From: an uncultured Gammaproteobacteria bacterium
GTDB taxonomy: Bacteria > Patescibacteriota > Patescibacteriia > CAYYDP01
Direction: 5' to 3'
Assembly (NCBI GenBank): GCA_964470645.1
Contig: CAYYDP010000002.1
Coordinates: 1 to 60,506 of the forward strand
Length of the DNA stretch: 60,506 nt
In this document: positions 1 to 60,506 of the stretch, one piece after another
Layout: each line of letters starts with the position of its first letter
How positions within the stretch are numbered: the stretch's first letter is position 1
Translations under genes and position numbers: made by a program
The notes under the pieces: model-generated
Database searches by the model: none
What the model saw: only the letters and a program-made list of their open reading frames with translations
What the model was told of the DNA's origin: nothing

Positions 1-1
1 A

Positions 2-682
2 GTTATAAATATATGAAATCAAACAAGGAAAACTCATTAATGACTGAAGTTCTTGATTCCTCTTGCGTCCATAAGAATCTGAAAAGTGAAAGCTTTTGCT
101 ACCATGTCGCTCACCACCCTTATAAACAGTAAACAATAACGAGCAATGATTCGCCAGACCCTTAAACCCATTAAGTATGGCGGCAGCTCCTGACAATGAA
201 CATTCTGGAGCACGAATAAGTTTCGAACTATTAGTAACAACGTCATTTCTCTCAAGAGGAGGCAGTTTAAAGCTTCCAAGATGGTAATTATACGCTTGAA
301 TAACTATTGGGATTCCTTTGGTTAGTTTTTCGAAATGAAAGGTAGAGACATCATGGGTAAAATCTATGAACACATCGCACTCCAAAATCTGTATATCCTC
401 TAATACAATAATAGTATACTGATATGCTTTTCCCCCAAATGAATTAACTATTTCTCTGACATCGTCTCTGGTACCATCAACTATTAATATCGTATCTAGC
501 GGAAGTAACCCATGAAAAACAAAATAACCTAAATTTTTTAGGGTGATTAAGTCGTTTTTTATCACAATAAACCGAACCTTAAAAAGGTTATTCAATCCTG
601 ACCTAAACAAATAATAAAGTACTTTTGCTCCCAGGTTCCCAACTCCTCTGCACCCAATTGACCGTTGTGTTATTTTTTTCAT
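2..682 (-). CDS. NAD(P)-binding Rossmann-fold protein, 3' end cut by window edge (DapB/semialdehyde-dehydrogenase-like, tentative)
   Basis: The minus-strand frame is uninterrupted from ATG at 682 to the window edge. It is absent from the ORF track because no stop lies inside the window. The N-terminus MKKITQRSIGCRGVGNLGAKV has a GxGxxG loop, and CDVFIDFTHDV resembles a DapB-type motif. The family call is by eye only. Confidence 0.4.
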   Translation of the reverse strand, partial: MKKITQRSIGCRGVGNLGAKVLYYLFRSGLNNLFKVRFIVIKNDLITLKNLGYFVFHGLLPLDTILIVDGTRDDVREIVNSFGGKAYQYTIIVLEDIQILECDVFIDFTHDVSTFHFEKLTKGIPIVIQAYNYHLGSFKLPPLERNDVVTNSSKLIRAPECSLSGAAAILNGFKGLANHCSLLFTVYKGGERHGSKSFHFSDSYGRKRNQELQSLMSFPCLISYIYN

Positions 683-690
683 AAATTAAT

Positions 691-714
691 ACAACCACCG
701 TTTCCGGTGGTTGT
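691..714 (-). terminator. Perfect 10-bp hairpin (acaaccaccg tttc cggtggttgt) between valS and the next minus-strand gene
   Basis: The stem is perfectly complementary in the sequence. On the minus strand it is followed by AT-rich attaattt rather than a clean U-run, so terminator function is uncertain. Confidence 0.35.
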
Positions 715-893
715 TTGATTTTCATTTAGTATCTTGAATCAAATCCACCGGAAAAGAGGAGGTACAACGACCACAACTACTACAACAACTGAAAGGAGAC
801 GTTTGAAAACGTTTGTGAACACTTCAACAACTCTGTTGATGGTTACAAGTTGATTCATAGGTAATAGAAACATGGACAACAACATGTTTTTTG

Positions 894-3581
894 TCACGCT
901 TGTAGTTTCTCAAGCTTCTGTTTCGCTTCCTCAAGCTTCTTTTGCTCTGCGTTCACGATCGCTTCCGGAGCGCGGGCAACGAAGTCCTTATTTGCGAGTT
1001 TTGATTCGAGCAACGCAATGTAGTTCTGAAGCTCGAGGCGTTCTTTCTCTTTCTCTGCATCAGAAACCTCGGATGTTGGTACGTCCAAAAAGATCTCAAA
1101 TCCGCTTTCAATGATCTGCGGTTTCTCTAATGATGTTGATTCAACCAATGAAACCTTGGTCATCCGTTCAATTACTCCCTTATGCTGAAGCAGTAATTGC
1201 CGATATTGCTCTGATTGAATGTGGGCAGGCAACACCAATTTCGCATCAACACCCTGACCTGAACGAAAGTTTCTAATTGAGGAAATAATGGATTGAAGGA
1301 CCTGAAATTGTCGTATCTCGTTCTCGGTACACTTAACGGAACCGGCCTTGGGCCATTCTGCAACCATAAGCAGGCTTGTAGCTTGTAGCTTGTAGCTTGT
1401 AGCAAAAAATTGATAAATGTGTTCTGTTACGAACGGAATGAACGGATGCCAGAGTTTTAGGAGCGTAACCAAACAATGTGCCATGATCTTTTGGGTACCT
1501 TCTTTCAATTTCTCGTTTTGCATTTGGACTTTCGCGATTTCCAAATACCAATCAGCAAATTCATGCCAAGTAAATTCATACAAAGCTTCGGCTGCTTGCG
1601 AAAATTGATACCCCGAAAGGGCTTTAGTTACCGTCTGAATGAGGGTATTGAGATTGCTGAGTATGCGCTTATCGGCCAAGGTGGCGGGAATTGGCTCGCC
1701 TTGAACATCGAGTTGTTCAACACTTCCCATCACCAAACGAGTGATATTCCAAAGCTTATTAATAAAATGTTTATAATGCTCAACTCGCTCCTCAGAAAAC
1801 TTTGAGTCATTGCCTGGAGCAATCCCAATCACAAGACTTAAACGAAGCGCGTCAGTGCCAAATTTATCGCACGCCTCAATGGGGTCGATTCCATTCCCCA
1901 AGGATTTTGAAAACTTCCTCCCTTGTTCGTCTCGTAGCATCCCATGAATGTACACATCTTTAAACGGGATTTGATCGAGCGCGTACGTGCTCATGAGAAT
2001 CATTCGCGCCATCCAGAAAAACAATATTTCATATCCCATCTGCATCCAAGTTGTGGGATGATAGTTCTTCAGGTCGTCTGTTTGCTCAGGCCACCCAAGG
2101 GATGAAAACGTCCACGCCCCGGATGAAAACCACGTATCAAGGGTGTCTGGATCCTGTTCCCATCCATCTCCTTCCGGTTTCTCAATCCCAACATAAATAT
2201 CTTCACTTTGTTTCGGATTTCGGATTTCGGATTTCGGATTTTCCTGTTTACGATAGTAAACAGGAATTCTGTGCCCCCACCAAATTTGCCTTGAAATACA
2301 CCAATCCCGAAGATGATCAATCCAGCGCAAATAGGAATCGCGGAACCGCTCCGGCATGATGGTAATTTTCTGCCGCTCATCTCCTTTGTGCCCTGTCGTC
2401 ACCGCCTCACGCATCAAGTCTTTCAAGGTTTTCCCTCGTCCAGGAATCTCTTTATTCACCGCGATAAACCATTGCTCCATCGGAATGACCTCGACAACGT
2501 CTCCAAATCGATCCGATGTCCCGACGTTCTGAGTAATCTCTTCTTCGTTTTGCAGTAACCCTTCAGAGCGCAACCGGTCAACAAATTTTGCGCGCGCCTC
2601 CTCAACACTCAAACCCGCATATCCTTGACCTGCCTCTGCGGTCATCATTCCATCCGATCCAATCACCTGAACAAACCCAATTTCTTCAGCCGTACCCTTT
2701 CGTTTCGCGTACATCTCATGGTCAATTTGACTATGCGCTGGTGTTACGCCCAATGCACCGGTTCCAAATGAAGGGTCAACCTCTTGGTCGGCAATAACGC
2801 GAATCTTTAGCGGCTTTGAAGCGCCCACATCAACCGTAAAAGTTTTTCCAATGTACTGTTGGTACCGAGCGTCTTCTGGATGCACCGCAACGGCAGTGTC
2901 CCCAAGTTTTGTTTCGGGGCGAGTTGTTGAGATTGCGATGGGAAACTCTTTTGTATACGTAAACGTGAACAGCTTCGTCGATCGTTCAACGTACTCCAGC
3001 TCATCATCCGAACACGTTGATTGCCCTTTCACTGACCAATTCACCGTTCGGAATCCGCGATAAATGAGCCCGTCATGATACATCCGAATGAATAATTCAT
3101 GCACGGCTTTTGACCGTGGTTCATCAAATGTATACACAAGTCGAGACCAATCGTAGCTGGTTCCCATTTTTTTCATCTGACTTAGGATGGTTGACTTGGA
3201 CTTCTCTGCAAACTCCCGGATGATTTCCAAAAGCTTTTCGCGACCAAGTTCCTCGCGGGGATGCTTATACTTACCGGATTGAATAAGGTTTTTTTCGACC
3301 CTCGCCTGAGTAGCAACAGCCGCGTGATCTGTACCAGGGATCAAAAGAGCTTTTTTCCCAAGCATTCGTTGAAACCGAACTTCAATATCCATGATGGAAT
3401 TCTCAAGCGCATGTCCGAGATGAAGCACGCCGGTCACATTCGGCGGAGGGAGAGCAACAACAAACGGCTCTCTTCGGTCACCGGGTAGATTCTCGGGTGT
3501 AAAATACCCGCTTTCCTCCCACATCTTGTAGATTCCATCTTCGACCTCTTTTGGATTGTACGCTTTTGGCAACTCGTTCAT
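894..3581 (-). CDS. valS: Valine--tRNA ligase
   Basis: The long ORF carries class I aaRS signatures (PPPNVTGVLHLGHA as the HIGH region, KFSKSLGN as KMSKS) and a typical ValRS N-terminus, MNELPKAYNPKEVE. I prefer ATG at 3581, because the 8 extra codons of the track ORF overlap the U-tract of the leader terminator. Confidence 0.95.
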   Translation of the reverse strand: MNELPKAYNPKEVEDGIYKMWEESGYFTPENLPGDRREPFVVALPPPNVTGVLHLGHALENSIMDIEVRFQRMLGKKALLIPGTDHAAVATQARVEKNLIQSGKYKHPREELGREKLLEIIREFAEKSKSTILSQMKKMGTSYDWSRLVYTFDEPRSKAVHELFIRMYHDGLIYRGFRTVNWSVKGQSTCSDDELEYVERSTKLFTFTYTKEFPIAISTTRPETKLGDTAVAVHPEDARYQQYIGKTFTVDVGASKPLKIRVIADQEVDPSFGTGALGVTPAHSQIDHEMYAKRKGTAEEIGFVQVIGSDGMMTAEAGQGYAGLSVEEARAKFVDRLRSEGLLQNEEEITQNVGTSDRFGDVVEVIPMEQWFIAVNKEIPGRGKTLKDLMREAVTTGHKGDERQKITIMPERFRDSYLRWIDHLRDWCISRQIWWGHRIPVYYRKQENPKSEIRNPKQSEDIYVGIEKPEGDGWEQDPDTLDTWFSSGAWTFSSLGWPEQTDDLKNYHPTTWMQMGYEILFFWMARMILMSTYALDQIPFKDVYIHGMLRDEQGRKFSKSLGNGIDPIEACDKFGTDALRLSLVIGIAPGNDSKFSEERVEHYKHFINKLWNITRLVMGSVEQLDVQGEPIPATLADKRILSNLNTLIQTVTKALSGYQFSQAAEALYEFTWHEFADWYLEIAKVQMQNEKLKEGTQKIMAHCLVTLLKLWHPFIPFVTEHIYQFFATSYKLQATSLLMVAEWPKAGSVKCTENEIRQFQVLQSIISSIRNFRSGQGVDAKLVLPAHIQSEQYRQLLLQHKGVIERMTKVSLVESTSLEKPQIIESGFEIFLDVPTSEVSDAEKEKERLELQNYIALLESKLANKDFVARAPEAIVNAEQKKLEEAKQKLEKLQA
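1374..1403 (-). repeat. Heptanucleotide tandem repeat GCTTGTA x4.3 inside valS
   Basis: Plus strand reads gcttgta gcttgta gcttgta gcttgta gc. It is translated in frame as ATSYKLQATSYKLQATS. Confidence 0.95.
2211..2241 (-). repeat. Heptanucleotide tandem repeat TTTCGGA x4.4 inside valS
   Basis: Plus strand reads tttcgga x4 followed by ttt. It is translated in frame as NPKSEIRNPKSEIRNPK. Confidence 0.95.
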
Positions 3582-3603
3582 ATAATAATTGAAAATAAAA
3601 AAC

Positions 3604-3934
3604 ATCCCTTACCGAGGGACGTCGTAATCTGCGTAATCAGCGTTTTATCAGTGCTAATCTGCGTATGAGACGTGGTACCACCCTTGTTCACCATGAATCG
3701 CATAACACATAACTCGTATCATGGATCAAACAAAAGTTCCATGTTACGTGTTCCATGTTTAATGACCCACGGCCTTATTTCTGCTATTACGGGCTTACCC
3801 GGCGAATTCTACTCCCCCAATTTGCATCGATTCGCGTTATATCGGCGCGAATCAGCGTCGTGGGGTTTCTTTTCGCAAGTATCAAGAATATGACTGGTAT
3901 TCTTGGGAAGCTAACCTTCGCTCTTTTTATTTGT
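3604..3934 (-). promoter_or_regulatory. T-box riboswitch leader of valS
   Basis: The minus strand contains AACAAGGGUGGUACCACGUC (plus 3669-3689), matching the conserved T-box sequence. An antiterminator can form: AGGG/CCCU, a 7-nt bulge UGGUACC, then ACGUC/GACGU. It competes with a terminator, cgtccct-cggta-agggatg, followed by UUUUUUAUUUU at plus 3596-3622. The UGGU bulge fits a tRNA with discriminator A. A candidate Val codon GUA lies in GGGGGAGUAGAAUUCGC, but the specifier assignment is not secure. Confidence 0.8.
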
Positions 3935-3940
3935 ATAACC

Positions 3941-3969
3941 TATATACCACACCAAAATTGAAAAAACAA
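3941..3969 (-). promoter_or_regulatory. Sigma70-like promoter for the valS leader
   Basis: On the minus strand: TTGTTT (3964-3969), a 17-nt spacer, then TGgTATATA extended -10 (3941-3946). Confidence 0.5.
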
Positions 3970-4030
3970 GTACCCAGTGGTATACTACCCATGATTTCGT
4001 CAATCTAAATTGAACTCAGCTAATAAATCT

Positions 4031-4273
4031 ATGGATCTTTTTCAACTTAACAATATCAACCCCTATGTATTCGCCCTTGCTACCCTTTGGACCCTTCCCT
4101 GGAAAGGTGTAGCCCTGTGGAAAGCTTCAAAAAATGGGCACAAAGGCTGGTTCATCGCGATTCTTGTGCTCAACACACTTGCAATCCTCGACATTATCTA
4201 CATCCTTTTTTTCTCAAAACCAAAAGAGGACAAACAAGAGGTGATCCCTCCCACGCCCCCCCAGAATCCGTAA
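4031..4273 (+). CDS. Small membrane protein (DUF5652-like)
   Basis: It has two hydrophobic segments and the motif WKGVALWKASKNGHKGWFIAILVLNTLAILDIIY. ATG at 4031 is preferred over TTG at 4010. Confidence 0.55.
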   Translation: MDLFQLNNINPYVFALATLWTLPWKGVALWKASKNGHKGWFIAILVLNTLAILDIIYILFFSKPKEDKQEVIPPTPPQNP

Positions 4274-4375
4274 TTTTCACCCTTCATTTGTCATCCCTAC
4301 ATCGACACGGGAACCAAATACAAAATAGTAAAGACGTTGCGAGGATTTACTTACAAAGTAATCTTGTCTTAAACG

Positions 4376-5398
4376 TCACAATGTGACCACCTCATCGCCT
4401 CTCGACTTGTAGTATTCCTTATAAAGAGACAAAAATCGTTCTACCAGAACCGGACATCCCGTAAATATTCGTATAAACTCATTCGATAAACCTAATTCTT
4501 CCCCGTTCATTACAAACGTATTTTTTGATTTTAAAAATCTGACAAGACCATCAACAAAAAAGTTACTTGGAGTCTTTATGAGAGCAAAGTTTGAAAAAGA
4601 TTTGTAGTATGTGCCAAAACGGTTGTTTATAAAAAACGAATCAAGGAGATCAAGTGATTTCTGAATGAGCTTCTTATTTTGGAAAGAAGCTATTTTGATG
4701 TTTAACAATTTCGTAAGTTTCTTGAGAGCATGAATGTTGTGGTTGAGATCTCGTTTTCCCGATAATAGTAGCGCAGTTGCATTGCTATTTGTCGATAAAT
4801 ACCCTACTCTTTCTCCCGATAAGTTGTGGGTTTTCGAGTATGAGTGGAGAACAATCATCGTCTTGTTTGGAAAAACATTGAACAGATACTTCGTTGATAT
4901 TTCATTTGCGATGTTTTGACAACTTCGATCGATTATTATCACTTGATTTTTTGTAGTACTTCTTATTATTGACAACAGGTCTGCGTTTGCGATCGGTTTT
5001 CCCGTAGGATTATTGGGTGTGGTGATCCAGATAATATCGGGTTTCGCGTTCTGAATTTTCTTTACGAATTCCTTGAACGGGAATTCCATTAAATGATTTC
5101 TCGGAACAGAAAAAAGTCGGACTTTCCATTCCCGGATTTGTTGTAAGGTAAAAAAGTAGTTTGGGAGATCGAGCAGAAGTTTTAGTGGTCGACGATAGCT
5201 CACCCGATAATGGAGCGAAAAAGACGATAGTAGTTGAATAATACTACTGTTCGAGCCGTAGTTCAGTAAAACATTGCTTACCGGAAGGTTGAGTTGTCGA
5301 GCAATTCGCGACTCAATCGTTCTTTTCAGTTCGATTATTTCTTGGTAGTGTCCGCCAAAGCGAAGGTCAGTCATATCGAGTATCACTTGTGATACCAA
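4376..5398 (-). CDS. Class I/II PLP-dependent aminotransferase (histidinol-phosphate aminotransferase-like)
   Basis: Motifs TTPNNPTGKP and HSYSKTHNLSGERVGY (PLP lysine context) are present. Confidence 0.75.
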   Translation of the reverse strand: MVSQVILDMTDLRFGGHYQEIIELKRTIESRIARQLNLPVSNVLLNYGSNSSIIQLLSSFSLHYRVSYRRPLKLLLDLPNYFFTLQQIREWKVRLFSVPRNHLMEFPFKEFVKKIQNAKPDIIWITTPNNPTGKPIANADLLSIIRSTTKNQVIIIDRSCQNIANEISTKYLFNVFPNKTMIVLHSYSKTHNLSGERVGYLSTNSNATALLLSGKRDLNHNIHALKKLTKLLNIKIASFQNKKLIQKSLDLLDSFFINNRFGTYYKSFSNFALIKTPSNFFVDGLVRFLKSKNTFVMNGEELGLSNEFIRIFTGCPVLVERFLSLYKEYYKSRGDEVVTL

Positions 5399-6540
5399 TC
5401 ATTCCCAGACGCTTTGGAAATCAAGATTCTTTTTGAATCAGTTCGATAGTGTCCGGCAAGCTCGATAACCATATGTTGAATAAACAGAAGAGTTGAAAAA
5501 AACTTTTCTAAATATGTGTGGCCTTGCATTGGAACCGAACGCACCAAATTGTGCTTGTTTTCAGATATTGATTCGGTCAAAAGTTCGGTGAGATTCTCTA
5601 TTTTCCAGTTTGTGTACGGATGTTCTGAATCGTCGTGAAAAACCAGGACACACTGGGACGATTTCGGATCCGTACAAACACAGATTTCGCTGTGGCTGAA
5701 CTCATGCAGGAGGTCGCGATGTGCCGGAGCGCGTCCAATTTCGTTCAAGTGCATTTTAGCGAGTTTCAATAAACTGAAATACCACCGAGCTGAAGCGATC
5801 AGAATAACGTCGTGGTCATAAAGCTCTTGTGCGAGAACCCGTGTGTTTTGGGCAAGAGAATCAGACATCATTGGCTGTAAGAAAGTAACTGTTGCTTTCA
5901 AGTCTGGTTCAAAATTGGTACGAAGTAGTCCTATGGAATGAAACGCGTCAAGGAGTATTGAAAAGAATTGTGGTACATGAAACAGCGGAAATTCTGGATC
6001 AGGATTTCTTAATTCCCACAAAATGAGCGGGATACCAACGTTTCGTCCTATCTTCTCCAGTTTTCCTTTTGAAACTTTTGAGGTTACGAAGATGATGTTA
6101 TTGGTTTTGGGTTTCAAATATTCATAGAGAAGAATTGGTTCGTGGGAGTGGCCACTATAGGAGTTGATGATGAATAGGGTATGTTCGTATGTCACGTTTT
6201 CGCCAAGAATGTGTTCGATTTGAAAATCGTTAATCACGTCAGTTTCGATATTGATTTGTTGATCTTTAAGAAACGCACATACAAGATCAGAAACAATCGC
6301 CGAACATCCCATACCGCTAAAAATAATCTTCTTGAAATTTCCACCCGAAAGTTTGTCCATTAAATTTTTACTGAACCCAGACAACTCATAGTCTTTATTC
6401 CAAAGAAGGCTGGGGATGAATTCGTTGTTGGTAAATTGTTGGTATCGTTCAAGTACTGGTTTCATAAAATTACATCTATTCATGTAGCATAATACAGATG
6501 GTAGTGAAAATAACAATAATTCTGATTCGACATTGTTCAA
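5383..6540 (-). CDS. SIS-domain sugar isomerase (bifunctional PGI/PMI-like)
   Basis: The SIS motif IIFSGMGCSAIVSDLV is present. The gene overlaps the downstream aminotransferase start by 16 nt, which suggests an operon. The start codon is uncertain, with internal ATGs at 6483 and 6465. Confidence 0.65.
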   Translation of the reverse strand: MNNVESELLLFSLPSVLCYMNRCNFMKPVLERYQQFTNNEFIPSLLWNKDYELSGFSKNLMDKLSGGNFKKIIFSGMGCSAIVSDLVCAFLKDQQINIETDVINDFQIEHILGENVTYEHTLFIINSYSGHSHEPILLYEYLKPKTNNIIFVTSKVSKGKLEKIGRNVGIPLILWELRNPDPEFPLFHVPQFFSILLDAFHSIGLLRTNFEPDLKATVTFLQPMMSDSLAQNTRVLAQELYDHDVILIASARWYFSLLKLAKMHLNEIGRAPAHRDLLHEFSHSEICVCTDPKSSQCVLVFHDDSEHPYTNWKIENLTELLTESISENKHNLVRSVPMQGHTYLEKFFSTLLFIQHMVIELAGHYRTDSKRILISKASGNDWYHK

Positions 6541-6606
6541 AGATTGTAAATTATGCTAACATAAAATCAAAATAATCAAGATATTATCGTCGAAAAAACC
6601 GATACT

Positions 6607-7350
6607 ATGTTGCTAGAGTCTTACCTTCAAAAAATTGGACTAACCGAAAAAGAGTCACGGGTATACCTTGCCGGGTTGCAAACTGGTCCCGCTACAATGC
6701 AATTCCTCGTTGACGCATCGAAGTTGAAACGCGCCACTGTTTATGACGTAGTTTCGTCTTTGCGCGATCAAGGACTCATGAAAACTTTCATGAAAGGAAG
6801 GCGAAGGATGTACGTTGCCGAAGATCCACAAAATCTATTCTCAATATTGAAACAAAAAGAAACCGTACTCCAACAAATCTTCGGACAATTGCTGGCATTG
6901 CAAAACACGGCAGGCAACAAGCCGTCAGTAAGGATTTACCAAGGCATTGAAGGGATTAAAGAAATCTATGAGGACATCTTAAGTAAACGCGCGAATTACA
7001 TTGAGTTATTATCAACAAAACTTCCAGACCAACGTCTCGTTGATTATTGGAGCGGAGAATATATTGAGCGGAGGGTGAAGAAAGGAAATTTCGTGAGAAT
7101 TATCGCTCCCGATGTTCCAATGTATCGAGAACTACAGTCAAAAGACAAATTCGCCTTGCGCGAAACTCGGCTGTTACCGACAAAAAATTTCCCCTCACAA
7201 AATGAAATATTTGCTTATCGAGGAAAGGTGGCGTTCATCACACAGGAAGGAGATGACTCGCTGGGGTTGGTGATTGAAAGCAAAGATATTTCGCAAACAA
7301 TGGAACTCATGCTGGAATATATCTGGAATTCGGTTCCGAATAGTCAATAA
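6607..7350 (+). CDS. TrmB-like wHTH transcriptional regulator, paralog T1
   Basis: The N-terminal wHTH is LTEKESRVYLAGLQTGPATMQFLVDASKLKRATVYDVVSSLRDQGLM, followed by a roughly 170-aa C-terminal domain. It is divergent from the SIS/aminotransferase operon. Confidence 0.8.
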   Translation: MLLESYLQKIGLTEKESRVYLAGLQTGPATMQFLVDASKLKRATVYDVVSSLRDQGLMKTFMKGRRRMYVAEDPQNLFSILKQKETVLQQIFGQLLALQNTAGNKPSVRIYQGIEGIKEIYEDILSKRANYIELLSTKLPDQRLVDYWSGEYIERRVKKGNFVRIIAPDVPMYRELQSKDKFALRETRLLPTKNFPSQNEIFAYRGKVAFITQEGDDSLGLVIESKDISQTMELMLEYIWNSVPNSQ

Positions 7351-7355
7351 CTAAT

Positions 7356-7503
7356 GTCATTGCGAGTGCATCCGAAGCAATCTTCCGCCGTCTCCTCCTT
7401 TTAAGATAAGAGGGGGTTGGGAGGAGTTATGAAGTTTGACGCGACAACCGCAAATGCAAACATTTGAAGATTGCTTCACTCACTCTGATTCGTTCGCAAT
7501 GAC
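7356..7503. repeat. MITE-like imperfect palindrome between convergent T1 and ksgA
   Basis: Terminal inverted repeats are gtcattgcga (7356-7365) and tcgcaatgac (7494-7503). An inner 12-bp pair is gaagcaatcttc (7374-7385) and gaagattgcttc (7466-7477). It encloses one copy of the GC-rich hairpin element (7388-7427). Confidence 0.7.
7388..7427 (-). repeat. GC-rich hairpin element, intergenic copy
   Basis: Sequence ccgtctcctcctt ttaagat aagaggggg ttgggaggagt has the same architecture and orientation as the intragenic copies at 8101, 12841 and 31634. Confidence 0.6.
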
Positions 7504-7506
7504 AAG

Positions 7507-8400
7507 CTATTTTGATTTTATGGCATCAGCCAATTTCACCCACTCTTCAAATTTCAAATTCTCCGAACGCAGATCGGGATCGATTCCTGACTGTTTTAAT
7601 AATGCTTCTGCCTGGCTTGGTTCGCTTCGCAAAAACGCAGCCAAGGTGTTGCGAAGTTTTTTGCGTCTGTTCGCGAAACACGCCTTTACAATTCTGATAA
7701 AATCTTCTTCTTGAATACCACGCTCCCGAAGCAACTTTGCTTTTGAATACATTTCACCCAGCGTAATCTTCACCAACGCGCTGTCAACTTTTGGCTGCGG
7801 TCTAAACGCGGTTTTTGGAACATACGCGAGCAACTCAACGCGAGCGCGCAACTGAGCAATGATCGTAAGAATTCCCTCACTCCCGTCTTTCCCAATCAAA
7901 CGTTCGGCAACTTCTTTTTGAATCATGAGAATTGCTTCCGTTGGTTGGGTTTCAATCGGTGAAAACAGGATATCTTGAACAATGGGCTTGGTAATGTAAT
8001 ACGGAATATTACCAAAAATCTTATAGGGTTTTGAAATATGTTTTTTGAGTTCCGTGGACTCCCGCAAATAATCCCCTTGGATAATCTTCAGACGCGCTTC
8101 TCCCCTACTCTGTCTCCCCCTTGGCAAGGGGGAGATGAAAGAGGGGGTCTTGACTTGATTCAAGAATTTGACCATTCTCTGGTCCTTTTCAACACTCCAC
8201 ACTTCTCTCACCTTCTCCACCAACGGCAGTGTAATCACCCCAAGTCCAGGACCAATTTCCAGTACAACGTCATCTTTTGAGAACTGGTCGAGAATAAAAT
8301 CAACCGTCAAATCATCAATCAAAAAATTCTGCCCCAGAGATTTCGTGGCAATGATTCCTTCTCGCGTCGCGAGTTTCAAAAGTTCAAGTGGATGGATCAT
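7507..8400 (-). CDS. rsmA: 16S rRNA (adenine1518/1519-N6)-dimethyltransferase
   Basis: Motifs GQNFLIDD and VLEIGPGLGVITLPL are present. It contains an in-frame insertion (TPSFISPLPRGRQSRGE) encoded by the hairpin element at 8101-8148. Confidence 0.9.
   Translation of the reverse strand: MIHPLELLKLATREGIIATKSLGQNFLIDDLTVDFILDQFSKDDVVLEIGPGLGVITLPLVEKVREVWSVEKDQRMVKFLNQVKTPSFISPLPRGRQSRGEARLKIIQGDYLRESTELKKHISKPYKIFGNIPYYITKPIVQDILFSPIETQPTEAILMIQKEVAERLIGKDGSEGILTIIAQLRARVELLAYVPKTAFRPQPKVDSALVKITLGEMYSKAKLLRERGIQEEDFIRIVKACFANRRKKLRNTLAAFLRSEPSQAEALLKQSGIDPDLRSENLKFEEWVKLADAIKSK
8101..8148 (-). repeat. GC-rich hairpin element inserted in frame in ksgA
   Basis: Sequence is tcccctactctg + tctccccctt ggc aagggggaga (10-bp stem) + tgaaagagggggt. 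Confidence 0.8.
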
Positions 8401-8403
8401 ACG

Positions 8404-9159
8404 TCACTTGTATTGCTTACTAATACTCCACAACGTGTCAAAAAAAGACTTTTGCGTTTCGAAAAAATCTCTGCTCTCAATAATCAACGCGTAACCTTCG
8501 CCTTTTGTGGAAATCACCCCCACTTTGTAATCATACAACTGCATGAAAATTTTGAGTACTGTTGTTCTCGGGGCTATCCGAACTTCTCTAAGTTCAGAAT
8601 TATTTTTCGAAGGATGCAGAAATTCAAGCACATCATTATCGTCTTTCACAATTCCATAAGCAAAGATACCCCGTTTCACGCGCTCCTCAACAAATGTTTT
8701 GTTGAAATCGTTCACTCTCAAAATTGTATAATATTCCTTCATATCTCCCACGTAATATACTTCTTTTGAGGTACAGGAAACAGGGTCCCAAGCCGCTTCT
8801 TGAATCCCCTTCGTCCCGTGAAAATATTGAATCTTGGGTTTCGCGGGGAAAGCTGAGAACAGTGAGTTGAGTTGAGGCAAAATTTCCTTTGCCAATTCTT
8901 CCTTTTCTTTTACCAGATCACGAATTCGTTTTGGTGGATTGGCAACAAAGTAATGATGGTTGCTTTCATAAATTTCTGTAATCAACGATTTGCGCAATAA
9001 AAAACTTAGGTTGTCATAAACAGTCGTCCGCTTTACTCCAGCCTTTTTTGCAATTTCAATCACCGTTCCCTTTCCAAGCTCCAAACAGGCAAGATAAATT
9101 CTTGCTCGGTTTTCTTCAATTCCCAATTCTTGCAGCTGCTGTTCTAATAATTGATGCAT
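8404..9159 (-). CDS. TrmB-like regulator, paralog T2
   Basis: The wHTH is IEENRARIYLACLELGKGTVIEIAKKAGVKRTTVYDNLSFL. Its stop lies 3 nt from the ksgA ATG. Confidence 0.8.
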   Translation of the reverse strand: MHQLLEQQLQELGIEENRARIYLACLELGKGTVIEIAKKAGVKRTTVYDNLSFLLRKSLITEIYESNHHYFVANPPKRIRDLVKEKEELAKEILPQLNSLFSAFPAKPKIQYFHGTKGIQEAAWDPVSCTSKEVYYVGDMKEYYTILRVNDFNKTFVEERVKRGIFAYGIVKDDNDVLEFLHPSKNNSELREVRIAPRTTVLKIFMQLYDYKVGVISTKGEGYALIIESRDFFETQKSFFDTLWSISKQYK

Positions 9160-9267
9160 ACTGTTTAATGTCGTTGTCAGATGACATCATCAATAGCATA
9201 AAAGTACCATAAATAAACTATAAAATCAATTCTCTTTATGAAGGGGCTAAAATCGAGTCGAATACAG

Positions 9268-9296
9268 TTGACCTACATTTTAATAATAATTATTGT
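9268..9296 (+). promoter_or_regulatory. Sigma70-like promoter for P1
   Basis: TTGACC (9268-9273), a 17-nt spacer, then TATTGT (9291-9296). The TTG start of the track ORF at 9293 sits inside this -10 box. Confidence 0.5.
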
Positions 9297-9325
9297 GTTC
9301 AAAACAAGTAACTACCGCTGCCCCT

Positions 9326-10486
9326 ATGGTGCCAATATCTAAAACAAAGCTTTTCATCGCTGGATGTATCATTCTAGTTGGTTTAGCGTGGTTGACTCTC
9401 ATGATCCCATTTGAACATGGAGGCAAACCAAAACAACCCGACATCATTAAGGTGGGTGTCATTTTGCCTCTGACAGGAAATCTTGCGTCAATTGGCGTCC
9501 CAGGTAAGAACGCACTTGAACTCGCGTTTAACAGGATTAACCAACAGCAAACAGACTTTCGCTACGAAGTGATATATGAAGACTCAAAAGGGAGCCCGAA
9601 AGACGGCGTCACCGCTGCTCAAAAATTGCTTTCAGTTGACAAGGCACAAGTGGTCTTTGCAACGCTCTCCAGTGTGAGCCTTGCGATCGCACCGATCATC
9701 CAAGAGCGCAATGCACTATTATTTGCATCAGCAATCTCCACCGATCTGCTCAAGGAAGGAGACGGGATTTTTCGGTTTTTCCCGTCCACCCAAAATGAAG
9801 TTGCGGTATGGCTCGACAGGATCAAAAGTAAAAACTACAAACGAGTAGCTATGCTCTACATGAATGCCGAATTTTCTCTTGAGGAAAAGAAACAGCTTGA
9901 GGCGAGTTTACCAAATGACGTAATGTTTATTGCCGAATCATTCGAGGCGAATAGTCAGGATTTACGGACGCAGCTTACAAAGTTAAAACAATCGGATCCA
10001 GATGTGATTGTTATCTCAGGAATAGGTTCAAATTACGTCTCTTTAATGAATCAACTCAACGATCTTAACATCTCGCCCGCGGTTATTGGCGATTTCGATT
10101 TCGCCCTTTCAATAGCACGAAATGCTGCAAGAAAATCCGATCAAGGTCTCTCTCTGTTTGACGGTGTAGAGTTCGCTATGATTAACATTGATTCCACTTC
10201 ATCAGTAACGCAAGATCTCATAAAACGTTACCGTGAACGATATCGCGATCCAGAGTACGACATCTTAAACGAGTCAGAGGCGCTCTTTGCATATGACGCC
10301 GCGAATCTTCTCAATGAACGGGCGCAAAAGATTGGCGTGTTCGACATTAGCAAACTCAAGGACCAGTTACAAAACATAACACAATATTCCGGGGTGAGCG
10401 GCAACATCAAAATAACGAATCGTTCAGCCGATATTCCTTTAGTTCTCGCAAGATATCGAAACGGAGAAATTGAAATTGTTAAATAA
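9326..10486 (+). CDS. Membrane-anchored periplasmic-binding-protein type 1 (LivK/branched-chain amino acid SBP-like), P1
   Basis: An N-terminal TM segment is followed by IKVGVILPLTGNLASIGVPGKNALELAF and VIYEDSKGSPKDGV, typical of the Leu/Ile/Val-binding family. No lipobox cysteine is present. Confidence 0.8.
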   Translation: MVPISKTKLFIAGCIILVGLAWLTLMIPFEHGGKPKQPDIIKVGVILPLTGNLASIGVPGKNALELAFNRINQQQTDFRYEVIYEDSKGSPKDGVTAAQKLLSVDKAQVVFATLSSVSLAIAPIIQERNALLFASAISTDLLKEGDGIFRFFPSTQNEVAVWLDRIKSKNYKRVAMLYMNAEFSLEEKKQLEASLPNDVMFIAESFEANSQDLRTQLTKLKQSDPDVIVISGIGSNYVSLMNQLNDLNISPAVIGDFDFALSIARNAARKSDQGLSLFDGVEFAMINIDSTSSVTQDLIKRYRERYRDPEYDILNESEALFAYDAANLLNERAQKIGVFDISKLKDQLQNITQYSGVSGNIKITNRSADIPLVLARYRNGEIEIVK

Positions 10487-10487
10487 T

Positions 10488-10567
10488 AAAAAATTCTGCC
10501 CCAGAGCCTTCTTGGTAATAATCCCTTCGTGAGTTGCACGTTTCAATAATTCAATTGGATGGATCAT
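10488..10567 (-). repeat. Duplicated ksgA 5' terminus (gene fragment)
   Basis: These 80 nt align with 8321-8400 (the intact ksgA start) at roughly 80 percent identity by eye, including the ATG (10565-10567). The fragment begins right after the P1 stop and ends 1 nt before the T3 stop. Confidence 0.85.
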
Positions 10568-10568
10568 A

Positions 10569-11315
10569 CTATTTCCCAACTGCCTCCCACATGATATGAA
10601 ACATTGTGCGGAATAAATTCGCGATTGTGTGACTTTTGATTCTCATTACCACTTTTTCTTTTGGATTTGAATATACGATCACGGTATCATCATATGTTTT
10701 CCAGTACGACTCGACGGTATGTTGTTTGGGATAAAAACGCATTTCACGTAAATACTTTGTATCGCTATTTTTATGAAGACGAGTAAAGTCAGACTCATTG
10801 GCGAGCATATACAAAAATATTTTGTTTCTCACGCGTTCCTTCATATACACATCCAAATCATATTCCCTCCCAATAATTTCCTGGAGTACATCAATATTCC
10901 CAAAATCAAACATGGTCTTGTTTTTTGCAAATAAACTTTGCTCCGTCAACTCACGAAATTGCTCAAGTGTATAATGCACCTCCACTTGAGCATTGTTTTT
11001 TTTCGTTCCATATTTCAAATCATCAAGAAGATCTTGAAGACTTAATTCCATGTGGCGATACTGACGGCGTTTTTTCGCGACAATATTCATGAGGGCTTCA
11101 GGCGCTGACAAGCGATACTTGTTAGCTCTACTTTTCAAGTCGTCTACAATAACTCCCTTGGCTTTCAATTCAGTTAAAAAACGAAACAAGGTGCTTTTTG
11201 GCAACCCGGTTTCTCGCATGAGCTCCATTGAGTTCGCTGATTGTCGTTGAATGAGTATCTCAATGATACGCTCCTCCTCTGATCGCAATCCAATGTCTTG
11301 AAGGGATAGTTTCAT
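10569..11315 (-). CDS. TrmB-like regulator, paralog T3
   Basis: The wHTH is ANSMELMRETGLPKSTLFRFLTELKAKGVIV. Length and C-terminal domain match the other paralogs. Confidence 0.7.
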   Translation of the reverse strand: MKLSLQDIGLRSEEERIIEILIQRQSANSMELMRETGLPKSTLFRFLTELKAKGVIVDDLKSRANKYRLSAPEALMNIVAKKRRQYRHMELSLQDLLDDLKYGTKKNNAQVEVHYTLEQFRELTEQSLFAKNKTMFDFGNIDVLQEIIGREYDLDVYMKERVRNKIFLYMLANESDFTRLHKNSDTKYLREMRFYPKQHTVESYWKTYDDTVIVYSNPKEKVVMRIKSHTIANLFRTMFHIMWEAVGK

Positions 11316-11435
11316 AGTCTCATGTTTAAGACTACTAAAGCGTAGCTTTTTTCCTTCATTTTAGCAAGACATGAAGATGGACATTCCCTTTTAGGACTAA
11401 TGAGCTAAAGTAACAATCGTATTATTCAACATCAT

Positions 11436-12329
11436 ATGGTTAATCCAAAAAACATCCGCGTTATTGTTACTGGCTGTGGGTATAAACCACTACAGCGAGA
11501 ATTTTGTGACCATCTTTCCGGACTGCCAACCCATTCAGAAATCATTTTAAATGGAATTCGGTGTAAATTAAATATCGGAGCGGCAATTGCGTGCACACTA
11601 TCCCAAAACGGATATATAGTTCACATGATATCAAAAACAGAAAAATCGCTCCTGAATCTCAAACAAGAATTTTGCAGTCGCTTTCACTGTTTACCAGACA
11701 CCATCGAGTACAGCGCATTCGATCTGCTGGATTCTGATCAAGTTAATAACTTCGTGGTTGATCTTCCAAAAGATAAACCAATCTATTGGGTGCAATCCAT
11801 TGGTTTGAGTGCGGGGAGTTATCAAGTGAAGGACGATAACCCATACCTCCCCATTGAGGACATTGATGCCGAGCTCATTGAGGCTGAATCTCGAACTCTG
11901 CTTCGAGGAACTCACCTTCTTGCGAAGAAGCTTGTTCCCTTATTTCGAAAACAAAAGGAGACGAGAGTTGTTATCATCACATCTCTTAGCGCAATACGCA
12001 GTTACGATATTGGTGCGACCCACTGTGCGTCAAAAGCGGCTTTGGATACGTATACTGAAGTTCTCCGTCTTGCGTTAAGTAAGGAGCATATCTTTGTCAC
12101 AACAATCCGACCTGGTATTGTAGATACTGGCATGTATGACCACCCAGCTGTGATCGCAGCGGTGAAACACGTTGGTGCAGAGTATGGCTGGAGCTATACA
12201 GATAACCAAATTCCACTTATCACTCCGCTTGCGATCGGAAAGCTTGTAAGAGAAGTTCTTTCATCAGAAGCCCACATCACCTCCATCAACCTGGTTGCCC
12301 GCGGCCAATGGCCGCACGAAGGGTCGTAG
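11436..12329 (+). CDS. Divergent short-chain dehydrogenase/reductase-like protein
   Basis: A Rossmann start VIVTGCGYKP and the segment SLSAIRSYDIGATHCASKAALDTY are present. The usual YxxxK tyrosine position reads H. Confidence 0.5.
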   Translation: MVNPKNIRVIVTGCGYKPLQREFCDHLSGLPTHSEIILNGIRCKLNIGAAIACTLSQNGYIVHMISKTEKSLLNLKQEFCSRFHCLPDTIEYSAFDLLDSDQVNNFVVDLPKDKPIYWVQSIGLSAGSYQVKDDNPYLPIEDIDAELIEAESRTLLRGTHLLAKKLVPLFRKQKETRVVIITSLSAIRSYDIGATHCASKAALDTYTEVLRLALSKEHIFVTTIRPGIVDTGMYDHPAVIAAVKHVGAEYGWSYTDNQIPLITPLAIGKLVREVLSSEAHITSINLVARGQWPHEGS

Positions 12330-12363
12330 CGACTATCTCATCGACCAGTTACGATTCAAAAAT

Positions 12364-13191
12364 CTAATCGCATTTACTTCGATATATCGTAATATCGAAG
12401 TATGCTAGCTCTATCTTCTTCAACCCAAGATACCACTTCCGTTTCTTTTCTGGAAATTTTTCGATTGCATATCGGAGCATGGTTCGGGGCATACGGTGGG
12501 CATGTTTATTTAGAAATGATTCTAGACTTCTCACATCCTTCTTCCCCACTTCCCGGAGCATCCACCCAACGGCTTTGTGAATGAGATCATGTTCGTCGTT
12601 CAATAATACATTCGCGATGTTGATCGTATCGTCAAATTGTCCTTTTTGGATTAACGCGTTAGTTGAAACCATAGCAATCCTTCGCTCCCACAGATTTTCC
12701 GATCTTGCAAGACGGAACAGAACTTTCCGATCTTTCTGTTTAAGTAAATAATCACCAAGAATACATGGCGCTGACGTATCCACCAAATCCCAATTATTAA
12801 CGTACTTTGTATGCTTCAAATAGAACGTTACTAGTTCCGCTCTCCCTCTGTCCTCCCCTTTCGAAGGGGAGGTGAAGGAGGGGTATCGAATGTTCGATTT
12901 TCCATTTTTCATTTTCCTTTTTCCATAATCCTCATATTTCATCGCCAACATTTCAAGCGCCACAAACCGTTCTTCGTGAATCTTGCTTTTGAGTAGCGTT
13001 TGAATCTCTTCAAGGGTTATTTCTTTGTAATATCTCTTCGCCACCTTCCGTTGTTCTGGTACCTTGATTCCCAAAAATCTATCCCCTTCTCCGTACTCCC
13101 CTTTTCCCGTCTTAAAAAACCACGCCGAAGCGTGAGCGCGTTTTGAATTAATAAGTTTCCGAAGTTCCCGTTTAAGCATCGCGAGGTACAT
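12364..13191 (-). CDS. DNA alkylation repair protein (AlkD-like HEAT-repeat family)
   Basis: The N-terminus KRAHASAWFFKTGKGEYGEGDRFLGIKVPEQRKVAKRY and NNWDLVDTSAP are typical of the DNA_alkylation family. It carries an in-frame hairpin element. Confidence 0.7.
   Translation of the reverse strand: MYLAMLKRELRKLINSKRAHASAWFFKTGKGEYGEGDRFLGIKVPEQRKVAKRYYKEITLEEIQTLLKSKIHEERFVALEMLAMKYEDYGKRKMKNGKSNIRYPSFTSPSKGEDRGRAELVTFYLKHTKYVNNWDLVDTSAPCILGDYLLKQKDRKVLFRLARSENLWERRIAMVSTNALIQKGQFDDTINIANVLLNDEHDLIHKAVGWMLREVGKKDVRSLESFLNKHAHRMPRTMLRYAIEKFPEKKRKWYLGLKKIELAYFDITIYRSKCD
12841..12884 (-). repeat. GC-rich hairpin element inserted in frame in the AlkD-like gene
   Basis: Sequence is tctccctctgt + cctcccctt tcg aaggggagg (9-bp stem) + tgaaggaggggt. 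It encodes YPSFTSPSKGEDRGRAE. Confidence 0.8.
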
Positions 13192-13210
13192 ACGAATTAT
13201 ATCGAACGAG

Positions 13211-13942
13211 TTAAAATCGATCCCATGCGATCTGCAATAATGTTCTCATTGACTCCGCAATCTCTTTATCTTCAACGATGACGGCAATTTTATTACTAAA
13301 CGACATAAGGGCTACCTTGTTGGCGTATACGATGATTTCATTGGGGATCCGATACTTTTGATGCGGAAAAAATTTCATTTTCCGGGATGCCCGCTCGTCA
13401 AAGTTATGCTCCTCCACGCTCTCCGGGGTGTCGGGGCTTAATGATCTCACGGTAATATTATTTTTCTTTCGATTCCGATACGTTCGATGCAAAAAATCCC
13501 TTCCGGTTGCTTCATATAAATCCTTCACGGAAGAAACTGATACTACCTGACAATTTTTCGTTGATGTAAAATCTTCATACACATGCCGAAGTCCCGACAG
13601 CCCTTCGTAGAAGGAAACTTTGGGTTTAACGCCAGTATGTTTTCCGAGAAAAAGAAGATGTTTCAATTGTTTACGAAATTCTTCAACATTCATCACTACA
13701 TACTGAAATAAGCGGTCAGGGCTTAAGACCGAAAACGATTTTATTCCCTCTCTCTCTACGAACGAGCCGTATCCCTTTTTTACTAACCTTTTACACGTAT
13801 CGTATGTGGTAATCCGATTCAAACGGGCGGCGGTAGCGATTTCAGAAACCCTTGTCTCCCCAATGTGGAGCACAGCGAGGTATACCCTCGATTCCTTATC
13901 ACTAAAACCTAAACGGACGAAAATTTCTTCCAAATTGTTCAT
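13211..13942 (-). CDS. TrmB-like regulator, paralog T4
   Basis: The wHTH is FSDKESRVYLAVLHIGETRVSEIATAARLNRITTYDTCKRLVKKG. Confidence 0.8.
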   Translation of the reverse strand: MNNLEEIFVRLGFSDKESRVYLAVLHIGETRVSEIATAARLNRITTYDTCKRLVKKGYGSFVEREGIKSFSVLSPDRLFQYVVMNVEEFRKQLKHLLFLGKHTGVKPKVSFYEGLSGLRHVYEDFTSTKNCQVVSVSSVKDLYEATGRDFLHRTYRNRKKNNITVRSLSPDTPESVEEHNFDERASRKMKFFPHQKYRIPNEIIVYANKVALMSFSNKIAVIVEDKEIAESMRTLLQIAWDRF

Positions 13943-13952
13943 GATGTTTTGT

Positions 13953-14043
13953 TGTAATTATTTTCTACAATTATGATACAGAATGTCGTCTTTTATTTCA
14001 AATAAGAGATTAAATTTATATTAGTCTGTAATAATTTTCTACA
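13953..14043. promoter_or_regulatory. Divergent T4/methyltransferase control region with two 17-nt direct repeats
   Basis: Repeats are tgtaattattttctaca (13953-13969) and tgtaataattttctaca (14027-14043), with 16 of 17 identical. They are candidate operator sites. Confidence 0.4.
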
Positions 14044-14049
14044 GGATTT

Positions 14050-14805
14050 ATGATTTATCTGACGAATATGACAAAAGAACACTTCGTTCACAAAACGGTG
14101 TACCGACGGTACTCGATTGATACTTCGGCCCTGCGTCTGGAAATAACACCGGATATTTTCCCCCCTTCCACAAATGGACTATTTCTTGCAAAACAGTTCA
14201 GTGTTCGAAAGGGGGAAACAGTTATTGACATCGGCACTGGCTCCGGTATTCTCGCAATTACGGCCGCAAAACGAGGTGGCATTGTGTATGCAACCGACCA
14301 GGATCCTAAAGCAATCCGAGTTGCGCAAAGAAACGCTCATCAAAATAACGTACTGATAAAATTTAAGGTTGGGAAGTACTTCGCAAATTTTAGAAGAAAG
14401 TTTGATGTGATTATTGCTAACCTCCCCCAGGAGATCATTCCATACGAATACCGAATAAACCTCGGAGATACTCTCGCAAAGACTATCGATGGCGGCACGC
14501 GGGGGAACCGACAAATGGTACAATTACTCAAGGTAGCGAAACAATGGATGCGACGAAAATCACGAATGTACTTTCTGGTTAATTCATCAACCGACTATAT
14601 TTCCACACTGAGTATCATGGTGAAAAATTATGATGCGCGCCTTATTGCATTCAGCACACAGCCTATGAAGGGGTTCGTGGATGCTCACATACATAAATTC
14701 GAAAGGCTCCATAAACATGGACTCATTCATATACTTAAAAAGAGAAATAGATGGTACTGTTGTATGTATCTGTTCGAGCTCATGTTAAAAAAGTCTGATT
14801 TATAA
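14050..14805 (+). CDS. Class I SAM-dependent methyltransferase
   Basis: It has SAM motif [21 protein letters not shown], then [10 protein letters not shown] and DVIIANLPQ. Confidence 0.75.
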
Positions 14806-14821
14806 AATTAGAACCCCCCAA

Positions 14822-14902
14822 CCTAAAAAACCACGCCGAAGCGTGAGCGCGTTTTGGATCGGCAAGATGGCGAAGTTCTTTTTTTAAAACGTTTAGCATC
14901 AT
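14822..14902 (-). repeat. Duplicated 5' terminus of the AlkD-like gene (gene fragment)
   Basis: It aligns with 13111-13191, sharing a 29-nt identical core taaaaaaccacgccgaagcgtgagcgcgttttg. It translates as MMLNVLKKELRHLADPKRAHASAWFF. It lies about 17 nt after the methyltransferase stop and 6 nt from the AbiEii stop. Confidence 0.85.
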
Positions 14903-14908
14903 ATCCCT

Positions 14909-15757
14909 TCACTCAGGAAGTCGAGTAATTTCTCTTTTGAGGATGTCTTTCATGTTAGCGCTTACGTCCTTCGTATACCGCTCGTCCTTGATGAACGCTT
15001 CAAGATCAATTCTGATACTTCCGGGGTCAGCTTTCTCGACCGCGTCCAACAGTTTCTGCTTCAATTCTTTCATGTTCTTGATCTCGGATAGGCACGCGAG
15101 ATTAGGCACGACCCCTTTGCTCAAATACCAAAGAAGATCAAAATAGTCACGCCCCTTGACCGTTGCGATCACGTTGCCAGCTTTGTCCGTTCTCTTCCAC
15201 CGGCGTTCGAGAACTGCTCGTATTTTTGTCGCCATGAGCGTTGGTAAATCAAATGTTCTCACCAAAAGCGACTTGTTCATTTTAAATAAGGGAATAATTT
15301 CAATCGGACAGTTCCGTAGGCTTCCATTATCTCGAAACACTTCAAGCTTGATCAGGAGAAGATCGGACTCGCTCGCGGTAGCTAACCCAAGTTCCCGAAG
15401 AAGCGGGAACTTCAGATATACTCGAAATTTCTGAATGAGACTGGTCGCCCTTATATCTGTTTTTTTGTTGATAAACTCTAACACATCTTCGGAAAACTGA
15501 CTCAGGGAAATTGAACCCTCAAGATCGATAAAATCAAGATCTTCCGACAGTCTAGGCAAACCATGGCAGTGCGCCAAGCATGAACCGCCGTAAAAAATCA
15601 ACTTGCCGTATCTTGGCTGTGAGTAAATGAAATCAAGCAGAACAATCTGCAGGTATTCTTTCAGGAGATTGCGCCGAAACACGATTTGATCGCTCTGCGT
15701 TTCTGCAACAATTCGACTGAGCGCTGGCTTAATCTCATTCATAACGTTTTGTATCAA
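14909..15757 (-). CDS. Nucleotidyltransferase AbiEii/AbiGii-family toxin (type IV TA / abortive infection)
   Basis: It carries the motif FYGGSCLAHCHGLPRLSEDLDFID, characteristic of the DUF1814/AbiEii family. Confidence 0.7.
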   Translation of the reverse strand: MIQNVMNEIKPALSRIVAETQSDQIVFRRNLLKEYLQIVLLDFIYSQPRYGKLIFYGGSCLAHCHGLPRLSEDLDFIDLEGSISLSQFSEDVLEFINKKTDIRATSLIQKFRVYLKFPLLRELGLATASESDLLLIKLEVFRDNGSLRNCPIEIIPLFKMNKSLLVRTFDLPTLMATKIRAVLERRWKRTDKAGNVIATVKGRDYFDLLWYLSKGVVPNLACLSEIKNMKELKQKLLDAVEKADPGSIRIDLEAFIKDERYTKDVSANMKDILKREITRLPE

Positions 15758-16397
15758 ATAGTGTTTTAAGAATTGTTTTCATTCGGTCAGTTCCTTCGCG
15801 CGCTGCGTGTGCTAAACACTCACGCCGAACCGCAGGAGATAGCTCTTCCACGTTAAGGCGCAACTCTTCAATCGCCTCAGGATTGTTGAGGTGTCGTTTA
15901 CGGAAGTACAGATAGTCAAACAACGCTTTGGCAGGAGAAGCCTTAAAAATTTGGAGATCGCCGTCCCGTTTTATTTCGAATCCTGTAAACAGTGTCGCGG
16001 TAATGCTCTGATACCGGAAACGACCAAACTGATTGTTTAACGTTGCGGTTTTATTGGTGGAAACCGCCGTAATCATAACGGGAAACTCGGTAATGATCCC
16101 GTGCTGATAAAGGACGTATTCGCCGCTCACATATGATGGGGAATAAAGTGCGCTTGCTAAAAATTCCACATACGACGCGATCCTTCCCGATTTTTCCAGC
16201 AAATGAACGTAGTCCTTCGTAACATAGGTTCCTTTTTTGAGCCTAACCACGCTGCCAGACCTCTGGTGACGAGAAAGGAGGATTTTGAGATACGTTTTAT
16301 TTGTTTCAACACTTGCCAAATCATCAAGCGTAAACAACGGTAGTGTTGCTACCATTCGTAAAATACGCTGAATTTTCGAATTTTCCTCATTTCTCAT
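15735..16397 (-). CDS. AbiEi-like antitoxin/transcriptional regulator
   Basis: It sits upstream of AbiEii, overlapping it by 23 nt, and has an N-terminal wHTH-like segment. The gene order is typical of abiEi-abiEii pairs. Confidence 0.55.
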   Translation of the reverse strand: MRNEENSKIQRILRMVATLPLFTLDDLASVETNKTYLKILLSRHQRSGSVVRLKKGTYVTKDYVHLLEKSGRIASYVEFLASALYSPSYVSGEYVLYQHGIITEFPVMITAVSTNKTATLNNQFGRFRYQSITATLFTGFEIKRDGDLQIFKASPAKALFDYLYFRKRHLNNPEAIEELRLNVEELSPAVRRECLAHAAREGTDRMKTILKTLFDTKRYE

Positions 16398-16522
16398 AGT
16401 ATACTTTAATGGTATATTATCAGAAATGACTTGTCAATTAAAATCTCCACAATTTTATTATGCGTTTATTCCGTTTATGCTGATGAGTGAACTTCCATGG
16501 TTCCATTCGCATATTTTATCTT

Positions 16523-16548
16523 TCAAATCCTCCTCGCATCAATCGCTC
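16523..16548 (-). repeat. Short duplicated 3' terminus of the 168-aa gene at 18581-19087
   Basis: It matches 18581-18606 at 22 of 26 positions, including the stop codon (AIDARRI* versus AIDSRRV*). It lies 14 nt from the T5 stop. It is short, so confidence is lower. Confidence 0.5.
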
Positions 16549-16562
16549 GCCCTATCCATCAC

Positions 16563-17309
16563 TCACTCAGGCTCTTTTGACCCGAGCCCCCACATGAAAT
16601 GAAAATACGCTTCGAGTGTCCGCGCGAATTCATGGCTCTCGATAATGAATCCGAAATTCTCTTTTCTCGTTGATGCCATGGCAACTTTATTATCGTAAAT
16701 CATAATCATGGAAGCGTAAAACGTGCCCGGGGGCAAATAACGAGTATGTCGTTTCCATCGTGCACTTTCTTCGCCCAGGAGCTCTGTGTGGATATCGCCG
16801 GATTTTGGATTTAACGCGTACGCGGTTATACCCTTGCTTACCCGTTTCTGTATATATTCCAGAACATATCCTTCTCCTAAAAATTCAAGAAAATCACGGA
16901 CTCGAACAATTTGATGAATTTTTTTCGACCGACACCGAAGTGAATCTTCAAAAATTCGCTTCACCCCTTCCTTCCCTTCAAAAAACTGTAATCGAGGACG
17001 GATTGTGTGAGTTGCAAACAAATGCTCAATATCTGGTATCACTTTTTCTAACTCATTTCTCCGGTCATCCAATAAATCCTGTAATACCTGTGGACGCTGT
17101 GCGTGAAACCATTTCATACTCCCTTTGTGTGAAACACTTACAATTCCCAACGATAACAATTCATCGAGAATCCCATATGTTGTGGTTCGCTTAATTCCCG
17201 CTTTTCGGGCTATTTCCGGTGCTTTTGCTCGGGCAAGCTCAAGACATGCAAGATATACTTTTGCCTGTTTTTCGTTTAGCCCTGATTTGATAAGCGTATT
17301 TTCGTACAT
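16563..17309 (-). CDS. TrmB-like regulator, paralog T5
   Basis: The wHTH is LNEKQAKVYLACLELARAKAPEIARKAGIKRTTTYGILDELLSLGIV. ATG at 17309 (MYENTLIK) was chosen by alignment with the paralogs. Confidence 0.8.
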   Translation of the reverse strand: MYENTLIKSGLNEKQAKVYLACLELARAKAPEIARKAGIKRTTTYGILDELLSLGIVSVSHKGSMKWFHAQRPQVLQDLLDDRRNELEKVIPDIEHLFATHTIRPRLQFFEGKEGVKRIFEDSLRCRSKKIHQIVRVRDFLEFLGEGYVLEYIQKRVSKGITAYALNPKSGDIHTELLGEESARWKRHTRYLPPGTFYASMIMIYDNKVAMASTRKENFGFIIESHEFARTLEAYFHFMWGLGSKEPE

Positions 17310-17443
17310 ATTTTTCGACAACATTATTGTTACTATTATAGGGCTAATAATAAACGAAATATCGTAAACAATCAATCGGATGTTCACAAATTCTGTATTA
17401 GATTTAGATTCTCACATAGGATTACGGCATAAAAGTTAATTTT

Positions 17444-18574
17444 ATGAATTCCACAACCCGATCATTTTTTATTTACACACCCATTTTACTGATCCTTATC
17501 GCCGCTGTTTTGATTATTTTTCTAACCACAAACTCGAACGCAAATCAAACAATCGCGATTGGAGCGATCCTTCCCTTAAGCGGACAGAACGGATTCTATG
17601 GCAAAGAGATTCAAAACGCGATTGAACTTGCGAGCTCCGAAATCAACGAAAGCGGAGGGATCAATGGAAAGTTGCTTGAAGTCGTCTACGAAGACGACAA
17701 AGCCGATCCGAAAATTGGAGTTACCTCAATGCAAAAGCTTATCAATATAGACAAGGTTCCAGTCGTGCTTGGTTCATGGGCATCCGGCGTCGTTCTTGCG
17801 GCCGCGCCGATTGCTGAACAGACAAAAACCGTAGTCGTCGCGCAGGCAATCGCTCCCACAATCTCTCAGGCCGGAGATTTTATCTTCCGTATCCAACCAT
17901 CAGCAGTGTATTATACTGAAGAGCTTTTAAAAACTACGAAACAAATCATAAACCTAAACACATTAGCCATCATCTCAATCAACAACGAATTCGGTAATGC
18001 GATCCGTCAAACAACACGAGAGCAAGCGTCGCTTCACAAGATTGACATTATCTCGGACGAAAGCTATGCCCCTGGGGATCAAGATTTCCGCACTCAACTC
18101 CAAAAAATCAATCAAAAACAACCCCAAGCGCTTTTGATCGGAGGATATCAGGAACAGTCACTCATCATCCAACAAGCGCGTGAGATTGGACTCGCATCCA
18201 TACTCCTCGCCGCTCCCACATTTGAAAACGAAAAGCTCATTAACGAACTCGGATCACTCGCGGAAGGAGTGATCTATCCCTACCATTTCCTCGCTGACGC
18301 TGACAACCAGAAAACAATCGCGTACCTTAAATCTTACCAAGAACGATTCGGCACAGAAAGTGGTGGATTTGCGCCACTTATGTACGATGGCGTTCATATC
18401 ATTGCGGGCGCACTCAAAAAATGCTCGACAAATACCGAGTGTATAAAAAACTATCTCTATAACGTTTCCTACGACGGAGTGAGCGGAACGATCACGTTCG
18501 ATGAAAACGGAGATCCCCACCTTCCGATCGTCATCAAAACCGTGAAGAATGGAAAATTCGTAAAGTACGAATAA
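17444..18574 (+). CDS. Membrane-anchored LivK-type solute-binding protein, P2
   Basis: An N-terminal TM segment is followed by IAIGAILPLSGQNGFYGKEIQNAIELA and VVYEDDKADPKIGV. Confidence 0.85.
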   Translation: MNSTTRSFFIYTPILLILIAAVLIIFLTTNSNANQTIAIGAILPLSGQNGFYGKEIQNAIELASSEINESGGINGKLLEVVYEDDKADPKIGVTSMQKLINIDKVPVVLGSWASGVVLAAAPIAEQTKTVVVAQAIAPTISQAGDFIFRIQPSAVYYTEELLKTTKQIINLNTLAIISINNEFGNAIRQTTREQASLHKIDIISDESYAPGDQDFRTQLQKINQKQPQALLIGGYQEQSLIIQQAREIGLASILLAAPTFENEKLINELGSLAEGVIYPYHFLADADNQKTIAYLKSYQERFGTESGGFAPLMYDGVHIIAGALKKCSTNTECIKNYLYNVSYDGVSGTITFDENGDPHLPIVIKTVKNGKFVKYE

Positions 18575-18580
18575 CAGTTA

Positions 18581-19087
18581 TTAAACCCTCCTCGAATCAA
18601 TCGCCCAGTGCAAGATGGCCTGACGCTGGCGGGGGCGGCACGAGAGATCGCCTTTCATGCAATTATTCCGCACTTGCGCGATGTGTCGACGAATCGCTTT
18701 CCACCGCTTGATTTGCCGTTCATCATCTTCTGTTCGTCTACCCATGTAGTACCGACAATACCACTGAAACCACCCCCTGGGGTCTTGCGGGTGAATCCAA
18801 CCTTTTTTCCTCCAGACTGAGAGCGGTTGCGAAGCATTCACACCAAAAAAATTTAACTTTGGATCGTGGCGTTCCGGGCAGAACTTTGCCTTCTCAAACC
18901 AGTCTTTTGGAAACTCCGTCCCGCAATCCGTCATGTACTTCCCGCCAAACACCCCGAGCGCGAGCATTTGCTTTGGCGTCAATTCCGGCTTGAATTCAGG
19001 ATCAAAATTCTTCCCTTCCGGTTCAACAAGATAATACGAGTACCCTTGCTGCATTACATCATTCACGGTTATCTTTTTCGGCTTCAT
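18581..19087 (-). CDS. Conserved hypothetical protein (Trp/Cys-rich)
   Basis: It is a clean ORF with the motif GWFQWYCRYYMGRRTEDDERQIKRWKAI. I do not recognise the family with certainty. Confidence 0.5.
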   Translation of the reverse strand: MKPKKITVNDVMQQGYSYYLVEPEGKNFDPEFKPELTPKQMLALGVFGGKYMTDCGTEFPKDWFEKAKFCPERHDPKLNFFGVNASQPLSVWRKKGWIHPQDPRGWFQWYCRYYMGRRTEDDERQIKRWKAIRRHIAQVRNNCMKGDLSCRPRQRQAILHWAIDSRRV

Positions 19088-19090
19088 ATG

Positions 19091-19306
19091 CTACATCTTC
19101 CCAATCTCTTTCAAATCCTTATCGGGAAGATAGAGAATCACGAGCCCGATGAGAATCCCCACAATCGCGGTCCACGCGTGACTACCCCCAAACAGGAGGA
19201 CGTCAAGCTTGTCGAGTACATACCAAATCCCCCGCCAAATAAGCACCACCCCCACAACGGTTGAAATATTTTTCACGAACACATGAATGGTTGAACGTTT
19301 TGACAT
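19091..19306 (-). CDS. Small two-TM membrane protein
   Basis: It has two hydrophobic helices and is tightly packed between flanking minus-strand genes. Confidence 0.45.
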   Translation of the reverse strand: MSKRSTIHVFVKNISTVVGVVLIWRGIWYVLDKLDVLLFGGSHAWTAIVGILIGLVILYLPDKDLKEIGKM

Positions 19307-19314
19307 AGTGTAAA

Positions 19315-19863
19315 TTATGCAATAGTACCCTGCTCGATATGCTTTTTCAATTGTTCCGCTGCTTTTCGTCGGAGACCGATATCATGAAGTTCTTCCTGCG
19401 TCATTTCGGCAAATGTTTTGGTTGAACCTTCAGGCTGAAAGATTGGATCCCACCCAAAACCGTTCGTCCCCCTCGGAACAACAATCGTTCCCCGAACAGA
19501 GGATTCAAAATAATGGAGATCATCTTCCGATTCAGCGTACCCGAGAATCACACTTACCGTAACGCCAAAATTCCCAAACCCCTTTGCAATTGCATACAGC
19601 CCATCATTGCCAACGGATTTCAAAAACCAACGAATAAACGGTCCCGGAAGTCCGTTCATACAGTCAAATACAACAGATGTGTCTTCAACGAGAATAGGTG
19701 CCGACAATTGTCTCAATGCTTCTTTCAATTTTTCTTCTATCACCTTCTTTGGGTCAATTTCTTGAATCTCAGGCAAATCAATATCTGCTTGAACCAAATC
19801 AGGCAAGAATGTTTTCATTTGATCGAATTTCCCTTTGTTACCAGTGATGAATGAAAGCGGCAT
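19315..19863 (-). CDS. rdgB: Non-canonical purine NTP pyrophosphatase (RdgB/HAM1 family)
   Basis: Motifs FITGNKGKF, LPEIQ and GFGWDPIF are present. ATG at 19863 is preferred over GTG at 19887, which overlaps the 21-bp repeat. Confidence 0.85.
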   Translation of the reverse strand: MPLSFITGNKGKFDQMKTFLPDLVQADIDLPEIQEIDPKKVIEEKLKEALRQLSAPILVEDTSVVFDCMNGLPGPFIRWFLKSVGNDGLYAIAKGFGNFGVTVSVILGYAESEDDLHYFESSVRGTIVVPRGTNGFGWDPIFQPEGSTKTFAEMTQEELHDIGLRRKAAEQLKKHIEQGTIA

Positions 19864-19885
19864 ATATCTCAAATGTGTTGTTCCC

Positions 19886-19906
19886 ACATTCCTAGGATAG
19901 TTACAA
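19886..19906. repeat. 21-bp perfect direct repeat, copy 1 (acattcctaggatagttacaa)
   Basis: It is identical to 20243-20263 and contains the palindromic core tcctagga. The two copies flank the arsR-like gene. Confidence 0.9.
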
Positions 19907-19911
19907 TGAAA

Positions 19912-20199
19912 TTATATTTTCACTGAAAGCATGTCCCGCGCTCGGGATGTTACTTGATATCCGATAGATTGTCCGTGACGGACACGTTCAACTAATTCCG
20001 ATTGATCAAGGATCTGCAGGTGGCGGGACGCGAGTTTATATGAAATCTTAAACCGTTTTGCGAGATCAACAACAGAAAACGATTCCGGTCGCTCCTGGCT
20101 TGCCAAAAAAGAAAGCAATAACATCCTTCTCTCATTCGACAAGGCTTTGTGAACCTTTGCGGTTTCTCGGTACGCTTTACTGTCAGTTGGAATTACCAT
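19912..20199 (-). CDS. ArsR/SmtB-family wHTH regulator
   Basis: HKALSNERRMLLLSFLA and VVDLAKRFKISYKLASRHLQILDQSELV are typical of the ArsR family. Confidence 0.75.
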   Translation of the reverse strand: MVIPTDSKAYRETAKVHKALSNERRMLLLSFLASQERPESFSVVDLAKRFKISYKLASRHLQILDQSELVERVRHGQSIGYQVTSRARDMLSVKI

Positions 20200-20242
20200 A
20201 CATGAAAATTAAACGAGATAGCAATCATCCTTTCTCATTGTA

Positions 20243-20263
20243 ACATTCCTAGGATAGTTACAA
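20243..20263. repeat. 21-bp perfect direct repeat, copy 2, overlapping the arsR promoter
   Basis: On the minus strand it reads ttgtaactatcctaggaatgt, immediately followed by TACAAT (a candidate -10). Confidence 0.9.
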
Positions 20264-20292
20264 CAAGAGCTGAGATTATTGTAATACGAACC

Positions 20293-20844
20293 TTATCGGT
20301 ATGGTGAATCGTTAGTATCCGTCATTCGACTTCCTAATCTTGGCAATAACCACCGGTCAATTCCCCAATACCCAGCAGTTCGCCACGCAATCATAAGGAG
20401 AATTGCTCCGAGGAATAAGACAGGATTGGTTGAGGCAGAACCCGCGAGCATGTAATTGAAATTCATAAGGGCTCCAAAAAACGCCGTGATCCCCACAATC
20501 GCGCCAACAATCAAACCAATGCCCACCAACAGTTCCCCAACAGCCACAAACTTCGCAAACCAGGTGTAGTGTTCTCCGTGAAGCAAGAACTCCAAAAACG
20601 AACGATACCAATCGTACGTGATCAAGGGTTTTGCTGACGCGTCGGGAATCGCGACCGACTTTTCCCAAAATCCTTTGAGCGCGAGACCAGTTTTCATCCA
20701 CTTTGGGTCGCCAATCTTGTGCCACCCGGCCTCAACCCACTGCCAACCGACGTAGACCCGAACCACGAGCCAGGCCCAAGTCCATTTACCCGTTCCCGCG
20801 AACATATTTTGAAGCCAACGTGGATTTGTAAGTGTTGTGTACAT
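20293..20844 (-). CDS. DoxX-family membrane protein
   Basis: It has four predicted TM segments and the motif LVVRVYVGWQWVEAGWHKI, similar to the DoxX/DoxD family. Confidence 0.55.
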   Translation of the reverse strand: MYTTLTNPRWLQNMFAGTGKWTWAWLVVRVYVGWQWVEAGWHKIGDPKWMKTGLALKGFWEKSVAIPDASAKPLITYDWYRSFLEFLLHGEHYTWFAKFVAVGELLVGIGLIVGAIVGITAFFGALMNFNYMLAGSASTNPVLFLGAILLMIAWRTAGYWGIDRWLLPRLGSRMTDTNDSPYR

Positions 20845-20847
20845 AAA

Positions 20848-21372
20848 TCAATGTATATTCTTCATTGTATATGTTTGTTTGGGAAAATACCAAATCCTCA
20901 ATACCGTGAACACGTAATGCGCGACAATGGAACCAAGAAGCGAGCCAGTGAGCCACAGGGGGATGAAAAAGGTAATCCCATAACAAAAAATGACAACCGC
21001 CGTGAGGGTCTTGTCTTTAAAATTCAACGAATGGATGAATGCAAACGCAAGCGTTGTCCACAACCAACCGATCGTCACAGCTAACAATCCACGAAAAAAG
21101 AGCTCTTCTGCAACAGAGATCAATAATGGTTTCCACGTGTACCGTTCTACAAACGAAGCACCATGATACGAATTGTGATACTCTTGCATGAATCGCCGTG
21201 AGCGATCGAATTGCTTTACAAAAAACCACGTCAAGAAAAAATCGACAACCCCAATGATTAACCCAATGTCAATTGACGCTGCAATATTGGGTCCAAACAC
21301 CAAAGGACGAATCGTTGAGAAGAAGAATAATGAAACCGTTAAGATACAGAGTTCAAAAACGATAACGATCAT
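20848..21372 (-). CDS. CPBP-family intramembrane glutamic endopeptidase (CAAX protease-like)
   Basis: Motifs VAEELFFRGLL and FAFIHS are present. Confidence 0.75.
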   Translation of the reverse strand: MIVIVFELCILTVSLFFFSTIRPLVFGPNIAASIDIGLIIGVVDFFLTWFFVKQFDRSRRFMQEYHNSYHGASFVERYTWKPLLISVAEELFFRGLLAVTIGWLWTTLAFAFIHSLNFKDKTLTAVVIFCYGITFFIPLWLTGSLLGSIVAHYVFTVLRIWYFPKQTYTMKNIH

Positions 21373-21374
21373 AC

Positions 21375-22961
21375 TTATAGTGATGGCTCTGGTGAAGGTG
21401 CTAAAGAAGAAATCTCAGGTGGAACGTAGTCTTTAAACATTTGAAGAAGGTCTCTGCGCTCTAAGAGATCGTTTCGCGCGCGCAGGCGCGAGAAATGCGC
21501 GGAACGCCAATCAGAGACTTCTGGACTTGATAATCGGTATTCAAGTCGCTCCCACAATTGACGACCTAGTTCTCCGCGCACTGTCTCGTCCTGAATCTTC
21601 CCGCTTTCAAACAGCGTGACAAGTGAAGGCACCACATCATTGGAAAGCACGCTCAAGTACGACGTATCAAATTGATTTCCGTTCAAGTAACGCTTGATGT
21701 TTTGGTTCACGATAAATCGGTCAGGACTGACAATATTAATCCCGACAAGGAACACGATAATGCTCGTGAACACAATCTTCAGAAAGACATCATCGCGTTT
21801 GTTCATCAACAATTTACCAATGAGCAAAATGAATGTGAGTGTGAGCCAAATGAGAAATACATGTACAAAAAACCGAGGGCGTGTAAACCCGTATGCTTCT
21901 TCGTAGAGCCATAACCGCTGGAACGAGGAAACCATAACAACGAGTGTTTGCAGGGCAAGAAGAGAAGAAAGAATACGGAACGTGAGCGGGTACGATTCCC
22001 CTTTCTTCACAACCACCTTTTCAGAAACCCAAATCAATGCAAACGCAATCACCGCAACCACCACCAGCTCAAAGAATCCTTTTCTCGCATACTCCGCGTA
22101 GGTGAGTCCCAGCTCAACCAGCTTTTCTTTTCCACTGAAGAAATAGGATACCTGAATCAAGATGAAACAAGTGAACAACCCATTGACTAATCCCAAAAAC
22201 GAACCAAGTTCGAGCGAACCCAGACGACGCACGTTGGAAGATTGGGGAAACAACCGGGCAACATTCGGCTGCACACCTCCCACAATATATCCCAACGCGC
22301 CCGAGAACAAGATCGTAAGAATAAAAACGATGAGGATTCGCGCAATCACATTCACATCGATTGAAAACGAAAAGATAGCTTGGGTGTATTGGGCAAACAC
22401 CATATCGCCTGAGGCGAATAGAAGCGTAAACACCACGAGGACTGGAAACGCCATGAGAACACCAACAAGAATCTGTTTAACACGTTTGTGACGAGTTGAA
22501 TCTTCTTGTGCCCTAAACACCCCGTTCAGCACTGCCCCGCTTCGATTGAGGAACGCGAATGGCAGTATCACCACAGGCCAAAGGTAATCAGACACTGTTG
22601 CGCGAACACGAGTACCCGCGATTATGTCCACGCAATACACCAACAAATACACAATCATCACCACATTGAGAAAGGACAAAAAACCATTCGAACGAACAGC
22701 TAGCATGCCAGAAAAAAACAGCATCGCGCACATAACTACCACCAACTCCATGGAAAATCTCTTTTGAGAACGTTGCGAGAACACGATCGCCGCGATGAGG
22801 ATCAAAACCACAACTATCACTGCGTTGATTCCAAGATACACACCATAAAGCAGATACTGCGCCACAAGCGCCAATGTCAGTGAGACCAACAAAATGGACC
22901 GATGATGGGTCAATGTTGTATTTCCCTTGATATGATTCCAAACATTCAATAGGAATGTCAT
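21375..22961 (-). CDS. Large polytopic membrane protein (DUF4153/DUF4173-like, tentative)
   Basis: It has at least 10 hydrophobic segments followed by a soluble C-terminal region. The family name is tentative. Confidence 0.45.
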   Translation of the reverse strand: MTFLLNVWNHIKGNTTLTHHRSILLVSLTLALVAQYLLYGVYLGINAVIVVVLILIAAIVFSQRSQKRFSMELVVVMCAMLFFSGMLAVRSNGFLSFLNVVMIVYLLVYCVDIIAGTRVRATVSDYLWPVVILPFAFLNRSGAVLNGVFRAQEDSTRHKRVKQILVGVLMAFPVLVVFTLLFASGDMVFAQYTQAIFSFSIDVNVIARILIVFILTILFSGALGYIVGGVQPNVARLFPQSSNVRRLGSLELGSFLGLVNGLFTCFILIQVSYFFSGKEKLVELGLTYAEYARKGFFELVVVAVIAFALIWVSEKVVVKKGESYPLTFRILSSLLALQTLVVMVSSFQRLWLYEEAYGFTRPRFFVHVFLIWLTLTFILLIGKLLMNKRDDVFLKIVFTSIIVFLVGINIVSPDRFIVNQNIKRYLNGNQFDTSYLSVLSNDVVPSLVTLFESGKIQDETVRGELGRQLWERLEYRLSSPEVSDWRSAHFSRLRARNDLLERRDLLQMFKDYVPPEISSLAPSPEPSL

Positions 22962-23226
22962 AGAGGAAGTTGTGCTAGATACTATCTAAGACGGGTGGTA
23001 CAACGCTCTTGTTACACATCATTATGGTATACTAAATGTATGGAGAATTCAAAGAGTATCTCGCCCAGACCGGAACGTCGTGAGCAACCTTTGCTTCTAG
23101 ATGCTTTGCCGCTCAAGAACTATGTCTATCAGAAAAATTACGAACGGCTCTCAAATACTCCAATGAGGCGAGGATTGTTTGGAAAACCATGATGACAAAT
23201 CGCCCTACGTTAATCTTTCCATACTC

Positions 23227-23255
23227 TTGACTTTTATAAAGCTCCGGTTTATTAT
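23227..23255 (+). promoter_or_regulatory. Sigma70-like promoter, near-leaderless AAA ATPase mRNA
   Basis: TTGACT (23227-23232), a 17-nt spacer, then TATTAT (23250-23255). The ATG is at 23264, only 8 nt after the -10 box. Confidence 0.5.
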
Positions 23256-23263
23256 AGTCATAT

Positions 23264-24490
23264 ATGTATATATCTCGTAATCTTGAAAAGACGCTCCTTT
23301 CCCTCGCTAAATCATTTCCCGTTCTCCTCCTGACCGGCCCGCGGCAGGTTGGGAAAACCACGCTTTTGGAACAGATAGGGAAACGCCTGCACTTGGGGTA
23401 TGTTTCGCTTGATGAATTCGAGATTCGCTCAAGCGCCCAACGGGACCCCGGGCTTTTTTTGCACCAACACCCTGCTCCGCTCATTATTGATGAAATCCAA
23501 TACGCGCCCGAGCTTCTTTCGTATATCAAAGTCCGAGTCGACCAGTCGCAACGCAAAGGTACATACTGGCTGACTGGTTCACAACAGTTCCATCTCATGA
23601 AAGGCGTTTCCGAATCTCTCGCTGGCAGAATCGCTATTGTCAATCTGCTCGGACTTTCCGTTGCAGAAGAAACACCAACAAAAAGACCAAAAAAACCTCT
23701 CATCCCTCTTGAAGCGTTCGCGCAACAATCATTCCCGCCACCGGACATTACCGCCCTATTCTCGCGCATTCTTCGCGGAAGTTATCCTCGCCTAGCGCTC
23801 CCTGATGCACCGCCACTCGAAACCTTTTATGGTTCCTATGTGCGAACGTACCTCGATCGGGATATTCGCGACTTGATGAGGGTATCGCTACTCCCCCAAT
23901 TCGAGACATTTATCCGCCTATGCGCAGCACGGACGGGTCAACTTCTCAATATCGCGGATCTGGCGCGTGACGCGGGAGTCAGTGCTCCCACAGCCCGCGA
24001 GTGGCTCAATCTTTTAGAAACAAGCGGACAGATTTATTTCCTTCGCCCATATTACCGGAACATCAGCAAACGATTGGTAAAATCTCCAAAACTGTATTTT
24101 CTTGATACCGGACTCGTGAGCTACCTTACTGGATGGAAGACGGCAGAGACCGCACAGCACGGCGCCATGGCCGGCGCGCTGTTTGAAACATTTATCGTTT
24201 CTGAACTGCTCAAATACTACTGGAATCAAGGTATGGAAGCGCCGATTTGGCACTTTCGGACAAAAGAAAAACAAGAAGTCGATATTCTAATTGACCAGGA
24301 TGGAATTCTATATCCCATTGAAATCAAGCTCGCCACTCGCATCAATGAACGAGATCTTGCGGGAATGAAGCAGTTGAAAAAAGCAACCGTTTCCTCCGGA
24401 TACGGCGCGGTGGTGTGCGCAACCGCGACCCCTTACGCGATTGATACATTGACTCAAGCCATTCCCTATACTTGTATTGAGCGATGGTAG
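23264..24490 (+). CDS. AAA-family ATPase with DUF4143-like C-terminal domain
   Basis: It has the Walker A motif LLLTGPRQVGKTTLL. The architecture is shared with 52500-53687. Confidence 0.7.
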   Translation: MYISRNLEKTLLSLAKSFPVLLLTGPRQVGKTTLLEQIGKRLHLGYVSLDEFEIRSSAQRDPGLFLHQHPAPLIIDEIQYAPELLSYIKVRVDQSQRKGTYWLTGSQQFHLMKGVSESLAGRIAIVNLLGLSVAEETPTKRPKKPLIPLEAFAQQSFPPPDITALFSRILRGSYPRLALPDAPPLETFYGSYVRTYLDRDIRDLMRVSLLPQFETFIRLCAARTGQLLNIADLARDAGVSAPTAREWLNLLETSGQIYFLRPYYRNISKRLVKSPKLYFLDTGLVSYLTGWKTAETAQHGAMAGALFETFIVSELLKYYWNQGMEAPIWHFRTKEKQEVDILIDQDGILYPIEIKLATRINERDLAGMKQLKKATVSSGYGAVVCATATPYAIDTLTQAIPYTCIERW

Positions 24491-24525
24491 GTATACATCA
24501 TTTTCACTCAGAACAGTATCGTTCT

Positions 24526-25065
24526 ATGAAAGCTCAAAATCTCGCAACCTTCGCTTCTGGATGTTTTTGGTGCACGGAAGCGATATTCCAAAACCTCAAA
24601 GGAGTCGAACGCGTAATCTCAGGGTACACCGGAGGAGATATTCCAAATCCAACCTATGAGCAAGTCTGCTCTGGTTCAACCAACCATGCGGAAGCGGTAC
24701 AGATTACGTTTGATCCCAATGTGATTTCATATGAACAATTACTCGATGTCTTTTTTCACACCCATAATCCAACAACATTGAATCGTCAGGGAAATGACGT
24801 GGGGACGCAATACCGCTCCTCAATCTTTTATCACTCAGAAGAACAGCGGGAGGCCGCTGAGAAGATGAAACAGAAATTCAACGAAGCACAAGAATTTGAT
24901 AATCCTATCGTGACTGGAATTGTCCCCTTCTCCGCCTTTTATCCCGTCGAGCAGTATCATCAAAACTATTACAAAGAAAACTCCTCAAAACCCTACTGTC
25001 AAATTGTCATCTCTCCAAAACTAAAACACTTCCGCGAACGATACGCTGAGCTATTGAAGAAATGA
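24526..25065 (+). CDS. msrA: Peptide methionine (S)-S-oxide reductase
   Basis: ATFASGCFWCTEAIF and GYTGGDIPNPTYEQVCSGSTNHAEAV are present. ATG at 24526 is preferred. Confidence 0.9.
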   Translation: MKAQNLATFASGCFWCTEAIFQNLKGVERVISGYTGGDIPNPTYEQVCSGSTNHAEAVQITFDPNVISYEQLLDVFFHTHNPTTLNRQGNDVGTQYRSSIFYHSEEQREAAEKMKQKFNEAQEFDNPIVTGIVPFSAFYPVEQYHQNYYKENSSKPYCQIVISPKLKHFRERYAELLKK

Positions 25066-25179
25066 TAATTATTCAAATATTCAAACGAATCTTTAAACAA
25101 CGCATTCGTGCTTTTACCCAATCCGCAAAATCACTTCCTCGGTCGACATAACATCGCAGTAACATTGACTTACAATCAT

Positions 25180-25899
25180 TTACTTCCACGCTATAAAACC
25201 CACATGAGGAGGGTCAGTGAGATATTTTTTCCAAAATACGGCACCGAATCTTTTGATTCCTTCTGGATTTGGTTTCAACATTCTCCAAGAAACGTTTGAA
25301 AAACCACCATCATGCGCTCCTGTTTCATAATCACTTTGACTAAAGTTTTTACTCGTAGCAGAACATAAAAATTTGTTGTTTCTATCAAAAAATTCAACCT
25401 TAACTTTTTTGTTTTTCAGAGGTGTATACCGACGGCGGTGCCAGAACTCGTTAAAATGGGAAAAATCTGGGTTTCTAACAACGGAAATGAATACTCCTCC
25501 ATTCTTCAAAAGTTTGCAGGTTGAGGAGAAAAAGAGAGCCAAATATCTTCGCGAAGGCGCATACGGAAGCGACATAACCGACACCGCGTCATCGAATTTC
25601 CCCGTGCTTTTGAACTTCCGTGGATCTGAGATGAAATAATCAATCCCAAACGGATGTTGGTGCTCCCTCTGTTTCGCAATGGCTATCTGTTTCGATGAAC
25701 GATCATATCCAACAACACTCGCCCCTTTCGAGGCGAGAAGGCGGGCTAATGTTCCCTCGCCACATCCAACGTCGAGAGCATGTTTGTCGTTGGCGGCGCC
25801 GATTTCATCAAGAATAAAAGGATATGATACGTACCGTAAGACAGGATCATCGTTCACGAACGATGCATATTGATGAACGATTGGATCATATCGGTTCAT
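25180..25899 (-). CDS. Class I SAM-dependent methyltransferase
   Basis: It carries motif I ALDVGCGEGTLARLLASKGASVVGYDRS. Confidence 0.75.
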   Translation of the reverse strand: MNRYDPIVHQYASFVNDDPVLRYVSYPFILDEIGAANDKHALDVGCGEGTLARLLASKGASVVGYDRSSKQIAIAKQREHQHPFGIDYFISDPRKFKSTGKFDDAVSVMSLPYAPSRRYLALFFSSTCKLLKNGGVFISVVRNPDFSHFNEFWHRRRYTPLKNKKVKVEFFDRNNKFLCSATSKNFSQSDYETGAHDGGFSNVSWRMLKPNPEGIKRFGAVFWKKYLTDPPHVGFIAWK

Positions 25900-25900
25900 A

Positions 25901-27049
25901 TCATTTTTCTAGTGGTATGATGGTTCCGTTTCTTACGGTCTTCAACGAATATTCTCTCACGCCGTCGCCGTTTTGATCGATAGTAATGGGACCCGAGATG
26001 CCTTCATATTGCTTCACCTGATAAAGATATTTTCTGATTCGTTCAATATCAAGACCGTTTTCCGCAATTGCGTCTGTGATGAGATATACTGCGTCGGCGC
26101 TTTCTGCGGTATAAAATCCGTAGGGCAATTCTTGAGTACCATAGGCCGCATTATATCTCTCGATAAATCGTTTTGTTTTTTGGTTTTCCGTATCGAAGTC
26201 GGGCAACGCGAGAATAAACCCTTCATAGAGATTCGGAATTTGGCGAATATTGACGGGGATTCCAGCAACATCATTGCCGAATAACTGGGCTTTGATCCCG
26301 ATTTCATTAACTTGTTTCATAAAATTCAGAGCTGCGTCGGGACTTTGGGCAGAGAGAAAGAGCGCGTCAATATGTTCGGCCTTTGCTTTTGTTAAAAGCG
26401 TTCTAAAGTCAGTAACTCCCGGGGCATACCCTTCATACAACTCGATCAAACCTCCCAATCGGACAAATTCTTCCTTGAGTCTTTCGGCAATAGGACTGGC
26501 GTAATCGGTTTGTTCGTAGATAATCGCCATTGTTTCTAGCCCCAAGGTGTTCCGCGCAACATCTGCTATTAAATGAGATTGCACAATTGAAACGGGAGAT
26601 GTGCGAAAGACATAATCCCCCATGGGTGTTAGTGCTGGACTCGTGGTGATGGAGGCGAGCATGATGACGTTATTTTTCTCTGCGATTGGAGCAATCGCAA
26701 TACTTTCAGGAGTGCAGTGGCCTCCAAGGATGATGTTTACATTATCAATGTTGATGAGTTTATTTGCCGCGTTGGTCGCCGCGCTTGAATTACATTTTCC
26801 ATCCTCAGCGATAAGCTCGATCTGAGTTCCATTGATTCCACCGTTGGCGTTGATCTCTTCCGCCGCAAGTCGAGCAGCTTCGTATGAGCCGTATTTGGCT
26901 ACTGGTCCGGACATTGCGCCGATAAAGCCGAGTTTGATCCGTTCCGTAGGTCCTTGCTTGTAGGGGTCTGCAAGCAGTACAACCGCTATCAGAAAAAAGA
27001 TTACGATAATAGCCAACAAGATTCGATGACGAAAAGTGGCATTAGTCAT
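25901..27049 (-). CDS. Membrane-anchored LivK-type solute-binding protein, P3
   Basis: A TM anchor is followed by IKLGFIGAMSGPVAKYGSYEAARLAAEEINANGGINGTQIELIAEDGKC. ATG at 27049 (MTNATFRH) is preferred. Confidence 0.85.
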   Translation of the reverse strand: MTNATFRHRILLAIIVIFFLIAVVLLADPYKQGPTERIKLGFIGAMSGPVAKYGSYEAARLAAEEINANGGINGTQIELIAEDGKCNSSAATNAANKLINIDNVNIILGGHCTPESIAIAPIAEKNNVIMLASITTSPALTPMGDYVFRTSPVSIVQSHLIADVARNTLGLETMAIIYEQTDYASPIAERLKEEFVRLGGLIELYEGYAPGVTDFRTLLTKAKAEHIDALFLSAQSPDAALNFMKQVNEIGIKAQLFGNDVAGIPVNIRQIPNLYEGFILALPDFDTENQKTKRFIERYNAAYGTQELPYGFYTAESADAVYLITDAIAENGLDIERIRKYLYQVKQYEGISGPITIDQNGDGVREYSLKTVRNGTIIPLEK

Positions 27050-27097
27050 AGAGTGTAATGGATGAGTTGCGCTTACTTTACTCGCTGACGATAATCT

Positions 27098-27127
27098 TTG
27101 ACATGGGTACATGCTATTTGCTTATAT
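27098..27127 (+). promoter_or_regulatory. Sigma70-like promoter for T6
   Basis: TTGACA (27098-27103), a 17-18-nt spacer, then cTTATAT (27121-27127). The TTG start of the track ORF is this -35 box. Confidence 0.5.
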
Positions 27128-27157
27128 TTGCTTTATTTTTTAAAGTCATCTAAAATA

Positions 27158-27907
27158 ATGACGATATCTATGTCAACATACGAAACTTTAAAAAAGGTAC
27201 TCGCGAACCTTGATGTTAACGAAGCGCAAGCTAGTGTGTACTTAAAGTTGTTGGAGCTTGGAGAAGCGAATTACTCGACTCTCGCCCGTTCGACGGGAAT
27301 TAAGCGAACTTCTTTGTATCCGCTTATTGAGAAAATGGAGCGACGCGGTCTGGTGGAGCGTGTGATTGACCATCGGGTACTTCGAGCAATCCAGCCCCAT
27401 ACTGTTTTTGAAAATCTTCAGGATAACAACCTCGCATTCTACCATTCTCTTGGGTTGTTTCGTGAAATCATAAAAACACCTTCATTGCCCACGAAAGTAC
27501 GATTCTATAATGGAAGACGTGGAGTCCAAAAATTACTGCTTGACGAATTGGAAGAGTACCGCAGATCAAAAGAAAAGCAACTCCGAGTCATTGGATCTGC
27601 GCTCGTGTTTCAAAAAGATCCGATCTTTTTTCGTCAATACCAGCAGAAAAGAAAAGAAATCGGTGTTCTTACGAAACTCATCGCGCATCATGATGTGAAG
27701 CCGTATGAACATGAGTACAAACATCTCAACGTTCAAGTGAAATTTTTTACTCACGAAAATAAGTTTGGAAGAGGAAGGATCTCATGTACCCAACGACGTC
27801 TAACCGTCATCAATCTTTTAGGGGATGAAAACGGAATTATTGTTGAAAGCCGTGGGATAGCAGAAGTGTTCGCGTGGTTTTTTGATGCGACGTGGAAGTT
27901 GTTGTGA
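27158..27907 (+). CDS. TrmB-like regulator, paralog T6
   Basis: The wHTH is VNEAQASVYLKLLELGEANYSTLARSTGIKRTSLYPLIEKMERRGLV. It is divergent from P3. Confidence 0.8.
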   Translation: MTISMSTYETLKKVLANLDVNEAQASVYLKLLELGEANYSTLARSTGIKRTSLYPLIEKMERRGLVERVIDHRVLRAIQPHTVFENLQDNNLAFYHSLGLFREIIKTPSLPTKVRFYNGRRGVQKLLLDELEEYRRSKEKQLRVIGSALVFQKDPIFFRQYQQKRKEIGVLTKLIAHHDVKPYEHEYKHLNVQVKFFTHENKFGRGRISCTQRRLTVINLLGDENGIIVESRGIAEVFAWFFDATWKLL

Positions 27908-28082
27908 GGCGTGGTTTGATTTCGTGTCGAATCTCACACAATTACCGAGATGTTCCGTCAATTCTTTTTCTTCGCCTGGCAGTTGTTGAAAGATGTTTGA
28001 TGGTGTGTAGCCACGGATTTGAATGTGTCTTGATGTGATGCAGAACATTGAAACGATGTCCTTTTTATGGTAAACTATCTTC

Positions 28083-28388
28083 ATGAAAGAAGTCCATATT
28101 CCTCAAGAATTGAATCGTTTTTTATGGGATACGAAGCCGGGTGATTTGGATACACAAACGCACAAATCGTTTATCATCGAACGGTTGTTAGAGGAAGGAA
28201 ACCGCCAGGCCGTACATTGGGTTTTAAACGAGTTCTCGCCAAATGATATAGAGGATGTTGTCAGCTCATCTCGTCGAATCCGCTTGAAAACCGCGTTATT
28301 CTGGAAAAATCGCCTAGGGATAACCAAACCCATTCTATGCATGCAGAAACCCTCTACCCCGACACCCGCCACGCCCTGGAGACATTAG
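28083..28388 (+). CDS. Putative antitoxin partner of the AbiEii-like nucleotidyltransferase
   Basis: It is a small ORF immediately upstream of, and overlapping, the NTase gene. The motif LWDTKPGDLDTQTHKSFIIERLLEEGN recurs in such pairs, from memory. The 3' end is uncertain. Confidence 0.45.
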   Translation: MKEVHIPQELNRFLWDTKPGDLDTQTHKSFIIERLLEEGNRQAVHWVLNEFSPNDIEDVVSSSRRIRLKTALFWKNRLGITKPILCMQKPSTPTPATPWRH

Positions 28389-28957
28389 CGAAGGAGAAAA
28401 TGGTTGACGGACTTTATCTCGCTGGGGGAACCGCAACAGCACTTCGGCTTGGACATCGTAAGAGCATTGATCTTGACTGGTTCTCGTCAAAACCATTTTC
28501 AGTTGATGAATTGCTTCAGAAGTTAATTCGCGTAGCCCCATTCGACGTGGCGATCAAAGAAACAAAAACACTCACAGGTCAATGGCTATCTACCCGAGTT
28601 GAATTTTTCGAATACCCATATCCTCTTCTTGAAACAACTGAGACATGGAACGGTGTCAATATAGCCGGATTGCAAGACATCGCGTTGATGAAGCTCATCG
28701 CCATCTCCGATCGCGGGAGCAAAAAAGACTTCATTGATCTTTTCGAGATTTGCAAGACCGCCCTGACATTGGAGTCGCTCTTCTCGCTTCTCCCGAAAAA
28801 GTTTCCTGGTATCAACTTCGATCCATATCATTTGCTTAAATCTCTCGTCTATTTTGAAGATGCGGAACGTGATCCAAATCCCGATCTGATCAAAAACATC
28901 TTATGGAAAACGGTCAAAGAGTTCTTTCTTGATCAAGCAAGGCTGATTAAGTTATAA
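28337..28957 (+). CDS. AbiEii/DUF1814-like nucleotidyltransferase (short form)
   Basis: LYLAGGTATALRLGHRKSIDLDWFS resembles the AbiEii NTase motif. Confidence 0.6.
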   Translation: MHAETLYPDTRHALETLAKEKMVDGLYLAGGTATALRLGHRKSIDLDWFSSKPFSVDELLQKLIRVAPFDVAIKETKTLTGQWLSTRVEFFEYPYPLLETTETWNGVNIAGLQDIALMKLIAISDRGSKKDFIDLFEICKTALTLESLFSLLPKKFPGINFDPYHLLKSLVYFEDAERDPNPDLIKNILWKTVKEFFLDQARLIKL

Positions 28958-28985
28958 CTAATTCGCATCTGCCTGTTTGAATTAC

Positions 28986-29047
28986 CAAATTGTCATCTCT
29001 CCAAAACTAAAACACTTCCGCGAACGATACGCGGAACTGATTCGTTA
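28986..29047 (+). repeat. Duplicated msrA 3' terminus (gene fragment)
   Basis: Positions 28986-29032 are identical (47 of 47) to 25000-25046. The similarity continues to a stop codon (…RYAELIR* versus …RYAELLKK*). Confidence 0.9.
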
Positions 29048-29063
29048 ATATCTACTAAGAGCG

Positions 29064-29450
29064 CTATGGGAGAAGAGATTGAACGCACGCGAAGATTTCA
29101 CTTGGGGTCGTATTGATTTTTGTGAGATATCGTGAAACGTGAAAAGTGTTCGCGCGGTCAACATACGACCCATCGTCCACATTGGTCAGCATAATCACCG
29201 GAACGCTCGCTCCCCACGGATCGTTTCTCAATTTCTCCAACACCTCAAGCCCACTCATCCGGGGCATGATAATGTCCAACAAAATAATGTCGGGATGCTT
29301 CGAGAACGCGAGTTCCAGCCCCTGAACTCCAACGATGGCCGCAATTGCCTCAAGCCCTTCCAGCATGAATTTTTCCACAAGCATTTTCAAAATCGTTTGT
29401 TCGTCCTCAATAATGAGGACACATTTTTTTGTTGGTTTTTTTGATGTCAT
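29064..29450 (-). CDS. Stand-alone response-regulator receiver domain (CheY-like)
   Basis: VLIIEDE, DIILLDIIMPRMSGLEVLEKLR and VPVIMLT are present. ATG at 29450 avoids overlap with the MFS gene. Confidence 0.8.
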   Translation of the reverse strand: MTSKKPTKKCVLIIEDEQTILKMLVEKFMLEGLEAIAAIVGVQGLELAFSKHPDIILLDIIMPRMSGLEVLEKLRNDPWGASVPVIMLTNVDDGSYVDRANTFHVSRYLTKINTTPSEIFACVQSLLP

Positions 29451-29497
29451 AAACGGGTTAAGAAACATTCGATCAGCTACATGGCAGTACTTACGCA

Positions 29498-30661
29498 TTA
29501 TAGCACGCCGTACAACAACGCTGCCAGTCCGGCAAACACGAACAAAGGAATGTATGATCCCGTCAGATGCCACAAGAACATACACACAAGAATTGCGAGT
29601 ATTTTACCGATGATCAACGCCATTTCAAATACCATAACACGGTTCATAACCGAGTTCGCACGCGCCTCTTCGTAGGTAATGGAGACTAACGGTACGCTCA
29701 CAATATTTTTTGTGACTCGTGAAAGCGTGTCAACAACAAACACACCAACCGGGGTTTGCGCGAGGAAGCGTAAAAACCACACAAATGCGTAAAGTACGGA
29801 TCCTGATTTAAGAATGTGGCGCTTGTCTTTCGCGGCATCCGTTTGTTTTCCAATATAAAGAGTTACCAAGAGCGTCACAAACGTTGCAGCGGCAACAACA
29901 ACACCGACGTTAAAAAACGACTTCACGGTGATATATACAAACGTCGGCCACACAACAAGTACGACGAATTCTTCAGCATACCCAAACGACGCGAAGGTTG
30001 CGCGCCAATACTCCTTGGTAAACAGTCGTTTGTAGGATTCAAAATAATTAAATGGTGCGGGTGTAAATTGTTCGGGGACCATGTACAGCGGAATATTTGA
30101 AACCAAAATCAATACCGAAACAATCACGAACAATGTTTTAAAACCAAGAACGGTGATAATGACGCCGCTCAAAAATGGTCCAACGATATACACAATGGAT
30201 GAAATCACAACGAGATTTGAAATTTCTCTGCTTTCTTCGGATTGTTCAGAAAAACGAGCGAAATCGGCGTGGTATCCGGGCCAATAAAACGTTTTTTGAA
30301 TGGCGTAACACACCGCGGCAACAGCGATCCAAATGAGATTGTGATTTGCCGCCGCGAAAAATGAGAGATATAGCCCGATTAAAAACGGCGAGCTGATCAT
30401 GATTGACTTTTCATACCCGTATCGTTTAGCGAACCGCGCGCCAAACGGTATGAGCACGAAATACAACGCATACACCGCAAGATAGAAAAGTAATATCTGG
30501 GAAAGATCGAAGCCGATCGAGAGAAGATAAATAGGCTCAAAAATCATGACCATGGCGAGCGCCAAATCCATGATGGCTACCGATTCATAGAGTCCTTTCA
30601 CTTGTTTTGAAAGCGAGTGAGGGAACAGAGCCGATAAATTATACGAAAGACGACGAAACAT
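29498..30661 (-). CDS. MFS-type transporter
   Basis: About 12 hydrophobic segments are present. ATG at 30661 is preferred over GTG at 30679. Confidence 0.6.
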   Translation of the reverse strand: MFRRLSYNLSALFPHSLSKQVKGLYESVAIMDLALAMVMIFEPIYLLSIGFDLSQILLFYLAVYALYFVLIPFGARFAKRYGYEKSIMISSPFLIGLYLSFFAAANHNLIWIAVAAVCYAIQKTFYWPGYHADFARFSEQSEESREISNLVVISSIVYIVGPFLSGVIITVLGFKTLFVIVSVLILVSNIPLYMVPEQFTPAPFNYFESYKRLFTKEYWRATFASFGYAEEFVVLVVWPTFVYITVKSFFNVGVVVAAATFVTLLVTLYIGKQTDAAKDKRHILKSGSVLYAFVWFLRFLAQTPVGVFVVDTLSRVTKNIVSVPLVSITYEEARANSVMNRVMVFEMALIIGKILAILVCMFLWHLTGSYIPLFVFAGLAALLYGVL

Positions 30662-30689
30662 GAATATAGTATACACCACGATCCAAAGT

Positions 30690-31934
30690 TCAGCTACCCA
30701 ACCTCAGTCCTGGATCACGTTCAAGTCTTGAGACGTTTTTCACAAATTGTTTTCGCTTTACCCTATGAAATGCCGCAATCGCGATCATCGCGGCATTATC
30801 GCCAAGCAACTTTTTATCGATTGGATAAACGACCTCTATTTCAAATGGTTTCATTGCTTTACGAATTTCAGAACGGACAAGTTTATTCGCAACCACACCA
30901 CCACCGAGCAACAGCCTTGTAACCTGTAACTTGTAACCTGTAACTTGTAACTTTTTAATAGCCAATGTGGTTTTCTGTACCAAATGTTCAACAGCGGCTC
31001 GTTGAAATGAGGCACATAAATCACAAATTAGTTTTTTGGTGAATTTTCCTTTGGGAGAGATCTTTTGCAACGCGTACAATACTGAAGTTTTGAGCCCAGA
31101 ATAACTGAAGTCACATGTTTTAGACTTTTCGAGCGGCACAGGGAATGGATATTTGTGGGGATTCCCCTCTTTAGCAAGCTCTTCCACAATCGGTCCTCCC
31201 GGGTATCCAAGACTGAGCATTTTCGCAACCTTATCAAACGCCTCACCAACTGCATCATCGAGTGTTTCACCAATGATTTCATATTTTCCATGGTTTTTCA
31301 TAAGCACGAGTTCCGTGTGACCACCTGAGATGAGAAGACACAAGACTGGAAAATCCGAAGCACGGAGCACGAAATCCAAATTGGACTTGAGTTTTGAATT
31401 ATTGGTTTGTTTCGAATTTCGAATTTCGAATTTCGAAATTACTCCAACTCGTTTTGCGAAGTTGGAGTAGATGTGTCCTTCCATATGATTCACTGCAACC
31501 AAGGGTTTTTTATACAACCTTGCGAGTTCTTTTGATTTCTCAACGCCGATTTGTAACGCTGGCGCAAGCCCCGGCCCGTAAGTTACAGCGAAGACATCTA
31601 CATCTTGTAACCCGAAACTTGTAGCTTGTAACTTACCCTGCCCCCTCCTTACGAAGGAGGGGATTGAGGAGGTGCTTTTGGATTTGTAACTTGATATTTG
31701 TTTGTGATTTGGGATTTGTAATTTGGAAATTGAAATATTGGCGCGTTTGACTGCTTCCTGGATCACCGCGTCAATACGTTCCTGGTGCGCCCTCATGGCG
31801 ATCATTGGAACAACGCCTCCATATTTCTTATGAAGTTCCACCTGACTTGAAATGACATTGGAAAGAATCACGTCATTCCAAGTAATCGCAACCGAGGTCT
31901 CGTCGCACGATGTGTCTATTGCTAAAATCAACAT
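30690..31934 (-). CDS. tsaD: tRNA N6-adenosine threonylcarbamoyltransferase
   Basis: MLILAIDTSCDETS, VTYGPGLAPALQIGV, VNHMEGHIY and GGGVVANKLVR are present. It is about 75 aa longer than usual because of three in-frame repeat insertions. Confidence 0.9.
   Translation of the reverse strand: MLILAIDTSCDETSVAITWNDVILSNVISSQVELHKKYGGVVPMIAMRAHQERIDAVIQEAVKRANISISKLQIPNHKQISSYKSKSTSSIPSFVRRGQGKLQATSFGLQDVDVFAVTYGPGLAPALQIGVEKSKELARLYKKPLVAVNHMEGHIYSNFAKRVGVISKFEIRNSKQTNNSKLKSNLDFVLRASDFPVLCLLISGGHTELVLMKNHGKYEIIGETLDDAVGEAFDKVAKMLSLGYPGGPIVEELAKEGNPHKYPFPVPLEKSKTCDFSYSGLKTSVLYALQKISPKGKFTKKLICDLCASFQRAAVEHLVQKTTLAIKKLQVTGYKLQVTRLLLGGGVVANKLVRSEIRKAMKPFEIEVVYPIDKKLLGDNAAMIAIAAFHRVKRKQFVKNVSRLERDPGLRLGS
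30916..30953 (-). repeat. Heptanucleotide tandem repeat (CTTGTAA/CCTGTAA x5) inside tsaD
   Basis: Plus strand reads cttgtaa cctgtaa cttgtaa cctgtaa cttgtaa ctt. It encodes KLQVTGYKLQVTR. Confidence 0.9.
31410..31437 (-). repeat. Heptanucleotide tandem repeat TTTCGAA x4 inside tsaD
   Basis: Plus strand reads tttcgaa x4. It encodes FEIRNSK. Confidence 0.9.
31604..31740 (-). repeat. Composite in-frame insertion in tsaD: heptamer repeats + GC-rich hairpin element + degenerate heptamers
   Basis: The first part is cttgtaa cccgaaa cttgtag cttgtaa (31604-31631). The hairpin element follows: taccctg + cccctcctt acg aaggagggg + attgaggaggtg (31634-31674). The last part is 7-nt periodic gatttgt aacttga tatttgt ... 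(31681-31738). Confidence 0.85.
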
Positions 31935-31981
31935 AACAATAACATAACAGATGCCCGCCCCGTACCGTCCGCCTCAGGCGA

Positions 31982-32029
31982 CTGGTGCGAGGTTTCGTTG
32001 TATGATGTGTCAATAGCAAGGATGAACTT
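31982..32029 (-). repeat. Fragment resembling a tsaD/tsaB 5' terminus
   Basis: The minus strand translates as KFILAIDTSYNETSHQ, compared with the tsaD start MLILAIDTSCDETSVA. It has no start codon and lies about 47 nt upstream of the tsaD ATG. Confidence 0.55.
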
Positions 32030-32067
32030 ATCTTTAACTTATACATACATCATAAAAAAGTTATTCA

Positions 32068-32096
32068 TTGACAACAAATGTTGTAGGGTCTACTAT
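32068..32096 (+). promoter_or_regulatory. Sigma70-like promoter for the HTH-M20 gene
   Basis: TTGACA (32068-32073), a 17-nt spacer, then TACTAT (32091-32096). Confidence 0.55.
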
Positions 32097-32115
32097 GTTG
32101 TATATATCATTGTAT

Positions 32116-33570
32116 ATGCACTATCGTTTATTGGAAAACATCAAAGAACGACTTCAGTCGCACCCTCATCAAAAAATTTATCTTCGTGAATTAGCACGAG
32201 CACTTCATTTAGACCCTGGAAATCTTTCTCGAAACGTCCAAACATTGATTGATCAGGGTCACATTTCGAAACATAAAGAAGGTAACTTGACCTACATTAC
32301 TCTTCCTGATCAACAAAAAACAATTACTCGAGACGCGTCCGCGGTGGATGAGATTATTCGTAGCGCAGAACATTATCTCAAAGAACACGAACAGGAGATG
32401 GTGAAGCTCTGCCAGACCCTTATTCGGATACCTTCCGTATCTGGTGAAAATCCTGAGGAAAAAATCGCGCAATATATTTACCAGAAATCGCGCGAATATC
32501 ATTTATACCCACGGATCGTCGCGAAAGAACGAGATCGGCCAAACCTTGTGATTGAAACGGAGTCAAAGCGCCAAGCATCAAAACAAAATTTTTTATTTTT
32601 AGGACACATGGACACAATTGGACCTGGGGAAATTGAGAATTGGCACTATTACCCATTTTCCGGCCACGTTGCTGGTAACCATGTGTATGGACGAGGCGCA
32701 GTTGACATGAAGGCAGGAATTGTTTGTGAGTTATTCCTTCTCCGAGTATTGAAAGAGCTCAACATTGAAACGTTAATTCAGCCGCGATTACTCCTTGTTT
32801 CAAACGAAGAGGGGGGTTCGACGGCAACAAAAATTTTTAACGTTGGAATGGAATACTTAATTGAAGAAGGATTCGTAGAAGGAGTAGGGGCCATTTATGG
32901 ATACGGTGGTACATATAACGTAGGAATAGGACATCGTGGAGTGCTCAGGGTCAAGATTTCAACGAAAGGGCATTCAGTCCATTCGGGTAGTGTGAAATGG
33001 CAGTCAAAAGAACGGGGCGCAAATGCGGTTACCGGCATGGCTGAAATTCTACTCGCGCTAGAAAACATCAAACTCCCCGAAACAACGCACCCCAGCTTTC
33101 CTCGACATGGCAATGTCATCACGCCAGGTACCATGATCCTCCACGGAGGCACGGCTGTGAGTACGGTCCCTGATTTATGCGAGAGCGTTGTTGAAGTTCG
33201 CTATCTTCCTAGCCTTTCAATCAAACGAATTTATCATCAGATTCGAGAAATAGCAGAGTCGATTGCTCGAAAGCGAGGTATCAAAGTTGAGCTCGAAACG
33301 TTTGTGGACATTCCCGCAGTATCGTTATCGCCGTCAGAAAAGCTTGTTGAAACAGTGAGCTCAGCTTGCGAACAAATCTATCAACAAAAAATTACCGCGC
33401 GTGGTACTGGGCCTGCAAACGAAAGTTTCATGTTAATCCAAAAGGGAATTCCGACGGTTATATTCGGACCTCTTGGCGGAAAGGCGCACTCAGACAATGA
33501 ATTCGTGGAGATACCTACTCTCAAAAAAACCATTCTCGTGTACCTGTTGACTTTACTTAACTATTCCTAA
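32116..33570 (+). CDS. Fusion protein: N-terminal ArsR-like wHTH + M20-family metallopeptidase (ArgE/DapE-like)
   Basis: The N-terminus is IYLRELARALHLDPGNLSRNVQTLIDQGHISKHKEG. The M20 motifs are FLFLGHMDTIGPG and VYGRGAVDMKAGIV. Confidence 0.8.
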   Translation: MHYRLLENIKERLQSHPHQKIYLRELARALHLDPGNLSRNVQTLIDQGHISKHKEGNLTYITLPDQQKTITRDASAVDEIIRSAEHYLKEHEQEMVKLCQTLIRIPSVSGENPEEKIAQYIYQKSREYHLYPRIVAKERDRPNLVIETESKRQASKQNFLFLGHMDTIGPGEIENWHYYPFSGHVAGNHVYGRGAVDMKAGIVCELFLLRVLKELNIETLIQPRLLLVSNEEGGSTATKIFNVGMEYLIEEGFVEGVGAIYGYGGTYNVGIGHRGVLRVKISTKGHSVHSGSVKWQSKERGANAVTGMAEILLALENIKLPETTHPSFPRHGNVITPGTMILHGGTAVSTVPDLCESVVEVRYLPSLSIKRIYHQIREIAESIARKRGIKVELETFVDIPAVSLSPSEKLVETVSSACEQIYQQKITARGTGPANESFMLIQKGIPTVIFGPLGGKAHSDNEFVEIPTLKKTILVYLLTLLNYS

Positions 33571-33678
33571 AAAGGAATTTTTGCTATTCATGTATCCTGT
33601 ACAAATAAGTACAGTATAACGCCATGACCAGCACACAAAGATCGGTGCTCAACGATTGTCCCACAGCGGATAATATTA

Positions 33679-34695
33679 TCACTTCTTCTTCAACAAATTC
33701 AATATAAGCTTGATAATCACATCTTTTTGAGCTGGTTTACTTTCGGCAACGAGAAGCGCGAGGGCAACTAGGGCGTTGTCATTAATTTTCTTTTCACCGT
33801 TTGCATTGAACAAATGACGATTGCGCGCGAGATAGAGAATGAACAAAAATGATCCGATCCGTTTGTTTCCGTCCACAAACGGATGATCTTTGATAATGAA
33901 GTACAACAGATGCGCTGCTTTTTCTTCAATACTTGGATAAAGCACTCGCCCACTGAACGACTGTTCAATATTCCCCAAGATCCCGGCAAGCGACCCTCTC
34001 TCCCGTTCGCTTCCAAAAAAACTGGTTGCTTCTTTGCGCGCCCGAAGGCTTTGCGCCAATTCTTCAATTGCTTGGTATGCCTGGCCCGCAACAAGCACAT
34101 ACCTCGTCCGCTTCGTCAGCCGTTCTCCCGACAGTGTCCCTTGGTCGTACTGATGCAACAACAACCATGAATCGGCATAATCCGTAATAACCTGAACCAA
34201 TCCCACTGCCTCATCTCTGTTCAAATAGTTTTGCGCGACCGTTGTCTGAAGAAGTGCTATTGCCTGTTCAAGTTCTCTTAATTCCTTGCCGCGCTTTTCT
34301 TCAAGACGTTTCTGGTTAATGGTGAAGCCTTTCAAGATGTGGTCTCGAAGTACGCTCGTTGCCCATACGCGAAACCGAGTGCCTTCCTGAGACTTTACCC
34401 TGTACCCCACGGAAATAATGACATCCAAGTTATAGAAATTTGTATCGTATTGCTTGCCATCCTTGGCAGTTATCCGGAATTTCCGGATAACTGAGCTTTG
34501 GCTAAGCTCACGCTCTTTAAATGTGTTTTTGATATGCTCATTTACGGTTCGAATGTTCTTGTTGAACAAGAGAGCCATCTGGGCTTGGGTGAGCCAGACA
34601 GTCTCTTCCATCAATCGAGCCTCAACCGACACGTCTTTCTGCCGGCTTTGATAAAGAATGATTTCAGTTGATGACGGTTTGGGGAGTTGTTTCAT
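33679..34695 (-). CDS. RhuM-like N-terminal domain fused to Fic/Doc domain
   Basis: The N-terminus VWLTQAQMALLFNKNIRTVNEHIKN ... VISVGYRVKS is RhuM-like. The C-terminal HPFVDGNKRIGS is a Fic/Doc motif. Confidence 0.75.
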   Translation of the reverse strand: MKQLPKPSSTEIILYQSRQKDVSVEARLMEETVWLTQAQMALLFNKNIRTVNEHIKNTFKERELSQSSVIRKFRITAKDGKQYDTNFYNLDVIISVGYRVKSQEGTRFRVWATSVLRDHILKGFTINQKRLEEKRGKELRELEQAIALLQTTVAQNYLNRDEAVGLVQVITDYADSWLLLHQYDQGTLSGERLTKRTRYVLVAGQAYQAIEELAQSLRARKEATSFFGSERERGSLAGILGNIEQSFSGRVLYPSIEEKAAHLLYFIIKDHPFVDGNKRIGSFLFILYLARNRHLFNANGEKKINDNALVALALLVAESKPAQKDVIIKLILNLLKKK

Positions 34696-34721
34696 AACAC
34701 TAGCAGTATATCACACGTTTA

Positions 34722-35117
34722 CTACGATCCCGCATAATTCGTCACGACCATCAGACAACTTCCATCAGCAACAATTTCAATTCTGTTTTGTTCCGCGACT
34801 TGAACCAACTCTTCGCTCTCAGCTCCGGGCTGACACCAAATCTTTTTGATTCCAAGTTTCACCACTTCTTCCACCACTTCAATTCCCCGCTCTGGCGGAA
34901 TGACCAAGACCACGACATCTGGCTTCGATGGAATCGCTGACAAATTCGGATAACACACAACTCCATCAATGAGTTGATACTTTGGATTCACGGGAACCAC
35001 ATGAAATCCTTTGCGTTTCAAATTATCAAACACAATCCATCCATATTTCTCATGATTTTCCGTCGCGCCAACAATGGCATAGGTAAAAGATGGATTAATA
35101 AATGAATGGTGATTCAT
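34722..35117 (-). CDS. CoA-binding domain protein (YccU-like)
   Basis: YAIVGATENHEKYG, VVPVNPKY and KIWCQPGAES are present. Confidence 0.7.
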   Translation of the reverse strand: MNHHSFINPSFTYAIVGATENHEKYGWIVFDNLKRKGFHVVPVNPKYQLIDGVVCYPNLSAIPSKPDVVVLVIPPERGIEVVEEVVKLGIKKIWCQPGAESEELVQVAEQNRIEIVADGSCLMVVTNYAGS

Positions 35118-35140
35118 GTAATAATGATAACACCCTAATA

Positions 35141-35168
35141 AATAGAAAAACAACCCAAATGGGTTGTT
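35141..35168 (-). terminator. Intrinsic terminator
   Basis: The stem is aacaaccc/gggttgtt with a 4-nt loop, followed on the minus strand by UUUUU. Confidence 0.6.
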
Positions 35169-35193
35169 TCTCCTGTATTCACTTTATAAAACC

Positions 35194-35232
35194 CTACATC
35201 TCCGGCGAATCCGCTGAAGGGCCGTAGATGGG
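35194..35232 (-). repeat. Duplicated 3' terminus of the DinB-family gene (gene fragment)
   Basis: It aligns with 36828-36862. It is identical except for one substitution and a 3-nt indel, and includes the stop codon (IYGPSADSPEM* versus IYGPSADTEM*). It lies 3 nt from the T7 stop. Confidence 0.85.
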
Positions 35233-35235
35233 AAC

Positions 35236-35988
35236 CTAAACAGGCTTAGCTGTTTTCCAAAGCAACTCGAAAGAATCGAGGTAACTTTTAGCGATGGGTT
35301 TGTTGCGAATTTGAATCACCACAATCTGTGGATGATACATCTCGATGGAAACCATCTCTTGATTGATGCGGGTATAGGTCGGCGAAGAAAGACCCGTAGG
35401 GACAATTCGCAACTCCGCAAATTTTTCCGCAATGAATTTCTTTTGAAACTCATGAGAATAGGATTCCGGCGCGATGAGCCGTTTTTTGACTCTGTGTGCT
35501 TCTAGCAGATGAACATACGTTGGGTACCACTCCCCGACTGCTTCATAGAAATCAACATCGGGTGCACCCCCAATAATACACATTTCTTTCTTTGCTTGTA
35601 GTGCGCAGGATTCGATCATTTCAGTGAGATTCGTCTGAAACCCCTCATTCCCAACCAACGTCCGTACGTTCACCACATCCGAAAGTTGTTGCTGGAGCTT
35701 TCGAAGCTCTGGAACCACAACCTCCGCTTCCAAACTAAGCTTTTTGGTTTTTTCTAACAAAACACCGGGGTCAGTTGGTTGAAACAACTGAACGGACTTT
35801 TTATGAATCACTGTTGCTAACCCTTCATCAACCAAACGATTGAGCGCATTATATACAAGCATTCGATGGAGTTTCGTAGTTTTTACAAGCGGACCCGCCT
35901 GGGTGAGCCCGCATTTAAGGAGAGCGAGGTAGACCGTAGCCTCATTTTTCGCTAACCCAAGATTTTCGAGTAATTTTGATGTGTTCAT
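35236..35988 (-). CDS. TrmB-like regulator, paralog T7
   Basis: The wHTH is LAKNEATVYLALLKCGLTQAGPLVKTTKLHRMLVYNALNRLVDEGL. Confidence 0.8.
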   Translation of the reverse strand: MNTSKLLENLGLAKNEATVYLALLKCGLTQAGPLVKTTKLHRMLVYNALNRLVDEGLATVIHKKSVQLFQPTDPGVLLEKTKKLSLEAEVVVPELRKLQQQLSDVVNVRTLVGNEGFQTNLTEMIESCALQAKKEMCIIGGAPDVDFYEAVGEWYPTYVHLLEAHRVKKRLIAPESYSHEFQKKFIAEKFAELRIVPTGLSSPTYTRINQEMVSIEMYHPQIVVIQIRNKPIAKSYLDSFELLWKTAKPV

Positions 35989-36031
35989 ATACTCAGAGTA
36001 TAGCAACAATCATCATTGTCATCAATACCCA

Positions 36032-36059
36032 TTGACAAACTTAATCATTATGATATTAT
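36032..36059 (+). promoter_or_regulatory. Sigma70-like promoter for the methyltransferase at 36084
   Basis: TTGACA (36032-36037), a 16-nt spacer, then TATTAT (36054-36059). Confidence 0.5.
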
Positions 36060-36083
36060 ACTGTCATAAATATTTTATGACAT

Positions 36084-36776
36084 ATGTCTAATATAAAAGC
36101 GTACGCAATAACTTCACGGGAGAAGGATACCTATCAACACATCGGGCGTGAAATGAAAGAACAAATCGGGGAAAGTGACATATTACAACATTGGGAGATA
36201 CGCGCCCAAAGACCAAATGTACAATCGGTAATGTCTGCCCGACACAGTCTTGAAGAAAATATACAAGCAACAGAACGGTTACAAAAAGACATACTCGATT
36301 TTTTAGGTGACCTGCATGGGAAACGAATATTTGAGTTTGGGTTCGGTATCGGACGTATGACCGAATTTCTAGCGCAACGGGCACGAGAAGTAGTAGGAAT
36401 AGATATCTCCCCTACTATGATGAGCCGTGCTCAAAAAGTTCTGAAAAACCAAACGAATATACAACTTTTACTCGGGAAAGTAACTGAACTCAATTTGCCA
36501 CCAAAATCTTTTGATCTTGTATTCGACTGTATTGTCTTACTTCACATTTTGAATCCCGAGGAGCTCCGAAGTACTATTGCGGCGCTTCAAAATTTGAGTG
36601 ACAGTATATTCATTACCGAACATACATTTGAGGGGCAGGATTCCCCCATTTCGAAATACTCTATTCTCCGGGAACCCGAAGAGTATCAGCGACTATTCGA
36701 ACCATTCAAACTCGTAAAACAAAAAGATGTTCGCTGTGTGGGTGATCGCTTTACCATGATGTTGTTTCAGAAATAA
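36084..36776 (+). CDS. Class I SAM-dependent methyltransferase
   Basis: It carries motif I IFEFGFGIGRMTEFLAQRAREVVGIDIS. Confidence 0.75.
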   Translation: MSNIKAYAITSREKDTYQHIGREMKEQIGESDILQHWEIRAQRPNVQSVMSARHSLEENIQATERLQKDILDFLGDLHGKRIFEFGFGIGRMTEFLAQRAREVVGIDISPTMMSRAQKVLKNQTNIQLLLGKVTELNLPPKSFDLVFDCIVLLHILNPEELRSTIAALQNLSDSIFITEHTFEGQDSPISKYSILREPEEYQRLFEPFKLVKQKDVRCVGDRFTMMLFQK

Positions 36777-36803
36777 AAAACCTCCCATAACGAGAGGTCT
36801 TTG
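36775..36803. terminator. Bidirectional hairpin between the methyltransferase and the DinB-family gene
   Basis: The stem is acctc/gaggt. It is preceded by an A-run on the plus strand, which reads as UUUUUU on the minus strand. Confidence 0.45.
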
Positions 36804-36827
36804 TGAATTTCAAGCGATTCCCCAACT

Positions 36828-37316
36828 CTACATCTCCGTATCCGCTGAAGGGCCGTAGATGGAAGGGACTTTGCCGCCCATGGCGCGAAGATGGGTTGAG
36901 ATTTGCCCTCGGTGATGAATTGCGTCATGAAGGAACATCCAGAGCATTCCCCCAAGCGGCGCTTTCCAGGGCTCTTTGCCACCCAGAAGCGTTGCTTCCG
37001 AATCCCATTTTTCATCAGGCATCGCGGAAACGATTTCCTGAACCTCTTTCATGGTTTTTTCAAGAAACGCGTAAGCATCTTCTTTCGACAGTGGTTCCCA
37101 TTTTGGGGCATTACCGAAATCCACCATCCCTGTTTCGGCTATTGATTTTACTGCGGCTGCCTCCGCAGCAAGGGTGTTCACAATTTCCATTGCGGTTTTC
37201 GACTTTGGATCTGGTTTGTAGTCCGTGTGTTCGTTTGGTACTGCTTCAAACACGCGTTTGAACGCAGGCAGTTCGTTGGTAACGGATTGCACGTACCATT
37301 CTTTTGCATTCATCAT
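36828..37316 (-). CDS. DinB-family (DinB_2/YfiT-like) protein
   Basis: FLHDAIHHRGQISTHLRAMGGKVPSIYGPS is typical of DinB-family four-helix-bundle proteins. Confidence 0.7.
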   Translation of the reverse strand: MMNAKEWYVQSVTNELPAFKRVFEAVPNEHTDYKPDPKSKTAMEIVNTLAAEAAAVKSIAETGMVDFGNAPKWEPLSKEDAYAFLEKTMKEVQEIVSAMPDEKWDSEATLLGGKEPWKAPLGGMLWMFLHDAIHHRGQISTHLRAMGGKVPSIYGPSADTEM

Positions 37317-37461
37317 AATTCTAATGAAAAACAATTTCGCGAATCAACCCCAGTAGTAGAACCTTGCACGGTTCACAACGGGACAGACGCATTTTAGTTG
37401 ATTGATTATTTAATTTCGACGTGAGTTAGAGTATAGTCAAAACAAACCCAGATAGCAAGGA

Positions 37462-38016
37462 CTAAATCTTGTCTTGTTTCATGTTGAGCAAGTATCCGAT
37501 GTACGACACAACAACATGAAGTATGATGCTAGAGATAACCATGACAATGAAGTGCACGGGGTCGGGTTGATAAAGCGGAAGCAGAAACACAATCATGCCG
37601 ATCACATAATCGAGCTGATCATACGGAAACCACGATTTACCTGAAGCAACACCGATTCTGCGTTTAAAAAAACTCTTAATCAAATCTCCAATCAGCGCCC
37701 CGAATCCAAGCAAAAAACCCAATAACACAATCGATGTAGTCTGATAATTGACGAGACTTATATTGCGAACCCATTCAGATAACCCAAACAATTCGCGCTG
37801 GAGAACCGTGAAAGCTAAGGCGCACGCGACCCCAAAGAAAAATCCACGATATGTCTTATGGCTTCCAAAGAGCGGTTTTCCACGCAGCGTTTTTCCGAAA
37901 TCAACTGGAATATTGAGTATGGGAACGCGCTGAAACCAAATCGGTGCCATATTCGCAACGTAGCCAGGAAACAAGAGCCACGCGCTTTCCGCAATCATTA
38001 TCAAGAGTTTTTCCAT
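37462..38016 (-). CDS. CDP-archaeol synthase-like protein (CarS/DUF46 family)
   Basis: PVDFGKTLRGKPLFGSHKTYRGFFFG, GALIGDLIKSFFKRRIG and PYDQLD match the CarS family pattern as I recall it from archaeal sequences. Confidence 0.75.
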   Translation of the reverse strand: MEKLLIMIAESAWLLFPGYVANMAPIWFQRVPILNIPVDFGKTLRGKPLFGSHKTYRGFFFGVACALAFTVLQRELFGLSEWVRNISLVNYQTTSIVLLGFLLGFGALIGDLIKSFFKRRIGVASGKSWFPYDQLDYVIGMIVFLLPLYQPDPVHFIVMVISSIILHVVVSYIGYLLNMKQDKI

Positions 38017-38113
38017 AATGCCATGATATGCTATCGTGAACAACACGCATACTATGATTCGTTGGCTTTGGTATTATAGCAAATTTTTCGTTCAAATCGG
38101 AAAACGAAACTCG

Positions 38114-38641
38114 ATGCCCGTCATAAAGGAGGCAACGGTATACGACATTGATGTTAATGCCTTAGTAAAGCGCGGAGTGACACTGTTTCTATTTGACGCG
38201 GATGATACCATTGCGGGGTATTCAGCACAAAAACTTCCACAACAAACCACAGAACTTTTCAAACAGATTCAACTGCTTCCGGGTGTTCAAATTGTGGTTG
38301 CTACAAACGCTTCTCGTAAAAGAAAAACTCTTATTGCCAATGTCCTCGCGCACATCGGCATTCCTGTTGCGGGTTCGGGAAAAAAACCAGATCCTGTCGT
38401 TTTCGCCGATATTCTGAAGTCGTTTAACCGCCGACCGGACCAAAGCGTCATGGTCGGCGACAGACTCGGCACCGATCTATGGGGCGCGTATCTCTCCGAA
38501 ATTCCCAACCTCATCCTCGTTGAGCCCTACTCGTCGCGTTTTCAAGGAAACGCCGCACCGGCAATCATCCGTGTCATGCGGTGGCTGGAATTCATGGCTT
38601 CGCGAACATTGTTGCAACACGCCGCAAGGCGTGGATTATGA
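38114..38641 (+). CDS. HAD-superfamily phosphatase (YqeG/IIIA-like)
   Basis: It has the DxDxT motif FLFDADDTIA, plus VVATNASRKR, GKKPDP and MVGDRLGTD. Confidence 0.7.
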   Translation: MPVIKEATVYDIDVNALVKRGVTLFLFDADDTIAGYSAQKLPQQTTELFKQIQLLPGVQIVVATNASRKRKTLIANVLAHIGIPVAGSGKKPDPVVFADILKSFNRRPDQSVMVGDRLGTDLWGAYLSEIPNLILVEPYSSRFQGNAAPAIIRVMRWLEFMASRTLLQHAARRGL

Positions 38642-39247
38642 AGGTAAATCGTGTTTAACAAAAACAGGAGCTATGTGTGTTACCAACGAAGACAGCGACA
38701 GCAACGCGGTTATCCAAGCGAACGTCAATACTGAAGTTTGGATCCAATCAGTGTTGAAAAACGCTGAACATAGAAACAACGGGACCAATAAGCTTTGAAA
38801 AACCATTTTCAATTTACCAACTATTGTTGCGGGAATGAGGGTATGTTTGGGCGGGAAAAGCGCTTGATACGCGAGTACACTCTCGCATGCCAAAATAATA
38901 AGGATTGAGGCCGTAGGACCAAAAGGAATTAAACTACACGCGATCAAAAATTTATCACTAACGCGATCAAGAACTGCTCCTTTGACCGATACTTCTAATT
39001 TTTGTTCTCGACGCAACAACCGGGCAAGCGGACCGTCGATAGCGTCCGTTGCCACCACCAAACCATAAAGGATGACAACAAAAACAACTCGTGCTAGACT
39101 GGGCTTCATAAGCGCGTATGCGATAGAAAGCCCGATCCATGGACCCGAAAACATCCGGAACGCACTCAACCCGTCCGGCGTAATATGATAGCGGCGATAT
39201 AAATAATTTCCAATGGACTCACGAATGTGCATACGGTTTGTACCCAT
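38636..39247 (-). CDS. CDP-alcohol phosphatidyltransferase family protein
   Basis: DAIDGPLARLL...GAVLDRVSDK is the CDP-alcohol transferase signature with a longer spacer. It is a multi-TM protein. Confidence 0.7.
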   Translation of the reverse strand: MGTNRMHIRESIGNYLYRRYHITPDGLSAFRMFSGPWIGLSIAYALMKPSLARVVFVVILYGLVVATDAIDGPLARLLRREQKLEVSVKGAVLDRVSDKFLIACSLIPFGPTASILIILACESVLAYQALFPPKHTLIPATIVGKLKMVFQSLLVPLFLCSAFFNTDWIQTSVLTFAWITALLSLSSLVTHIAPVFVKHDLPS

Positions 39248-39272
39248 TGTAACGAATCAAGCATAAAAAGTC

Positions 39273-39773
39273 ATGCACACACTCACCCACACCACAACAG
39301 GACTCTTGATCGGTGCGATCGCATTTCCAAATGAGCCCGCGTTTCAAGCACTTTGTGTGCTTGCTTCGAATCTTCCCGACGCAACGCTGGTTTCCAACTG
39401 GCTTCGCGCGCGAAAAACCGACAACACATCACACCACAATGAGCGTTCAAAGGAAATATCCCATTCGATCTTCGTGTGGGGAATTCTTTGTGGTGCATCA
39501 CTGATTTGGATTCCCATTTGCATACCATTCGCGATCAGTGGACTCGTTCACGTTCTGTTTGATGTATTCAGTCACGGTCATGGAATGAATCAAGCGATAC
39601 GAGAGAGCGATGCAGGCATGCTCTGGCCGTTTCGCAGACGCATCGGCGACCTCATTGGATATGTTTGGGAATACCGGCATCGAGATGGTAGCATTCCCTG
39701 GCCGCCAAAGCCTTTGGAGCTTGGAATTATTGTTTCAACAGTTGTCATGTTTTTGATTACCGTCTTTGCCTAA
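39273..39773 (+). CDS. Membrane-bound metal-dependent hydrolase-like protein (YdjM/DUF457-like, tentative)
   Basis: It is a His-rich small membrane protein starting MHTLTHTTTGLLIG. Confidence 0.35.
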   Translation: MHTLTHTTTGLLIGAIAFPNEPAFQALCVLASNLPDATLVSNWLRARKTDNTSHHNERSKEISHSIFVWGILCGASLIWIPICIPFAISGLVHVLFDVFSHGHGMNQAIRESDAGMLWPFRRRIGDLIGYVWEYRHRDGSIPWPPKPLELGIIVSTVVMFLITVFA

Positions 39774-40384
39774 GCAAGCGTTCTATTCCACTCTCTCAAT
39801 TTCCCCGCTTTAATCTCAATCTGATCAGCCTTTCGGAGCTTGATTCCGCGCGGGAGGATGGTGAAATGTTTTGAACGATCAAGATCACGAGAGATGTACC
39901 ACAAATGCTTCTCACCTGTGATCCAAGAACGGTCTGTATATTGGCGAAGATCAAACGGGGCCGAATAACTTCGCATCACCTTTTTTCCAGAATCCGTGAA
40001 ATACTCATGGAAGTAGGACATTGCAAGCTCATGAAAGCTTCGATATACCGGTTCACGATACCGAATCGTCGCGTGATTGGTTTTGCTGATTGCTCCCCAA
40101 CGGCCATGCTGTCGGAATAAGGCAACCACGTGTTCAAAATCATCGTTCGTTGTTTTGAGATCAAGTAGCAGTGGTCGAGCACCATGAAACCACAACACAG
40201 CTGCGGCAAATAACGCACCTTCCATGCAATGCGCGGTTTTCTTCTTCATCACCATTCGAGGTGAATAGAGTGTTTCTCCCTTCTTCTCAAAATTAATCGG
40301 CAACGAATCCAAGTAATCCTGAATCTTCTGAGGAGTGGAAAGTTTTCTGAATAATCTGGTTTCACTTTGATTTAATCCGAACAT
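39770..40384 (-). CDS. Transglutaminase-like cysteine-protease-fold protein (tentative)
   Basis: A Cys/His/Asp-type arrangement is visible (TAHCMEGALFAA ... DFEHVVALF). ATG at 40384 (MFGLNQSETRLF) is preferred. Confidence 0.45.
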   Translation of the reverse strand: MFGLNQSETRLFRKLSTPQKIQDYLDSLPINFEKKGETLYSPRMVMKKKTAHCMEGALFAAAVLWFHGARPLLLDLKTTNDDFEHVVALFRQHGRWGAISKTNHATIRYREPVYRSFHELAMSYFHEYFTDSGKKVMRSYSAPFDLRQYTDRSWITGEKHLWYISRDLDRSKHFTILPRGIKLRKADQIEIKAGKLREWNRTLA

Positions 40385-40394
40385 ATCCAAATAG

Positions 40395-41159
40395 TTATTT
40401 ATTATTTTCAGTTTTACCTTTGATGGGGGTGCACGATTTCCAGACAATTTCAAAAAGAGGTTTTAGGGCATGGGCGAGTTTTTCAGATTTAATGAACACA
40501 AGGAATGGCAATCCATCTAGCGACGAAATTGAAAATGTATCTTCGGTAAGCACGACGTCGGTTTCAAATCGTGTTTCGCGCGGAAGGATCCGTACGTTTT
40601 GGCCGGCATTTTGATACTCAAGCCCAAACATTCGATCGATGTGGTTGTCGGGGATCACATGGCGTGCCTGAATTTTGTATTTACGACGTTTATAATTTGA
40701 TATCCATTGTTTAACAAGTCCGGGGAAGTGTTCGTGAATCTTCGCGTAAGAAGAAATAAAGAACGCCTCGGCTGAAACATTGAAGCTTTCATAAACATTT
40801 CGTATTCCCTCTTTCGTATCGACATAGTGAATCTCTGGACGCGTTGAGTTCTTATTCCCCAAGGTCTGGAGTAGCGGAAGCATCTGACCTATGGAGTGGA
40901 CGATGCTTTTTTGTTTCGAAAGAAGAAACGAAGGATCTAGTGGTTTGTATTCATTCACTTTTTTATTGAGTGATTGAGTGGCATAACCCCGCGCAATTAG
41001 TTGTTCAAGGATTACATAGGTAATTGATTTTTTGAGTCCTGCAGTTTGCGCGATGTTTGTTGCGGTTCCCGACTTTATTTCTAATAACGCAAGATAACAC
41101 CGTGCCTCTTTTTCATTCATCCCGGCGTCTTTAAGGGTTCTAACGAGTACATGATCCAT
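40395..41159 (-). CDS. TrmB-like regulator, paralog T8
   Basis: The wHTH is MNEKEARCYLALLEIKSGTATNIAQTAGLKKSITYVILEQLIARGY. Confidence 0.8.
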   Translation of the reverse strand: MDHVLVRTLKDAGMNEKEARCYLALLEIKSGTATNIAQTAGLKKSITYVILEQLIARGYATQSLNKKVNEYKPLDPSFLLSKQKSIVHSIGQMLPLLQTLGNKNSTRPEIHYVDTKEGIRNVYESFNVSAEAFFISSYAKIHEHFPGLVKQWISNYKRRKYKIQARHVIPDNHIDRMFGLEYQNAGQNVRILPRETRFETDVVLTEDTFSISSLDGLPFLVFIKSEKLAHALKPLFEIVWKSCTPIKGKTENNK

Positions 41160-41237
41160 AAGTCAAAGATTTTGATGAATTTTGATCTGGCTTACCTATT
41201 TTATCCTTTAAAAAGCGAAAAATCAAGTTCTAAGTCA

Positions 41238-41266
41238 TTGACAAATAATTGCTCTTTTCGTATTCA
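41238..41266 (+). promoter_or_regulatory. Sigma70-like promoter for the DUF2419 gene
   Basis: TTGACA (41238-41243), a 17-nt spacer, then TATTCA (41261-41266). Confidence 0.5.
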
Positions 41267-41294
41267 TTGATTGTTCCATAGGTTCAGCACTGCT

Positions 41295-42257
41295 ATGAAT
41301 AAGGTTCTCGACACAACGAAATTCGTGGTTGAACATTCTGATTTTGTCAACATAAACCACGAAAAACTTATCAACTACTCACAGAAACTTTCCCAAGAAA
41401 CGTTCAGACACTGGCTGTGTGTCGCGCCGTATTCTTTTGATTCATTGACACTTACTGATGAAGAAAAACTTCGTCTATTATTCGTGTTTAATACGATCAG
41501 CTTTTCTTATTGGGGTGAGCCGAAATGGGCTATTGAATACGATAATCGCAAATACGACGGCTCGTGGGGAATGATCTCCGCGTTATATCGTGCAATTAAG
41601 GAAGAAATCCCAATCTTAGACTTTAAGTATCTTGCTAGAATGAAAAAACCAATCTTCGGGCACATCATGAGAAGTAACGCCGTGATCCCTCTCTTTGATG
41701 AACGGCTTAAATTTATTAACGATATAGGATTTCAAACACAGCGTATGTACGATGGCAGCATGCACAATCTTATCGCTTCATCAGATTTTGACGCACTAAA
41801 ACTTTTAGATGTCTTAACACAGAATTTTCCCTCCTTTCACGACAGCGCATTTTATAAAGGAAAGGAGATTTTCTTTTTTAAGCGAGCACAATTATTTATC
41901 GCGGACGTCCGTCAAATGTTTAACGGACGTGATTATGGAAACCTGAAAAACATCGACTATGTCACTGCATGTGCAGATTACAAGCTGCCACAAATCTTAA
42001 GAAAATTTGGGATTTTGGAATACCAACCGTCACTCGAGCAAAAAGTTGATCAAAAAGTTGAAATTGCAAAACACTCTCCTGAAGAGATTGAGATTCGCGC
42101 AAACACCATCTGGGCAGTAGAATGGATCAAGACGGAGATCAAAAAAACACACCCGAGCGTTACATCATTCAACATAAACGACCATCTTTGGCTCGAAACG
42201 CAAATTAAGCTTCCGGATGATAAACCCTACCACCGAACACGGACAACAGCGTATTGA
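41295..42257 (+). CDS. Queuosine-salvage family protein (DUF2419/QNG1-like)
   Basis: ISFSYWGEPKW, FFKRAQLFIADV and CADYKLPQILRKFGIL are as recalled for DUF2419. Confidence 0.6.
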   Translation: MNKVLDTTKFVVEHSDFVNINHEKLINYSQKLSQETFRHWLCVAPYSFDSLTLTDEEKLRLLFVFNTISFSYWGEPKWAIEYDNRKYDGSWGMISALYRAIKEEIPILDFKYLARMKKPIFGHIMRSNAVIPLFDERLKFINDIGFQTQRMYDGSMHNLIASSDFDALKLLDVLTQNFPSFHDSAFYKGKEIFFFKRAQLFIADVRQMFNGRDYGNLKNIDYVTACADYKLPQILRKFGILEYQPSLEQKVDQKVEIAKHSPEEIEIRANTIWAVEWIKTEIKKTHPSVTSFNINDHLWLETQIKLPDDKPYHRTRTTAY

Positions 42258-43051
42258 ATAAGCCGCAACGAATCCAAGTAATCCTGAATCTTCTGAGGAG
42301 TGGAAAGTTTTCTGAATAATCTGGTTTCTTTTGGTGTGAGATTGGAGAACATAAAGTTACCACTGTTGTAAGATTGCTTCGGATGCCTCGCAATGACATT
42401 GTAAATATTGCTAAATGATCCTGTATTTAAAAACTGTTTCGTATAGTGAATCACCTCCGGATTCGAAAGGAGTGAATCATGGCATTCGTCCACCGTGACG
42501 AAATCTTTCATAAATGGCAGCTTGGTTTCCTCAATTTTCACCTTGCCGTCAGAATCCGTGGTATCAAAAAAACGGTTAACGTAGAAAAGCGGGATCGGCG
42601 GTTTTGTAATCTTCGCCTTTGTTCCTGCAATAATTCCAACAAAAAAATCGGGTGTTAATGGAAGATAATCACTTTCGTGGTCCAAAAAATCTTCGATAAG
42701 CTTTCCCAGTAACAGTTTCCATTTTCGATCTTTTATCGCCACTCTGAGGAGCATTGCGCCTCGATTCGGCGGACCAATCATCACTGCGCGGTTTAAGCCT
42801 TCCGTTCCAAATCGAGCAAGATAATTTCGCAGGATGATTGCACCAAAACTCATCGTGACCGCGAAATACTCTTGCACGCCCTGTTGTTCTAAAAACTGTC
42901 GGAGACGCATTCGTATCTCTGGAATGGTTTCTTTATTTGAATAGGAAAAATAGTGGATACTGTATCCGTCTTTTTCTAGCTCAAGAAGCATGTTCCGAAA
43001 CGAAAACTTCAGCTGATTCAACCCGTGAATGATGAGAAGATTTTTTGCCAT
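42227..43051 (-). CDS. Alpha/beta-hydrolase-fold protein with chimeric C-terminus
   Basis: LLIIHGLNQ and a nucleophile-elbow-like VTMSFGA are present. The ORF reads in frame into the duplicated gene fragment at 42265-42352, so its last ~40 codons derive from another gene. Confidence 0.55.
   Translation of the reverse strand: MAKNLLIIHGLNQLKFSFRNMLLELEKDGYSIHYFSYSNKETIPEIRMRLRQFLEQQGVQEYFAVTMSFGAIILRNYLARFGTEGLNRAVMIGPPNRGAMLLRVAIKDRKWKLLLGKLIEDFLDHESDYLPLTPDFFVGIIAGTKAKITKPPIPLFYVNRFFDTTDSDGKVKIEETKLPFMKDFVTVDECHDSLLSNPEVIHYTKQFLNTGSFSNIYNVIARHPKQSYNSGNFMFSNLTPKETRLFRKLSTPQKIQDYLDSLRLIQYAVVRVRW
42265..42352 (-). repeat. Duplicated 5' terminus of the gene at 39770-40384 (gene fragment)
   Basis: Positions 42265-42328 are identical (64 of 64) to 40300-40363. 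Weaker similarity continues to an ATG (MFSNLTPKETRLFRKLSTPQKIQDYLDSL). Confidence 0.9.
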
Positions 43052-43114
43052 AGATTTAACGTATATTATCAAATTACAAACACCTATTCGTTCCCCCTAT
43101 CATTTTACTCGCTC

Positions 43115-43143
43115 TTGACAATACGTACCAATCAATTTACCAT
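43115..43143 (+). promoter_or_regulatory. Sigma70-like promoter for the TA operon
   Basis: TTGACA (43115-43120), a 17-nt spacer, then TACCAT (43138-43143). Confidence 0.45.
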
Positions 43144-43169
43144 ATAGCTATAAACTAGTTATTAACTAT

Positions 43170-43484
43170 ATGGCTTACGACTCACAGGCACAAGTTAGTT
43201 TTAAAACGAGCCAGCGGCTGAAGGAAAAAGCCCTAGAAAAAGCTGAAGCGCAGGGAATCACCTTAAAAGCCTTGCTCACGATGGCGATGAACGCGTTTGT
43301 ACAGGACGAACTTGAGATTGCTATGCGACCCAAGGGAGAGACTCCCTCACCCTATCTTATCAACGCGATTCGATCTTCAGAAGAAGATATCAAACAGGGA
43401 CGAGTTTCTCTTTCTTTTGATAATGCCGATGACGCAATCAAATGGCTCAACCGAAAACCTCGAACGTATGCGCGTTCAATTTAG
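43170..43484 (+). CDS. RelB/DinJ-like antitoxin
   Basis: It is a small ORF upstream of, and overlapping by 17 nt, the RelE/YafQ-like toxin. The N-terminal VSFKTSQRLKEKA is RHH-like. Confidence 0.55.
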   Translation: MAYDSQAQVSFKTSQRLKEKALEKAEAQGITLKALLTMAMNAFVQDELEIAMRPKGETPSPYLINAIRSSEEDIKQGRVSLSFDNADDAIKWLNRKPRTYARSI

Positions 43485-43731
43485 TCGTCAATTCGCAAAG
43501 CTTTACGATAAAACACCATTGAAGATTCGAGGAGTATTCGACGAACGACTTCGATTGTTCACTCATGATCAATTTCACCCTCTCCTTTCAAACCATCAAC
43601 TCACAGGAGAATGGAAAGGATACCGAAGCATCAATATCACCGGAGACTGGAGAGCTATTTTCCACGAACTAAATGATACTGACTCAATCATCTTCGACGC
43701 AATCGGAACTCACAGTCAACTGTATTCATAA
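43468..43731 (+). CDS. RelE/YafQ-family mRNA interferase toxin
   Basis: LSNHQLTGEWKGYRSINITGDWRAIF ... AIGTHSQLY matches the YafQ/RelE signature. ATG at 43468. Confidence 0.75.
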   Translation: MRVQFSRQFAKLYDKTPLKIRGVFDERLRLFTHDQFHPLLSNHQLTGEWKGYRSINITGDWRAIFHELNDTDSIIFDAIGTHSQLYS

Positions 43732-43732
43732 C

Positions 43733-43870
43733 TCAATCCAGCACATCCGCCCATACAATCCTCCTCTCATTCTCCCTCTTTCCGTGACCAATCTTCACCC
43801 AAACAATCTTCGCCTCATCGGCATATTGTTTCAAGATATTTGAAATTTTCTCTGCCCACTCAATCAAGAT
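43733..43870 (-). repeat. Duplicated 3' terminus of the tsaC-tsaE gene (gene fragment)
   Basis: It aligns with 47154-47290 at roughly three quarters identity by eye. It translates as IEWAEKISNILKQYADEAKIVWVKIGHGKRENERRIVWADVLD*, compared with the intact IEWAEKVTNILKKYSDEAKIIWVKIGHGKRENERTIEWSDMVV*. It starts immediately after the T9 stop codon, in frame with it. Confidence 0.9.
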
Positions 43871-44620
43871 TCAATGCTGCACTCGTTTCCAATGATCCTC
43901 AAAGACATTTTGCAACAATTCAACCATCGCTTTATTCTCAATCATGACTCCGACGGCATCCGCGTACGAAAAGAGATAAATTCGATTCCCCACAAGATAC
44001 ATGCCAGCTTTTTGCGGCTTCATATTGAGTCTTTTAATTTCGCGTCCGTATCGGCTTGAGTCATCGACAATATTGAAATCATCTCTCCCCTCCCCGACGA
44101 ATAATTTCGTCTTCGTACCATATCGGTGGCGCTTGCGAACAAACGTATATAAAAACTTTCCGAGCGTCTCCCGGAAGGTATTTACGCCATATCCACGAAA
44201 TTCTTTCACGCCTCCCACGCGATGCTGCCTCAATATGTCCTCAAATAACCGAATAAGACCCATTCGTCCCTCATAATATTCCACCTTCGGAAATTCCGGA
44301 GGTTGTTTTTGCTTTGAACGAAGTATGGACATCTCCTCAGCGAGAGATTGCTTAACATTTTCAATACTTTTCTTCTGATTTTCTAATAATTCTTCAAGAC
44401 GACTAACGTCTGCAAAAAATGATTTTACGCCGTTTTCATTACTTTGTTCTACAAGCTCTCTTCGAACAAGGTTCTTGAGAATCGAATATGTGGTCTGGCG
44501 TGGAAGACCGACTGACTTCGCGAGCGATGAAACTCCCATTTTCCCCAGGGTAATGAGCGAAACGTAAACTTTGGACTCTTTATCCGATAATCCTAAAAGT
44601 TGAAGCGATTTTTTAAGCAT
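43871..44620 (-). CDS. TrmB-like regulator, paralog T9
   Basis: The wHTH is LSDKESKVYVSLITLGKMGVSSLAKSVGLPRQTTYSILKNLVRRELV. Confidence 0.8.
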   Translation of the reverse strand: MLKKSLQLLGLSDKESKVYVSLITLGKMGVSSLAKSVGLPRQTTYSILKNLVRRELVEQSNENGVKSFFADVSRLEELLENQKKSIENVKQSLAEEMSILRSKQKQPPEFPKVEYYEGRMGLIRLFEDILRQHRVGGVKEFRGYGVNTFRETLGKFLYTFVRKRHRYGTKTKLFVGEGRDDFNIVDDSSRYGREIKRLNMKPQKAGMYLVGNRIYLFSYADAVGVMIENKAMVELLQNVFEDHWKRVQH

Positions 44621-44690
44621 ATTGAGGTGACGACGAAACACTTCGTCAAAGTATATTGTATTTCAAAACGAAAAGCAATAGTTTGACCTT

Positions 44691-44981
44691 ATGGAATTTT
44701 GGAATCTTAATATTAATAACCATAAAGAACAGCTTCCAGCATTACAACGTCTTGGCAAAGACTTCCTAGGGCGTTTCGGAAACGCATTCCGCGTTTATGA
44801 TTTTCTCGAAAAAACTCAAGATTTGGAACCATACACAAAGGATGAGCTGTACGTCCTATTTGTGAGAGGTAACCGGCTGTTAAAACGTCTTACTACATCG
44901 AAAGCTCCGGTAGTTCAATCATTACTGATCGAACTTAATAATACAATACGATTCATTGAACAACGATTAAAAAACAACTAA
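44691..44981 (+). CDS. Hypothetical protein
   Basis: It is a clean 96-aa ORF placed first in the unit divergent from T9. No motif was recognised. Confidence 0.4.
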   Translation: MEFWNLNINNHKEQLPALQRLGKDFLGRFGNAFRVYDFLEKTQDLEPYTKDELYVLFVRGNRLLKRLTTSKAPVVQSLLIELNNTIRFIEQRLKNN

Positions 44982-44986
44982 TTACT

Positions 44987-45997
44987 ATGGCTTGCTCAAT
45001 CGCAGTCAATATACCGCTTCAAAGGCTTCGTAAACATCTTGGACTCCCTGAACAGTGCCACTCGAGCATTCGTTCCGAGCGCTGTCTTCATGGACTACCG
45101 TCAGGAGGAGTAGGAGCAAACGGAATCATTGGCGCTGCATTCGGATACTGCCAAGGATTAGTAAACAGATCCACCGAAGGACCGGCGGAGCATACCAATC
45201 TCGTCACAAAGACTCTTGAAGAGATCCACGCACCATGGAACCGAAGCCATGAATTATTCTGGGGTTACAAACCCGAGACAATGTCGGCGACAGAATTCAT
45301 CGAACTAGCAATCAGACCACTGGAAAAAGATGGGAGAGTTCCGGTATTGATTACCGGACTCGACCCGTCAGAAGATCGGGCTGAGATTGAAACCATTTTC
45401 AATGCCAAGCCGAAACTTGCTGAAGGAGAAACTATGCTCGTGAGACTGATCCTGAGCAACGAGAAATCAATAAACGCCGTCGTTGAACTTATTCGTAAAA
45501 TCATCCAAAACTCGGAAGTGAAATCGAAAATGCCCCAACTCTGGCCCCTTTTGCAAGGGCATTTAACCATTGTCCAATGGAATCAATTAAAAACTACATT
45601 GGGCAATTTTTGGAAATATGTAAACGTGGCGATCAATCCCTTCACTCCCCCGGAAATCATAACTGAAATAGAGCGTCAAGTGACTGTTGCGCAAATTGTC
45701 GTGGGGAATGAGTTTGGGATCACAGATGATGTGATCAATATCATTCCGGGAAATGATGTTTCGAATTCGCTCAAGGACAAAAAATATTCGTTAAAAGATT
45801 ATTTCACTACACTTCTATCTCTCGACACAACTCCGACACTGATCGTTTGTGGCCCGAGCAAACCGGAATGGAAGCCGGATGAAAACAAAAGACAACTCTC
45901 AAAACTTCTCATGTTAGTCAAAAAGTATGTCAATGAAATTCTTTGGAAAACCGTGTGTTCTGAACGCCAGAAACTGTTATGGGAATTACAAGCGTAA
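44987..45997 (+). CDS. Hypothetical protein
   Basis: It is a 336-aa ORF tightly linked to the flanking plus-strand genes. No motif was recognised. Confidence 0.45.
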   Translation: MACSIAVNIPLQRLRKHLGLPEQCHSSIRSERCLHGLPSGGVGANGIIGAAFGYCQGLVNRSTEGPAEHTNLVTKTLEEIHAPWNRSHELFWGYKPETMSATEFIELAIRPLEKDGRVPVLITGLDPSEDRAEIETIFNAKPKLAEGETMLVRLILSNEKSINAVVELIRKIIQNSEVKSKMPQLWPLLQGHLTIVQWNQLKTTLGNFWKYVNVAINPFTPPEIITEIERQVTVAQIVVGNEFGITDDVINIIPGNDVSNSLKDKKYSLKDYFTTLLSLDTTPTLIVCGPSKPEWKPDENKRQLSKLLMLVKKYVNEILWKTVCSERQKLLWELQA

Positions 45998-46013
45998 TAA
46001 CTTTGTTAACCAT

Positions 46014-47150
46014 ATGAACAAATCATATAAATGGATCGGGGTCATTGTTTTCTTAGCTTTAGTTATTTTCGGAGTATCGCTTATTGGATCAAAAAACAAA
46101 CCCAAAAACCAATCAACAATTACTATCGGAGGATTATTTCCATTCACGGGAGTCAGCGCATCATTTGGAGAACGCGCAAAACATGGAATGGAATTGGCCT
46201 TGGAAAAAGTGAATAGTGAATATCCTTTTGAGTTGAAGGTGATCTATGAGGACGACAAAGGCGAGTCAGCTGCCGCTGTTGCAGCGGCAAGGAAGCTCAT
46301 GGACATAGACAGAGTGAATATTATTATCGGAACGGCAAAGTCAGACCCAATGCTCGCAGTCGCGCCAATTACAGAAGCCGACAAGGTTATTTTATTCACT
46401 CCGATTGCCGGAGCTGCCGCCATTTCGCAAGCGGGCGATTATGTGTTTCGTAATCTCGAGGTGCCTGCGGCGCATGGAAAAGGGTCAACAGCGTTCTTAA
46501 AAAGCAAGGGCGTTACACGAGTAGCTCTGTTTACAGCTCAAGCATCAAACGCGCAAAGTTATGGTAAGGCGTTCCGCGACCACACAGAACAAGCGGGCGT
46601 CGCCATTGTATACTCAGCTGAGTATCCTAGCACTGAAAATGATTTTCGAACGAATATCCTGAAAGCAAAACAAGAAAACATTGATGCGTTTTACCTCGCG
46701 GTAGCGACTGGCAAAGATTCTGGTATTGCGACCAAACAAATTCGAGAAAGCGGATTTGCCGACACCATCATGGCAAGCGTCGCGAGTGAATCGCAGGAGT
46801 TTCTGGATTCCGCAGGTTCCGCGGCAGAAGGAGTGTTCGTTTCCTCAGCTACGTTTAATCCCAATGATCCGGTTGCAAAAGGATATACGGAGCAGTTCCG
46901 TGTTCGATATGGAAAAGAAAGCGACGGATTTGCGGCAAATGCCTATGACGCTGTCATACTCACCGCAAAATCAATCGAACACTGCAAGAACGATACGAAT
47001 ACCGACTGTATTCGTGATTATCTCTATAACGTGAAAGACTATCCAGGTGTTGGCGGTAAAACAACTTTTGACCAGAATGGAGACGTGATCAAGCCCGTAC
47101 AAATCAAAGAGGTCAAGAACGGAAAATTTGTTTCCATTGAGCTTCGGTAA
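46014..47150 (+). CDS. Membrane-anchored LivK-type solute-binding protein, P4
   Basis: A TM anchor is followed by ITIGGLFPFTGVSASFGERAKHGMELA and VIYEDDKGESAAAV. ATG at 46014. Confidence 0.85.
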   Translation: MNKSYKWIGVIVFLALVIFGVSLIGSKNKPKNQSTITIGGLFPFTGVSASFGERAKHGMELALEKVNSEYPFELKVIYEDDKGESAAAVAAARKLMDIDRVNIIIGTAKSDPMLAVAPITEADKVILFTPIAGAAAISQAGDYVFRNLEVPAAHGKGSTAFLKSKGVTRVALFTAQASNAQSYGKAFRDHTEQAGVAIVYSAEYPSTENDFRTNILKAKQENIDAFYLAVATGKDSGIATKQIRESGFADTIMASVASESQEFLDSAGSAAEGVFVSSATFNPNDPVAKGYTEQFRVRYGKESDGFAANAYDAVILTAKSIEHCKNDTNTDCIRDYLYNVKDYPGVGGKTTFDQNGDVIKPVQIKEVKNGKFVSIELR

Positions 47151-47153
47151 CTA

Positions 47154-48242
47154 TCAGACCACCATATCCGACCATTCAATCGTTCGCTCATTCTCTCGCT
47201 TCCCATGTCCAATCTTCACCCAAATGATCTTTGCCTCGTCGGAGTATTTCTTTAGGATATTTGTTACCTTCTCTGCCCATTCGATGGCGAACACTGCGCC
47301 GGAGTCAATAAGTTTGGCAAATCCAAGGTCCAAAAATTCTTGATCCGAAAACATGCGCCAGGTGTCGATGTGAATGAGTTTATATTTTTTGCTCCCATGC
47401 TTGAACACATAGTCTCGTTCGAGAATAAACGTGGGAGAATTCACCCGTTCTTTCACCCCGAGCGCCCGCGCAACTCCCTTCGTAAACTGTGTCTTCCCTG
47501 CACCCAAATTCCCTTGAAGCGCAAAAATGACCGACTTGAATCCAAGATAGTGTTTGTATTGATTCATGAGTTTCTCTCCCAGCGCAATGGTTTCCTCCTG
47601 TGATTTCGTGTTTTGGTGATTTCGTGTTTTTGTAAACTTGATTTCTCCCTGCCTCAAGATCGTCGCGTCGTTGAGTGTGGTATCTACCACAGTCGAAGGT
47701 TCGCGAATGGGCAGTTGCCCCGCATCCAAAACCAAATCAATAAGTTTCTTTTGTTTCGCCGAGATGTTATTGAAAATATCCTTAATGTGGTACGGGCGTT
47801 TTTTATACGACGCATTAGCAGACGTGGAAGTAATAGGTTTCCCAAATGTTTTCACGATTTTCAGAATTAACGGATAATCCGGAATCCTGATCCCGAGCGT
47901 TCCCAGTTCTGATTCTACTCCTTTCGCAACATTCCCCTTGCTCTTTGAAACAACTGTTACGGGTCCTGGGAGCAATGTCCGATAGATATTCTCTGCTGTT
48001 TTGTTGATGCGAACAAATTTTGCCGCCATATTTTTATCCGCGCAGGCAATCGAAAGCGGCTTCCCTTCCCGACGAGCTTTATACTTCAAAAGTTTATTCA
48101 CTGCTTCCTGATTTGTCGCATCAACCCCGATTCCATACAGTGTCTCTGTTGGATACACAACAAGTCCCCCCTCCTTGAGGACTTCAATGGTTTTCTTAAC
48201 CACTTCCGATTCTTTCGTTTTTTTGAGATTCAGGGTGAGCAT
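47154..48242 (-). CDS. Fusion of L-threonylcarbamoyladenylate synthase (TsaC/Sua5 YrdC domain) and TsaE ATPase
   Basis: The N-terminal YrdC motifs are VVYPTETLYGIGVDA and KGKPLSI. The C-terminal TsaE P-loop is LQGNLGAGKTQFTKGVARALGV, followed by SPTF. Confidence 0.85.
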   Translation of the reverse strand: MLTLNLKKTKESEVVKKTIEVLKEGGLVVYPTETLYGIGVDATNQEAVNKLLKYKARREGKPLSIACADKNMAAKFVRINKTAENIYRTLLPGPVTVVSKSKGNVAKGVESELGTLGIRIPDYPLILKIVKTFGKPITSTSANASYKKRPYHIKDIFNNISAKQKKLIDLVLDAGQLPIREPSTVVDTTLNDATILRQGEIKFTKTRNHQNTKSQEETIALGEKLMNQYKHYLGFKSVIFALQGNLGAGKTQFTKGVARALGVKERVNSPTFILERDYVFKHGSKKYKLIHIDTWRMFSDQEFLDLGFAKLIDSGAVFAIEWAEKVTNILKKYSDEAKIIWVKIGHGKRENERTIEWSDMVV

Positions 48243-48245
48243 ACT

Positions 48246-48989
48246 TTAAGTAACAGTTACGGGTTCAGACTTCTCCCACATCATGTCAAAATAATTCTGA
48301 AACACCTTTACAAAATCCGAATCACGAATTTCAATAATCCTAGGCGGGTCGGTCACGGCTTGCAAAATAACAGTATCATGAACCACATTGAAATCACCCA
48401 AAAACTCACCTTCACGTTTCCAAACTCGATACTCGGTGAGGTCAGGATATTTTTTCAGCATATCAAGCTCGCTTTGGGTGATGGAAAAATGAATGGTTTT
48501 CCAAAAAATTCTTTTTCGTAATCTAAGCTCTAAATATTTTTTATAGTTTTTCCCCATCAGCGCGATCCACTGTTCGTTGGGAAGCACTCCCACCGCGTAG
48601 TCAACAGTGCCTTCGGGAATGCGCTCAAGCGACTGAATCCAGTAGTCACGGTAGCTTTCGATTCCCTCATACACGATCATCTGTTGGTGTACTTTATGCT
48701 GATAGGTTTTCACCTCTTCCATAATCCCAGAAACAATACTCTCTTTTCTTTTTACCTGAGTCATTAAGCTTGCCGGATCGGTAATTTGAAACTGCCAAAC
48801 TCCGCTTCGAATCAATTTTGTTGCGTATCCTTGGTTAACAAGATGATCAAGAGATTGGTAAACGAGATTTCGGTGTAAGTCGATTTTATTGATAATATGA
48901 CCGGCCCTGCAAGGCCCGAATCGAACAAGCGCCTCATAAACCAAGGCGTCGTTTTTTGTCATTCCTAATGTTTGAAGCTCTTTTAACAT
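48246..48989 (-). CDS. TrmB-like regulator, paralog T10
   Basis: The wHTH is MTKNDALVYEALVRFGPCRAGHIINKIDLHRNLVYQSLDHLVNQGY. Its stop lies 3 nt from the tsaC ATG. Confidence 0.8.
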   Translation of the reverse strand: MLKELQTLGMTKNDALVYEALVRFGPCRAGHIINKIDLHRNLVYQSLDHLVNQGYATKLIRSGVWQFQITDPASLMTQVKRKESIVSGIMEEVKTYQHKVHQQMIVYEGIESYRDYWIQSLERIPEGTVDYAVGVLPNEQWIALMGKNYKKYLELRLRKRIFWKTIHFSITQSELDMLKKYPDLTEYRVWKREGEFLGDFNVVHDTVILQAVTDPPRIIEIRDSDFVKVFQNYFDMMWEKSEPVTVT

Positions 48990-49147
48990 ATCCAGTTCTG
49001 TCACAAGAAAGTATACGTTAAAACAGCTATTATGTAAAAAGTAGTTATATTAGCATAAATTATATAATATAAAATATAAATATTGTCATCATAATTTATT
49101 TGATAAGTATCAATGTTCCTTATTATGATTCTTGTATTAACGTTTTT

Positions 49148-50299
49148 ATGACTTCAAAACACACAAATCTCTGCAAGAACTTACTGGTGCTTCTGGCTGC
49201 TCTGCTTGTTATTATTGGAATTGTACTCATCAACAATAGTTCTGGAACGATACCGGAAAACAATCCGCTAGTAACGATTGGGTTCGTAACCCCACTCTCT
49301 GGTCCGTTTGCAGAATGGGGGACTTCTATACGAAACGGAATGGAGATTGCTTTAAAAGAAACCAAACACCAATTTCGCGTGAACTATGAAGACGACGTAT
49401 GTGATCCGAAAAACGCAGTAACCATTGCGAATAAACTTTTTTCTGTTGATAAAATCAAGATCATCATCGGTCCTGGATGTATTGACGGGTTAAAAGCTGT
49501 TGCCCCTCTTGCCGAACAACACAAGGCACTTCTCTTTTCCACTGGTCTCCTTGACGATGGTGTATTTACCGAAAACAAGAACGTCATTAATTTAGCAAAC
49601 CAAATCTCCACAGAAGCAAGGTATTTAGCGGCCTATCTCAAGACTCAGCCTATAAAAAAAGTAGCTATTGTACACGGAACAAATCTCTTTGGGGAAGAGC
49701 TTGGAAACCGACTTCCTGATTTTCTAAACGAATACAGTATCATGGTTACCTCTACAAATTCAACCAGCCTTGATGAAACCGATTTCAAAACAATCATACT
49801 TTCCATTTTCAAAAATAAACCTGACGCGATTTTTATTCACCAAGGTGAAGTACAAATCGGTACATTCGCAAAACAACTCCGAGAGCTCGGTCACACAACA
49901 CAGGTATTCAGTTACTACGGAACTGAGTCACAATCAGTATTGAAAACAGGTGGAAACGCGCTTGAGGGAGTGAAATATACCTACCCAGTAAATTCCGAAG
50001 AATCATCACCGGGGGCGGTAAGGTTTGAGCAACGGTACGCTCAACGGTTTCCTCATCAAATCCCTTCGGCGACCTCGCGCTTTATCTATGACGGTATGAT
50101 ACTCTTGGATCAAGCTCTTGACACTTGCGGAAGCGAAAATGCTAAATGTATTGCGTTCTTTTTCAAACATTTTGGCACCTATCGCGGCATCTCCGGCGAT
50201 ATGACCTTCAATAATGATGGTTCGATCACAAGACCATTCGGTATCAAAGAAGTTCGGAATGGAAAATTTGAATGGGTGGAGAAAAGGATTGAATTGTAA
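49148..50299 (+). CDS. Membrane-anchored LivK-type solute-binding protein, P5
   Basis: A TM anchor is followed by VTIGFVTPLSGPFAEWGTSIRNGMEIA. ATG at 49148. Confidence 0.8.
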   Translation: MTSKHTNLCKNLLVLLAALLVIIGIVLINNSSGTIPENNPLVTIGFVTPLSGPFAEWGTSIRNGMEIALKETKHQFRVNYEDDVCDPKNAVTIANKLFSVDKIKIIIGPGCIDGLKAVAPLAEQHKALLFSTGLLDDGVFTENKNVINLANQISTEARYLAAYLKTQPIKKVAIVHGTNLFGEELGNRLPDFLNEYSIMVTSTNSTSLDETDFKTIILSIFKNKPDAIFIHQGEVQIGTFAKQLRELGHTTQVFSYYGTESQSVLKTGGNALEGVKYTYPVNSEESSPGAVRFEQRYAQRFPHQIPSATSRFIYDGMILLDQALDTCGSENAKCIAFFFKHFGTYRGISGDMTFNNDGSITRPFGIKEVRNGKFEWVEKRIEL

Positions 50300-50319
50300 T
50301 TGTTAGTTTTTTAGAACGG

Positions 50320-50453
50320 AACATTTGTGAAGGTTTCGGAATAGACCTCACTCAACAACGCCCCGTTCTACGATTCGCGCGAATTGAAGAACGATTCTAT
50401 TAAAGGAGTGGGGCTTCAGCTTCTTTCATTTTCTTGAGATTCAAGATGAGCAT
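50320..50453 (-). repeat. Duplicated tsaC 5' terminus, copy r1 (decayed)
   Basis: The minus strand reads atgctcatcttgaatctcaagaaaatgaaagaa (MLILNLKKMKE), compared with the intact MLTLNLKKTKE. Weaker, frame-broken similarity extends to about 50320. Its ATG lies 1 nt from the T11 stop. Confidence 0.75.
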
Positions 50454-50454
50454 A

Positions 50455-51204
50455 TCAATCCTCGATTGAATTCCATATTAGTTGGAACAACTCTCGTCCC
50501 ATTTGTACGACACTGGGGTTTTCAATGGCAATGGCGGAGATTGGGTTAAATTGATGAATGACGAGTAGATTGGGCGTGACAATCAGGTTTGTGGCGAGCG
50601 ACGTGTTTGGCGGAAGAATTTTAATGTGTTCGTGATAATTTTTTTCAAAACCCTTCCGTCGTCGCGCTTCTTCAGTGTCTTGCAGAAGCAACCGAGTGTC
50701 AATATTGAGTTTAGAACGGCAATTAAGATACTGTTCAAAGTATTCCCGATCCTCTTTTCTCCACTCTTCCGTATCCGATATCGCCCAGTAGTACTCTTTT
50801 GGTTTCAATTCTTCTAAGATTCGGTCATAAACCGTTTTCACCAATTCCAAACCTTCGTAGTGTTTGATAGTGCTCGATTCTCCCTTGAGGTGGAAGAGCG
50901 CGGAAAACTCCGGCAGTATGTGCTGGAATTTTTGTTTGCGGATATCAAGGAGATTTCCGACGTGTTCCGGGTTTTCGGCTATGAATCTGCGCTTTACTCC
51001 TTTGATTTCAACTCGAATAAATCCTTGCCTCATCAAGGATTCAATGATTGAATACACTGTTGTTCGTTTGATCCCAGTTTCTTTTGAAAGCGAGAGAACC
51101 GATGAGGAACCGAGCGATAAACAAGCGACATACACTCGTGCCTCGTGGTCGCTCATCCCGATGTCAATAAGCGATGAAACAAGCTTTTCGTGATGATTGA
51201 TCAT
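50455..51204 (-). CDS. TrmB-like regulator, paralog T11
   Basis: The wHTH is MSDHEARVYVACLSLGSSSVLSLSKETGIKRTTVYSIIESLMRQGF. Confidence 0.8.
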   Translation of the reverse strand: MINHHEKLVSSLIDIGMSDHEARVYVACLSLGSSSVLSLSKETGIKRTTVYSIIESLMRQGFIRVEIKGVKRRFIAENPEHVGNLLDIRKQKFQHILPEFSALFHLKGESSTIKHYEGLELVKTVYDRILEELKPKEYYWAISDTEEWRKEDREYFEQYLNCRSKLNIDTRLLLQDTEEARRRKGFEKNYHEHIKILPPNTSLATNLIVTPNLLVIHQFNPISAIAIENPSVVQMGRELFQLIWNSIED

Positions 51205-51234
51205 AAAATGTCTGAAAAAGGTCCGACATTATCT

Positions 51235-51263
51235 ATACTAAAATAAGGTAAGAATATTGTCAA
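51235..51263 (-). promoter_or_regulatory. Sigma70-like promoter for T11
   Basis: On the minus strand: TTGACA (51258-51263), a 17-nt spacer, then TAGTAT (51235-51240). Confidence 0.5.
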
Positions 51264-51350
51264 ATTAAGTCGAATGTCGACAGATATGACAGATTTTCGT
51301 TTCTAAGGTACGTTTATTAGTCGAAAGGTAAATTCTGGAGACGAACTATT

Positions 51351-52475
51351 ATGAAAAAGTATATCATTCCATTTATCATATTGATCATGCTTGTGATCGG
51401 CGCTGCGTTAGCGGTATTTCCTGAAAAACAAAAGGGAGCAATCAAAATCGGGGTCGTCGCAACGCTCACGGGTGTTGGGGCGTACCAAGGACAACAAGAG
51501 CTCCGGGGACTTGAGTTGGCGCGAGATGAAATAAATTCGAAAGGAGGAATAAAAGGAAAGCAAGTCAAGCTTTTTGTTGAAGACAGCAAAGCGGATCCAA
51601 AAGAAGCTGTCAGGGTATTTCAAAAACTGATTTCAGTAGATGGAGTAAAGTTCGTTATTGGTGACTCGTGGTCTTCAACGACCGTTGCGCTTGTTCCGCT
51701 TGCAAATGAAAATAAAGTTCTACTGATTTCTCCATTGGCTCTCTTGAATGAGTTAAGCGCGGATGATTACTTTTTCAGAACCATCCCAGCAGTGCAGAAA
51801 ATGATGGAGACGCTAGCACAACACGCATACGGATCACTTGAGTCCAGGAGTGTTGGCATTTTGCGCCAGCAGACGCCATTTGGCGTCGAACACACGAAAT
51901 ATTTCAAAGAAGAATTCGAAAAACTTGGTGGAATTGTTGTTGGCGAGGAAAGCTTCCCGCTCTCGCAAACCGATGTTCGGGCTGAAATCACAAAATTGAA
52001 ATCCACAAACCCCGATACCGTTCTCAATCTTCATGGTACTGGTCCGATTTTGGGAAATCTCATGAAGCAGGCAAAAGAATTGGGGTTGGATGTGAATTGG
52101 ATTTCTTCGTTCGGGGCTCAAAATATCCCGCTTGTAAAAGAATTTGGAACGGTGGTGGAAGGGTTGATCTACCCATATCCGTTTGACAGTGATGCAAACA
52201 TTAAAAGCATACAGAATTTCAACAATCAGTATCAAGAGCGTTTTAATGAATTACCGGACATGGTCGCCGCGAACTCGTATGATGCTTTGATGGTATTGGC
52301 GCAAGCGATTAATAACGCTGGTGAAGATACGTTTAAAGTAAAACAGCGGCTACTGAAGACCAAAGATCACAACGGTGCAAGCGGAGAATTTTCGTTCGAT
52401 CAAAACGGTGACGTCGAAAAACCCATTATCATCAAACAAATCCATGATGGGAAGTTCGTGAAGGTTTCGGAGTAA
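51351..52475 (+). CDS. Membrane-anchored LivK-type solute-binding protein, P6
   Basis: A TM anchor is followed by IKIGVVATLTGVGAYQGQQELRGLELA and LFVEDSKADPKEAV. Confidence 0.85.
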   Translation: MKKYIIPFIILIMLVIGAALAVFPEKQKGAIKIGVVATLTGVGAYQGQQELRGLELARDEINSKGGIKGKQVKLFVEDSKADPKEAVRVFQKLISVDGVKFVIGDSWSSTTVALVPLANENKVLLISPLALLNELSADDYFFRTIPAVQKMMETLAQHAYGSLESRSVGILRQQTPFGVEHTKYFKEEFEKLGGIVVGEESFPLSQTDVRAEITKLKSTNPDTVLNLHGTGPILGNLMKQAKELGLDVNWISSFGAQNIPLVKEFGTVVEGLIYPYPFDSDANIKSIQNFNNQYQERFNELPDMVAANSYDALMVLAQAINNAGEDTFKVKQRLLKTKDHNGASGEFSFDQNGDVEKPIIIKQIHDGKFVKVSE

Positions 52476-52499
52476 GATTCAACGGAAGGAACAATGTGC

Positions 52500-53687
52500 C
52501 TAGATCATGCTCGCGGGTATAAAACCCAATTGTTTTGAAAACGACTTTGAGATAACGTAGGTATGTTTGAGTTTCAACGATTTTGCCACAGATTGAGCCT
52601 TCGCGTAATCTTGCGGGACCGCGGTCTGCTTCACCTCAAGAGCAACCGATTCTTTCGGAAGCACAAAATCAATTTCAATCCCAGTCCTCCGTTGATAATA
52701 ATGGATAGGCTCATAGGATGGTTTCAGGTTTTGAAAAACAGCATTTTCCAAAAGCTGGCCGTCTCCGACGTTTGCGAAATGATTCACGATCCCAACATCG
52801 CAGGCATACAGCTTCTTTGTCCCACTCACCTCTCGATCACGGTTCCGGCTAAAGGGAGTAATGAGATGGATAAAATACGTTCCTTCAAGAAACGACAGAT
52901 ACGAGTATACCGTTTCCCGGGAAACCCCTACTTCAACCGATAATTTGCTGATCTCTAGCTTTGAACCAACCCGCTGCAAAAGCAATAGCAACAAATCCCT
53001 CAGAGCGGTAAGATTTTTCACATCCGCCAACGTCTTCACGTCTTTTTCAAAATAGGATTTAAAAATATCGTTCAATCGGATCTTTTTTTGCTCCCAGGTT
53101 TTGGCAAGTACCACAGACGGAAACCCACCAAACTGGAGATACTCATCGTATAACTTTTTTGATCGCTCGAATTGGACTTCGGTTTTTTGTACGTGCTTTT
53201 CCGGGAACGAACCGCCCCACGGCATGGGAACGCGCTTAAACTCAAGAAACTCCTGAAACGTTAATGGATAGAGTTCAAAAACCGCTTTTCGTCCTGCGAG
53301 ACTCTCAGGAAATACATTCTTAAAATAATAACTGGACGAACCAGTAAGAAAAAACTTAACATCATGATGATCTTGCAAATACTTGATCGCCTTTACAATA
53401 TTTGGCATTGCCTGAATTTCATCAAGAAAAACATACGCCTTTTTCTTTGGGCTGATTCCGTACGACGCGAGGTTTGCCAAGATATTATTGTAATCGGTTT
53501 CCTCAAAAATCTTTTGCTCAACCGGGTTCTCAATGTCCAAAAATACTTTGTTATCACTCTTAATCTCGTCAAAGATTTGGCGATAGAGGGTTGTTTTCCC
53601 AACCTGTCGCATACCAGTGAGAACAATAATTTCTTTGGTCGATAACTGCTTTCTCAGCTTTGGTAATAATGATCGTTGAAATATCAT
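52500..53687 (-). CDS. AAA-family ATPase with DUF4143-like C-terminal domain
   Basis: It has the Walker A motif IIVLTGMRQVGKTTLY and is a paralog of 23264-24490. Confidence 0.7.
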   Translation of the reverse strand: MIFQRSLLPKLRKQLSTKEIIVLTGMRQVGKTTLYRQIFDEIKSDNKVFLDIENPVEQKIFEETDYNNILANLASYGISPKKKAYVFLDEIQAMPNIVKAIKYLQDHHDVKFFLTGSSSYYFKNVFPESLAGRKAVFELYPLTFQEFLEFKRVPMPWGGSFPEKHVQKTEVQFERSKKLYDEYLQFGGFPSVVLAKTWEQKKIRLNDIFKSYFEKDVKTLADVKNLTALRDLLLLLLQRVGSKLEISKLSVEVGVSRETVYSYLSFLEGTYFIHLITPFSRNRDREVSGTKKLYACDVGIVNHFANVGDGQLLENAVFQNLKPSYEPIHYYQRRTGIEIDFVLPKESVALEVKQTAVPQDYAKAQSVAKSLKLKHTYVISKSFSKQLGFIPASMI

Positions 53688-53695
53688 ATATCTTT

Positions 53696-53724
53696 ATCTT
53701 ACATTATGACATAAATATTGTCAA
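53696..53724 (-). promoter_or_regulatory. Sigma70-like promoter, near-leaderless AAA ATPase mRNA
   Basis: On the minus strand: TTGACA (53719-53724), a 17-nt spacer, then TAAGAT (53696-53701). The ATG at 53687 is 8 nt after the -10 box. The region also holds the inverted repeat atattgtc-N11-gacaatat (53715-53741). Confidence 0.5.
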
Positions 53725-53772
53725 CCATCAGTCGACAATATAGTCATTCTCAAATCAACAAATGAACAATAA

Positions 53773-53820
53773 TCCGATGGTTTTCTTAATCACCTCCGAT
53801 TCTTTCGTTTTTTGAGATTG
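53773..53820 (-). repeat. Duplicated tsaC 5' terminus, copy r2 (truncated before the ATG)
   Basis: gttttcttaatcacctccgattctttcgttttttgagatt is nearly identical to 57385-57427. Confidence 0.85.
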
Positions 53821-53833
53821 ATAGTCAATGGTC

Positions 53834-53861
53834 TTGACATAAACTATATATAGAGTATCAT
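53834..53861 (+). promoter_or_regulatory. Sigma70-like promoter with no downstream ORF
   Basis: TTGACA (53834-53839), a 16-nt spacer, then TATCAT (53856-53861). Confidence 0.5.
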
Positions 53862-53867
53862 GTTATT

Positions 53868-53958
53868 GAAAATTCACAGCCGAATACTTCCCTTATGGTA
53901 GGTGTCCCGACTTGTCGGGAATAGGCTGTTCCCCCTATCGACGGGGGTTTTTGTTTTT
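53868..53958 (+). ncRNA. Candidate small RNA (~90 nt)
   Basis: It runs from the predicted TSS to an intrinsic terminator, ccccctatcgacggggg + tttttgttttt (53931-53958). An internal hairpin is tcccgac ttg tcggga. The only ORF on this strand (53912-54136) starts inside the candidate RNA, has no recognisable motif and is antisense to the DUF3800 pseudogene. It is convergent with that pseudogene. Confidence 0.4.
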
Positions 53959-54519
53959 ACAAATGTTTAATTATACCTTTGCTTTCTGCCCGGCGATAAC
54001 AATCTGCTACTTTTTCATTTCCCTCAAGATAGTCGCGAACAAAGCCAGCTATTGCGTCAGCCAATCGAATGAAAGGGTCATTTTCATCTTTCCTAACACC
54101 ACGAACCTTTCTCACACGGACGTTAAGTCTTTTTAAACCCGCTGAAAAGCGATGTCGTTCCGATCGTTTGAGTCCATCAACAAACACAGTTGTTTCATAC
54201 AACCCTTGAGATTTACGCAAAATCGCTTTCGCGGTTGAAAATATCGTGAGATCAAAATACGCCTTACTCTCGGAATAATACGAATAAAAAATTGTTTCAC
54301 GAAGATGCTTATTTTCCAGTACTGCCCGATGTATGCCAACCTCCGTTTTTCATTCGTATGAAACCACTTCCGATTCCCTTTGCAACTTCGCCTCTCAACA
54401 CCCCCAAGATGTTGTTGAATCAACTCGCGGTCGCGATCCAACACCACCACTGATACGAGAAACAGTTTTCCCTCGGTATCTTGTCCAGATTCATCAACAT
54501 AGCAGTATAGTTTTTGCAT
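53957..54519 (-). pseudogene. DUF3800-family gene split by a frameshift
   Basis: The N-terminal ORF (54133-54519) starts MQKLYCYVDESGQD. The C-terminal ORF (53957-54220) contains PFIRLADAIAGFV. The second frame is open back to a homopolymer, T5 on the plus strand at 54346-54350. One extra base there would fuse the two into one protein of about 187 aa. Confidence 0.65.
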
Positions 54520-54550
54520 ACGATCAGTGTATCAAACTCAATGTGAGTAA

Positions 54551-54618
54551 TTCAATGCTTCCACGGTCTTCTTGATGACTTCCCCTTCTTTCGTTTTTCT
54601 GAGATTCAGGATGAGCAT
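54551..54618 (-). repeat. Duplicated tsaC 5' terminus, copy r3
   Basis: ttcaatgcttccacggtcttcttgatgacttccccttctttcgtttttctgagattcaggatgagcat includes the ATG (54616-54618). It lies 4 nt from the T12 stop. Confidence 0.8.
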
Positions 54619-54622
54619 AGTT

Positions 54623-55369
54623 TTATGTTAACGGGTCACTCTGATCCCATAAAAACTGCCAAAGTTGTTTTTGCAGTTTCACAATCTTCAAATCTTCAAT
54701 GGCTGTACTTGCGAGCGGTTCAAACGAATCAAAGACAGCCATCCGATCATTCAACAGGAATCCGACTTTATTCGAGATATCAAATCCCGATGGAAGAAAC
54801 CGAATTTCCTGCATCCCCGCGCGGTATTTTTTCTTAACATATTCGAGTGTTTTCTCGGTTCGTGGCATTAGATTGCGAACACACCCGCCGTGACGCTTAA
54901 GAATCTCAAACATATGCTTATTGTGTGCTTCACCAAATATTTTCCAATACTCCTCAATAAACACGAGTCCAGAAACCTCTTTTGATCTCATCATGACATC
55001 ATGAATGTATTCAAACTGCTTTCGACCCTCATACAGGGTTGTCCTGCTTTTGGGCTCATGAATCCGTTTTTGGTTCACCTCGAGTGCAATCTGCTTTGCA
55101 AGTTCCGTCTTCTCAAGATACCCATAAAGCACAGCTTCAAAACCAAGAGGAATATAAAAATCGATCTTACCCTTCTGAATTTGAGAGACAAGACTTTTTT
55201 GCTTCAACGACTCAACGATGACATACACCGTTGGTCGTTTCAGGCCAGTGCGCTGCGCGAGTTCGGTCATGCGAGCTTCTCCAAGTACAACAAGAGCATT
55301 GTATACCTCAGCCTCTTTTCCGGTAAACCCAAGTTCAGTCAAGCGAAATACGATGTTGGTATTATCCAT
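54623..55369 (-). CDS. TrmB-like regulator, paralog T12
   Basis: The wHTH is FTGKEAEVYNALVVLGEARMTELAQRTGLKRPTVYVIVESLKQKSLV. ATG at 55369. Confidence 0.8.
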   Translation of the reverse strand: MDNTNIVFRLTELGFTGKEAEVYNALVVLGEARMTELAQRTGLKRPTVYVIVESLKQKSLVSQIQKGKIDFYIPLGFEAVLYGYLEKTELAKQIALEVNQKRIHEPKSRTTLYEGRKQFEYIHDVMMRSKEVSGLVFIEEYWKIFGEAHNKHMFEILKRHGGCVRNLMPRTEKTLEYVKKKYRAGMQEIRFLPSGFDISNKVGFLLNDRMAVFDSFEPLASTAIEDLKIVKLQKQLWQFLWDQSDPLT

Positions 55370-55467
55370 AACGACAGTATTAACATAACACAGACAATAC
55401 AAACGTCAATAGATATTGACGTTTATTTACGGCAATTCTTTCCAGAATCCACTCTCTCGCTTATGAT

Positions 55468-56313
55468 ATGACGATTGCACTGAATCTATCTATGGAACCA
55501 TATCTCCCTCCAATCAATAATCAAGAATCAGAATTTGACTTCGAAACTCGTGGAACTCACTATTCTGACGCACACGAACAAATGCCATGGGTACGTGGGG
55601 AAGAAATCAACCAAATCCTTGTGTCTGTTGGTTGTACCGGACCATTGGTTGGGAAAACAATACTCGATTTTGCATGCGGTTCTGGAACCGTTACTATCCC
55701 ATTATCTATCGCAGTTGGGTCGGGGGGTGTCGTATATGCCGCCGATGACTCTGAAACGAATTTTCAAAGACTCAAGAAAAAAGCAGGATCCGAACTCCCG
55801 ATCACTATTCTCCTTTTGAAACCAAATGAAAGGCTCAACGTACAATCGTCTTGCGTTGATGTGGTTGTCTCGCTTGCGGGGATGCATCATGTCCCAAATG
55901 ATGCGCGCCAAGGCATCTTCGTAGAATTTTATCGAGTATTGAAACCAGGCGGCTATGTAGTGATTGGCGATGTGTTGGATCAACGACCAGTACAATCTTA
56001 CTTTGACAACGTGGTTGATAAAGTTTGTTCGACGGGACATCTTCACCGTTTTTTTGATAAAACCCAAATCCAGGAATTATGCGGACAAAGTGGTCTACTT
56101 CTGGAACGGTTCAATGAGGTGTCCACACCTTGGATATTCAATAACGAGAAAGAGGCGGGTGCCTTTCTCCGGACAATTCACGATGCAAAAAAACATTTCA
56201 CACCAGAGTACTGTCTGGCGGAAGCAAAAAAATACCTCGGATGTTCAAATGACGGCGGAATATTCAAACTGAATTGGTCACTCTTTTTCATGACAGCGAA
56301 AAAACAACAATGA
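55468..56313 (+). CDS. Class I SAM-dependent methyltransferase
   Basis: It carries motif I ILDFACGSGTVTIPLSIAVGSGGVVYAADDSE. Confidence 0.75.
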   Translation: MTIALNLSMEPYLPPINNQESEFDFETRGTHYSDAHEQMPWVRGEEINQILVSVGCTGPLVGKTILDFACGSGTVTIPLSIAVGSGGVVYAADDSETNFQRLKKKAGSELPITILLLKPNERLNVQSSCVDVVVSLAGMHHVPNDARQGIFVEFYRVLKPGGYVVIGDVLDQRPVQSYFDNVVDKVCSTGHLHRFFDKTQIQELCGQSGLLLERFNEVSTPWIFNNEKEAGAFLRTIHDAKKHFTPEYCLAEAKKYLGCSNDGGIFKLNWSLFFMTAKKQQ

Positions 56314-57338
56314 TATCATCGAATCTTGATCAGCACGAAAAAATAATTCGCCTTTCAGACCCAAAATCGGGATTACGAGGGTTCATCGCTATTCACAACA
56401 CATCCCACGGACCCGCAACAGGGGGTACGCGCATGATGCCCTATACATCCGAACAAGACGCACTCAATGACGCACTCAAGCTCGCTCGAGCGATGACCTA
56501 CAAATGTGCGCTCGCCGGAGTTCCCTACGGTGGCGGGAAAGGGGTGATCATTGGCGATCCAAAAAAAGATAAGACACAGAAATTGCTACAATCCTACGCT
56601 CAAATCGTAAATTCCCTCAATGGTATATTCACCACCGGCGAAGATGTGGGGATTACACGTGAAGATGCGGAGATCATGACAAAAACATCTCCGTACATTA
56701 ACGGCTTCAGCAAATCAACTGATCCGTCACCTTTTGCCGCCCTGAGTGTGTTTTCTTCAATAAAGAGCGCGGTCAAAATAACCAATAATGAATCGCTTCG
56801 ATATAAAAAAATCGCCGTCAAAGGAATTGGAAAGGTTGGATCTGAACTTATTCGGTTACTCATAAAAACTGGAGCTAAACTCTATGCGGCAGACATTGAT
56901 TCAAAAATAATTACAAAGATACGTCGAGAATTCCCTACAGTAGGGATCGTAGAGACTTCTTCCATTCATCAATTGCCCGTTGACGTCTTTGCTCCCTGTG
57001 CACTGGGAAATGAAATTGCCAAAGAAAACATCTCTGAGATTAAGGCGAAAATAATCTGCGGTAGCGCAAACAACCAACTCTCATCAGAAGCCATCGGAGA
57101 CCAGTTATTTCATCGCGGGATATTGTATATTCCTGACTATCTCGCAAACGCAGGAGGATTGATCAATGCGATCGACACGCGCGAACCGGGTGGGTATCAA
57201 AAAAAACGAGTAATGAGGCGAATAAATTTCCTTCAAAACACATTGCGTACCATTCTTAAGGCGTCGAATATATCCAATATTCCTCCTTATAGAATCGCAG
57301 ATCGTATTGCTGAAGAGAAGATTTCGGAATCAAAATAA
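56310..57338 (+). CDS. Glu/Leu/Phe/Val dehydrogenase family (leucine/valine dehydrogenase-like)
   Basis: GPATGGTRMMPY, AGVPYGGGKGVIIGDP and VKGIGKVGSELIRLL (a Rossmann motif) are present. Its start overlaps the upstream stop as ATGA. Confidence 0.85.
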   Translation: MISSNLDQHEKIIRLSDPKSGLRGFIAIHNTSHGPATGGTRMMPYTSEQDALNDALKLARAMTYKCALAGVPYGGGKGVIIGDPKKDKTQKLLQSYAQIVNSLNGIFTTGEDVGITREDAEIMTKTSPYINGFSKSTDPSPFAALSVFSSIKSAVKITNNESLRYKKIAVKGIGKVGSELIRLLIKTGAKLYAADIDSKIITKIRREFPTVGIVETSSIHQLPVDVFAPCALGNEIAKENISEIKAKIICGSANNQLSSEAIGDQLFHRGILYIPDYLANAGGLINAIDTREPGGYQKKRVMRRINFLQNTLRTILKASNISNIPPYRIADRIAEEKISESK

Positions 57339-57440
57339 CTCTATCGTTGGATACACAACAAGTCCTCCCTTTTTCAAGACTTCAATCGTTTTCTTAATCA
57401 CCTCCGATTCTTTCGTTTTTTTGAGATTCAGGATGAGCAT
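57339..57440 (-). repeat. Duplicated tsaC 5' terminus, copy r4 (longest)
   Basis: About 100 nt align with 48143-48242 at close to nine tenths identity by eye. It translates as MLILNLKKTKESEVIKKTIEVLKKGGLVVYPT. It begins right after the dehydrogenase stop. Confidence 0.9.
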
Positions 57441-57480
57441 ATATTCACTTCAGTATGACATGGTGGTATACTGATCATAT

Positions 57481-58560
57481 ATGTACGATCTTGTTTGCGT
57501 TGGAGATACCACGCTCGATACCTTTTTAAAGGTTCAAGACGCTGCGGTGCATTGCGATCTCAAAAGCAAAAGCTGTGAGCTCTGTTTCAAATACGGAGAA
57601 AAGATTGCCGTTGATGAACTCAGACAAAACCCCGGCGGCAACTCTGCAAACGTTGCTGTTGGAACGGCAACACTTGGAGTCAAAACCGCACTCTACGCGA
57701 TCATTGGGGACGACGATATTGGGCAGAACGTAAAACGGATGATAGGCGAACGCAAGGTTGACACGAAGTACTTGTTGACCAACAAAGGCAAACCGACGAA
57801 TTATTCGACAATTATTAGCTTCAAGGGTGAACGAACGATCCTGGAGATGAAATATCCCGCACACCTAACGTTCTCAACATTCCCAACAACCGATTGGGTA
57901 TATCTTTCTTCTCTTAAACAAGACCCCAAAAGTGTGTACGAGTCACTCGTTCGGTTAAAAAAGAAGATGGGATTCAAGATCGCCTTTAACCCGGGAATGT
58001 TTCAGCTCACTCACCCTTCAAACGATATCGTAACGTTTCTTCCAAATGTAGATGTTCTTATTGTGAATAAAGAAGAAGCGGAGCTATTAGTCCGTAAAGT
58101 CGAAAGTCTCAAGTCGAAAGTCTCATTAAGGAAGTCCAACGACCGCCTCAGATTGACAACGCTACAAGCTACCCGCCTCGCGTCGACAAGCGACAGCGAG
58201 TCGAGGCGGGCAAGCTACAAGCTACAAGCTCGTACTCGTGGTCTCGTCTTCATCACTGATGGTCCCAACGGAGCATATGCGTTTGATGGAGAACGCATGG
58301 TTCACTGCAACACATTTCCTGCACCAAACGTTGTTGACCGAACAGGGGCGGGCGACGCGTTTTCTTCTGGCGTGGTCGCGGGACTCACAAATGAAGTCAG
58401 CTTTCCAGAGGTTATTCGTTGGGGCATGGCTAATTCTGCGGCAGTACTCAAAGAGATCGGCCCCCAAAACGGGCTATTGAATATCTCTGAAATAAGGCGA
58501 ATATTAGCCAATGTAAAGATTTTTCCCGACCTGTTGAAAAAATCTTTACAGAATAGTTGA
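57481..58560 (+). CDS. PfkB-family carbohydrate kinase (ribokinase-like)
   Basis: The N-terminal VCVGDTTLD, GGNSANVAVG and the C-terminal DRTGAGDAFSSGVVAGL are present. It contains an in-frame repeat insertion of about 50 aa. Confidence 0.8.
   Translation: MYDLVCVGDTTLDTFLKVQDAAVHCDLKSKSCELCFKYGEKIAVDELRQNPGGNSANVAVGTATLGVKTALYAIIGDDDIGQNVKRMIGERKVDTKYLLTNKGKPTNYSTIISFKGERTILEMKYPAHLTFSTFPTTDWVYLSSLKQDPKSVYESLVRLKKKMGFKIAFNPGMFQLTHPSNDIVTFLPNVDVLIVNKEEAELLVRKVESLKSKVSLRKSNDRLRLTTLQATRLASTSDSESRRASYKLQARTRGLVFITDGPNGAYAFDGERMVHCNTFPAPNVVDRTGAGDAFSSGVVAGLTNEVSFPEVIRWGMANSAAVLKEIGPQNGLLNISEIRRILANVKIFPDLLKKSLQNS
58097..58232 (+). repeat. Composite in-frame insertion in the PfkB kinase
   Basis: It has aagtcgaaagtctc x2 (58097-58124) and gctacaagct (58161-58170). 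A hairpin cccgcctcg ... cgaggcggg follows (58172-58210), then caagctacaagctacaagct (58211-58230). The last part is the same AGCTACA heptamer as in valS, read on the coding strand, and encodes SYKLQATSYKLQA. Confidence 0.9.
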
Positions 58561-58599
58561 CACCCAAGCTGATTTTGGCTAGAATTCGGGATAGTTTAT

Positions 58600-58773
58600 G
58601 CCCAGTAGAGCAACCCCGTACGAGAATAATTCGAATACGAATATTCCATACGGGACTTCTCTCACTGGCGTTCGTTCCGCTTTGATAACGACTATAAACT
58701 ATAACAAGTCAAAGCATGCCCCGTAGTCACCAACATTAAATGTCGGAGTACTACCGGGGTTGTCTTACTGGGT
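58600..58773 (+). promoter_or_regulatory. Structured 5' leader of rplS
   Basis: A long-range pairing links gcccagtagagcaacccc (58600-58617) with ggggttgtcttactgggt (58756-58773, ending at the ATG). It has 18 positions with 1 mismatch and 3 G-U pairs. Nested hairpins are cccgta...tacggg and ccccgtagt...actaccgggg. Confidence 0.55.
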
Positions 58774-59124
58774 ATGACTCAACAATCAACAAAATCATCA
58801 ATCGATCCAAAGGACCTTCGACCAGGTATGGTGGTTCAAATCCATCAAAAAATCAAAGAGCTGAACGCAAAAGGAGAAGAAAAAGAGCGTATTCAATTGT
58901 TTGAGGGAACTGTTATTTCCAAACACGCCGGCACATCAGTCAACTCAACATTCACAGTACGAAAAGTTTCGTTTGGCATCGGCGTTGAAAAGATATTCCC
59001 AACACACTCTCCTATTATCGCAAAAATCGACTTGGTCAAACAGCTCAAGACCAAGAAAGCAAAGTTATACTTCCTGAAGGGATATAAAAAGAGGGTGAAA
59101 GAAGTGAAGCCTCGCGCTTCTTAA
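58774..59124 (+). CDS. rplS: 50S ribosomal protein L19
   Basis: RPGMVVQIH, FEGTVISKH, FTVRKVSFGIGVEKIFPTHSP and KAKLYFL match L19. Confidence 0.95.
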   Translation: MTQQSTKSSIDPKDLRPGMVVQIHQKIKELNAKGEEKERIQLFEGTVISKHAGTSVNSTFTVRKVSFGIGVEKIFPTHSPIIAKIDLVKQLKTKKAKLYFLKGYKKRVKEVKPRAS

Positions 59125-59189
59125 TTCAGCCAAAAAACCAGGCGACAATCCTGATGTTTATTAACACAGGCTACAAACGTTGCATCCAT

Positions 59190-59273
59190 GCGGACGTGGC
59201 GAAATTGGTAGACGCACTACCTTGAGGTGGTAACGCCTTCACCGGCATGAGAGTTCGAGTCTCTCCGTCCGCA
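59190..59273 (+). tRNA. tRNA-Leu (anticodon GAG), class II with long variable arm
   Basis: It was folded by hand. The acceptor is gcggacg/cgtccgc with a 3-bp D-stem, and the anticodon loop is ttGAGgt. The T-arm is gagag-ttcgagt-ctctc and the discriminator is A. No CCA is encoded. Confidence 0.85.
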
Positions 59274-59362
59274 TATAGAAATAATATAGTTTGTCTAAAT
59301 GTGGTTCGGGTATGATGAGTTCGCCCGATCATCCGATCGGGCGTCCGGTCGAATGACCGGAC

Positions 59363-59379
59363 GAGTCTCTCCGTCCGCA
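59363..59379 (+). repeat. Second copy of the tRNA-Leu 3' end (17 nt)
   Basis: gagtctctccgtccgca is identical to 59257-59273. The intervening 89 nt hold two strong hairpins (59322-59343, 59343-59362). Confidence 0.85.
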
Positions 59380-59564
59380 TTATTATTTTCATTGGGCGGT
59401 TAGCTTCCACCTACGCCAAGGCTTCGGTGGACAAGCAATTTCAGCGAAAGGCTGATCCGCCTCCGGCGGATGTTCCCCGCCGACAGCTTCGCAGTCAGGC
59501 GGGCCCGTCAAAATGCGTAGCTTTATCGGGGAGCGTTACATTGATCCCACACCTTTCTTACTAA

Positions 59565-59638
59565 GGGCAATTAGCTCAGTTGGTTAGAGCGTTACATTGA
59601 CATTGTAAAGGTCGCAGGTTCGAATCCTGCATTGCCCA
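59565..59638 (+). tRNA. tRNA-Val (anticodon GAC)
   Basis: It was folded by hand. The acceptor is gggcaat/attgccc and the D-arm is gctc-agttggtta-gagc. The anticodon arm is ttaca-ttGACat-tgtaa and the T-arm is gcagg-ttcgaat-cctgc. The discriminator is A. No CCA is encoded. Confidence 0.9.
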
Positions 59639-59748
59639 TGAAAGGTGTGGGATAAAAGACAGACGGTTGATAAATTGTACACAGTACAAGATCAATCGTA
59701 TCCCATACGATTGATCCCCGTCTACCGCCCACCAGCACAACGCAATAT

Positions 59749-59988
59749 ATGCGAATCATTTTGAGTATTATTTTTGCAGCGATTGGCGTCGTGATTAGCG
59801 TTAAAAGCAATTGGATTGTCAACAACTTCGGTACTGTTCCGTGGGCCGAAAAACACTTGGGAAGCTCGACACTGTTTTGGAAGTTATTTGGTCTTTTGGT
59901 AACCATTATCGCGATCTTTACCATGGTTGGCATAACAGATACGATTCTTATATCAATTTTTTCAAGATTTACACCCAAAGTACAATAA
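59749..59988 (+). CDS. Small membrane protein
   Basis: It is a 79-aa ORF with 2-3 hydrophobic helices between tRNA-Val and tRNA-Ala. The overlapping 195-aa minus-strand ORF crosses tRNA genes and is rejected. Confidence 0.45.
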   Translation: MRIILSIIFAAIGVVISVKSNWIVNNFGTVPWAEKHLGSSTLFWKLFGLLVTIIAIFTMVGITDTILISIFSRFTPKVQ

Positions 59989-59995
59989 GGTCTAC

Positions 59996-60069
59996 GGGCC
60001 GTTAGCATAGTGGTAGTGCTTCCGGTTTGCATCCGGAGGGCGCGAGTTCGATTCTCGCACGGTCCACCA
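59996..60069 (+). tRNA. tRNA-Ala (anticodon UGC), CCA encoded
   Basis: It was folded by hand. The acceptor is gggccgt/acggtcc with the G3-U70 alanine identity pair. The anticodon loop is ttTGCat and the T-arm is gcgag-ttcgatt-ctcgc, followed by ACCA. Confidence 0.9.
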
Positions 60070-60078
60070 AACAATGAT

Positions 60079-60102
60079 ACAGCCATGAGGCTGTTTTTTG
60101 TT
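60079..60102 (+). terminator. Intrinsic terminator after tRNA-Ala
   Basis: The hairpin is acagcc atga ggctgt, followed by tttttgttg. Confidence 0.7.
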
Positions 60103-60208
60103 GTGAAAAAGTTTTCCACCGAGACAACAATAGAACGCGATGATATACTATAATAACCTAACGAATTTCTCGATCTCACAGCGGGTCGAGACTTTTTTGT
60201 AACATACT

Positions 60209-60506
60209 ATGAAAAAAGCAAAACAAACGAAATATATTTTTGTAACCGGTGGTGTAATTTCATCTCTCGGGAAAGGAATTGTTGCGGCCAGCATTGGAAG
60301 AATCCTAAAAGGATACGGATTCACCGTTACTGCCATTAAATGCGATATGTATGTGAACATTGACGCAGGAACAATGAGGCCAACCGAGCACGGGGAAGTG
60401 TTTGTGACCAAAGATGGGGTAGAATGTGACCAAGACTTGGGTAATTATGAACGATTTATCGGAACCGATATGAATTGGACGAACTACACAACCACAGGAC
60501 AAATTT
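60209..60506 (+). CDS. pyrG: CTP synthase, 5' part (runs off the window)
   Basis: It translates as [70 protein letters not shown], the canonical PyrG N-terminus. It is absent from the ORF track because no stop lies in the window. Confidence 0.9.

Follow-up and report, generated by a model that had tools for sequence, protein, structure and literature searches.

The heptanucleotide arrays and GC-rich hairpins embedded in housekeeping genes of this CPR bacterium probably represent tiny dispersed repeats that form genome-specific families, comparable to the STRR and SDR elements in kind and to Rickettsia palindromic elements (RPEs) in behaviour, and translated as loops of their host proteins. 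One kind of element would be the heptamer array of ~30 nt, with a B form, (AAATNNN)3-4 followed by AAACAAA, and a related A form, (AAGYTAC) x~4; the other would be a C-run/G-run palindrome of 25-50 nt. Both would be simply translated, being tolerated where housekeeping proteins have permissive, disordered loops at the surface. The genome was sampled through 60 kb only (the window, the whole stretch of 60,506 nt analysed), and copy counts refer to that window. Exact or near-exact 7-bp tandem arrays occur inside valS, tsaD and the gene of a PfkB kinase, where Tandem Repeats Finder (TRF) and direct reading bore out the array coordinates given in an earlier note on this DNA, and the host ORFs of all these arrays are intact:

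894..3605, minus strand: valS (valyl-tRNA synthetase, 903 aa), two arrays; E=2e-169 to T. thermophilus ValS 1gax, 81% identity to the ortholog of the relative L081
1374..1403, minus strand: A-type array of valS, coding sense AAGCTAC x4.3 (GCTTGTA forward), peptide ATSYKLQATS; TRF 100% matches
2207..2241, minus strand: B-type array of valS, coding sense AAATCCG x4 plus terminal AAACAAA, peptide NPKSEIRNPKQ (TTTCGGA x4.4 at 2211-2241; TRF, 100%)
30690..31934, minus strand: tsaD, three insert sites; 414 aa vs ~347 aa in orthologs, from an alignment with 80 orthologs
30916..30953, minus strand: tsaD site 3, A-type array, coding sense AAGTTAC/AGGTTAC x5.4, peptide KLQVTGYKLQVT (forward CTTGTAA/CCTGTAA x5.4; TRF, 100% at period 14)
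31406..31440, minus strand: tsaD site 2, B-type array, AAATTCG x4 plus terminal AAACAAA, peptide SKFEIRNSKQ (TTTCGAA x4.0 at 31410-31437; TRF 100%)
31604..31738, minus strand: tsaD site 1, composite insert (40 aa), in coding order B-like array, palindromic element, A-type array
31697-31738, minus strand: tsaD site 1, B-like degenerate array with terminus AAACAAA (31698-31735 in the repeat scan)
31628-31680, minus strand: tsaD site 1, palindromic element, core 31642-31662
31604-31634, minus strand: tsaD site 1, A-type degenerate array
57481..58560, plus strand: PfkB-family sugar kinase, composite insert at ~aa 205-246
58096..58125, plus strand: B-type array of the kinase, AAGTCGA/AAGTCTC x3.9, 100% at period 14 (TRF), peptide KVESLKSKVS
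58161-58171 and 58211-58230, plus strand: AGCTACA array of the kinase, split, ~4.5 units in total (CAAGCTA x2.9 at 58211-58230; TRF)
58172-58210, plus strand: GC hairpin of the kinase, 39 nt, interrupting the AGCTACA array

Seven is the sole enriched period among those from 4 to 15, with 5 arrays covering 167 bases of the window, compared with a mean of 0.1 period-7 arrays (maximum 1) in shuffled sequence. The arrays hold 4.3, 4.4, 4.0, 5.4, 3.9 and ~4.5 units, and this preference for about four is also seen in metagenomes (median 4.1) and among bystander arrays, which fall steeply past 4.5 units. Units are reused at unlinked loci: the A unit, AAGYTAC, is present in valS, tsaD (twice) and the kinase, and the B unit, AAATNNN, in valS, tsaD (twice), the kinase and an AlkD-like gene. 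The recurrence of AGCTACA in three unrelated genes, with SYKLQAT-type peptides as its product, holds as the earlier note had it once the one-base variant AGTTACA is counted. Slippage could in principle have made and homogenised each array at its own site, with nothing copied and the hairpins being unrelated local palindromes. Arrays of arbitrary units are indeed common, and AGYTACA does not stand out among them: on viral contigs, control heptamers matched for composition are found just as often, indicating that arrays of any unit arise readily. However, one unit class occupies at least four unrelated sites of this one genome, and two independent arrays would match by chance with a probability of ~5e-4 exactly, or ~1e-2 with one mismatch allowed. 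Purely local origin also leaves unaccounted for the terminal unit AAACAAA, which closes five B arrays; these come from three related genomes and represent four non-orthologous sites. P(CAAA | AAA) is 0.008, giving a joint probability of ~4e-9 for the shared terminus. Such an origin is accordingly considered unlikely.

The second kind of element is found in ksgA and the AlkD-like gene as well as in tsaD:

7507..8400, minus strand: ksgA/rsmA (16S rRNA dimethyladenosine transferase), hairpin host; E=3e-33 to RsmA structures
8096..8152, minus strand: palindromic element of ksgA, in frame, candidate two-tier hairpin, peptide TPSFISPLPRGRQSRG
7378..7433, minus strand: weak intergenic palindrome copy, covariance model R1 17.9 bits, E=0.015, outside the training set
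12364..13191, minus strand: AlkD-like DNA alkylation repair gene, composite insert; Pfam PF08713, E=3e-64
12838..12890, minus strand: palindromic element of the AlkD-like gene, frame as in the ksgA and tsaD copies, peptide YPSFTSPSKGEDRGR
12890..12926, minus strand: degenerate B-type array of the AlkD-like gene, GGAAAAA GGAAAAT GAAAAAT GGAAAAT; TRF period 7, x4.9, 81% matches

The C-run/G-run palindromes of these three genes are homologous and are read in one frame throughout, yielding PSF...RG peptides. The 60 kb contain three strong copies of the family and one weak one, the latter lying in the middle of an inverted repeat of 150 nt (7355-7504), and hairpin elements range in size from 25 to 57 nt. 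R1 assigns 49 bits to the ksgA element and 44 bits to the AlkD-like element, both of which belong to its training set. The three strong copies fold with z-scores near -3 (ksgA, -3.1; AlkD-like gene, -3.3; tsaD, -3.2) and the kinase hairpin with -4.9. Little weight attaches to covariation in the stem, as a C-run/G-run stem still scores well after being shifted by a column. Nested two-tier hairpins may be present in the ksgA and AlkD-like copies, whose shared leader and trailer sequence outside the stem argues against unrelated local palindromes. The AlkD-like protein is ~27 residues longer than the PF08713 profile. Neither its array and hairpin (12838-12926) nor the ksgA hairpin (8096-8152) was on the list drawn up at first reading.

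Hairpins and heptamers are associated. In coding sense, tsaD site 1 and the kinase each have a B array followed by a hairpin and then an A array, and in the AlkD-like insert the B array lies directly upstream of the hairpin in coding sense. A hairpin thus lies within or beside a heptamer array in tsaD, the AlkD-like gene and the kinase, though not in ksgA, and the same adjacency is seen at metagenome loci L123, L135, L157 and L184. The proposal that the two belong together is upheld by the kinase hairpin, which splits the AGCTACA array, and by the element order common to two inserts. Inverted arrays flanking 70-85 nt were seen only at unrelated metagenome loci (L133, L143 and L148).

Comparison with orthologs places the tracts of TsaD, ValS, PfkB and KsgA at columns absent from the orthologs, confirming that they are in-frame insertions. 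The valS array at 1374-1403 is a 6-aa insertion relative to 1gax; the insert region of the kinase has 42 residues vs 16 in ribokinase structures; and in tsaD, the site 1 insert is present in none of 80 orthologs and site 2 occupies columns missing from them. At most sites the tracts are old: the relative L081 (67-81% protein identity) retains decayed arrays at orthologous sites. These include a decayed period-7 tract at the valS B-array site (2207..2241), a different period-14 tract of equal length at the valS 1374-1403 site, GTCACAC GTTCCAA GTTGCGT GTTACGA at tsaD site 3 and AAATTCC AAATGAC AAATCTC AAATTCC AAACAAA at the kinase B-array site. Hairpin sites can be filled in one genome and empty in its relative: L081 lacks those of ksgA and the kinase, and has a 10-codon gap at the ksgA hairpin site and a 30-nt gap in the split array and hairpin region of the kinase. 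The anatomy is repeated independently in bioA of Nitrospirota, where an exact ACTCGTC x4.4 array occurs and proteins 75-87% identical carry 0, 1 or 2 hairpins at one site. The unit also differs between lineages at a single site, in the C-terminal region of valS and in bioA. These comparisons show that arrays are long-term residents subject to turnover, crisp in the window, decayed in the relative and sometimes changed in unit, and that hairpins are gained and lost between relatives, landing in or beside arrays. Local slippage gains from the same data, since every orthologous site of L081 bears a decayed period-7 tract of about the same length and units differ between lineages; concerted evolution acting only locally would also account for such decayed arrays.

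An origin of the tracts in assembly or sequencing error can be given hardly any credence. The sequence does come from a metagenome assembly, and one apparent set of indels between L081 and L082 proved to be NN scaffold gaps, but the arrays are at most 38 nt and so shorter than a read, the ORFs are intact, and independent assemblies from other samples carry arrays at orthologous sites, as do many bioA contigs.

The proteins appear to accommodate the inserts as coil. The AlphaFold2 model of TsaD has a mean pLDDT of 88, falling to 41-62 in the inserts (49-62 at site 1, 41-57 at site 2), and the insert loops are accordingly modelled as disordered. Translation of the inserts is suggested by the statistics of frame and stops; the product spanning one of them would, for example, read ...ATSYKLQATSLL... 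Alternatively, the inserts could be skipped by programmed bypassing, in the manner of T4 gene 60 and the GC-hairpin 'byp' elements of mitochondria, or be removed from the RNA. In favour of this, direct repeats flank GC-rich hairpins within coding sequence, the repeat being AAGTTACAA for tsaD and CAAGCTAC for the kinase. Translational bypass elements need not preserve frame, however, and usually contain stops. As bypassed or spliced elements require neither frame nor freedom from stops, it counts against them that every insert is in frame and stop-free, in four genes here, three L081 orthologs and dozens of bioA alleles, and skipping is judged very improbable.

It is also improbable, if somewhat less markedly so, that the tracts are selected functional modules, whether peptides such as heptad-like SYKLQAT linkers or mRNA hairpins, recruited for example for partner binding or translational pausing. 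Insert-bearing TsaD loops are shared by several CPR lineages, a 7-nt period in the DNA translates into a period of 7 residues in the peptide, and the hairpins are thermodynamically stable. Conservation nevertheless acts at the level of DNA, in perfect units, rather than of peptide: inserts at orthologous positions encode unrelated peptides, and the same unit of DNA is read in each of the three frames. The modelled disorder of the inserts and the occurrence of the same arrays and hairpins in non-coding DNA likewise speak against a selected function.

The crisp arrays of the window are all genic and in frame, and their orientation is uniform. In 606 kb of CPR sequence, genic arrays have the A-rich strand in sense at a ratio of 16:1, including 7/7 genic arrays with an open antisense. 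Orientation tracks the gene and not the replichore, given that GC skew has one sign across the window. The earlier note had explained this uniformity by TAG, which was confirmed to close the antisense of the A unit in every frame; stops cannot be the whole reason, because the B units TCCGAAA and TTCGAAA are stop-free in antisense yet oriented alike. The tie drawn between arrays and an in-frame insertion process into genes did not survive: 7/25 arrays at CPR loci lie outside long ORFs and 18/25 are genic where ~90% of the DNA is coding, so that the genic share roughly tracks coding density, and ~64% of AGYTACA arrays in metagenomes lie outside long ORFs. Since arrays also occur outside genes, the in-frame, single-orientation pattern reflects survivors of selection and is no sign of targeted in-frame insertion. 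Uniform orientation and frame would then be a survival filter, the copies that persist in essential genes being only those that are in frame, free of stops and translated into hydrophilic peptides, as with the A-rich strand in sense.

The essential, single-copy status of valS and tsaD bears on how the arrays could change. A 7-nt array in an essential gene cannot grow unit by unit, because each intermediate is a frameshift; for valS and tsaD, single-unit growth by local slippage would pass through lethal states. With stepwise growth barred, crisp four-unit arrays would arise in steps of 21 nt, or else another array would serve as the source of a copy or a conversion. The same considerations make it scarcely credible that the tracts are phase-variable contingency loci in which 7-nt slippage toggles genes. 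They resemble such loci in having a tandem unit that is not a multiple of 3 inside an ORF, but differ in their essential hosts, low copy number (only ~4 units per array) and mid-gene positions in loops, and all orthologs and relatives are in frame, with no out-of-frame alleles; the earlier note had likewise doubted classic phase variation.

Among known systems, close counterparts to the proposed families are found in cyanobacteria. STRR (short tandemly repeated repetitive) heptamer arrays were reportedly described in heterocystous cyanobacteria by Mazel and colleagues in 1990, and the SDRs (small dispersed repeats) of Nostocaceae, reportedly described by Elhai and colleagues in 2008, are said to be hairpins of 21-27 nt that are embedded in tandem heptamer arrays and show nesting. 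The present elements resemble SDRs as so described in being tiny dispersed hairpins in or next to heptamer arrays with filled and empty sites in relatives; unlike SDRs, they occur in Patescibacteria and Nitrospirota and lie in frame in housekeeping genes. SDRs are described as reported only in Nostocaceae in the part of the literature consulted (PMC5861425). Heptamer families with units GGGAATC and GGGGA(C/T)T, also at ~four units per array, are known from Xanthomonas and Nostoc, where they lie chiefly between genes and are under-represented in ORFs (Rehm et al. 2015, PMC4692102). The window arrays share with STRR and these families the 7-nt unit, the short array of about four units and the reuse of few units at many loci. 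They differ in being all genic and in frame where STRR arrays are mainly intergenic, in their A-rich units, which are unable to form G-quadruplexes, and in having a CPR bacterium as host.

In-frame palindromic repeats in unrelated housekeeping genes, translated and tolerated, are reported for Rickettsia in the accounts consulted (Ogata et al. 2000 via PMC10969869, PMC3184786). The elements described here likewise insert in frame into protein genes at permissive positions (ORFs intact, ortholog-absent, low-confidence coil), but RPEs are ~105-150 bp long, Rickettsia-specific and without heptamer arrays, whereas these are 25-57 nt, array-associated and in an unrelated host. REPs, which RAYT transposases mobilise and which are described as extragenic with a GTAG or CGTC tag (PMC3733652), are also GC-rich imperfect palindromes of 20-40 nt in multiple copies. 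Assignment to REP/RAYT elements was rejected, as the copies are genic and GTAG occurs in the ksgA copy only; the window ORFs include no RAYT (IS200/IS605-like TnpA), nor does the window encode a transposase or reverse transcriptase. MITEs have terminal inverted repeats and a target-site duplication and measure 100-400 bp. They too were rejected, as the window inserts lack terminal inverted repeats and no consistent target-site duplication was found at them.

If the tracts are indeed such families, small dispersed repeats of the cyanobacterial and Rickettsia type would now be known from a new lineage, the CPR, and from a coding setting.

Every heptamer tract that the earlier note had named inside valS, tsaD and the PfkB kinase gene is confirmed by Tandem Repeats Finder and direct reading, and each lies within a long intact ORF. 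The arrays and their host genes are as follows.

894-3605, minus strand: valS, array host
1374-1403, inside valS: exact array of GCTTGTA, 4.3 units
2211-2241, inside valS: exact array of TTTCGGA, 4.4 units
30690-31934, minus strand: tsaD, array host
30916-30951, inside tsaD: array exact at period 14
31410-31437, inside tsaD: exact array of TTTCGAA, 4.0 units
31604-31634, inside tsaD: degenerate array
31698-31735, inside tsaD: degenerate array
57481-58560, plus strand: PfkB kinase gene, array host
58097-58125, inside the kinase gene: array exact at period 14
58211-58230, inside the kinase gene: exact array of CAAGCTA, 2.9 units

The heptamer feature is real and non-random: among periods 4-15, only period 7 is enriched in the window (five arrays, versus 0.1 on average in shuffled sequence). 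The units, read in coding sense, form an A group (AAGCTAC, AAGTTAC and AGGTTAC), which yields SYKLQAT-type peptides, and a B group (AAATCCG, AAATTCG and AAGTCGA), with intermediate units such as AAATTAC connecting the two. The non-coding region upstream of valS also contains short repeats of 9 nt (CGTAATCAG) and 7 nt (GTTCCAT), at 3623-3643 and 3736-3759, which may be regulatory.

These tracts are more than isolated microsatellites; they are dispersed repeat families sharing units, a terminus and a hairpin. Within 60 kb, one unit class recurs at no fewer than four unrelated sites, and the chance of two independent arrays sharing a cyclic unit is approximately 5e-4 (approximately 1e-2 with one mismatch allowed). 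Five B arrays, covering four non-orthologous sites, close with the identical terminal unit AAACAAA (valS and the first two insert sites of tsaD in the window, pfkB of the related contig L081 and tsaD of a second relative, L083); the frequency of CAAA after a preceding AAA is 0.008. As the earlier note described, heptamers flank a GC hairpin in tsaD and the kinase gene, with the inserts at tsaD site 1 and in the kinase gene comprising, in coding sense, a B array, a spacer, a GC hairpin and an A array. The insert of an AlkD-like gene consists of a B array followed by a hairpin, and the 39-nt kinase hairpin interrupts an AGCTACA array that is otherwise continuous at about 4.5 units.

Three of the palindromes, in ksgA (8096-8152), the AlkD-like gene (12838-12890) and tsaD (31628-31680), are clearly homologous, and their homology extends to a leader and trailer outside the stem. 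They share one orientation and one frame, giving the peptides TPSFISPLPRGRQSRG, YPSFTSPSKGEDRGR and IPSFVRRGQG. A covariance model trained on eight copies also has a weak match between genes, at 7378-7433 (E=0.015), and had zero matches across another 546 kb from CPR loci. Compared with shuffled sequences, the hairpins are more stably folded (z -3.1 to -4.9). Stem covariation is suggestive only and was dropped as decisive proof of the hairpin, given that a +1 slide control scores similarly and C-run/G-run stems tolerate a one-column slide. A generic test for GC hairpins near arrays was weakly positive (12 versus 5.4 expected in metagenome loci, 1 versus 0.27 in CPR loci) and less informative than the family-specific covariance model. 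Direct repeats bracket the tsaD and kinase hairpins, and target-site duplication shows no consistent pattern at the hairpin junctions of ksgA, the AlkD-like gene and bioA.

Several other features of the window were recorded. A single-copy 150-nt inverted repeat at 7355-7504, between a convergent TrmB-like ORF and ksgA, has a weak copy of the C-run/G-run hairpin at its centre and may represent either a terminator acting in both directions or the relic of a MITE-like element. GC-rich hairpins are also found between tRNA genes (59322-59363 and 59450-59509); the tRNA at 59189-59274, assigned a 2-base anticodon by ARAGORN, proves on Rfam alignment to be an ordinary type-II tRNA-Leu(GAG) in which one pair of the anticodon stem is mismatched. 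Twelve TrmB-family HTH regulator ORFs and six Peripla_BP_6 solute-binding ORFs, often neighbours, occur in 60 kb (6607-55402), a striking and, for a small CPR genome, unusual expansion of paralogs. There are two AbiEii/AbiEi type IV toxin-antitoxin loci (14909-16397, minus strand; 28337-28957, plus strand) and two AAA_14/DUF4143 ATPase genes (23264-24490, GC-rich; 52500-53687). A fused Sua5/TsaC-TsaE ORF (47154-48242, minus strand), a fusion also found in L081, includes a 16-nt direct repeat with identical copies (47600-47630).

The uniform orientation of the arrays had been tentatively ascribed to stop codons on the opposite strand. This explanation fits the A unit, whose antisense carries stops in every frame, but fails for the B units, which are open in antisense yet oriented alike. 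Among genic arrays in 606 kb of CPR sequence, the A-rich strand is in sense 16:1, including seven of seven arrays with an open antisense. GC skew has a single sign over the whole window, whereas array direction changes with the strand of the host gene; it is therefore the coding strand, not the direction of replication, that orientation tracks. Uniformity of orientation and frame probably reflects a survival filter, in which the A-rich strand would encode loop-compatible peptides rich in Lys, Asn, Ser, Glu and Gln, and the T-rich strand hydrophobic ones. Nor are the arrays specific to genes: of the 25 in CPR loci, 7 lie outside long ORFs in sequence that is approximately 90% coding, as do approximately 64% of AGYTACA arrays in metagenomes, none of which falls within an antisense ORF.

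TsaD relatives place the contig in CPR/Patescibacteria, the closest in a genome collection being approximately 50% identical and two in a large protein collection reaching 66-67%. The TsaD tracts correspond to three column stretches that are missing from nearly all of 80 orthologs (aa 69-108, aa 162-178 and approximately aa 328-334), and the first two are coil with pLDDT of 41-62 in an otherwise confident AlphaFold model (58 homologs; mean pLDDT 88, pTM 0.86). The C-terminal tract of ValS is a 6-residue insertion relative to the Thermus thermophilus structure, and the kinase has 42 residues at its insert versus 16 in ribokinase structures. The elements are loop insertions compatible with the translated frame, and predicted insert-spanning peptides include FATSYKLQATSLL and IPSFVRRGQGK. 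Other CPR lineages carry heptamer-array inserts in the same TsaD loops (L021, L024, L034, L039, L050 and L083). In Roizmanbacteria-like CPR tsaD (L018, L020, L023, L025 and L035; approximately 3175-3350 in each), the loop of window site 1 is occupied by imperfect palindromes, in frame and about 100 nt long, whose outer stems are AAAATTTT and whose inner stems are GC-rich; none of them matches the window hairpin model.

The history of these sites can be followed in L081, a contig of a relative that carries pfkB, tsaD, ksgA and valS (protein identity to the window 64% for PfkB, 67% for TsaD, 69% for KsgA and 81% for ValS). Codon alignments reveal a decayed period-7 tract of nearly equal length at every array site (for example GTCACAC GTTCCAA GTTGCGT GTTACGA, versus the crisp GTTACAA/GTTACAG of the window), except that the valS C-terminal site holds a different, period-14 tract of equal length. 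The arrays therefore predate the split of the two lineages, and have since been re-homogenised or replaced in place. The ksgA and kinase hairpins are missing from L081 and are hence lineage-specific differences, most simply read as gains in the window lineage. L081 and the JGI contig L082 resembled near-identical strains differing by 66-, 69- and 42-nt indels; these are uninformative NN scaffold gaps in L082 (808-809, 1752-1753 and 12435-12436), which mimic in-frame indels and alter gene calls relative to the otherwise identical L081.

Short heptamer arrays are widespread. Three copies of AGYTACA are present in metagenome stretches that differ widely in GC content (at least 120 stretches; median 4.1 units), none of these A-array loci being from a relative of the window organism, and on 29 viral contigs. 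The many metagenome matches suggested that this unit is special, an idea that was dropped because composition-matched control units are equally frequent on viral contigs (28 and 91 stretches, with 36 for the B unit); the class of short heptamer arrays is common, with no unit standing out. In bystander sequence (approximately 3 Mb), exact period-7 arrays of any unit number 22 at 4.0 units, 17 at 4.5 and 3 at 5.0, dropping sharply after about 4.5 units as if array length were capped at about 31 nt; periods 5, 6 and 8 collapse past three units.

Six unrelated metagenome loci likewise have the hairpin family next to heptamer arrays (L088, L123, L134, L135, L157 and L184). A cyanobacterial origin of the hairpin-bearing loci was rejected, as the cyanobacterial motif HIP1 (GCGATCGC) is enriched in 0 of 204 loci and L157 belongs to Nitrospirota. 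The bioA gene of L157 contains a hairpin and a TCAGCCT array in frame (L157 2264-2360). Homologs of BioA that are 75-87% identical range from 457 to 515 aa, a spread due to one site, which is occupied as follows.

P0187: exact array of ACTCGTC, 4.4 units
P0122: decayed CCTTCAG-type array, without hairpin
P0121: array as in P0122, plus a 42-nt hairpin
P0133: one hairpin
P0127: two hairpins

This bioA loop (L157; L204-L207) is a hot spot with zero, one or two hairpins and lineage-specific heptamer arrays, and it reproduces the anatomy of the window in another phylum. In three loci from unrelated organisms (L133 1081-1202, L143 946-1086 and L148 4940-5079), segments of 70-85 nt are enclosed by AGTTACA arrays in inverted orientation; the resulting structures are very stable hairpins (-57 to -60 kcal/mol), MITE-like elements with heptamer arrays as terminal inverted repeats.

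The arrays turn over in place, and hairpins are gained inside or beside them. Arrays in essential genes would be unable to grow one unit at a time, and crisp four-unit arrays there point to steps of 21 nt or to copying or conversion from another array, with the common AAACAAA terminus favouring copying. No transposase, REP-mobilising transposase (RAYT) or reverse transcriptase is encoded among the window ORFs, and no consistent target-site duplication was found. A rather unlikely but far-reaching possibility is that heptamer arrays with a defined terminal unit and C-run/G-run mini-hairpins constitute one cross-phylum class of non-autonomous mobile elements of 30-50 nt, which some trans-acting machinery would copy, as ready-made modules, into existing arrays or beside them. 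If true, this would account for the appearance in essential genes of crisp arrays with about four units and no frameshifted intermediates, for the halt of arrays at about 4.5 units whatever their unit, and for the repeated remodelling of the same loops in TsaD and BioA; the process would also be a so far unrecognised source of disordered loops in the proteins of streamlined genomes.

Elhai, in 2008, reportedly described SDR elements as mini-hairpins embedded in heptamer arrays of Nostocaceae. Heptamer families of about four units in Xanthomonas and Nostoc are mainly intergenic, with the four-unit preference attributed to G-quadruplex formation (PMC4692102). This explanation is not general, as the present units are unable to form G-quadruplexes, yet the limit of about four units holds. 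SDR elements have been reported from Nostocaceae only (PMC5861425). The Rickettsia palindromic elements (RPEs; PMC10969869, PMC3184786), three to five times longer than the elements described here, are characteristically palindromic repeats lying in frame within housekeeping genes. Literature searches, whose coverage is incomplete and does not prove absence, returned nothing comparable for Patescibacteria. The elements, from CPR and Nitrospirota, are best classed as repeats resembling cyanobacterial heptamer arrays (STRR) and SDR mini-hairpins, with RPE-like behaviour; the earlier note was right in its facts and in part of its interpretation.

The association of heptamer arrays with mini-hairpins extends beyond cyanobacteria to Patescibacteria and Nitrospirota, and this recurrence across phyla raises its interest, as does the mechanism of copying. 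Such tracts inflate protein lengths and produce spurious low-complexity 'domains' in MAG annotation. The loops of TsaD and BioA form a natural set of sites that are empty, filled or filled twice, from which the mode of copying could be worked out. CPR genomes are small, gene-dense and usually described as repeat-poor; this contig shows that such a genome can retain tiny repeats within its essential genes, as presumably translated loops.

Follow-up and report, generated by a model that had tools for sequence, protein, structure and literature searches.

The window analysed here is an entire contig of 60.5 kb (60,506 nucleotides) and comes from the chromosome of a member of the Patescibacteria (CPR). 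Housekeeping genes, including valS, rsmA, msrA, tsaD, sua5-tsaE, pfkB and rplS, form a backbone punctuated by about twelve compact accessory cassettes. Typically, a cassette contains one regulator gene (T1-T12) and a divergent cargo gene or short operon, separated by a shared control region of 90-170 nt. Membrane proteins encoded in the window are of the MFS, DUF4153, Rce1-like, CarS-like, CDP-OH_P_transf and YdjM types.

A preliminary description of this DNA recognised twelve highly divergent TrmB-like paralogs and six LivK-type binding proteins (P1-P6), and profile searches uphold both family assignments. T1-T12 all exceed the gathering score of Pfam TrmB PF01978 (26.6-53.5 bits against 25.6), share a C-terminal region of ~170 residues that has no Pfam family, and are 14-29% identical to one another. 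T1 (6607-7350; PF01978 E-value 1.7e-13, and 6e-68 with an HMM built for the T family) and T6 (27158-27907; 9.7e-12) are encoded on the forward strand. The others lie on the reverse strand: T2 (8404-9159; 1.2e-12), T3 (10569-11315; 5.2e-06 at 26.6 bits, T-family HMM 3.8e-51), T4 (13211-13942; 1.2e-09), T5 (16563-17324; 2.4e-11), T7 (35236-35988; 6.2e-11), T8 (40395-41159; 1.8e-11), T9 (43871-44620; 2.2e-14), T10 (48246-48989; 5e-09), T11 (50455-51204; 4.3e-13) and T12 (54623-55369; 1.5e-13). An AlphaFold2 model of T11 (pLDDT 93) matched TrmBL2 (5bpd, 3e-13) and TrmB (3qph, 2e-9) over its full length in Foldseek; the TrmB sugar-binding domain structure 2f5t was matched in its N-subdomain only, and PLD3 was also matched. 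The modelled layout of T is thus of the TrmBL2 type, with a wHTH, a long helix and a non-catalytic PLD-like domain. The long helix probably mediates dimerisation, as it does in TrmB and TrmBL2. Unlike TrmB, T lacks the sugar-binding beta-subdomain. Nearly invariant positions in T are Tyr, Gly, Arg, Pro, Phe and Trp residues, and neither an HKD motif nor another conserved catalytic residue was found in T.

P1-P6 all match Peripla_BP_6 (PF13458) over its full length, with pairwise identities of 23-33%. They are P1 (9326-10486, +; E 9e-44), P2 (17444-18574, +; 1.5e-51), P3 (25901-27049, -; 7.1e-55), P4 (46014-47150, +; 2e-50), P5 (49148-50299, +; 1.5e-46) and P6 (51351-52475, +; 1.6e-62). Among solved structures, P6 also matches proteins of the LivJ/LivK type (3td9, 1.6e-35; E. 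coli LivJ 1z15, 3e-29). The N-terminal membrane anchor described previously is apparent in each of the six, as one or two basic residues followed by an uncharged hydrophobic stretch of 17-23 residues (mean Kyte-Doolittle 2.6-3.2; residues 9-29 in P1). The accompanying statement that a lipobox is lacking needs qualification, in that P1 contains a lipobox-like IAGC, although anchoring is the favoured reading for all P proteins. The cysteine of this motif, Cys14, is preceded by no more than five residues of the helix, which makes an anchor the better reading for P1 too. Alignment of the pockets, a comparison proposed in the preliminary description, indicates that the ligand-contact residues differ among P1-P6. 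The LivJ-like alpha-amino-acid-binding set (Tyr18, Ser/Thr79, Ser/Thr102, Tyr150 and Asp/Glu226) is kept only in P3, and the canonical amino-acid-binding residues are missing from the other five.

The pairing of regulators with cargo was also described correctly. Five T/P pairs are head-to-head (T2/P1, T5/P2, T6/P3, T10/P5 and T11/P6), and T9 is linked to P4 through a longer unit in which orf96 and orf336 (44691-45997, +) intervene; P4 starts 16 nt after orf336 and closes the cassette. Neither orf96 nor orf336 matched Pfam, PADLOC or NCBIfam. The control-region lengths of 55-146 nt given earlier hold for longest-ORF starts, but become 108-166 nt with preferred start codons. The remaining partners are as claimed, namely four class I methyltransferases, a short-chain dehydrogenase, a Q_salvage protein and an SIS/PGI-like gene with an aminotransferase. 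The methyltransferases are the T4 cargo (14050-14805, +; PrmA/MTS-like, PF06325 1.2e-18), the T7 cargo (36084-36776, +; PF13649 8.4e-17), a gene downstream of P3 within the T6/P3 cassette (25180-25899, -; PF13649 1.3e-13) and the first gene of the T12 cargo (55468-56313 within 55468-57338, +), which is followed by a Glu/Leu/Phe/Val dehydrogenase gene (56274-57338, +). T3 is divergent from the dehydrogenase (11436-12329, +; PF00106 2.5e-18) and T8 from the queuosine salvage protein, the former DUF2419 (41271-42257, +; PF10343 1e-73). The cargo divergent from T1 (4376-6540, -) comprises the SIS/PGI-like gene (5383-6540, -; PF10432 8e-12, with NCBIfam phosphoglucose/phosphomannose isomerase models below cut-off) and a class I/II aminotransferase gene (4376-5398, -; PF00155 1.3e-14). 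In the T6/P3 cassette, T6 is additionally followed by genes for DUF6922 and an AbiEii toxin (28083-28957, +; PF21956 8e-12 and PF08843 7e-10), and the T11/P6 cassette carries an AAA_14/DUF4143 ATPase gene (52500-53687, -; Pfam, and PADLOC PDC-S01 at 2e-67).

Absent from the preliminary description is the finding that the T-cargo units are separate inserted cassettes with duplicated gene ends on both sides. Their nature as insertions is shown by flanking direct repeats, in which 22-132 nt from the end of the adjacent gene are present a second time. Comparison of the window with itself gave 14 same-strand matches at E<1e-3, every one of them a repeat of this kind. Of the 12 regulators, 10 lie in repeat-bracketed cassettes; no bracketing repeat was found around T1. 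The repeats have sharp boundaries, which fall 1-11 nt past stop codons. The neighbouring gene itself is unbroken, and its displaced pseudo-end is found across the cassette from it. At rsmA (7507-8400, -), for example, the real 5' end (8321-8402) recurs at 10488-10569 between the P1 and T3 stops (82 nt, 82%, E 2e-15) with its reading frame kept (MIHPIELLKRATHEGIITKKALGQNF). In the junction sequence the T2 stop codon is 3 nt ahead of the rsmA start, and the T3 stop abuts the pseudo-rsmA end. The 5' part of a DNA_alkylation gene (12364-13191, -) at 13106-13167 is repeated at 14817-14878, past the stop of the T4-cargo methyltransferase (55-62 nt, 82-85%, E 1.5e-10). The T5/P2 cassette has the shortest repeat, in which 20 of 22 nt agree between 16525-16546 and 18583-18604, the 3' end of an ORF at 18581-19087 (-), with a local score of 34, where shuffled sequences reached at most 23. 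The msrA 3' end (gene 24484-25065, +) at 25000-25052 is copied at 28986-29038 (53 nt, 96%, E 1.3e-17). A repeat between the T7 stop and a CoA-binding gene (34722-35153, -) at 35190-35231 recurs past the T7-side methyltransferase at 36824-36862 (42 nt, 88%; 26-nt core 96%). The 5' part of the gene at 39770-40384 (-), at 40294-40363, recurs at 42259-42328, where it supplies ORF 42227-43072 with an odd C-terminal tail (70 nt, 97%, E 8e-27).

The sua5-tsaE gene (47154-48242, -; Pfam Sua5_yciO_yrdC and TsaE) has received cassettes at both ends. Its real 3' end (47154-47285) is matched by a pseudo-end at 43733-43864 that abuts the T9 stop (127-132 nt, 77-78%, E 1.7e-22) and retains 43 open codons with 14 synonymous and 11 non-synonymous changes. 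At the 5' end four cassettes are stacked with pseudo-ends between them, all copies of the real 5' end (48148-48243); the T10 stop is 3 nt ahead of the sua5 start. These copies lie at 50414-50454, abutting the T11 stop (41 nt, 85%), at 53777-53819 (partial; 44 nt, 93%), at 54551-54619, abutting the T12 stop and decayed with in-frame stops (66-69 nt, 83%), and at 57346-57441, where the outermost copy adjoins the pfkB intergenic region with its ORF intact (96 nt, 91%, E 3.5e-31).

The control regions contain candidate operators. The window contains 11 occurrences of TGTC-N4-15-GACA, six of them inside the 12 T-upstream regions; these regions make up 2.3% of the DNA, so 0.25 occurrences would be expected. 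The search for shared motifs suggested earlier thus yielded an enrichment, but of a motif that was picked after inspecting the sequences and that overlaps the -35 consensus TTGACA. One such palindrome lies at 9169-9186 in the T2/P1 control region. Perfect or repeated palindromes are present at T7 (36017-36082; two TGTCA-N11-TGACA at 36017-36037 and 36062-36082), at T12 (55399-55426; the perfect AAACGTCAATA-N2-TATTGACGTTT, which overlaps the -35 of a promoter-like site) and, as read from the sequence, at T4 (13953-14043; TGTAGAAAATwATTACA at 13953-13969 and 14027-14043). Promoter-like hexamers flank or overlap the palindromic sites, and a promoter-like site also precedes P5 (49100-49129). In the T11/P6 control region (51205-51350), palindromes that contain TGTCGACA lie at 51209-51228 and 51275-51291, and TTGACA-17-TAGTAT at 51263-51235 is promoter-like; these blocks are kept in an 82%-identical relative (L008).

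Comparison with related loci revealed two points that the preliminary description had missed. The T/P module is common to CPR and DPANN archaea, with a divergent TrmB-like gene beside 28 of 45 P genes at 19 related loci and a divergent T upstream of the P6 orthologue at 13 of 16 genome loci. In addition, a binding protein does not keep one T partner; the partners are exchangeable and not co-inherited. For P6 orthologues, common to both groups and 42-56% identical, the adjacent T belongs to one of at least three unrelated subfamilies (19-29% identical). T11 orthologues adjoin unrelated genes. The lack of co-inheritance weakens the case for one dedicated T-cargo specificity.

Exchangeability, together with the location of T genes in acquired DNA, the missing sugar-binding subdomain and the best fold match to the chromatin protein TrmBL2, would also suit T proteins that travel with acquired DNA as TrmBL2-like nucleoid or silencing proteins and damp it generally. 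TrmBL2 is a non-specific chromatin protein and not a ligand-gated regulator. However, the divergence of the twelve paralogues suggests diversified specificity, individual control regions carry distinct palindromes, and divergent gene pairs are a layout typical of local regulators; general silencing by T is considered unlikely. It is highly improbable that the cassettes are dedicated mobile elements, moved by T or a recombinase encoded elsewhere, that insert at gene termini with a long target duplication and fixed polarity. Such elements would account for the sharp cassette limits, 1-11 nt past stop codons, for the co-orientation of T with the target gene at 8/8 independent sites and for the integron-like stacking at one site. 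T has a PLD-fold domain, and some PLD-fold enzymes cleave DNA. Yet T lacks conserved catalytic residues, no integrase or transposase gene is present in the window, repeat lengths vary from 22 to 132 nt at unrelated target sequences, and repeat-bracketed insertions without T are seen in Wolfebacteria and Woesearchaeota. Insertion is more readily attributed to host recombination than to T itself. It may have involved DNA uptake followed by one-sided homologous plus illegitimate recombination, or else a looped-out circle that was inserted by a single crossover. The recombination model alone leaves unexplained the tight cassette ends at stop codons and the uniform orientation of T.

The earlier observation that the window has no ABC permease or ATPase gene was borne out. 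The LSGGQ-type signature is absent from all frames of the window, LivH, LivM and LivG seeds had no phmmer match in it, and its only Walker A motifs belong to two AAA_14/DUF4143 ATPases and the TsaE part of Sua5-TsaE. This absence, and the five pockets without canonical residues, could point to surface sensing or host attachment by an episymbiotic cell in place of uptake. Solute-binding proteins are known to serve signalling proteins in addition to transporters (review PMC8050422), and one Patescibacteria homologue is labelled 'penicillin-binding protein activator' by its source. This second reading of the preliminary description gained no positive support, and is very unlikely: cytoplasmic and signalling domains are absent from the P proteins, their genes have neither a sensor kinase nor a chemoreceptor gene as neighbour, and in CPR and DPANN relatives livG/livF stand in one operon with P6 orthologues, and livH/livM with other P genes. 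Wolfebacteria loci (L005/L006, L015 and, on the complete 984-kb genome CP011209, L016) show T/P, T/P-livH-livM-livG, T/P, T. In Woesearchaeota (L012, L021), a Saccharibacteria-labelled MAG (L011) and two further loci (L022, L024), several T/P pairs are interleaved with a single livH, livM, livG, livF set. The sharing of one transporter by several receptors, as first proposed, is thus supported in relatives, and extends to the present genome by inference, as the window is the whole contig and an exact-protein look-up gave no further record.

Inserted cassettes, local regulation by T and receptors for a shared transporter together form the explanation that we consider probable. Each T may bind the palindromes in its own control region, resulting in autoregulation and gating of its cargo. 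The six LivJ/K-type (HAAT family) proteins, held at the cell surface by their membrane helix, would be receptors that can stand in for one another in supplying a single LivHMGF-type ABC importer, whose genes would lie beyond the contig; each would be produced only when its own T permits. Differing pocket residues would broaden the range of scavenged solutes. The stacked cassettes resemble T6SS effector-immunity and Rhs arrays, for which sequential displacement has been given as the explanation (PMC5361080). In keeping with insertion, the relative L008 shares the separators of sua5 origin but has cassettes that partly differ, and neither T nor P occurs within 10 kb of Sua5-TsaE in more distant relatives.

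The cassettes formed by the TrmB-family regulator genes of the window (T1-T12) and their divergent cargo genes are insertions, a feature that the preliminary description did not report. Comparison of the window with itself gave 14 same-strand matches at E<1e-3, all 14 of which bracket a T module, and a weaker pair of 22 nt brackets T5 and P2 (P1-P6 are the genes for anchored LivJ/K-type binding proteins). Each repeat copies a terminus of the neighbouring backbone gene, except for one that copies the stretch just upstream of such a gene; the sources are seven different gene ends and one non-coding stretch, upstream of a CoA-binding gene. The 5' end of rsmA (82 nt) is repeated around T2/P1, the 5' part of a DNA-alkylation-repair gene (62 nt) around T4/methyltransferase, the 3' end of the ORF at 18581-19087 (22 nt) around T5/P2, the 3' end of msrA (53 nt) around methyltransferase-P3/T6-DUF6922-AbiEii, the stretch upstream of the CoA-binding gene (26-42 nt) around T7/methyltransferase, and the 5' part of the gene at 39770-40384 (70 nt, 97%) around T8/queuosine salvage. 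Both ends of sua5-tsaE (47154-48242, minus strand) have been used. A 132-nt copy of its 3' end brackets T9-orf96-orf336-P4, and five copies of its 5' end separate four stacked units: T10/P5, T11/P6/AAA_14 ATPase, a remnant that lacks a T gene, and T12/methyltransferase/dehydrogenase. The gene itself encodes Sua5/TsaC and TsaE fused in one protein of 362 aa.

The repeats have sharp boundaries, and the cassettes end 1-11 nt past stop codons. At every site the backbone gene is intact, and the second copy is a displaced pseudo-end that is often still an ORF. Repeat-bracketed cassettes contain 10 of the 12 T genes, and T3 abuts the pseudo-end of rsmA; neither the surroundings of the T1 cassette nor the far side of T3/SDR yielded any repeat. 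An assembly artefact is ruled out as the source of the repeats, the copies being 65-97% identical and the same separators being present in the independently assembled locus L008, an 82%-identical relative. There, the counterparts of T11 (50455-51204, minus strand) and P6 (51351-52475, plus strand) are flanked by the same sua5-derived separators, and the neighbouring cassettes carry a UDG gene, a T6-like/P pair, and a haem-oxygenase-like gene where the window has T12, the methyltransferase and the dehydrogenase. Around the genes for Sua5-TsaE relatives of 54% identity or less, including those on contigs of 94 kb and 1.2 Mb, no T or P gene was found within 10 kb. A remnant at 50313-50343, right after the P5 stop codon and before a sua5-derived separator, resembles the last codons of a P6-type gene (..GTFVKVSE*), and the same unit, a P 3' end plus separator, stands on both sides of the T11/P6 counterparts in L008.

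The twelve regulators were correctly assigned to the TrmB family in the preliminary description, since all 12 score above the PF01978 gathering cut-off of 25.6 bits (26.6-53.5 bits; T3 is borderline at 26.6). They are 243-254 aa long and align with one another over their full length at only 14-29% identity. No Pfam family was matched past residue ~80, leaving the C-terminal ~170 residues of T1-T12 without a family. T11, to which the other T proteins align full-length, was the one modelled (AlphaFold2, 104 sequences); the model, with a pLDDT of 93, has a winged helix-turn-helix (wHTH), a 27-residue helix and an alpha/beta domain. In Foldseek the whole chain matched TrmBL2 (5bpd, 3e-13 over 274 columns) and TrmB (3qph, 2e-9), and the C-terminal domain matched the N-subdomain only of the TrmB sugar-binding domain (2f5t) as well as PLD3. 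The predicted T11 fold, with a wHTH, a long helix and a PLD-like alpha/beta domain, is thus like the crystal structures of TrmB and TrmBL2, and this full-length match indicates that the T proteins are true members of the TrmB family, of a short, TrmBL2-like type.

TrmB is the regulator of an operon that encodes a binding-protein-dependent ABC sugar importer, and TrmB, TrmBL1 and TrmBL2 of the Thermococcales are archaeal sugar-sensing regulators plus one chromatin protein (TrmBL2). The T proteins share the N-terminal wHTH and the overall fold with these regulators. Unlike TrmB, which has about 340 aa in total, they have about 250 aa, lack the C-terminal sugar-binding beta-subdomain and occur in a bacterial host, where 12 very divergent copies, each with one cargo gene, lie within 60 kb. 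Equivalog scores are far under the cut-offs (NCBIfam TrmBL1, 39.7 bits against a cut-off of 650; TrmB, 28.6 against 600). The HxK(x)4D motif of PLD-superfamily enzymes is missing from the C-terminal domain, which has no conserved His or Lys; this rules out a PLD-type enzyme and makes a catalytic role unlikely. Near-invariant positions are Y116, G118, Y126, R163, P198, F240 and W244, and the sole position invariant across the 12 paralogues is W240. The family is large: a profile of the 12 paralogues, run against 1.84 billion proteins, matched 23,700 cluster representatives, of which 4,684 had E<=1e-30. Among the best matches (library hits P0244-P0393), many have 370-1079 aa, in length steps of ~135 aa, and show 2-7 matched stretches, a pattern suggestive of a single wHTH with the C-terminal domain repeated in tandem behind it.

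The six binding proteins, also reported previously, are likewise upheld by end-to-end matches to PF13458 in 6 of 6 (E 9e-44 to 1.6e-62; profile positions 1-2 to 339-342 of 343). They have 374-386 aa and are 23-33% identical to one another; P6 matches solved LivJ/LivK-type proteins, with 3e-29 against E. coli LivJ (1z15). Their NCBIfam LivJ-type scores, 142-148 bits, are far under the cut-off of 477. Every P protein begins with 1-2 basic residues followed by a hydrophobic stretch of 17-23 residues. No lipobox ([LVI][ASTVI][GAS]C) was found in P2-P6; P1 carries IAGC, but Cys14 is only five residues into a hydrophobic helix of 21 residues, and a membrane anchor is still the better reading. In LivJ, the alpha-amino and alpha-carboxylate groups are held by Tyr18, Ser79, Thr102, Tyr150, Tyr202 and Glu226 (the identities were confirmed in the LivJ sequence). 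When P1-P6 were aligned with LivJ, 3td9 and 4gnr, at about 25% identity, P3 alone appeared to retain most of these residues (Y, T, S at position 102, Y, D), and the other five (P1, P2, P4, P5 and P6), unlike LivJ, appeared to lack its amino-acid-binding residues, being without an acidic residue at 226 and/or Thr102, with pockets that differ from LivJ and among themselves. Judged from these alignments, the receptors probably differ in their ligands, and several P proteins may bind something other than amino acids.

E. coli LivJ and LivK use one LivHMGF importer, and orphan binding proteins use transporters encoded elsewhere. As the preliminary description stated, ABC genes are absent from the window: no ABC signature, ABC-type Walker A or homologue of LivH, LivM or LivG was found in any frame, and no livH/livM permease or livG/livF ATPase gene is linked to P1-P6 within the window. 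The P genes are orphans only locally. In relatives, their orthologues are linked to livH/livM and livG/livF. Genomes were scanned at one per species with the P6 orthogroup as the only query, the alignment with P1-P5 being too diverse, and loci were annotated with our own T and P profiles plus LivH, LivM and LivG seeds. This gave 16 loci from four CPR bacteria and 12 DPANN or DPANN-like archaea (Woesearchaeota, Diapherotrites, Nanoarchaeota, Ainarchaeum, Pacearchaeota and two bins labelled Methanosarcinales). At 13 of the 16 loci the P6 orthologue is immediately preceded by a divergent T gene, and seven loci have a single livH, livM, livG, livF set interleaved with several T/P pairs. The order in Wolfebacteria is T/P, then T/P-livH-livM-livG, then T/P, then T (L005/L006, L015 and L016, the last on the 984-kb complete genome CP011209); that in a woesearchaeotal locus (L012) is T/P-livH-livM, T/P6'-livG-P-P, T/P-livF, T/P, where P6' is the P6 counterpart. 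Across 19 non-redundant related loci, a divergent T lies beside 28 of 45 P genes. In Wolfebacteria locus L005, a 23S_rRNA_IVP/bAvd-type gene (14808-15191) lies between livH and livM and an HTH/SocA pair (16192-17326) between livM and livG; with these small accessory genes, the liv operon is itself interrupted.

T/P pairs around one liv set are what is expected if the receptors feed a shared transporter, one of the two readings offered previously, and that reading is well supported by the gene order of the relatives, the support being local to them rather than to this genome. The other reading, that the binding proteins serve in sensing or attachment, found no support. The relatives show the LivJ/LivK-LivHMGF logic stretched to many receptors. 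The P proteins belong to the same family as LivJ and LivK, and in relatives several receptors share a permease/ATPase set. Unlike in that system, the receptor genes number six or more and are dispersed at a distance from the transporter; each has its own TrmB-type regulator, and a membrane helix anchors the proteins, which are not free in a periplasm.

The listed pairings of T genes with P genes and other cargo proved correct. A T gene beside a binding-protein gene is a conserved layout, but which T gene it is varies. Among P6 orthologues identity is 42-56% irrespective of domain (Bacteria or Archaea), and the T proteins beside them fall into at least three groups that are mutually only 19-29% identical: one from the window and L008, one from Wolfebacteria, and an archaeal set (26-66% identical internally). 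T11 orthologues (42-52% identical) in Doudnabacteria and Wolfebacteria have unrelated genes as neighbours. T8 has two homologues only, both from short contigs. In a mirror-tree test the distances of T and P were correlated (Mantel r of 0.41, p = 2e-4, 33 pairs), which partly reflects genome relatedness; strict co-inheritance of T and P is rejected because the T partners within the P6 orthogroup are not orthologous.

The control regions contain inverted repeats that are candidate operators. TGTCA-N11-TGACA occurs twice in that of T7 and TGTAGAAAATwATTACA twice in that of T4, TGTC..GACA sites are present in those of T2 and T11, and in that of T12 a perfect palindrome, AAACGTCAATA-N2-TATTGACGTTT, lies over the -35 of a promoter-like site. 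In L008, the T11/P6 control region retains CTGTCATAnnTGTCGACA, both promoter hexamers (-35 and -10) and, downstream of the latter, a TGTCG..GAC site. Of the 11 occurrences of TGTC-N4-15-GACA in the window, six lie in the T-upstream DNA (2.3% of the window), where 0.25 were expected; this enrichment is suggestive only, because the pattern was picked post hoc and overlaps the TTGACA -35 consensus. In the simplest reading, a dimeric T protein would bind its own divergent promoter region and control itself and its cargo.

The insertion process appears not to depend on T genes. Repeat-bracketed insertions that lack a T gene exist in Wolfebacteria, where a 309-aa gene stands at the 5' end of a cobO-like gene, and in Woesearchaeota, where a P gene lies between copies of the livH 3' end, so the process is general in these lineages and T is not needed. 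No recombinase family was found among the window ORFs scanned, and the missing recombinase gene, the variable repeat lengths and the unrelated targets favour host recombination over a site-specific enzyme. Following DNA uptake, homologous pairing in a conserved gene end might be combined with a nearby illegitimate join; by another route, a circle looped out between such repeats would be inserted by a single crossover. In a codon-position test, the pooled differences between repeats at positions 1, 2 and 3 were 24, 11 and 34, a pattern between the expectations for target duplication with decay and for two functional orthologous ends. Host recombination by either route leaves the tight cassette limits unaccounted for, as it does the orientation of T, which equals that of the target gene at all eight independent sites. 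At 5'-end targets co-orientation could reflect selection, since the displaced housekeeping gene would then be read from the T transcript, and for the three targets at 3' ends chance may account for it. A dedicated insertion mechanism with a fixed polarity would explain together why cassette limits are so tight against stop codons, why cassettes stack at sua5 and why T and target are co-oriented. It seems rather improbable that the T-cargo units are undescribed, self-regulated portable cassettes, exchanged between CPR bacteria and DPANN archaea and inserted at the termini of housekeeping genes by such a mechanism. If they were, such units would be a principal means for these reduced genomes to acquire and exchange nutrient receptors and modification enzymes across the two domains.

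Known arrays resemble the cassettes in part. Arrays of T6SS effector-immunity modules and of Rhs/CDI orphan ends are built by sequential displacement, in which new modules join a conserved segment, older ones are pushed outward, and duplicated fragments of the segment become separators (PMC5361080). The same displacement logic and duplicated-fragment separators fit the window. The cargo is different, being regulator-plus-gene cassettes rather than toxins and immunity genes, and insertion is at the ends of housekeeping genes that are unrelated to one another (rsmA, msrA, sua5-tsaE and others) and that remain whole. Like integron arrays, the window has compact cassettes stacked at a single site with short repeats between them; unlike those arrays, it has no integrase, attI, attC or common attachment sequence, the separators are the target gene's own 5' end, and each cassette has its own promoters and regulator.

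The window is taken to be a CPR bacterial contig from protein similarities, the nearest homologues of its proteins being from Patescibacteria (Wolfebacteria, Paceibacterota, Magasanikbacteria, Doudnabacteria). It spans the whole contig of 60,506 nt; its G+C is 40-47%, and the minus strand carries most genes. With their tiny genomes, CPR bacteria and DPANN archaea synthesise few building blocks themselves and are thought to live off other cells. Each component described here belongs to a known kind (TrmB-family regulators, LivK-type binding proteins, recombinational arrays). What appears to be undescribed is the combination, in which a much-expanded TrmBL2-type family serves as per-gene switches and forms insertable cassettes with its cargo in CPR bacteria, the binding-protein genes being common to these and DPANN archaea. 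In the library searched, no paper was found linking TrmB or TrmB-type regulators with CPR bacteria. The window suggests that one regulator family supplies most of the local gene control seen here, that nutrient receptors join a shared importer singly, each with its own switch, and that regulator-cargo units are the movable part of these genomes, with binding-protein genes that bacteria and archaea have in common.

The region is also rich in accessory and defence genes. There are two AAA_14/DUF4143 ATPase genes (23264-24490, plus strand; 52500-53687, minus strand), the second of which, in the T11/P6 cassette, matches the PADLOC candidate defence family PDC-S01 (2e-67). AbiE-type toxin-antitoxin modules lie at 14909-16397 (minus strand) and 28083-28957 (plus strand), pairing AbiEii with an AbiEi-like gene and with DUF6922, respectively; a YafQ/RelE-like toxin pair lies at 43170-43731 and a RhuM/Fic gene at 33679-34695. 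The M20 peptidase gene at 32068-33570 (plus strand) has an extra N-terminal winged-helix segment (MarR_2 / HVO_A0114-like) and would be an enzyme fused to a DNA-binding-type domain. A CarS-like membrane protein (37462-38046, minus strand; CDP-archaeol synthase family, PF01864, 1e-31) is encoded on this bacterial contig beside a CDP-alcohol phosphatidyltransferase. Perfect or near-perfect 7-nt tandem repeats of 3-5 copies each (GCTTGTA, TTTCGGA, CTTGTAA, TTTCGAA and others) lie inside the coding sequences of housekeeping genes, namely valS (1374-1403, 2211-2241), the DNA-alkylation gene (12893-12926), tsaD (30916-30953, 31410-31437) and pfkB (58096-58125, 58211-58230). At the protein level they give short insertions, YKLQATS and SEIRNPK among them, and similar runs are present in a related locus (L011). 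Rfam matches in the window were three tRNAs only. At 59189-59274 lies a long-arm tRNA to which ARAGORN assigned no clear anticodon; a 28-nt copy of its 3' end (86%) at 59353-59380, reported as 106 nt downstream, looks like the scar of a small insertion at the 3' end of the tRNA.

Follow-up and report, generated by a model that had tools for sequence, protein, structure and literature searches.

What are the short G/C-rich repeats that lie in frame within ksgA, an AlkD-like gene and tsaD, and how did they come to be there? The original prediction took them for a family of palindromic elements reminiscent of those of Rickettsia. The window, that is, the whole stretch of 60,506 nucleotides that was analysed, provides a sample of three copies, listed here with their host genes.

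7507–8400, minus strand: ksgA/rsmA, 16S rRNA dimethyladenosine transferase, 297 aa (PF00398); insert at about aa 85–101
8101–8148, plus strand: triplex-type repeat in ksgA; left pyrimidine tract 8101–8109, degenerate; hairpin 8113–8135, TCTCCCCCTT-GGC-AAGGGGGAGA; loop TGAA 8136–8139; mirror purine tract AGAGGGGGT 8140–8148; minus-strand reading gives peptide TPSFISPLPRGRQSRG
12364–13191, minus strand: AlkD-like gene of the DNA_alkylation family, 275 aa (PF08713)
12840–12885, plus strand: triplex-type repeat in the AlkD-like gene; left pyrimidine tract 12840–12849; hairpin 12852–12872, CCTCCCCTT-TCG-AAGGGGAGG; loop TGAA 12873–12876; mirror purine tract GGAGGGGTA 12877–12885; minus-strand reading gives peptide YPSFTSPSKGEDRGR
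30690–31934, minus strand: tsaD, 414 aa (PF00814)
31634–31674, plus strand: triplex-type repeat in tsaD; hairpin 31642–31662, CCCCTCCTT-ACG-AAGGAGGGG; loop ATT 31663–31665; mirror purine tract GAGGAGGT 31666–31673, imperfect; minus-strand reading gives peptide TSSIPSFVRRGQG

The three copies are built alike. Each has a perfect pyrimidine/purine hairpin of 9–10 bp with a 3-nt loop, as predicted, and after it another purine tract that repeats the hairpin's purine arm in mirror image. A scan of the 60.5-kb window for such triplex-type repeats (stem of at least 7, at most one mismatch) returned these three loci only, against 0.02 expected from shuffles, and three loci were reached in 0 of 200 shuffles; a relaxed scan for pyrimidine-arm hairpins gave three loci against 0.34 expected. 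The ksgA copy has nine triads without mismatch on the plus strand and nine with one mismatch on the minus strand, the AlkD-like copy nine with none, and the tsaD copy eight with one. Their computed DNA folds reach −15.3, −12.7 and −10.1 kcal/mol (z −3.3, −3.2 and −3.0), respectively. A covariance model was trained on 47 members of the family, the three window copies included, and gives these copies 46–54 bits (54.4, 46.2 and 46.1). The proposed repeat family is genuine, with many further copies in other genomes, described below.

A fourth copy had been placed between two genes.

7386–7427, no strand assigned: doubtful fourth copy, intergenic, between convergent genes
About 7358–7502: larger palindrome around it

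The stretch 7386–7427 retains only the AACCCCCTCT tract (minus strand) and loose pyrimidine and purine tracts. At 7388–7427 there was no match in the triplex-type scan, the fold z-score was −0.68, and the covariance model, which recovers the three genic copies, gave 16.5 bits (E about 0.1). Its membership of the family is marginal and was not confirmed.

The "right arm" of the original description is present in all three copies, but not as an arbitrary flank, since it mirrors the stem arm and covaries with it. In counts that may be inflated by subfamily structure, copies not being independent events, asymmetric-arm hairpins had an exact mirror 7-mer nearby in 25 of 66 cases and a direct 7-mer in 2 of 66; among the reference-genome matches listed, the arm CTCCCCC was accompanied by the flank CCCCCTC in 39 of 39 and CCTCCCC by CCCCTCC in 30 of 34; and the arm CCCCTCC, absent from every search pattern, had its mirror CCTCCCC in 11 of 17. 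The covariation of third tract and stem extends over hundreds of copies.

The hairpin-plus-mirror-flank motif had at least 120 matches in reference genomes of many phyla, with fewer than one estimated to arise by chance under uniform base composition. It is found in cyanobacteria, Planctomycetota, Nitrospirota, Proteobacteria and viral contigs, and is not peculiar to genomes of the present kind. Isolate genomes with the motif include Oscillatoria PCC 10802, Fischerella PCC 9431, Nostoc paludosum, Marinomonas spartinae and a Prevotellaceae isolate. Viral contigs, selected by the hairpin alone, yielded 85 hairpins in 69 stretches, and in 68 of the 85 a third tract was present that allows Hoogsteen pairing with no more than one mismatch. 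A Pfam check covering ten cases of the in-frame motif in other organisms confirmed it in LeuRS, UvrA, AlaRS, ValRS, Mur ligase, QueA, DapF, the CCA-adding enzyme and a MiaB-like enzyme. Its occurrence in essential genes is widespread, beyond the candidate-phyla-type host. The "in-ORF" fraction in other genomes, counted as stop-free stretches and so unreliable where genomes are GC-rich, was 59% for the motif vs. 85% for random positions.

The KsgA, AlkD-like and TsaD ORFs are intact and all three repeats are read through in frame, at the places and with the peptides originally described. The AlkD-like protein has a unique insert of 23–25 aa (DYGKRKMKNGKSNIRYPSFTSPSKG..), in which a heptamer array is joined to the triplex-type repeat, and this insert is missing from 12 of 12 aligned homologues. 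Compared with solved TsaD structures, TsaD has three insertions (aa 65–109, aa 160–195 and about 7 aa near 328–338), and the repeat lies within the first. Alignment of orthologues and mapping on structural models had been proposed as checks, and both came out in favor of the original prediction. No aligned KsgA, TsaD or AlkD homologue, the closest being 66–82% identical, carries the added peptides, which to judge from these alignments are lineage-specific. In the structure model of KsgA the insert is a coil at 84–103 with pLDDT 74 and 49 (model mean 93.4), and the two large TsaD inserts have block values of 64/56/57 and 58/44/49 (model mean 89.1); both proteins are thus modelled with low-confidence coils in otherwise confident folds. 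The KsgA and TsaD loops are hypervariable among relatives. The relatedness claimed for the peptides holds only in part, as their alignment is partly non-homologous: the "PSF" of KsgA and AlkD derives from the outer pyrimidine tract, the "IPSF" of TsaD from a hairpin arm, and the hairpins are translated in differing frames. It was not borne out that the pyrimidine/purine tracts keep every frame of the element free of stops: a mean of 1.79 of 6 frames contained a stop vs. 1.70 of 6 in shuffled sequences.

Perfect tandem arrays in the window are of period 7 only. Three heptamer arrays adjoin or flank copies.

12893–12926, no strand: heptamer array TTCCATT x4.9, adjoining the AlkD-like copy as part of one in-frame insertion
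31604–31634, no strand: CTTGTAA-like array x4.4, on one flank of the tsaD copy
31701–31726, no strand: TTTGGGA-like array x3.7, on the other flank of the tsaD copy; the heptamer-like region around it extends over about 31680–31735

In this lineage the triplex-type repeat and in-frame heptamer arrays use common sites; outside it, the two occurred together in 2 of 155 cases. A second GC-hairpin family is also flanked by heptamer arrays.

The reading that we favor, with a probability of roughly 0.6, is that the three copies belong to a widely distributed family of G/C-rich triplex-type repeats, inserted into or arisen within variable surface loops of KsgA, the AlkD-like protein and TsaD, and acting as DNA. 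Family members are ~35–48 nt long. On one strand they carry a pyrimidine arm, the purine arm that pairs with it in Watson-Crick fashion, and a further purine tract mirroring that purine arm. By sequence, the window repeats fit the class II intrastrand triplex motif and the complementary strand, here the coding strand, class IV. Single-stranded DNA of the repeat is predicted to form a hairpin with a third strand in the major groove, and within a duplex the mirror symmetry of its purines makes the repeat an H-DNA motif of the classical kind, which overlaps with a cruciform motif. A triplex on the coding strand requires protonated cytosines. Copies presumably persist where the frame is kept, the frame used has no stops, and the fold tolerates a short coil rich in Pro, Ser, Gly, Arg and Lys. 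The single orientation relative to transcription that had been reported is true of 3/3 window copies, with a chance probability of about 0.25, but elsewhere orientation relative to the coding strand shows no bias (34:31 in genomes, 13:11 in viral contigs). This argues for an element that acts at the DNA level, probably a non-B-DNA-forming dispersed repeat linked to local sequence turnover, rather than through its peptide or as a signal in the mRNA. The inability of RNA to form purine-motif triplexes (PMC4666352) points the same way.

The repeats most likely spread by the copying of existing copies, through a trans-acting or a replication/repair-linked process. Copies 2 and 3 of the window have unconstrained loop bases in common (TTCA, ACAGAG), and copy 2 shares a stretch of 43 identical nt with an element on a metagenome contig of 62% GC, which points to copying rather than independent origin. 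The closest relatives are 66–82% identical in protein, which explains why no empty-site/filled-site nucleotide pair was found among them; neither a target-site duplication nor an associated enzyme was seen for the copies, so that insertion and mobility are inferences, as are triplex folding, tolerance of the inserts and mode of spread.

Selfish mobility is plausible. That the repeat is an actively mobile mini-element with machinery of its own, an enzyme that recognizes the folded single-stranded hairpin or triplex and copies or pastes it, with phages carrying it between phyla and in-frame copies as the survivors of frequent insertion, is nevertheless an unlikely account. It would explain the common loop bases and the 43-nt identity, the occurrence in 69 stretches of viral contigs, of which one holds 10 copies within 15 kb, the lineage-specific consensus flanks of copies within single genomes and the differences among relatives in presence or absence. 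Against it, no transposase-like partner came to light, nor did a target-site duplication or an empty site; the viral contigs may contain host fragments; pattern-based sampling exaggerates sequence similarity; and for the E. coli representative of the class no link to mobile elements was found by the authors who described it (PMC4666352).

Repeated local origin, by mutation and slippage in pyrimidine/purine-rich or heptamer loops with convergence through DNA structural stability, is improbable. Two of the three copies do lie within heptamer-array insertions, the equivalent loops of relatives carry different repeat-derived sequences, and G/C low-complexity tracts are easily generated. However, the repeats that polymerase errors produce are inverted or direct ones rather than mirror repeats; the shared non-structural loop bases and the identity with a distant contig are left over; and outside the lineage there is no association with heptamers.

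More doubtful still is an mRNA-level signal, in which a pyrimidine-motif RNA triple helix, or a stable hairpin with an internal Shine-Dalgarno-like AAGGAGG, would slow or regulate translation or stabilize the transcript. All three window copies are class IV (pyrimidine-motif) on the mRNA strand, the purine arms look like Shine-Dalgarno sequences, and RNA can form pyrimidine-type intrastrand triplexes (PMC4666352). Yet orientation is unbiased elsewhere and its uniformity in the window could well be chance, low pH is required for a third strand rich in cytosine, and an Rfam search found no family match (best whalefall-1, 16 bits vs. a threshold of 37).

That the peptides are selected features, such as a common binding or localization motif, is very improbable: related x-P-S-F... 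peptides occur in three proteins and inserts are kept in essential genes, but hairpin frames differ, the TsaD "PSF" comes from another part of the element, other organisms use all three frames, the inserts are coil of pLDDT 49–64, close relatives do without them, and the palindromic and mirror symmetry of the DNA is left unexplained. An assembly artefact or chance low-complexity sequence is barely credible, for although this is a metagenome contig with error-prone G/C homopolymer-like tracts, the shuffle controls, the frame kept in three genes, and the motif's presence in isolate genomes and many independent assemblies all speak against it.

Among known systems, REP/REPIN sequences, mobilized by RAYT transposases, are likewise short dispersed hairpin repeats, at times in inverted pairs, but REPs are extragenic and have no mirror-repeat block, and the consistent GTAG/CGTC tag is absent from the window elements. 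Also comparable are the small dispersed hairpin-forming repeats of Nostoc, which Elhai et al. in 2008 reportedly described as embedded in tandem heptamer (STRR) arrays, much as the tsaD and AlkD copies are tiny hairpin repeats amid heptamers. They differ in host group; here arrays and cores are in frame in essential genes, and the triplex motif is unlinked to heptamers outside this lineage.

Rickettsia palindromic elements (RPEs) are hairpins of about 100–150 bp in ten sequence families, with a conserved peptide per family (PMC10969869). Like them, the window copies are lineage-specific palindromic repeats, in frame in unrelated housekeeping genes, and the peptides they add sit where the fold can accommodate them. 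The likeness originally drawn does not go deeper: these elements are 41–48 nt, have a mirror-repeat third block, use several frames and occur in many phyla. Since the right arm mirrors and covaries with a stem arm, they are assigned to the intrastrand triplex motifs instead of the RPEs.

These motifs, known as PIT elements (Hoyne/Maher 2000) and as TM/ITxF classes, with E. coli BoxC as TMECO (Holder et al. 2015, PMC4666352), share with the window copies a pyrimidine stem, a 3–6 nt loop, a purine stem, a 3–4 nt loop and a mirroring second purine stem. They too are about 36 nt long, G/C-rich, dispersed and in some cases two-sided (palindromic), abundant in cyanobacteria and tied to locally unstable sequence. 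The BoxC/TMECO-type motif folds as a stable triplex by CD and NMR and marks unstable loci (PMC4666352), in keeping with the hypervariability of the loops in KsgA and TsaD. Its consensus, CCCTCNCCC-N3-6-GGGNGAGGG-N3-GGGNGAGGG, is unlike the window copies in sequence, and it is reported to be always intergenic, with none on phages or plasmids (PMC4666352), whereas the present motif type occurs in viral contigs and, in the window, in a candidate-phyla-type genome. The motif class had already been described; their in-frame placement in conserved genes further sets these copies apart from TMECO.

Three copies of the hairpin element lie in the window exactly where the original prediction had placed them inside genes, and each of the genes concerned is an intact open reading frame:

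7507-8400, minus strand: KsgA, intact open reading frame with a copy
12364-13191, minus strand: DNA_alkylation/AlkD-like protein, intact open reading frame with a copy
30690-31934, minus strand: TsaD, intact open reading frame with a copy

Each of the three perfect hairpins has a pyrimidine 5′ arm that ends in TT, a loop of 3 nt and a purine 3′ arm that starts with AA. A relaxed scan of the window for hairpins with a pyrimidine arm returned only the ksgA, AlkD-like and tsaD loci, where shuffles lead one to expect 0.34. The elements are 41-48 nt long, with a GC content of 57-64% compared with ~43% for the window. The purine tract earlier described as a right arm is present 3-4 nt past each hairpin; it is not an arbitrary flank, and is the purine arm of the hairpin read backwards rather than its reverse complement. 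A scan for triplex-type motifs, defined by a pyrimidine stem, a purine stem and an antiparallel third stem under G.G-C and A/T.A-T pairing (stems of at least 7, loops of 1-7, at most one mismatch), yielded exactly three loci on the plus strand of the window:

8113-8135, plus strand: hairpin of the ksgA copy, TCTCCCCCTT-GGC-AAGGGGGAGA; purine arm, loop and mirror tract AAGGGGGAGA-tgaa-AGAGGGGGT; 9 triads, 0 mismatches, loops 5 and 4
12852-12872, plus strand: hairpin of the AlkD-like copy, CCTCCCCTT-TCG-AAGGGGAGG; purine arm, loop and mirror tract AAGGGGAGG-tgaa-GGAGGGGTA; 9 triads, 0 mismatches, loops 3 and 4
31642-31662, plus strand: hairpin of the tsaD copy, CCCCTCCTT-ACG-AAGGAGGGG; purine arm, loop and mirror tract AAGGAGGGG-att-GAGGAGGT; 8 triads, 1 mismatch, loops 5 and 3

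The mean in 200 first-order shuffles was 0.02 triplex-type loci, and none of them held three or more. The ksgA copy was also matched on the minus strand, through a degenerate left arm.

A fourth, intergenic copy had been proposed at 7388-7427 and is not retained. This stretch failed the triplex-type scan, its fold is no different from that of shuffles (z -0.68), and a covariance model built from 47 family members, the window copies included, gave it 16.5 bits (E ~0.1), the next-best match in the window at a score that is not significant. It is possibly a relic of the motif. It is enclosed by a long interrupted palindrome (7358-7502) between the convergent TrmB-like gene and ksgA, in which GAAGCAATCTTC pairs with GAAGATTGCTTC and TCATTGCGA with TCGCAATGA, and which may act as a terminator in both directions or be an element of another kind. 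No Rfam family reached its gathering score for the window elements, and at E-value thresholds there was otherwise microRNA-type noise. Weak minus-strand matches of the two stronger copies to whalefall-1 at 8084-8138 and 12839-12875 (11-16 bits, compared with a gathering score of 37) probably reflect just a shared C/G-rich hairpin character.

The mirror relation between arm and flank recurs well beyond the window. When viral contigs were selected on the hairpin alone (pattern CYYCCCCTTNNNAAGGGGRRG), 69 stretches with 85 hairpins were matched, and in 68 of the 85 a third tract compatible with Hoogsteen pairing flanked one side or both, for which the chance estimate is a few per cent. Among the asymmetric arms in these contigs, an exact mirror 7-mer lay at most 9 nt away in 25/66, compared with a direct repeat in 2/66. 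The pattern used for reference genomes left T positions free; among the matches listed there, the arm CTCCCCC was accompanied by the flank CCCCCTC in 39/39, CCTCCCC by CCCCTCC in 30/34, and a C7 arm by a C7 flank in 68/86. For the CCCCTCC arm of the tsaD type, which was in no search pattern, the mirror CCTCCCC was found nearby in 11/17. These counts overstate the number of changes, since copies are not independent events. Replication errors give rise to direct or inverted repeats, not to mirror repeats, and we read the four arm variants, each paired with its own mirror, as pointing either to selection acting on a three-stranded fold or to a mechanism that requires one.

The scan of reference genomes for flank plus hairpin gave at least 120 matches, with a chance estimate below 1 under uniform composition. 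Those listed include Saccharibacteria, Parcubacteria and other Patescibacteria, many cyanobacteria, among them the cultured Oscillatoria PCC 10802, Fischerella PCC 9431 and Nostoc paludosum, and Planctomycetota, Nitrospirota, Poribacteria, Cellvibrio, Marinomonas, alphaproteobacteria and others. Genes of other organisms, with identities confirmed by Pfam, likewise have the motif in frame and are read through it: LeuRS (Microcoleus), AlaRS (Minisyncoccia), ValRS (Spechtbacteria), UvrA (Nitrospirae), where it lies between the ABC signature and Walker B, and a Mur ligase, QueA, DapF, a CCA-adding enzyme and a MiaB-like enzyme. Stop-free stretches of at least 150 codons, a rough measure in GC-rich genomes, hold 59% of 121 elements compared with 85% of random positions, so the elements are depleted from coding sequence, yet far from excluded. 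No copy was present in the 20 kb in all of three relatives (L001, L002 and L219). The TTCA-loop subtype was considered as a marker of the window lineage and rejected, since it occurs in 27 metagenome contigs of 36-62% GC.

Two local arrangements were noted in passing. Viral contig L066 (IMGVR_UViG_3300032160_001195) has ten copies of CCCCCCCTT-CGC-AAGGGGGGG followed by cagggggggtcgggtgaa at 4070-11352, within ~7 kb, several of them ~200-300 nt apart. In cyanobacterial contigs (L096, L176, L178 and L153 from Nostoc and Kastovskya; L074, L088 and L177 from Microcoleus and relatives) caagattt...tcccccc is conserved after the motif, and a second, inverted motif often follows the first; there the motif seems to be a component of a longer composite repeat.

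In the three window genes the peptide segments are absent from aligned KsgA, AlkD and TsaD homologues, which bears out their description as lineage-specific insertions. The insertion site in the window KsgA reads FLNQVK-TPSFISPLPRGRQSRGE-ARLKII. KsgA homologues at 67% and 56% identity are 13 residues shorter at this site, and more distant ones ~17 residues shorter, while the 82%-identical KsgA of relative L001 carries another insert there, in which CAAGCTA heptamers surround a GC hairpin. A further KsgA homologue (P0012) has a PLPKGEE-type insert at another site. In the AlkD-like protein a segment of 23-25 residues, made up of a heptamer array and the motif, is missing in 12/12 aligned homologues, the closest included. 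Compared with solved structures, TsaD has inserts at residues 65-109 and 160-195 and one of ~7 residues near 330. Long loops at the first of these sites occur only in a three-member clade, and the motif is there only in the window; in relative L219 this site is occupied by GATTCAC heptamers with a core of another kind. Two TsaD proteins from another candidate-phyla lineage (P0164 and P0212) carry one repeat-derived peptide, SNRFRI.SG..K..KSGMTKQVQDD, at both insertion sites, which indicates that the same two loops accept other repeat families in other lineages.

Structure models place the KsgA and TsaD segments in coil or in blocks of low pLDDT. The KsgA model (mean pLDDT 93.4) has coil at residues 84-103, with block values of 74 and 49, between helix 74-83 and strand 104-108. 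The TsaD model (mean 89.1) has blocks of 64, 56 and 57 in the first insert and 58, 44 and 49 in the second. Near ksgA there is also an 82-nt direct repeat of 82% identity (8321-8402 and 10488-10569): a second version of the 5′ end of ksgA lies upstream of the TrmB-like gene (10569-11315), which suggests that the start of ksgA was partly duplicated.

The lineage has other repeats in its coding sequence. Perfect tandem arrays in the window number four, all of period 7; there were none at other periods from 4 to 12 and none in shuffles. The in-frame arrays are hosted by ValRS, the AlkD-like gene, TsaD and a PfkB-type kinase, and embed two of the three window copies; the ksgA copy has none. A second family of GC hairpins, CCCGCCTCG...CGAGGCGGG, that is CCCGC(C/T)TCG...CGAGGCG(G/A)G, has CAAGCTA heptamers on its flanks:

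1374-1403, 2211-2241, 12893-12926, 30916-30953, 31410-31437, 31604-31634, 31701-31726, 58096-58122 and 58211-58230: tandem heptamer arrays, in frame
58160-58230: second hairpin family, in frame in the PfkB-type kinase
~2780-2850 of relative L001: second hairpin family, at the insertion site of the 82%-identical KsgA

A constant association of motif and heptamers was rejected outside the window lineage (2/155, 0/32 and 0/85). In ValRS a hairpin with an 11-bp stem, TTCCTGTTTAC-gata-GTAAACAGGAA (2241-2266), adjoins a TTTCGGA heptamer array. A repeat of 41-96 nt is present in four to five copies (48148-48243, 50414-50454, 53767-53813, 54524-54619 and 57346-57441); it ends in ...GAGATTCAGGRTGAGCATA and resembles the common 5′ ends of paralogous minus-strand genes.

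A further question is whether the element acts at the level of DNA or at that of RNA or peptide. Translation across the window elements is expected to give TPSFISPLPRGR and similar peptides, and all three copies have the same orientation. The hairpins of the window copies are read in differing frames, and the ‘PSF’ of TsaD is not homologous to the others; across the window and other genomes all three frames are used, which argues against a conserved peptide or mRNA signal. The shared orientation holds for 3/3 copies in the window, and a fixed orientation to transcription, as originally predicted, does not hold elsewhere: for elements with a one-sided flank in long reading frames of genomes, the strand with the purine motif is coding in 34 and that with the pyrimidine motif in 31, and the figures for viral contigs are 13 and 11. 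Given this lack of bias, the agreement in the window is probably due to chance or tied to strand asymmetry; the three genes are all on the minus strand, and plus-strand GC skew is negative in most intervals (cumulative -1.83). The idea that pyrimidine and purine tracts are stop-free in all six frames was discarded, with a mean of 1.79 frames with a stop compared with 1.70 in shuffles.

As to how the motif spreads, the ksgA and AlkD-like copies have common loop bases that are under no structural constraint (TTCA, ACAGAG). A metagenome contig of 62% GC (L204, positions 57-100) has a 43-nt identity to the ksgA copy, loop bases included; its mirror tract is intact, and the window copy has two substitutions there. 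Single genomes have their own consensus flanks around the motif. The shared loops, the 43-nt identity and the genome-specific flanks favour the view that copies derive from other copies, with horizontal transfer possibly involved. No empty site, target duplication or candidate enzyme was found in the window and the relatives compared, and indels of 42-69 nt between the near-identical relatives L002 and L220 were rejected as NN scaffold gaps. Triplex folding, a mechanism of insertion and mobility are what we infer from these patterns. We give about one chance in five to the reading that a ~40-nt motif, defined by a foldable triple helix, is a horizontally spreading mobile unit, carried by phages and entering the coding sequence of essential genes in many bacterial phyla, and that in candidate-phyla genomes, with heptamer arrays, it remodels the surface loops of proteins. 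If this is true, the motif would be among the smallest mobile units known.

For 25 years intrastrand triplex motifs have been on record as repeats that are abundant and conserved, described as intergenic, without a function or a known route of spreading. That widely differing bacteria have the architecture in frame within essential genes (KsgA, TsaD, aminoacyl-tRNA synthetases, UvrA, QueA, DapF) provides a handle on the dispersal of such motifs and on the supply of new surface loops to conserved proteins by non-B DNA repeats, above all where genomes are compact and intergenic space is nearly absent. It is also a warning for annotation, as repeat DNA may be the source of Pro/Gly/Lys-rich inserts of ~12-17 residues in proteins from metagenomes.

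Rickettsia palindromic elements (RPEs), to which the window elements had been likened, are ~100-150 bp long and have a long palindrome and a conserved peptide for each family (PMC10969869). The likeness is that the window elements are also in frame in unrelated conserved genes, at sites compatible with the fold. Their length of less than 50 nt is far below that of RPEs, and an RPE family peptide is in one frame, whereas the window hairpins and other genomes use different frames. REP/REPIN elements with RAYT have GTAG or CGTC at the foot of the hairpin and are extragenic; the window copies have no consistent tag and are intragenic. MITEs have terminal inverted repeats and target-site duplications and are usually 50-400 bp long; the window elements are under 50 nt, and no target duplication is visible at their boundaries, which are approximate given the divergence of the relatives. 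Small dispersed repeats (SDR) embedded in the tandem heptamer (STRR) arrays of Nostoc were reportedly described by Elhai in 2008. Two of the three window copies and the family at 58160-58230 resemble this arrangement; the ksgA copy and other genomes (2/155) do not.

The closest class is the intrastrand triplex of class II, in which a pyrimidine and a purine domain are followed by a reverse-Hoogsteen domain, or class IV on the complement; the ITxF criteria are a third G/A(T) stem antiparallel to the purine stem, stems of 6-15 nt, loops of 1-6 nt and at most one mismatch (PMC4666352). The window elements fit this sequence layout, exceed shuffles and show mirror tracking; their computed folds took in Watson-Crick pairing only. 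The best-studied comparison is BoxC/TMECO of E. coli, with the consensus CCCTCNCCC-N3-6-GGGNGAGGG-N3-GGGNGAGGG, which forms a triplex by CD and NMR, is highly conserved, occurs in 262 proteobacterial genomes and marks loci rearranged between strains (PMC4666352). It is ‘always located intergenically’, phages and plasmids yielded none, and no function or mobility is known for it; triplex motifs of the G/C-rich type are very abundant in Microcystis, Anabaena and Nostoc (PMC4666352). By direct comparison the window arms CCTCCCCTT, CTCCCCCTT and CCCCTCCTT do not match the BoxC/TMECO consensus, and in contrast to that intergenic repeat, three copies here are inside open reading frames and the motif type occurs in viral contigs. 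In the literature searched, triplex motifs lying in frame within coding genes were not described, which is not proof of absence. The original observation was largely right, and in-frame, lineage-specific insertion of a hairpin repeat stands in outline; G/C-rich intrastrand triplex motif is the better description of the element. Its structural class is known, and the setting is an undescribed one: coding sequence, in frame, in essential genes, across phyla and on viral contigs.
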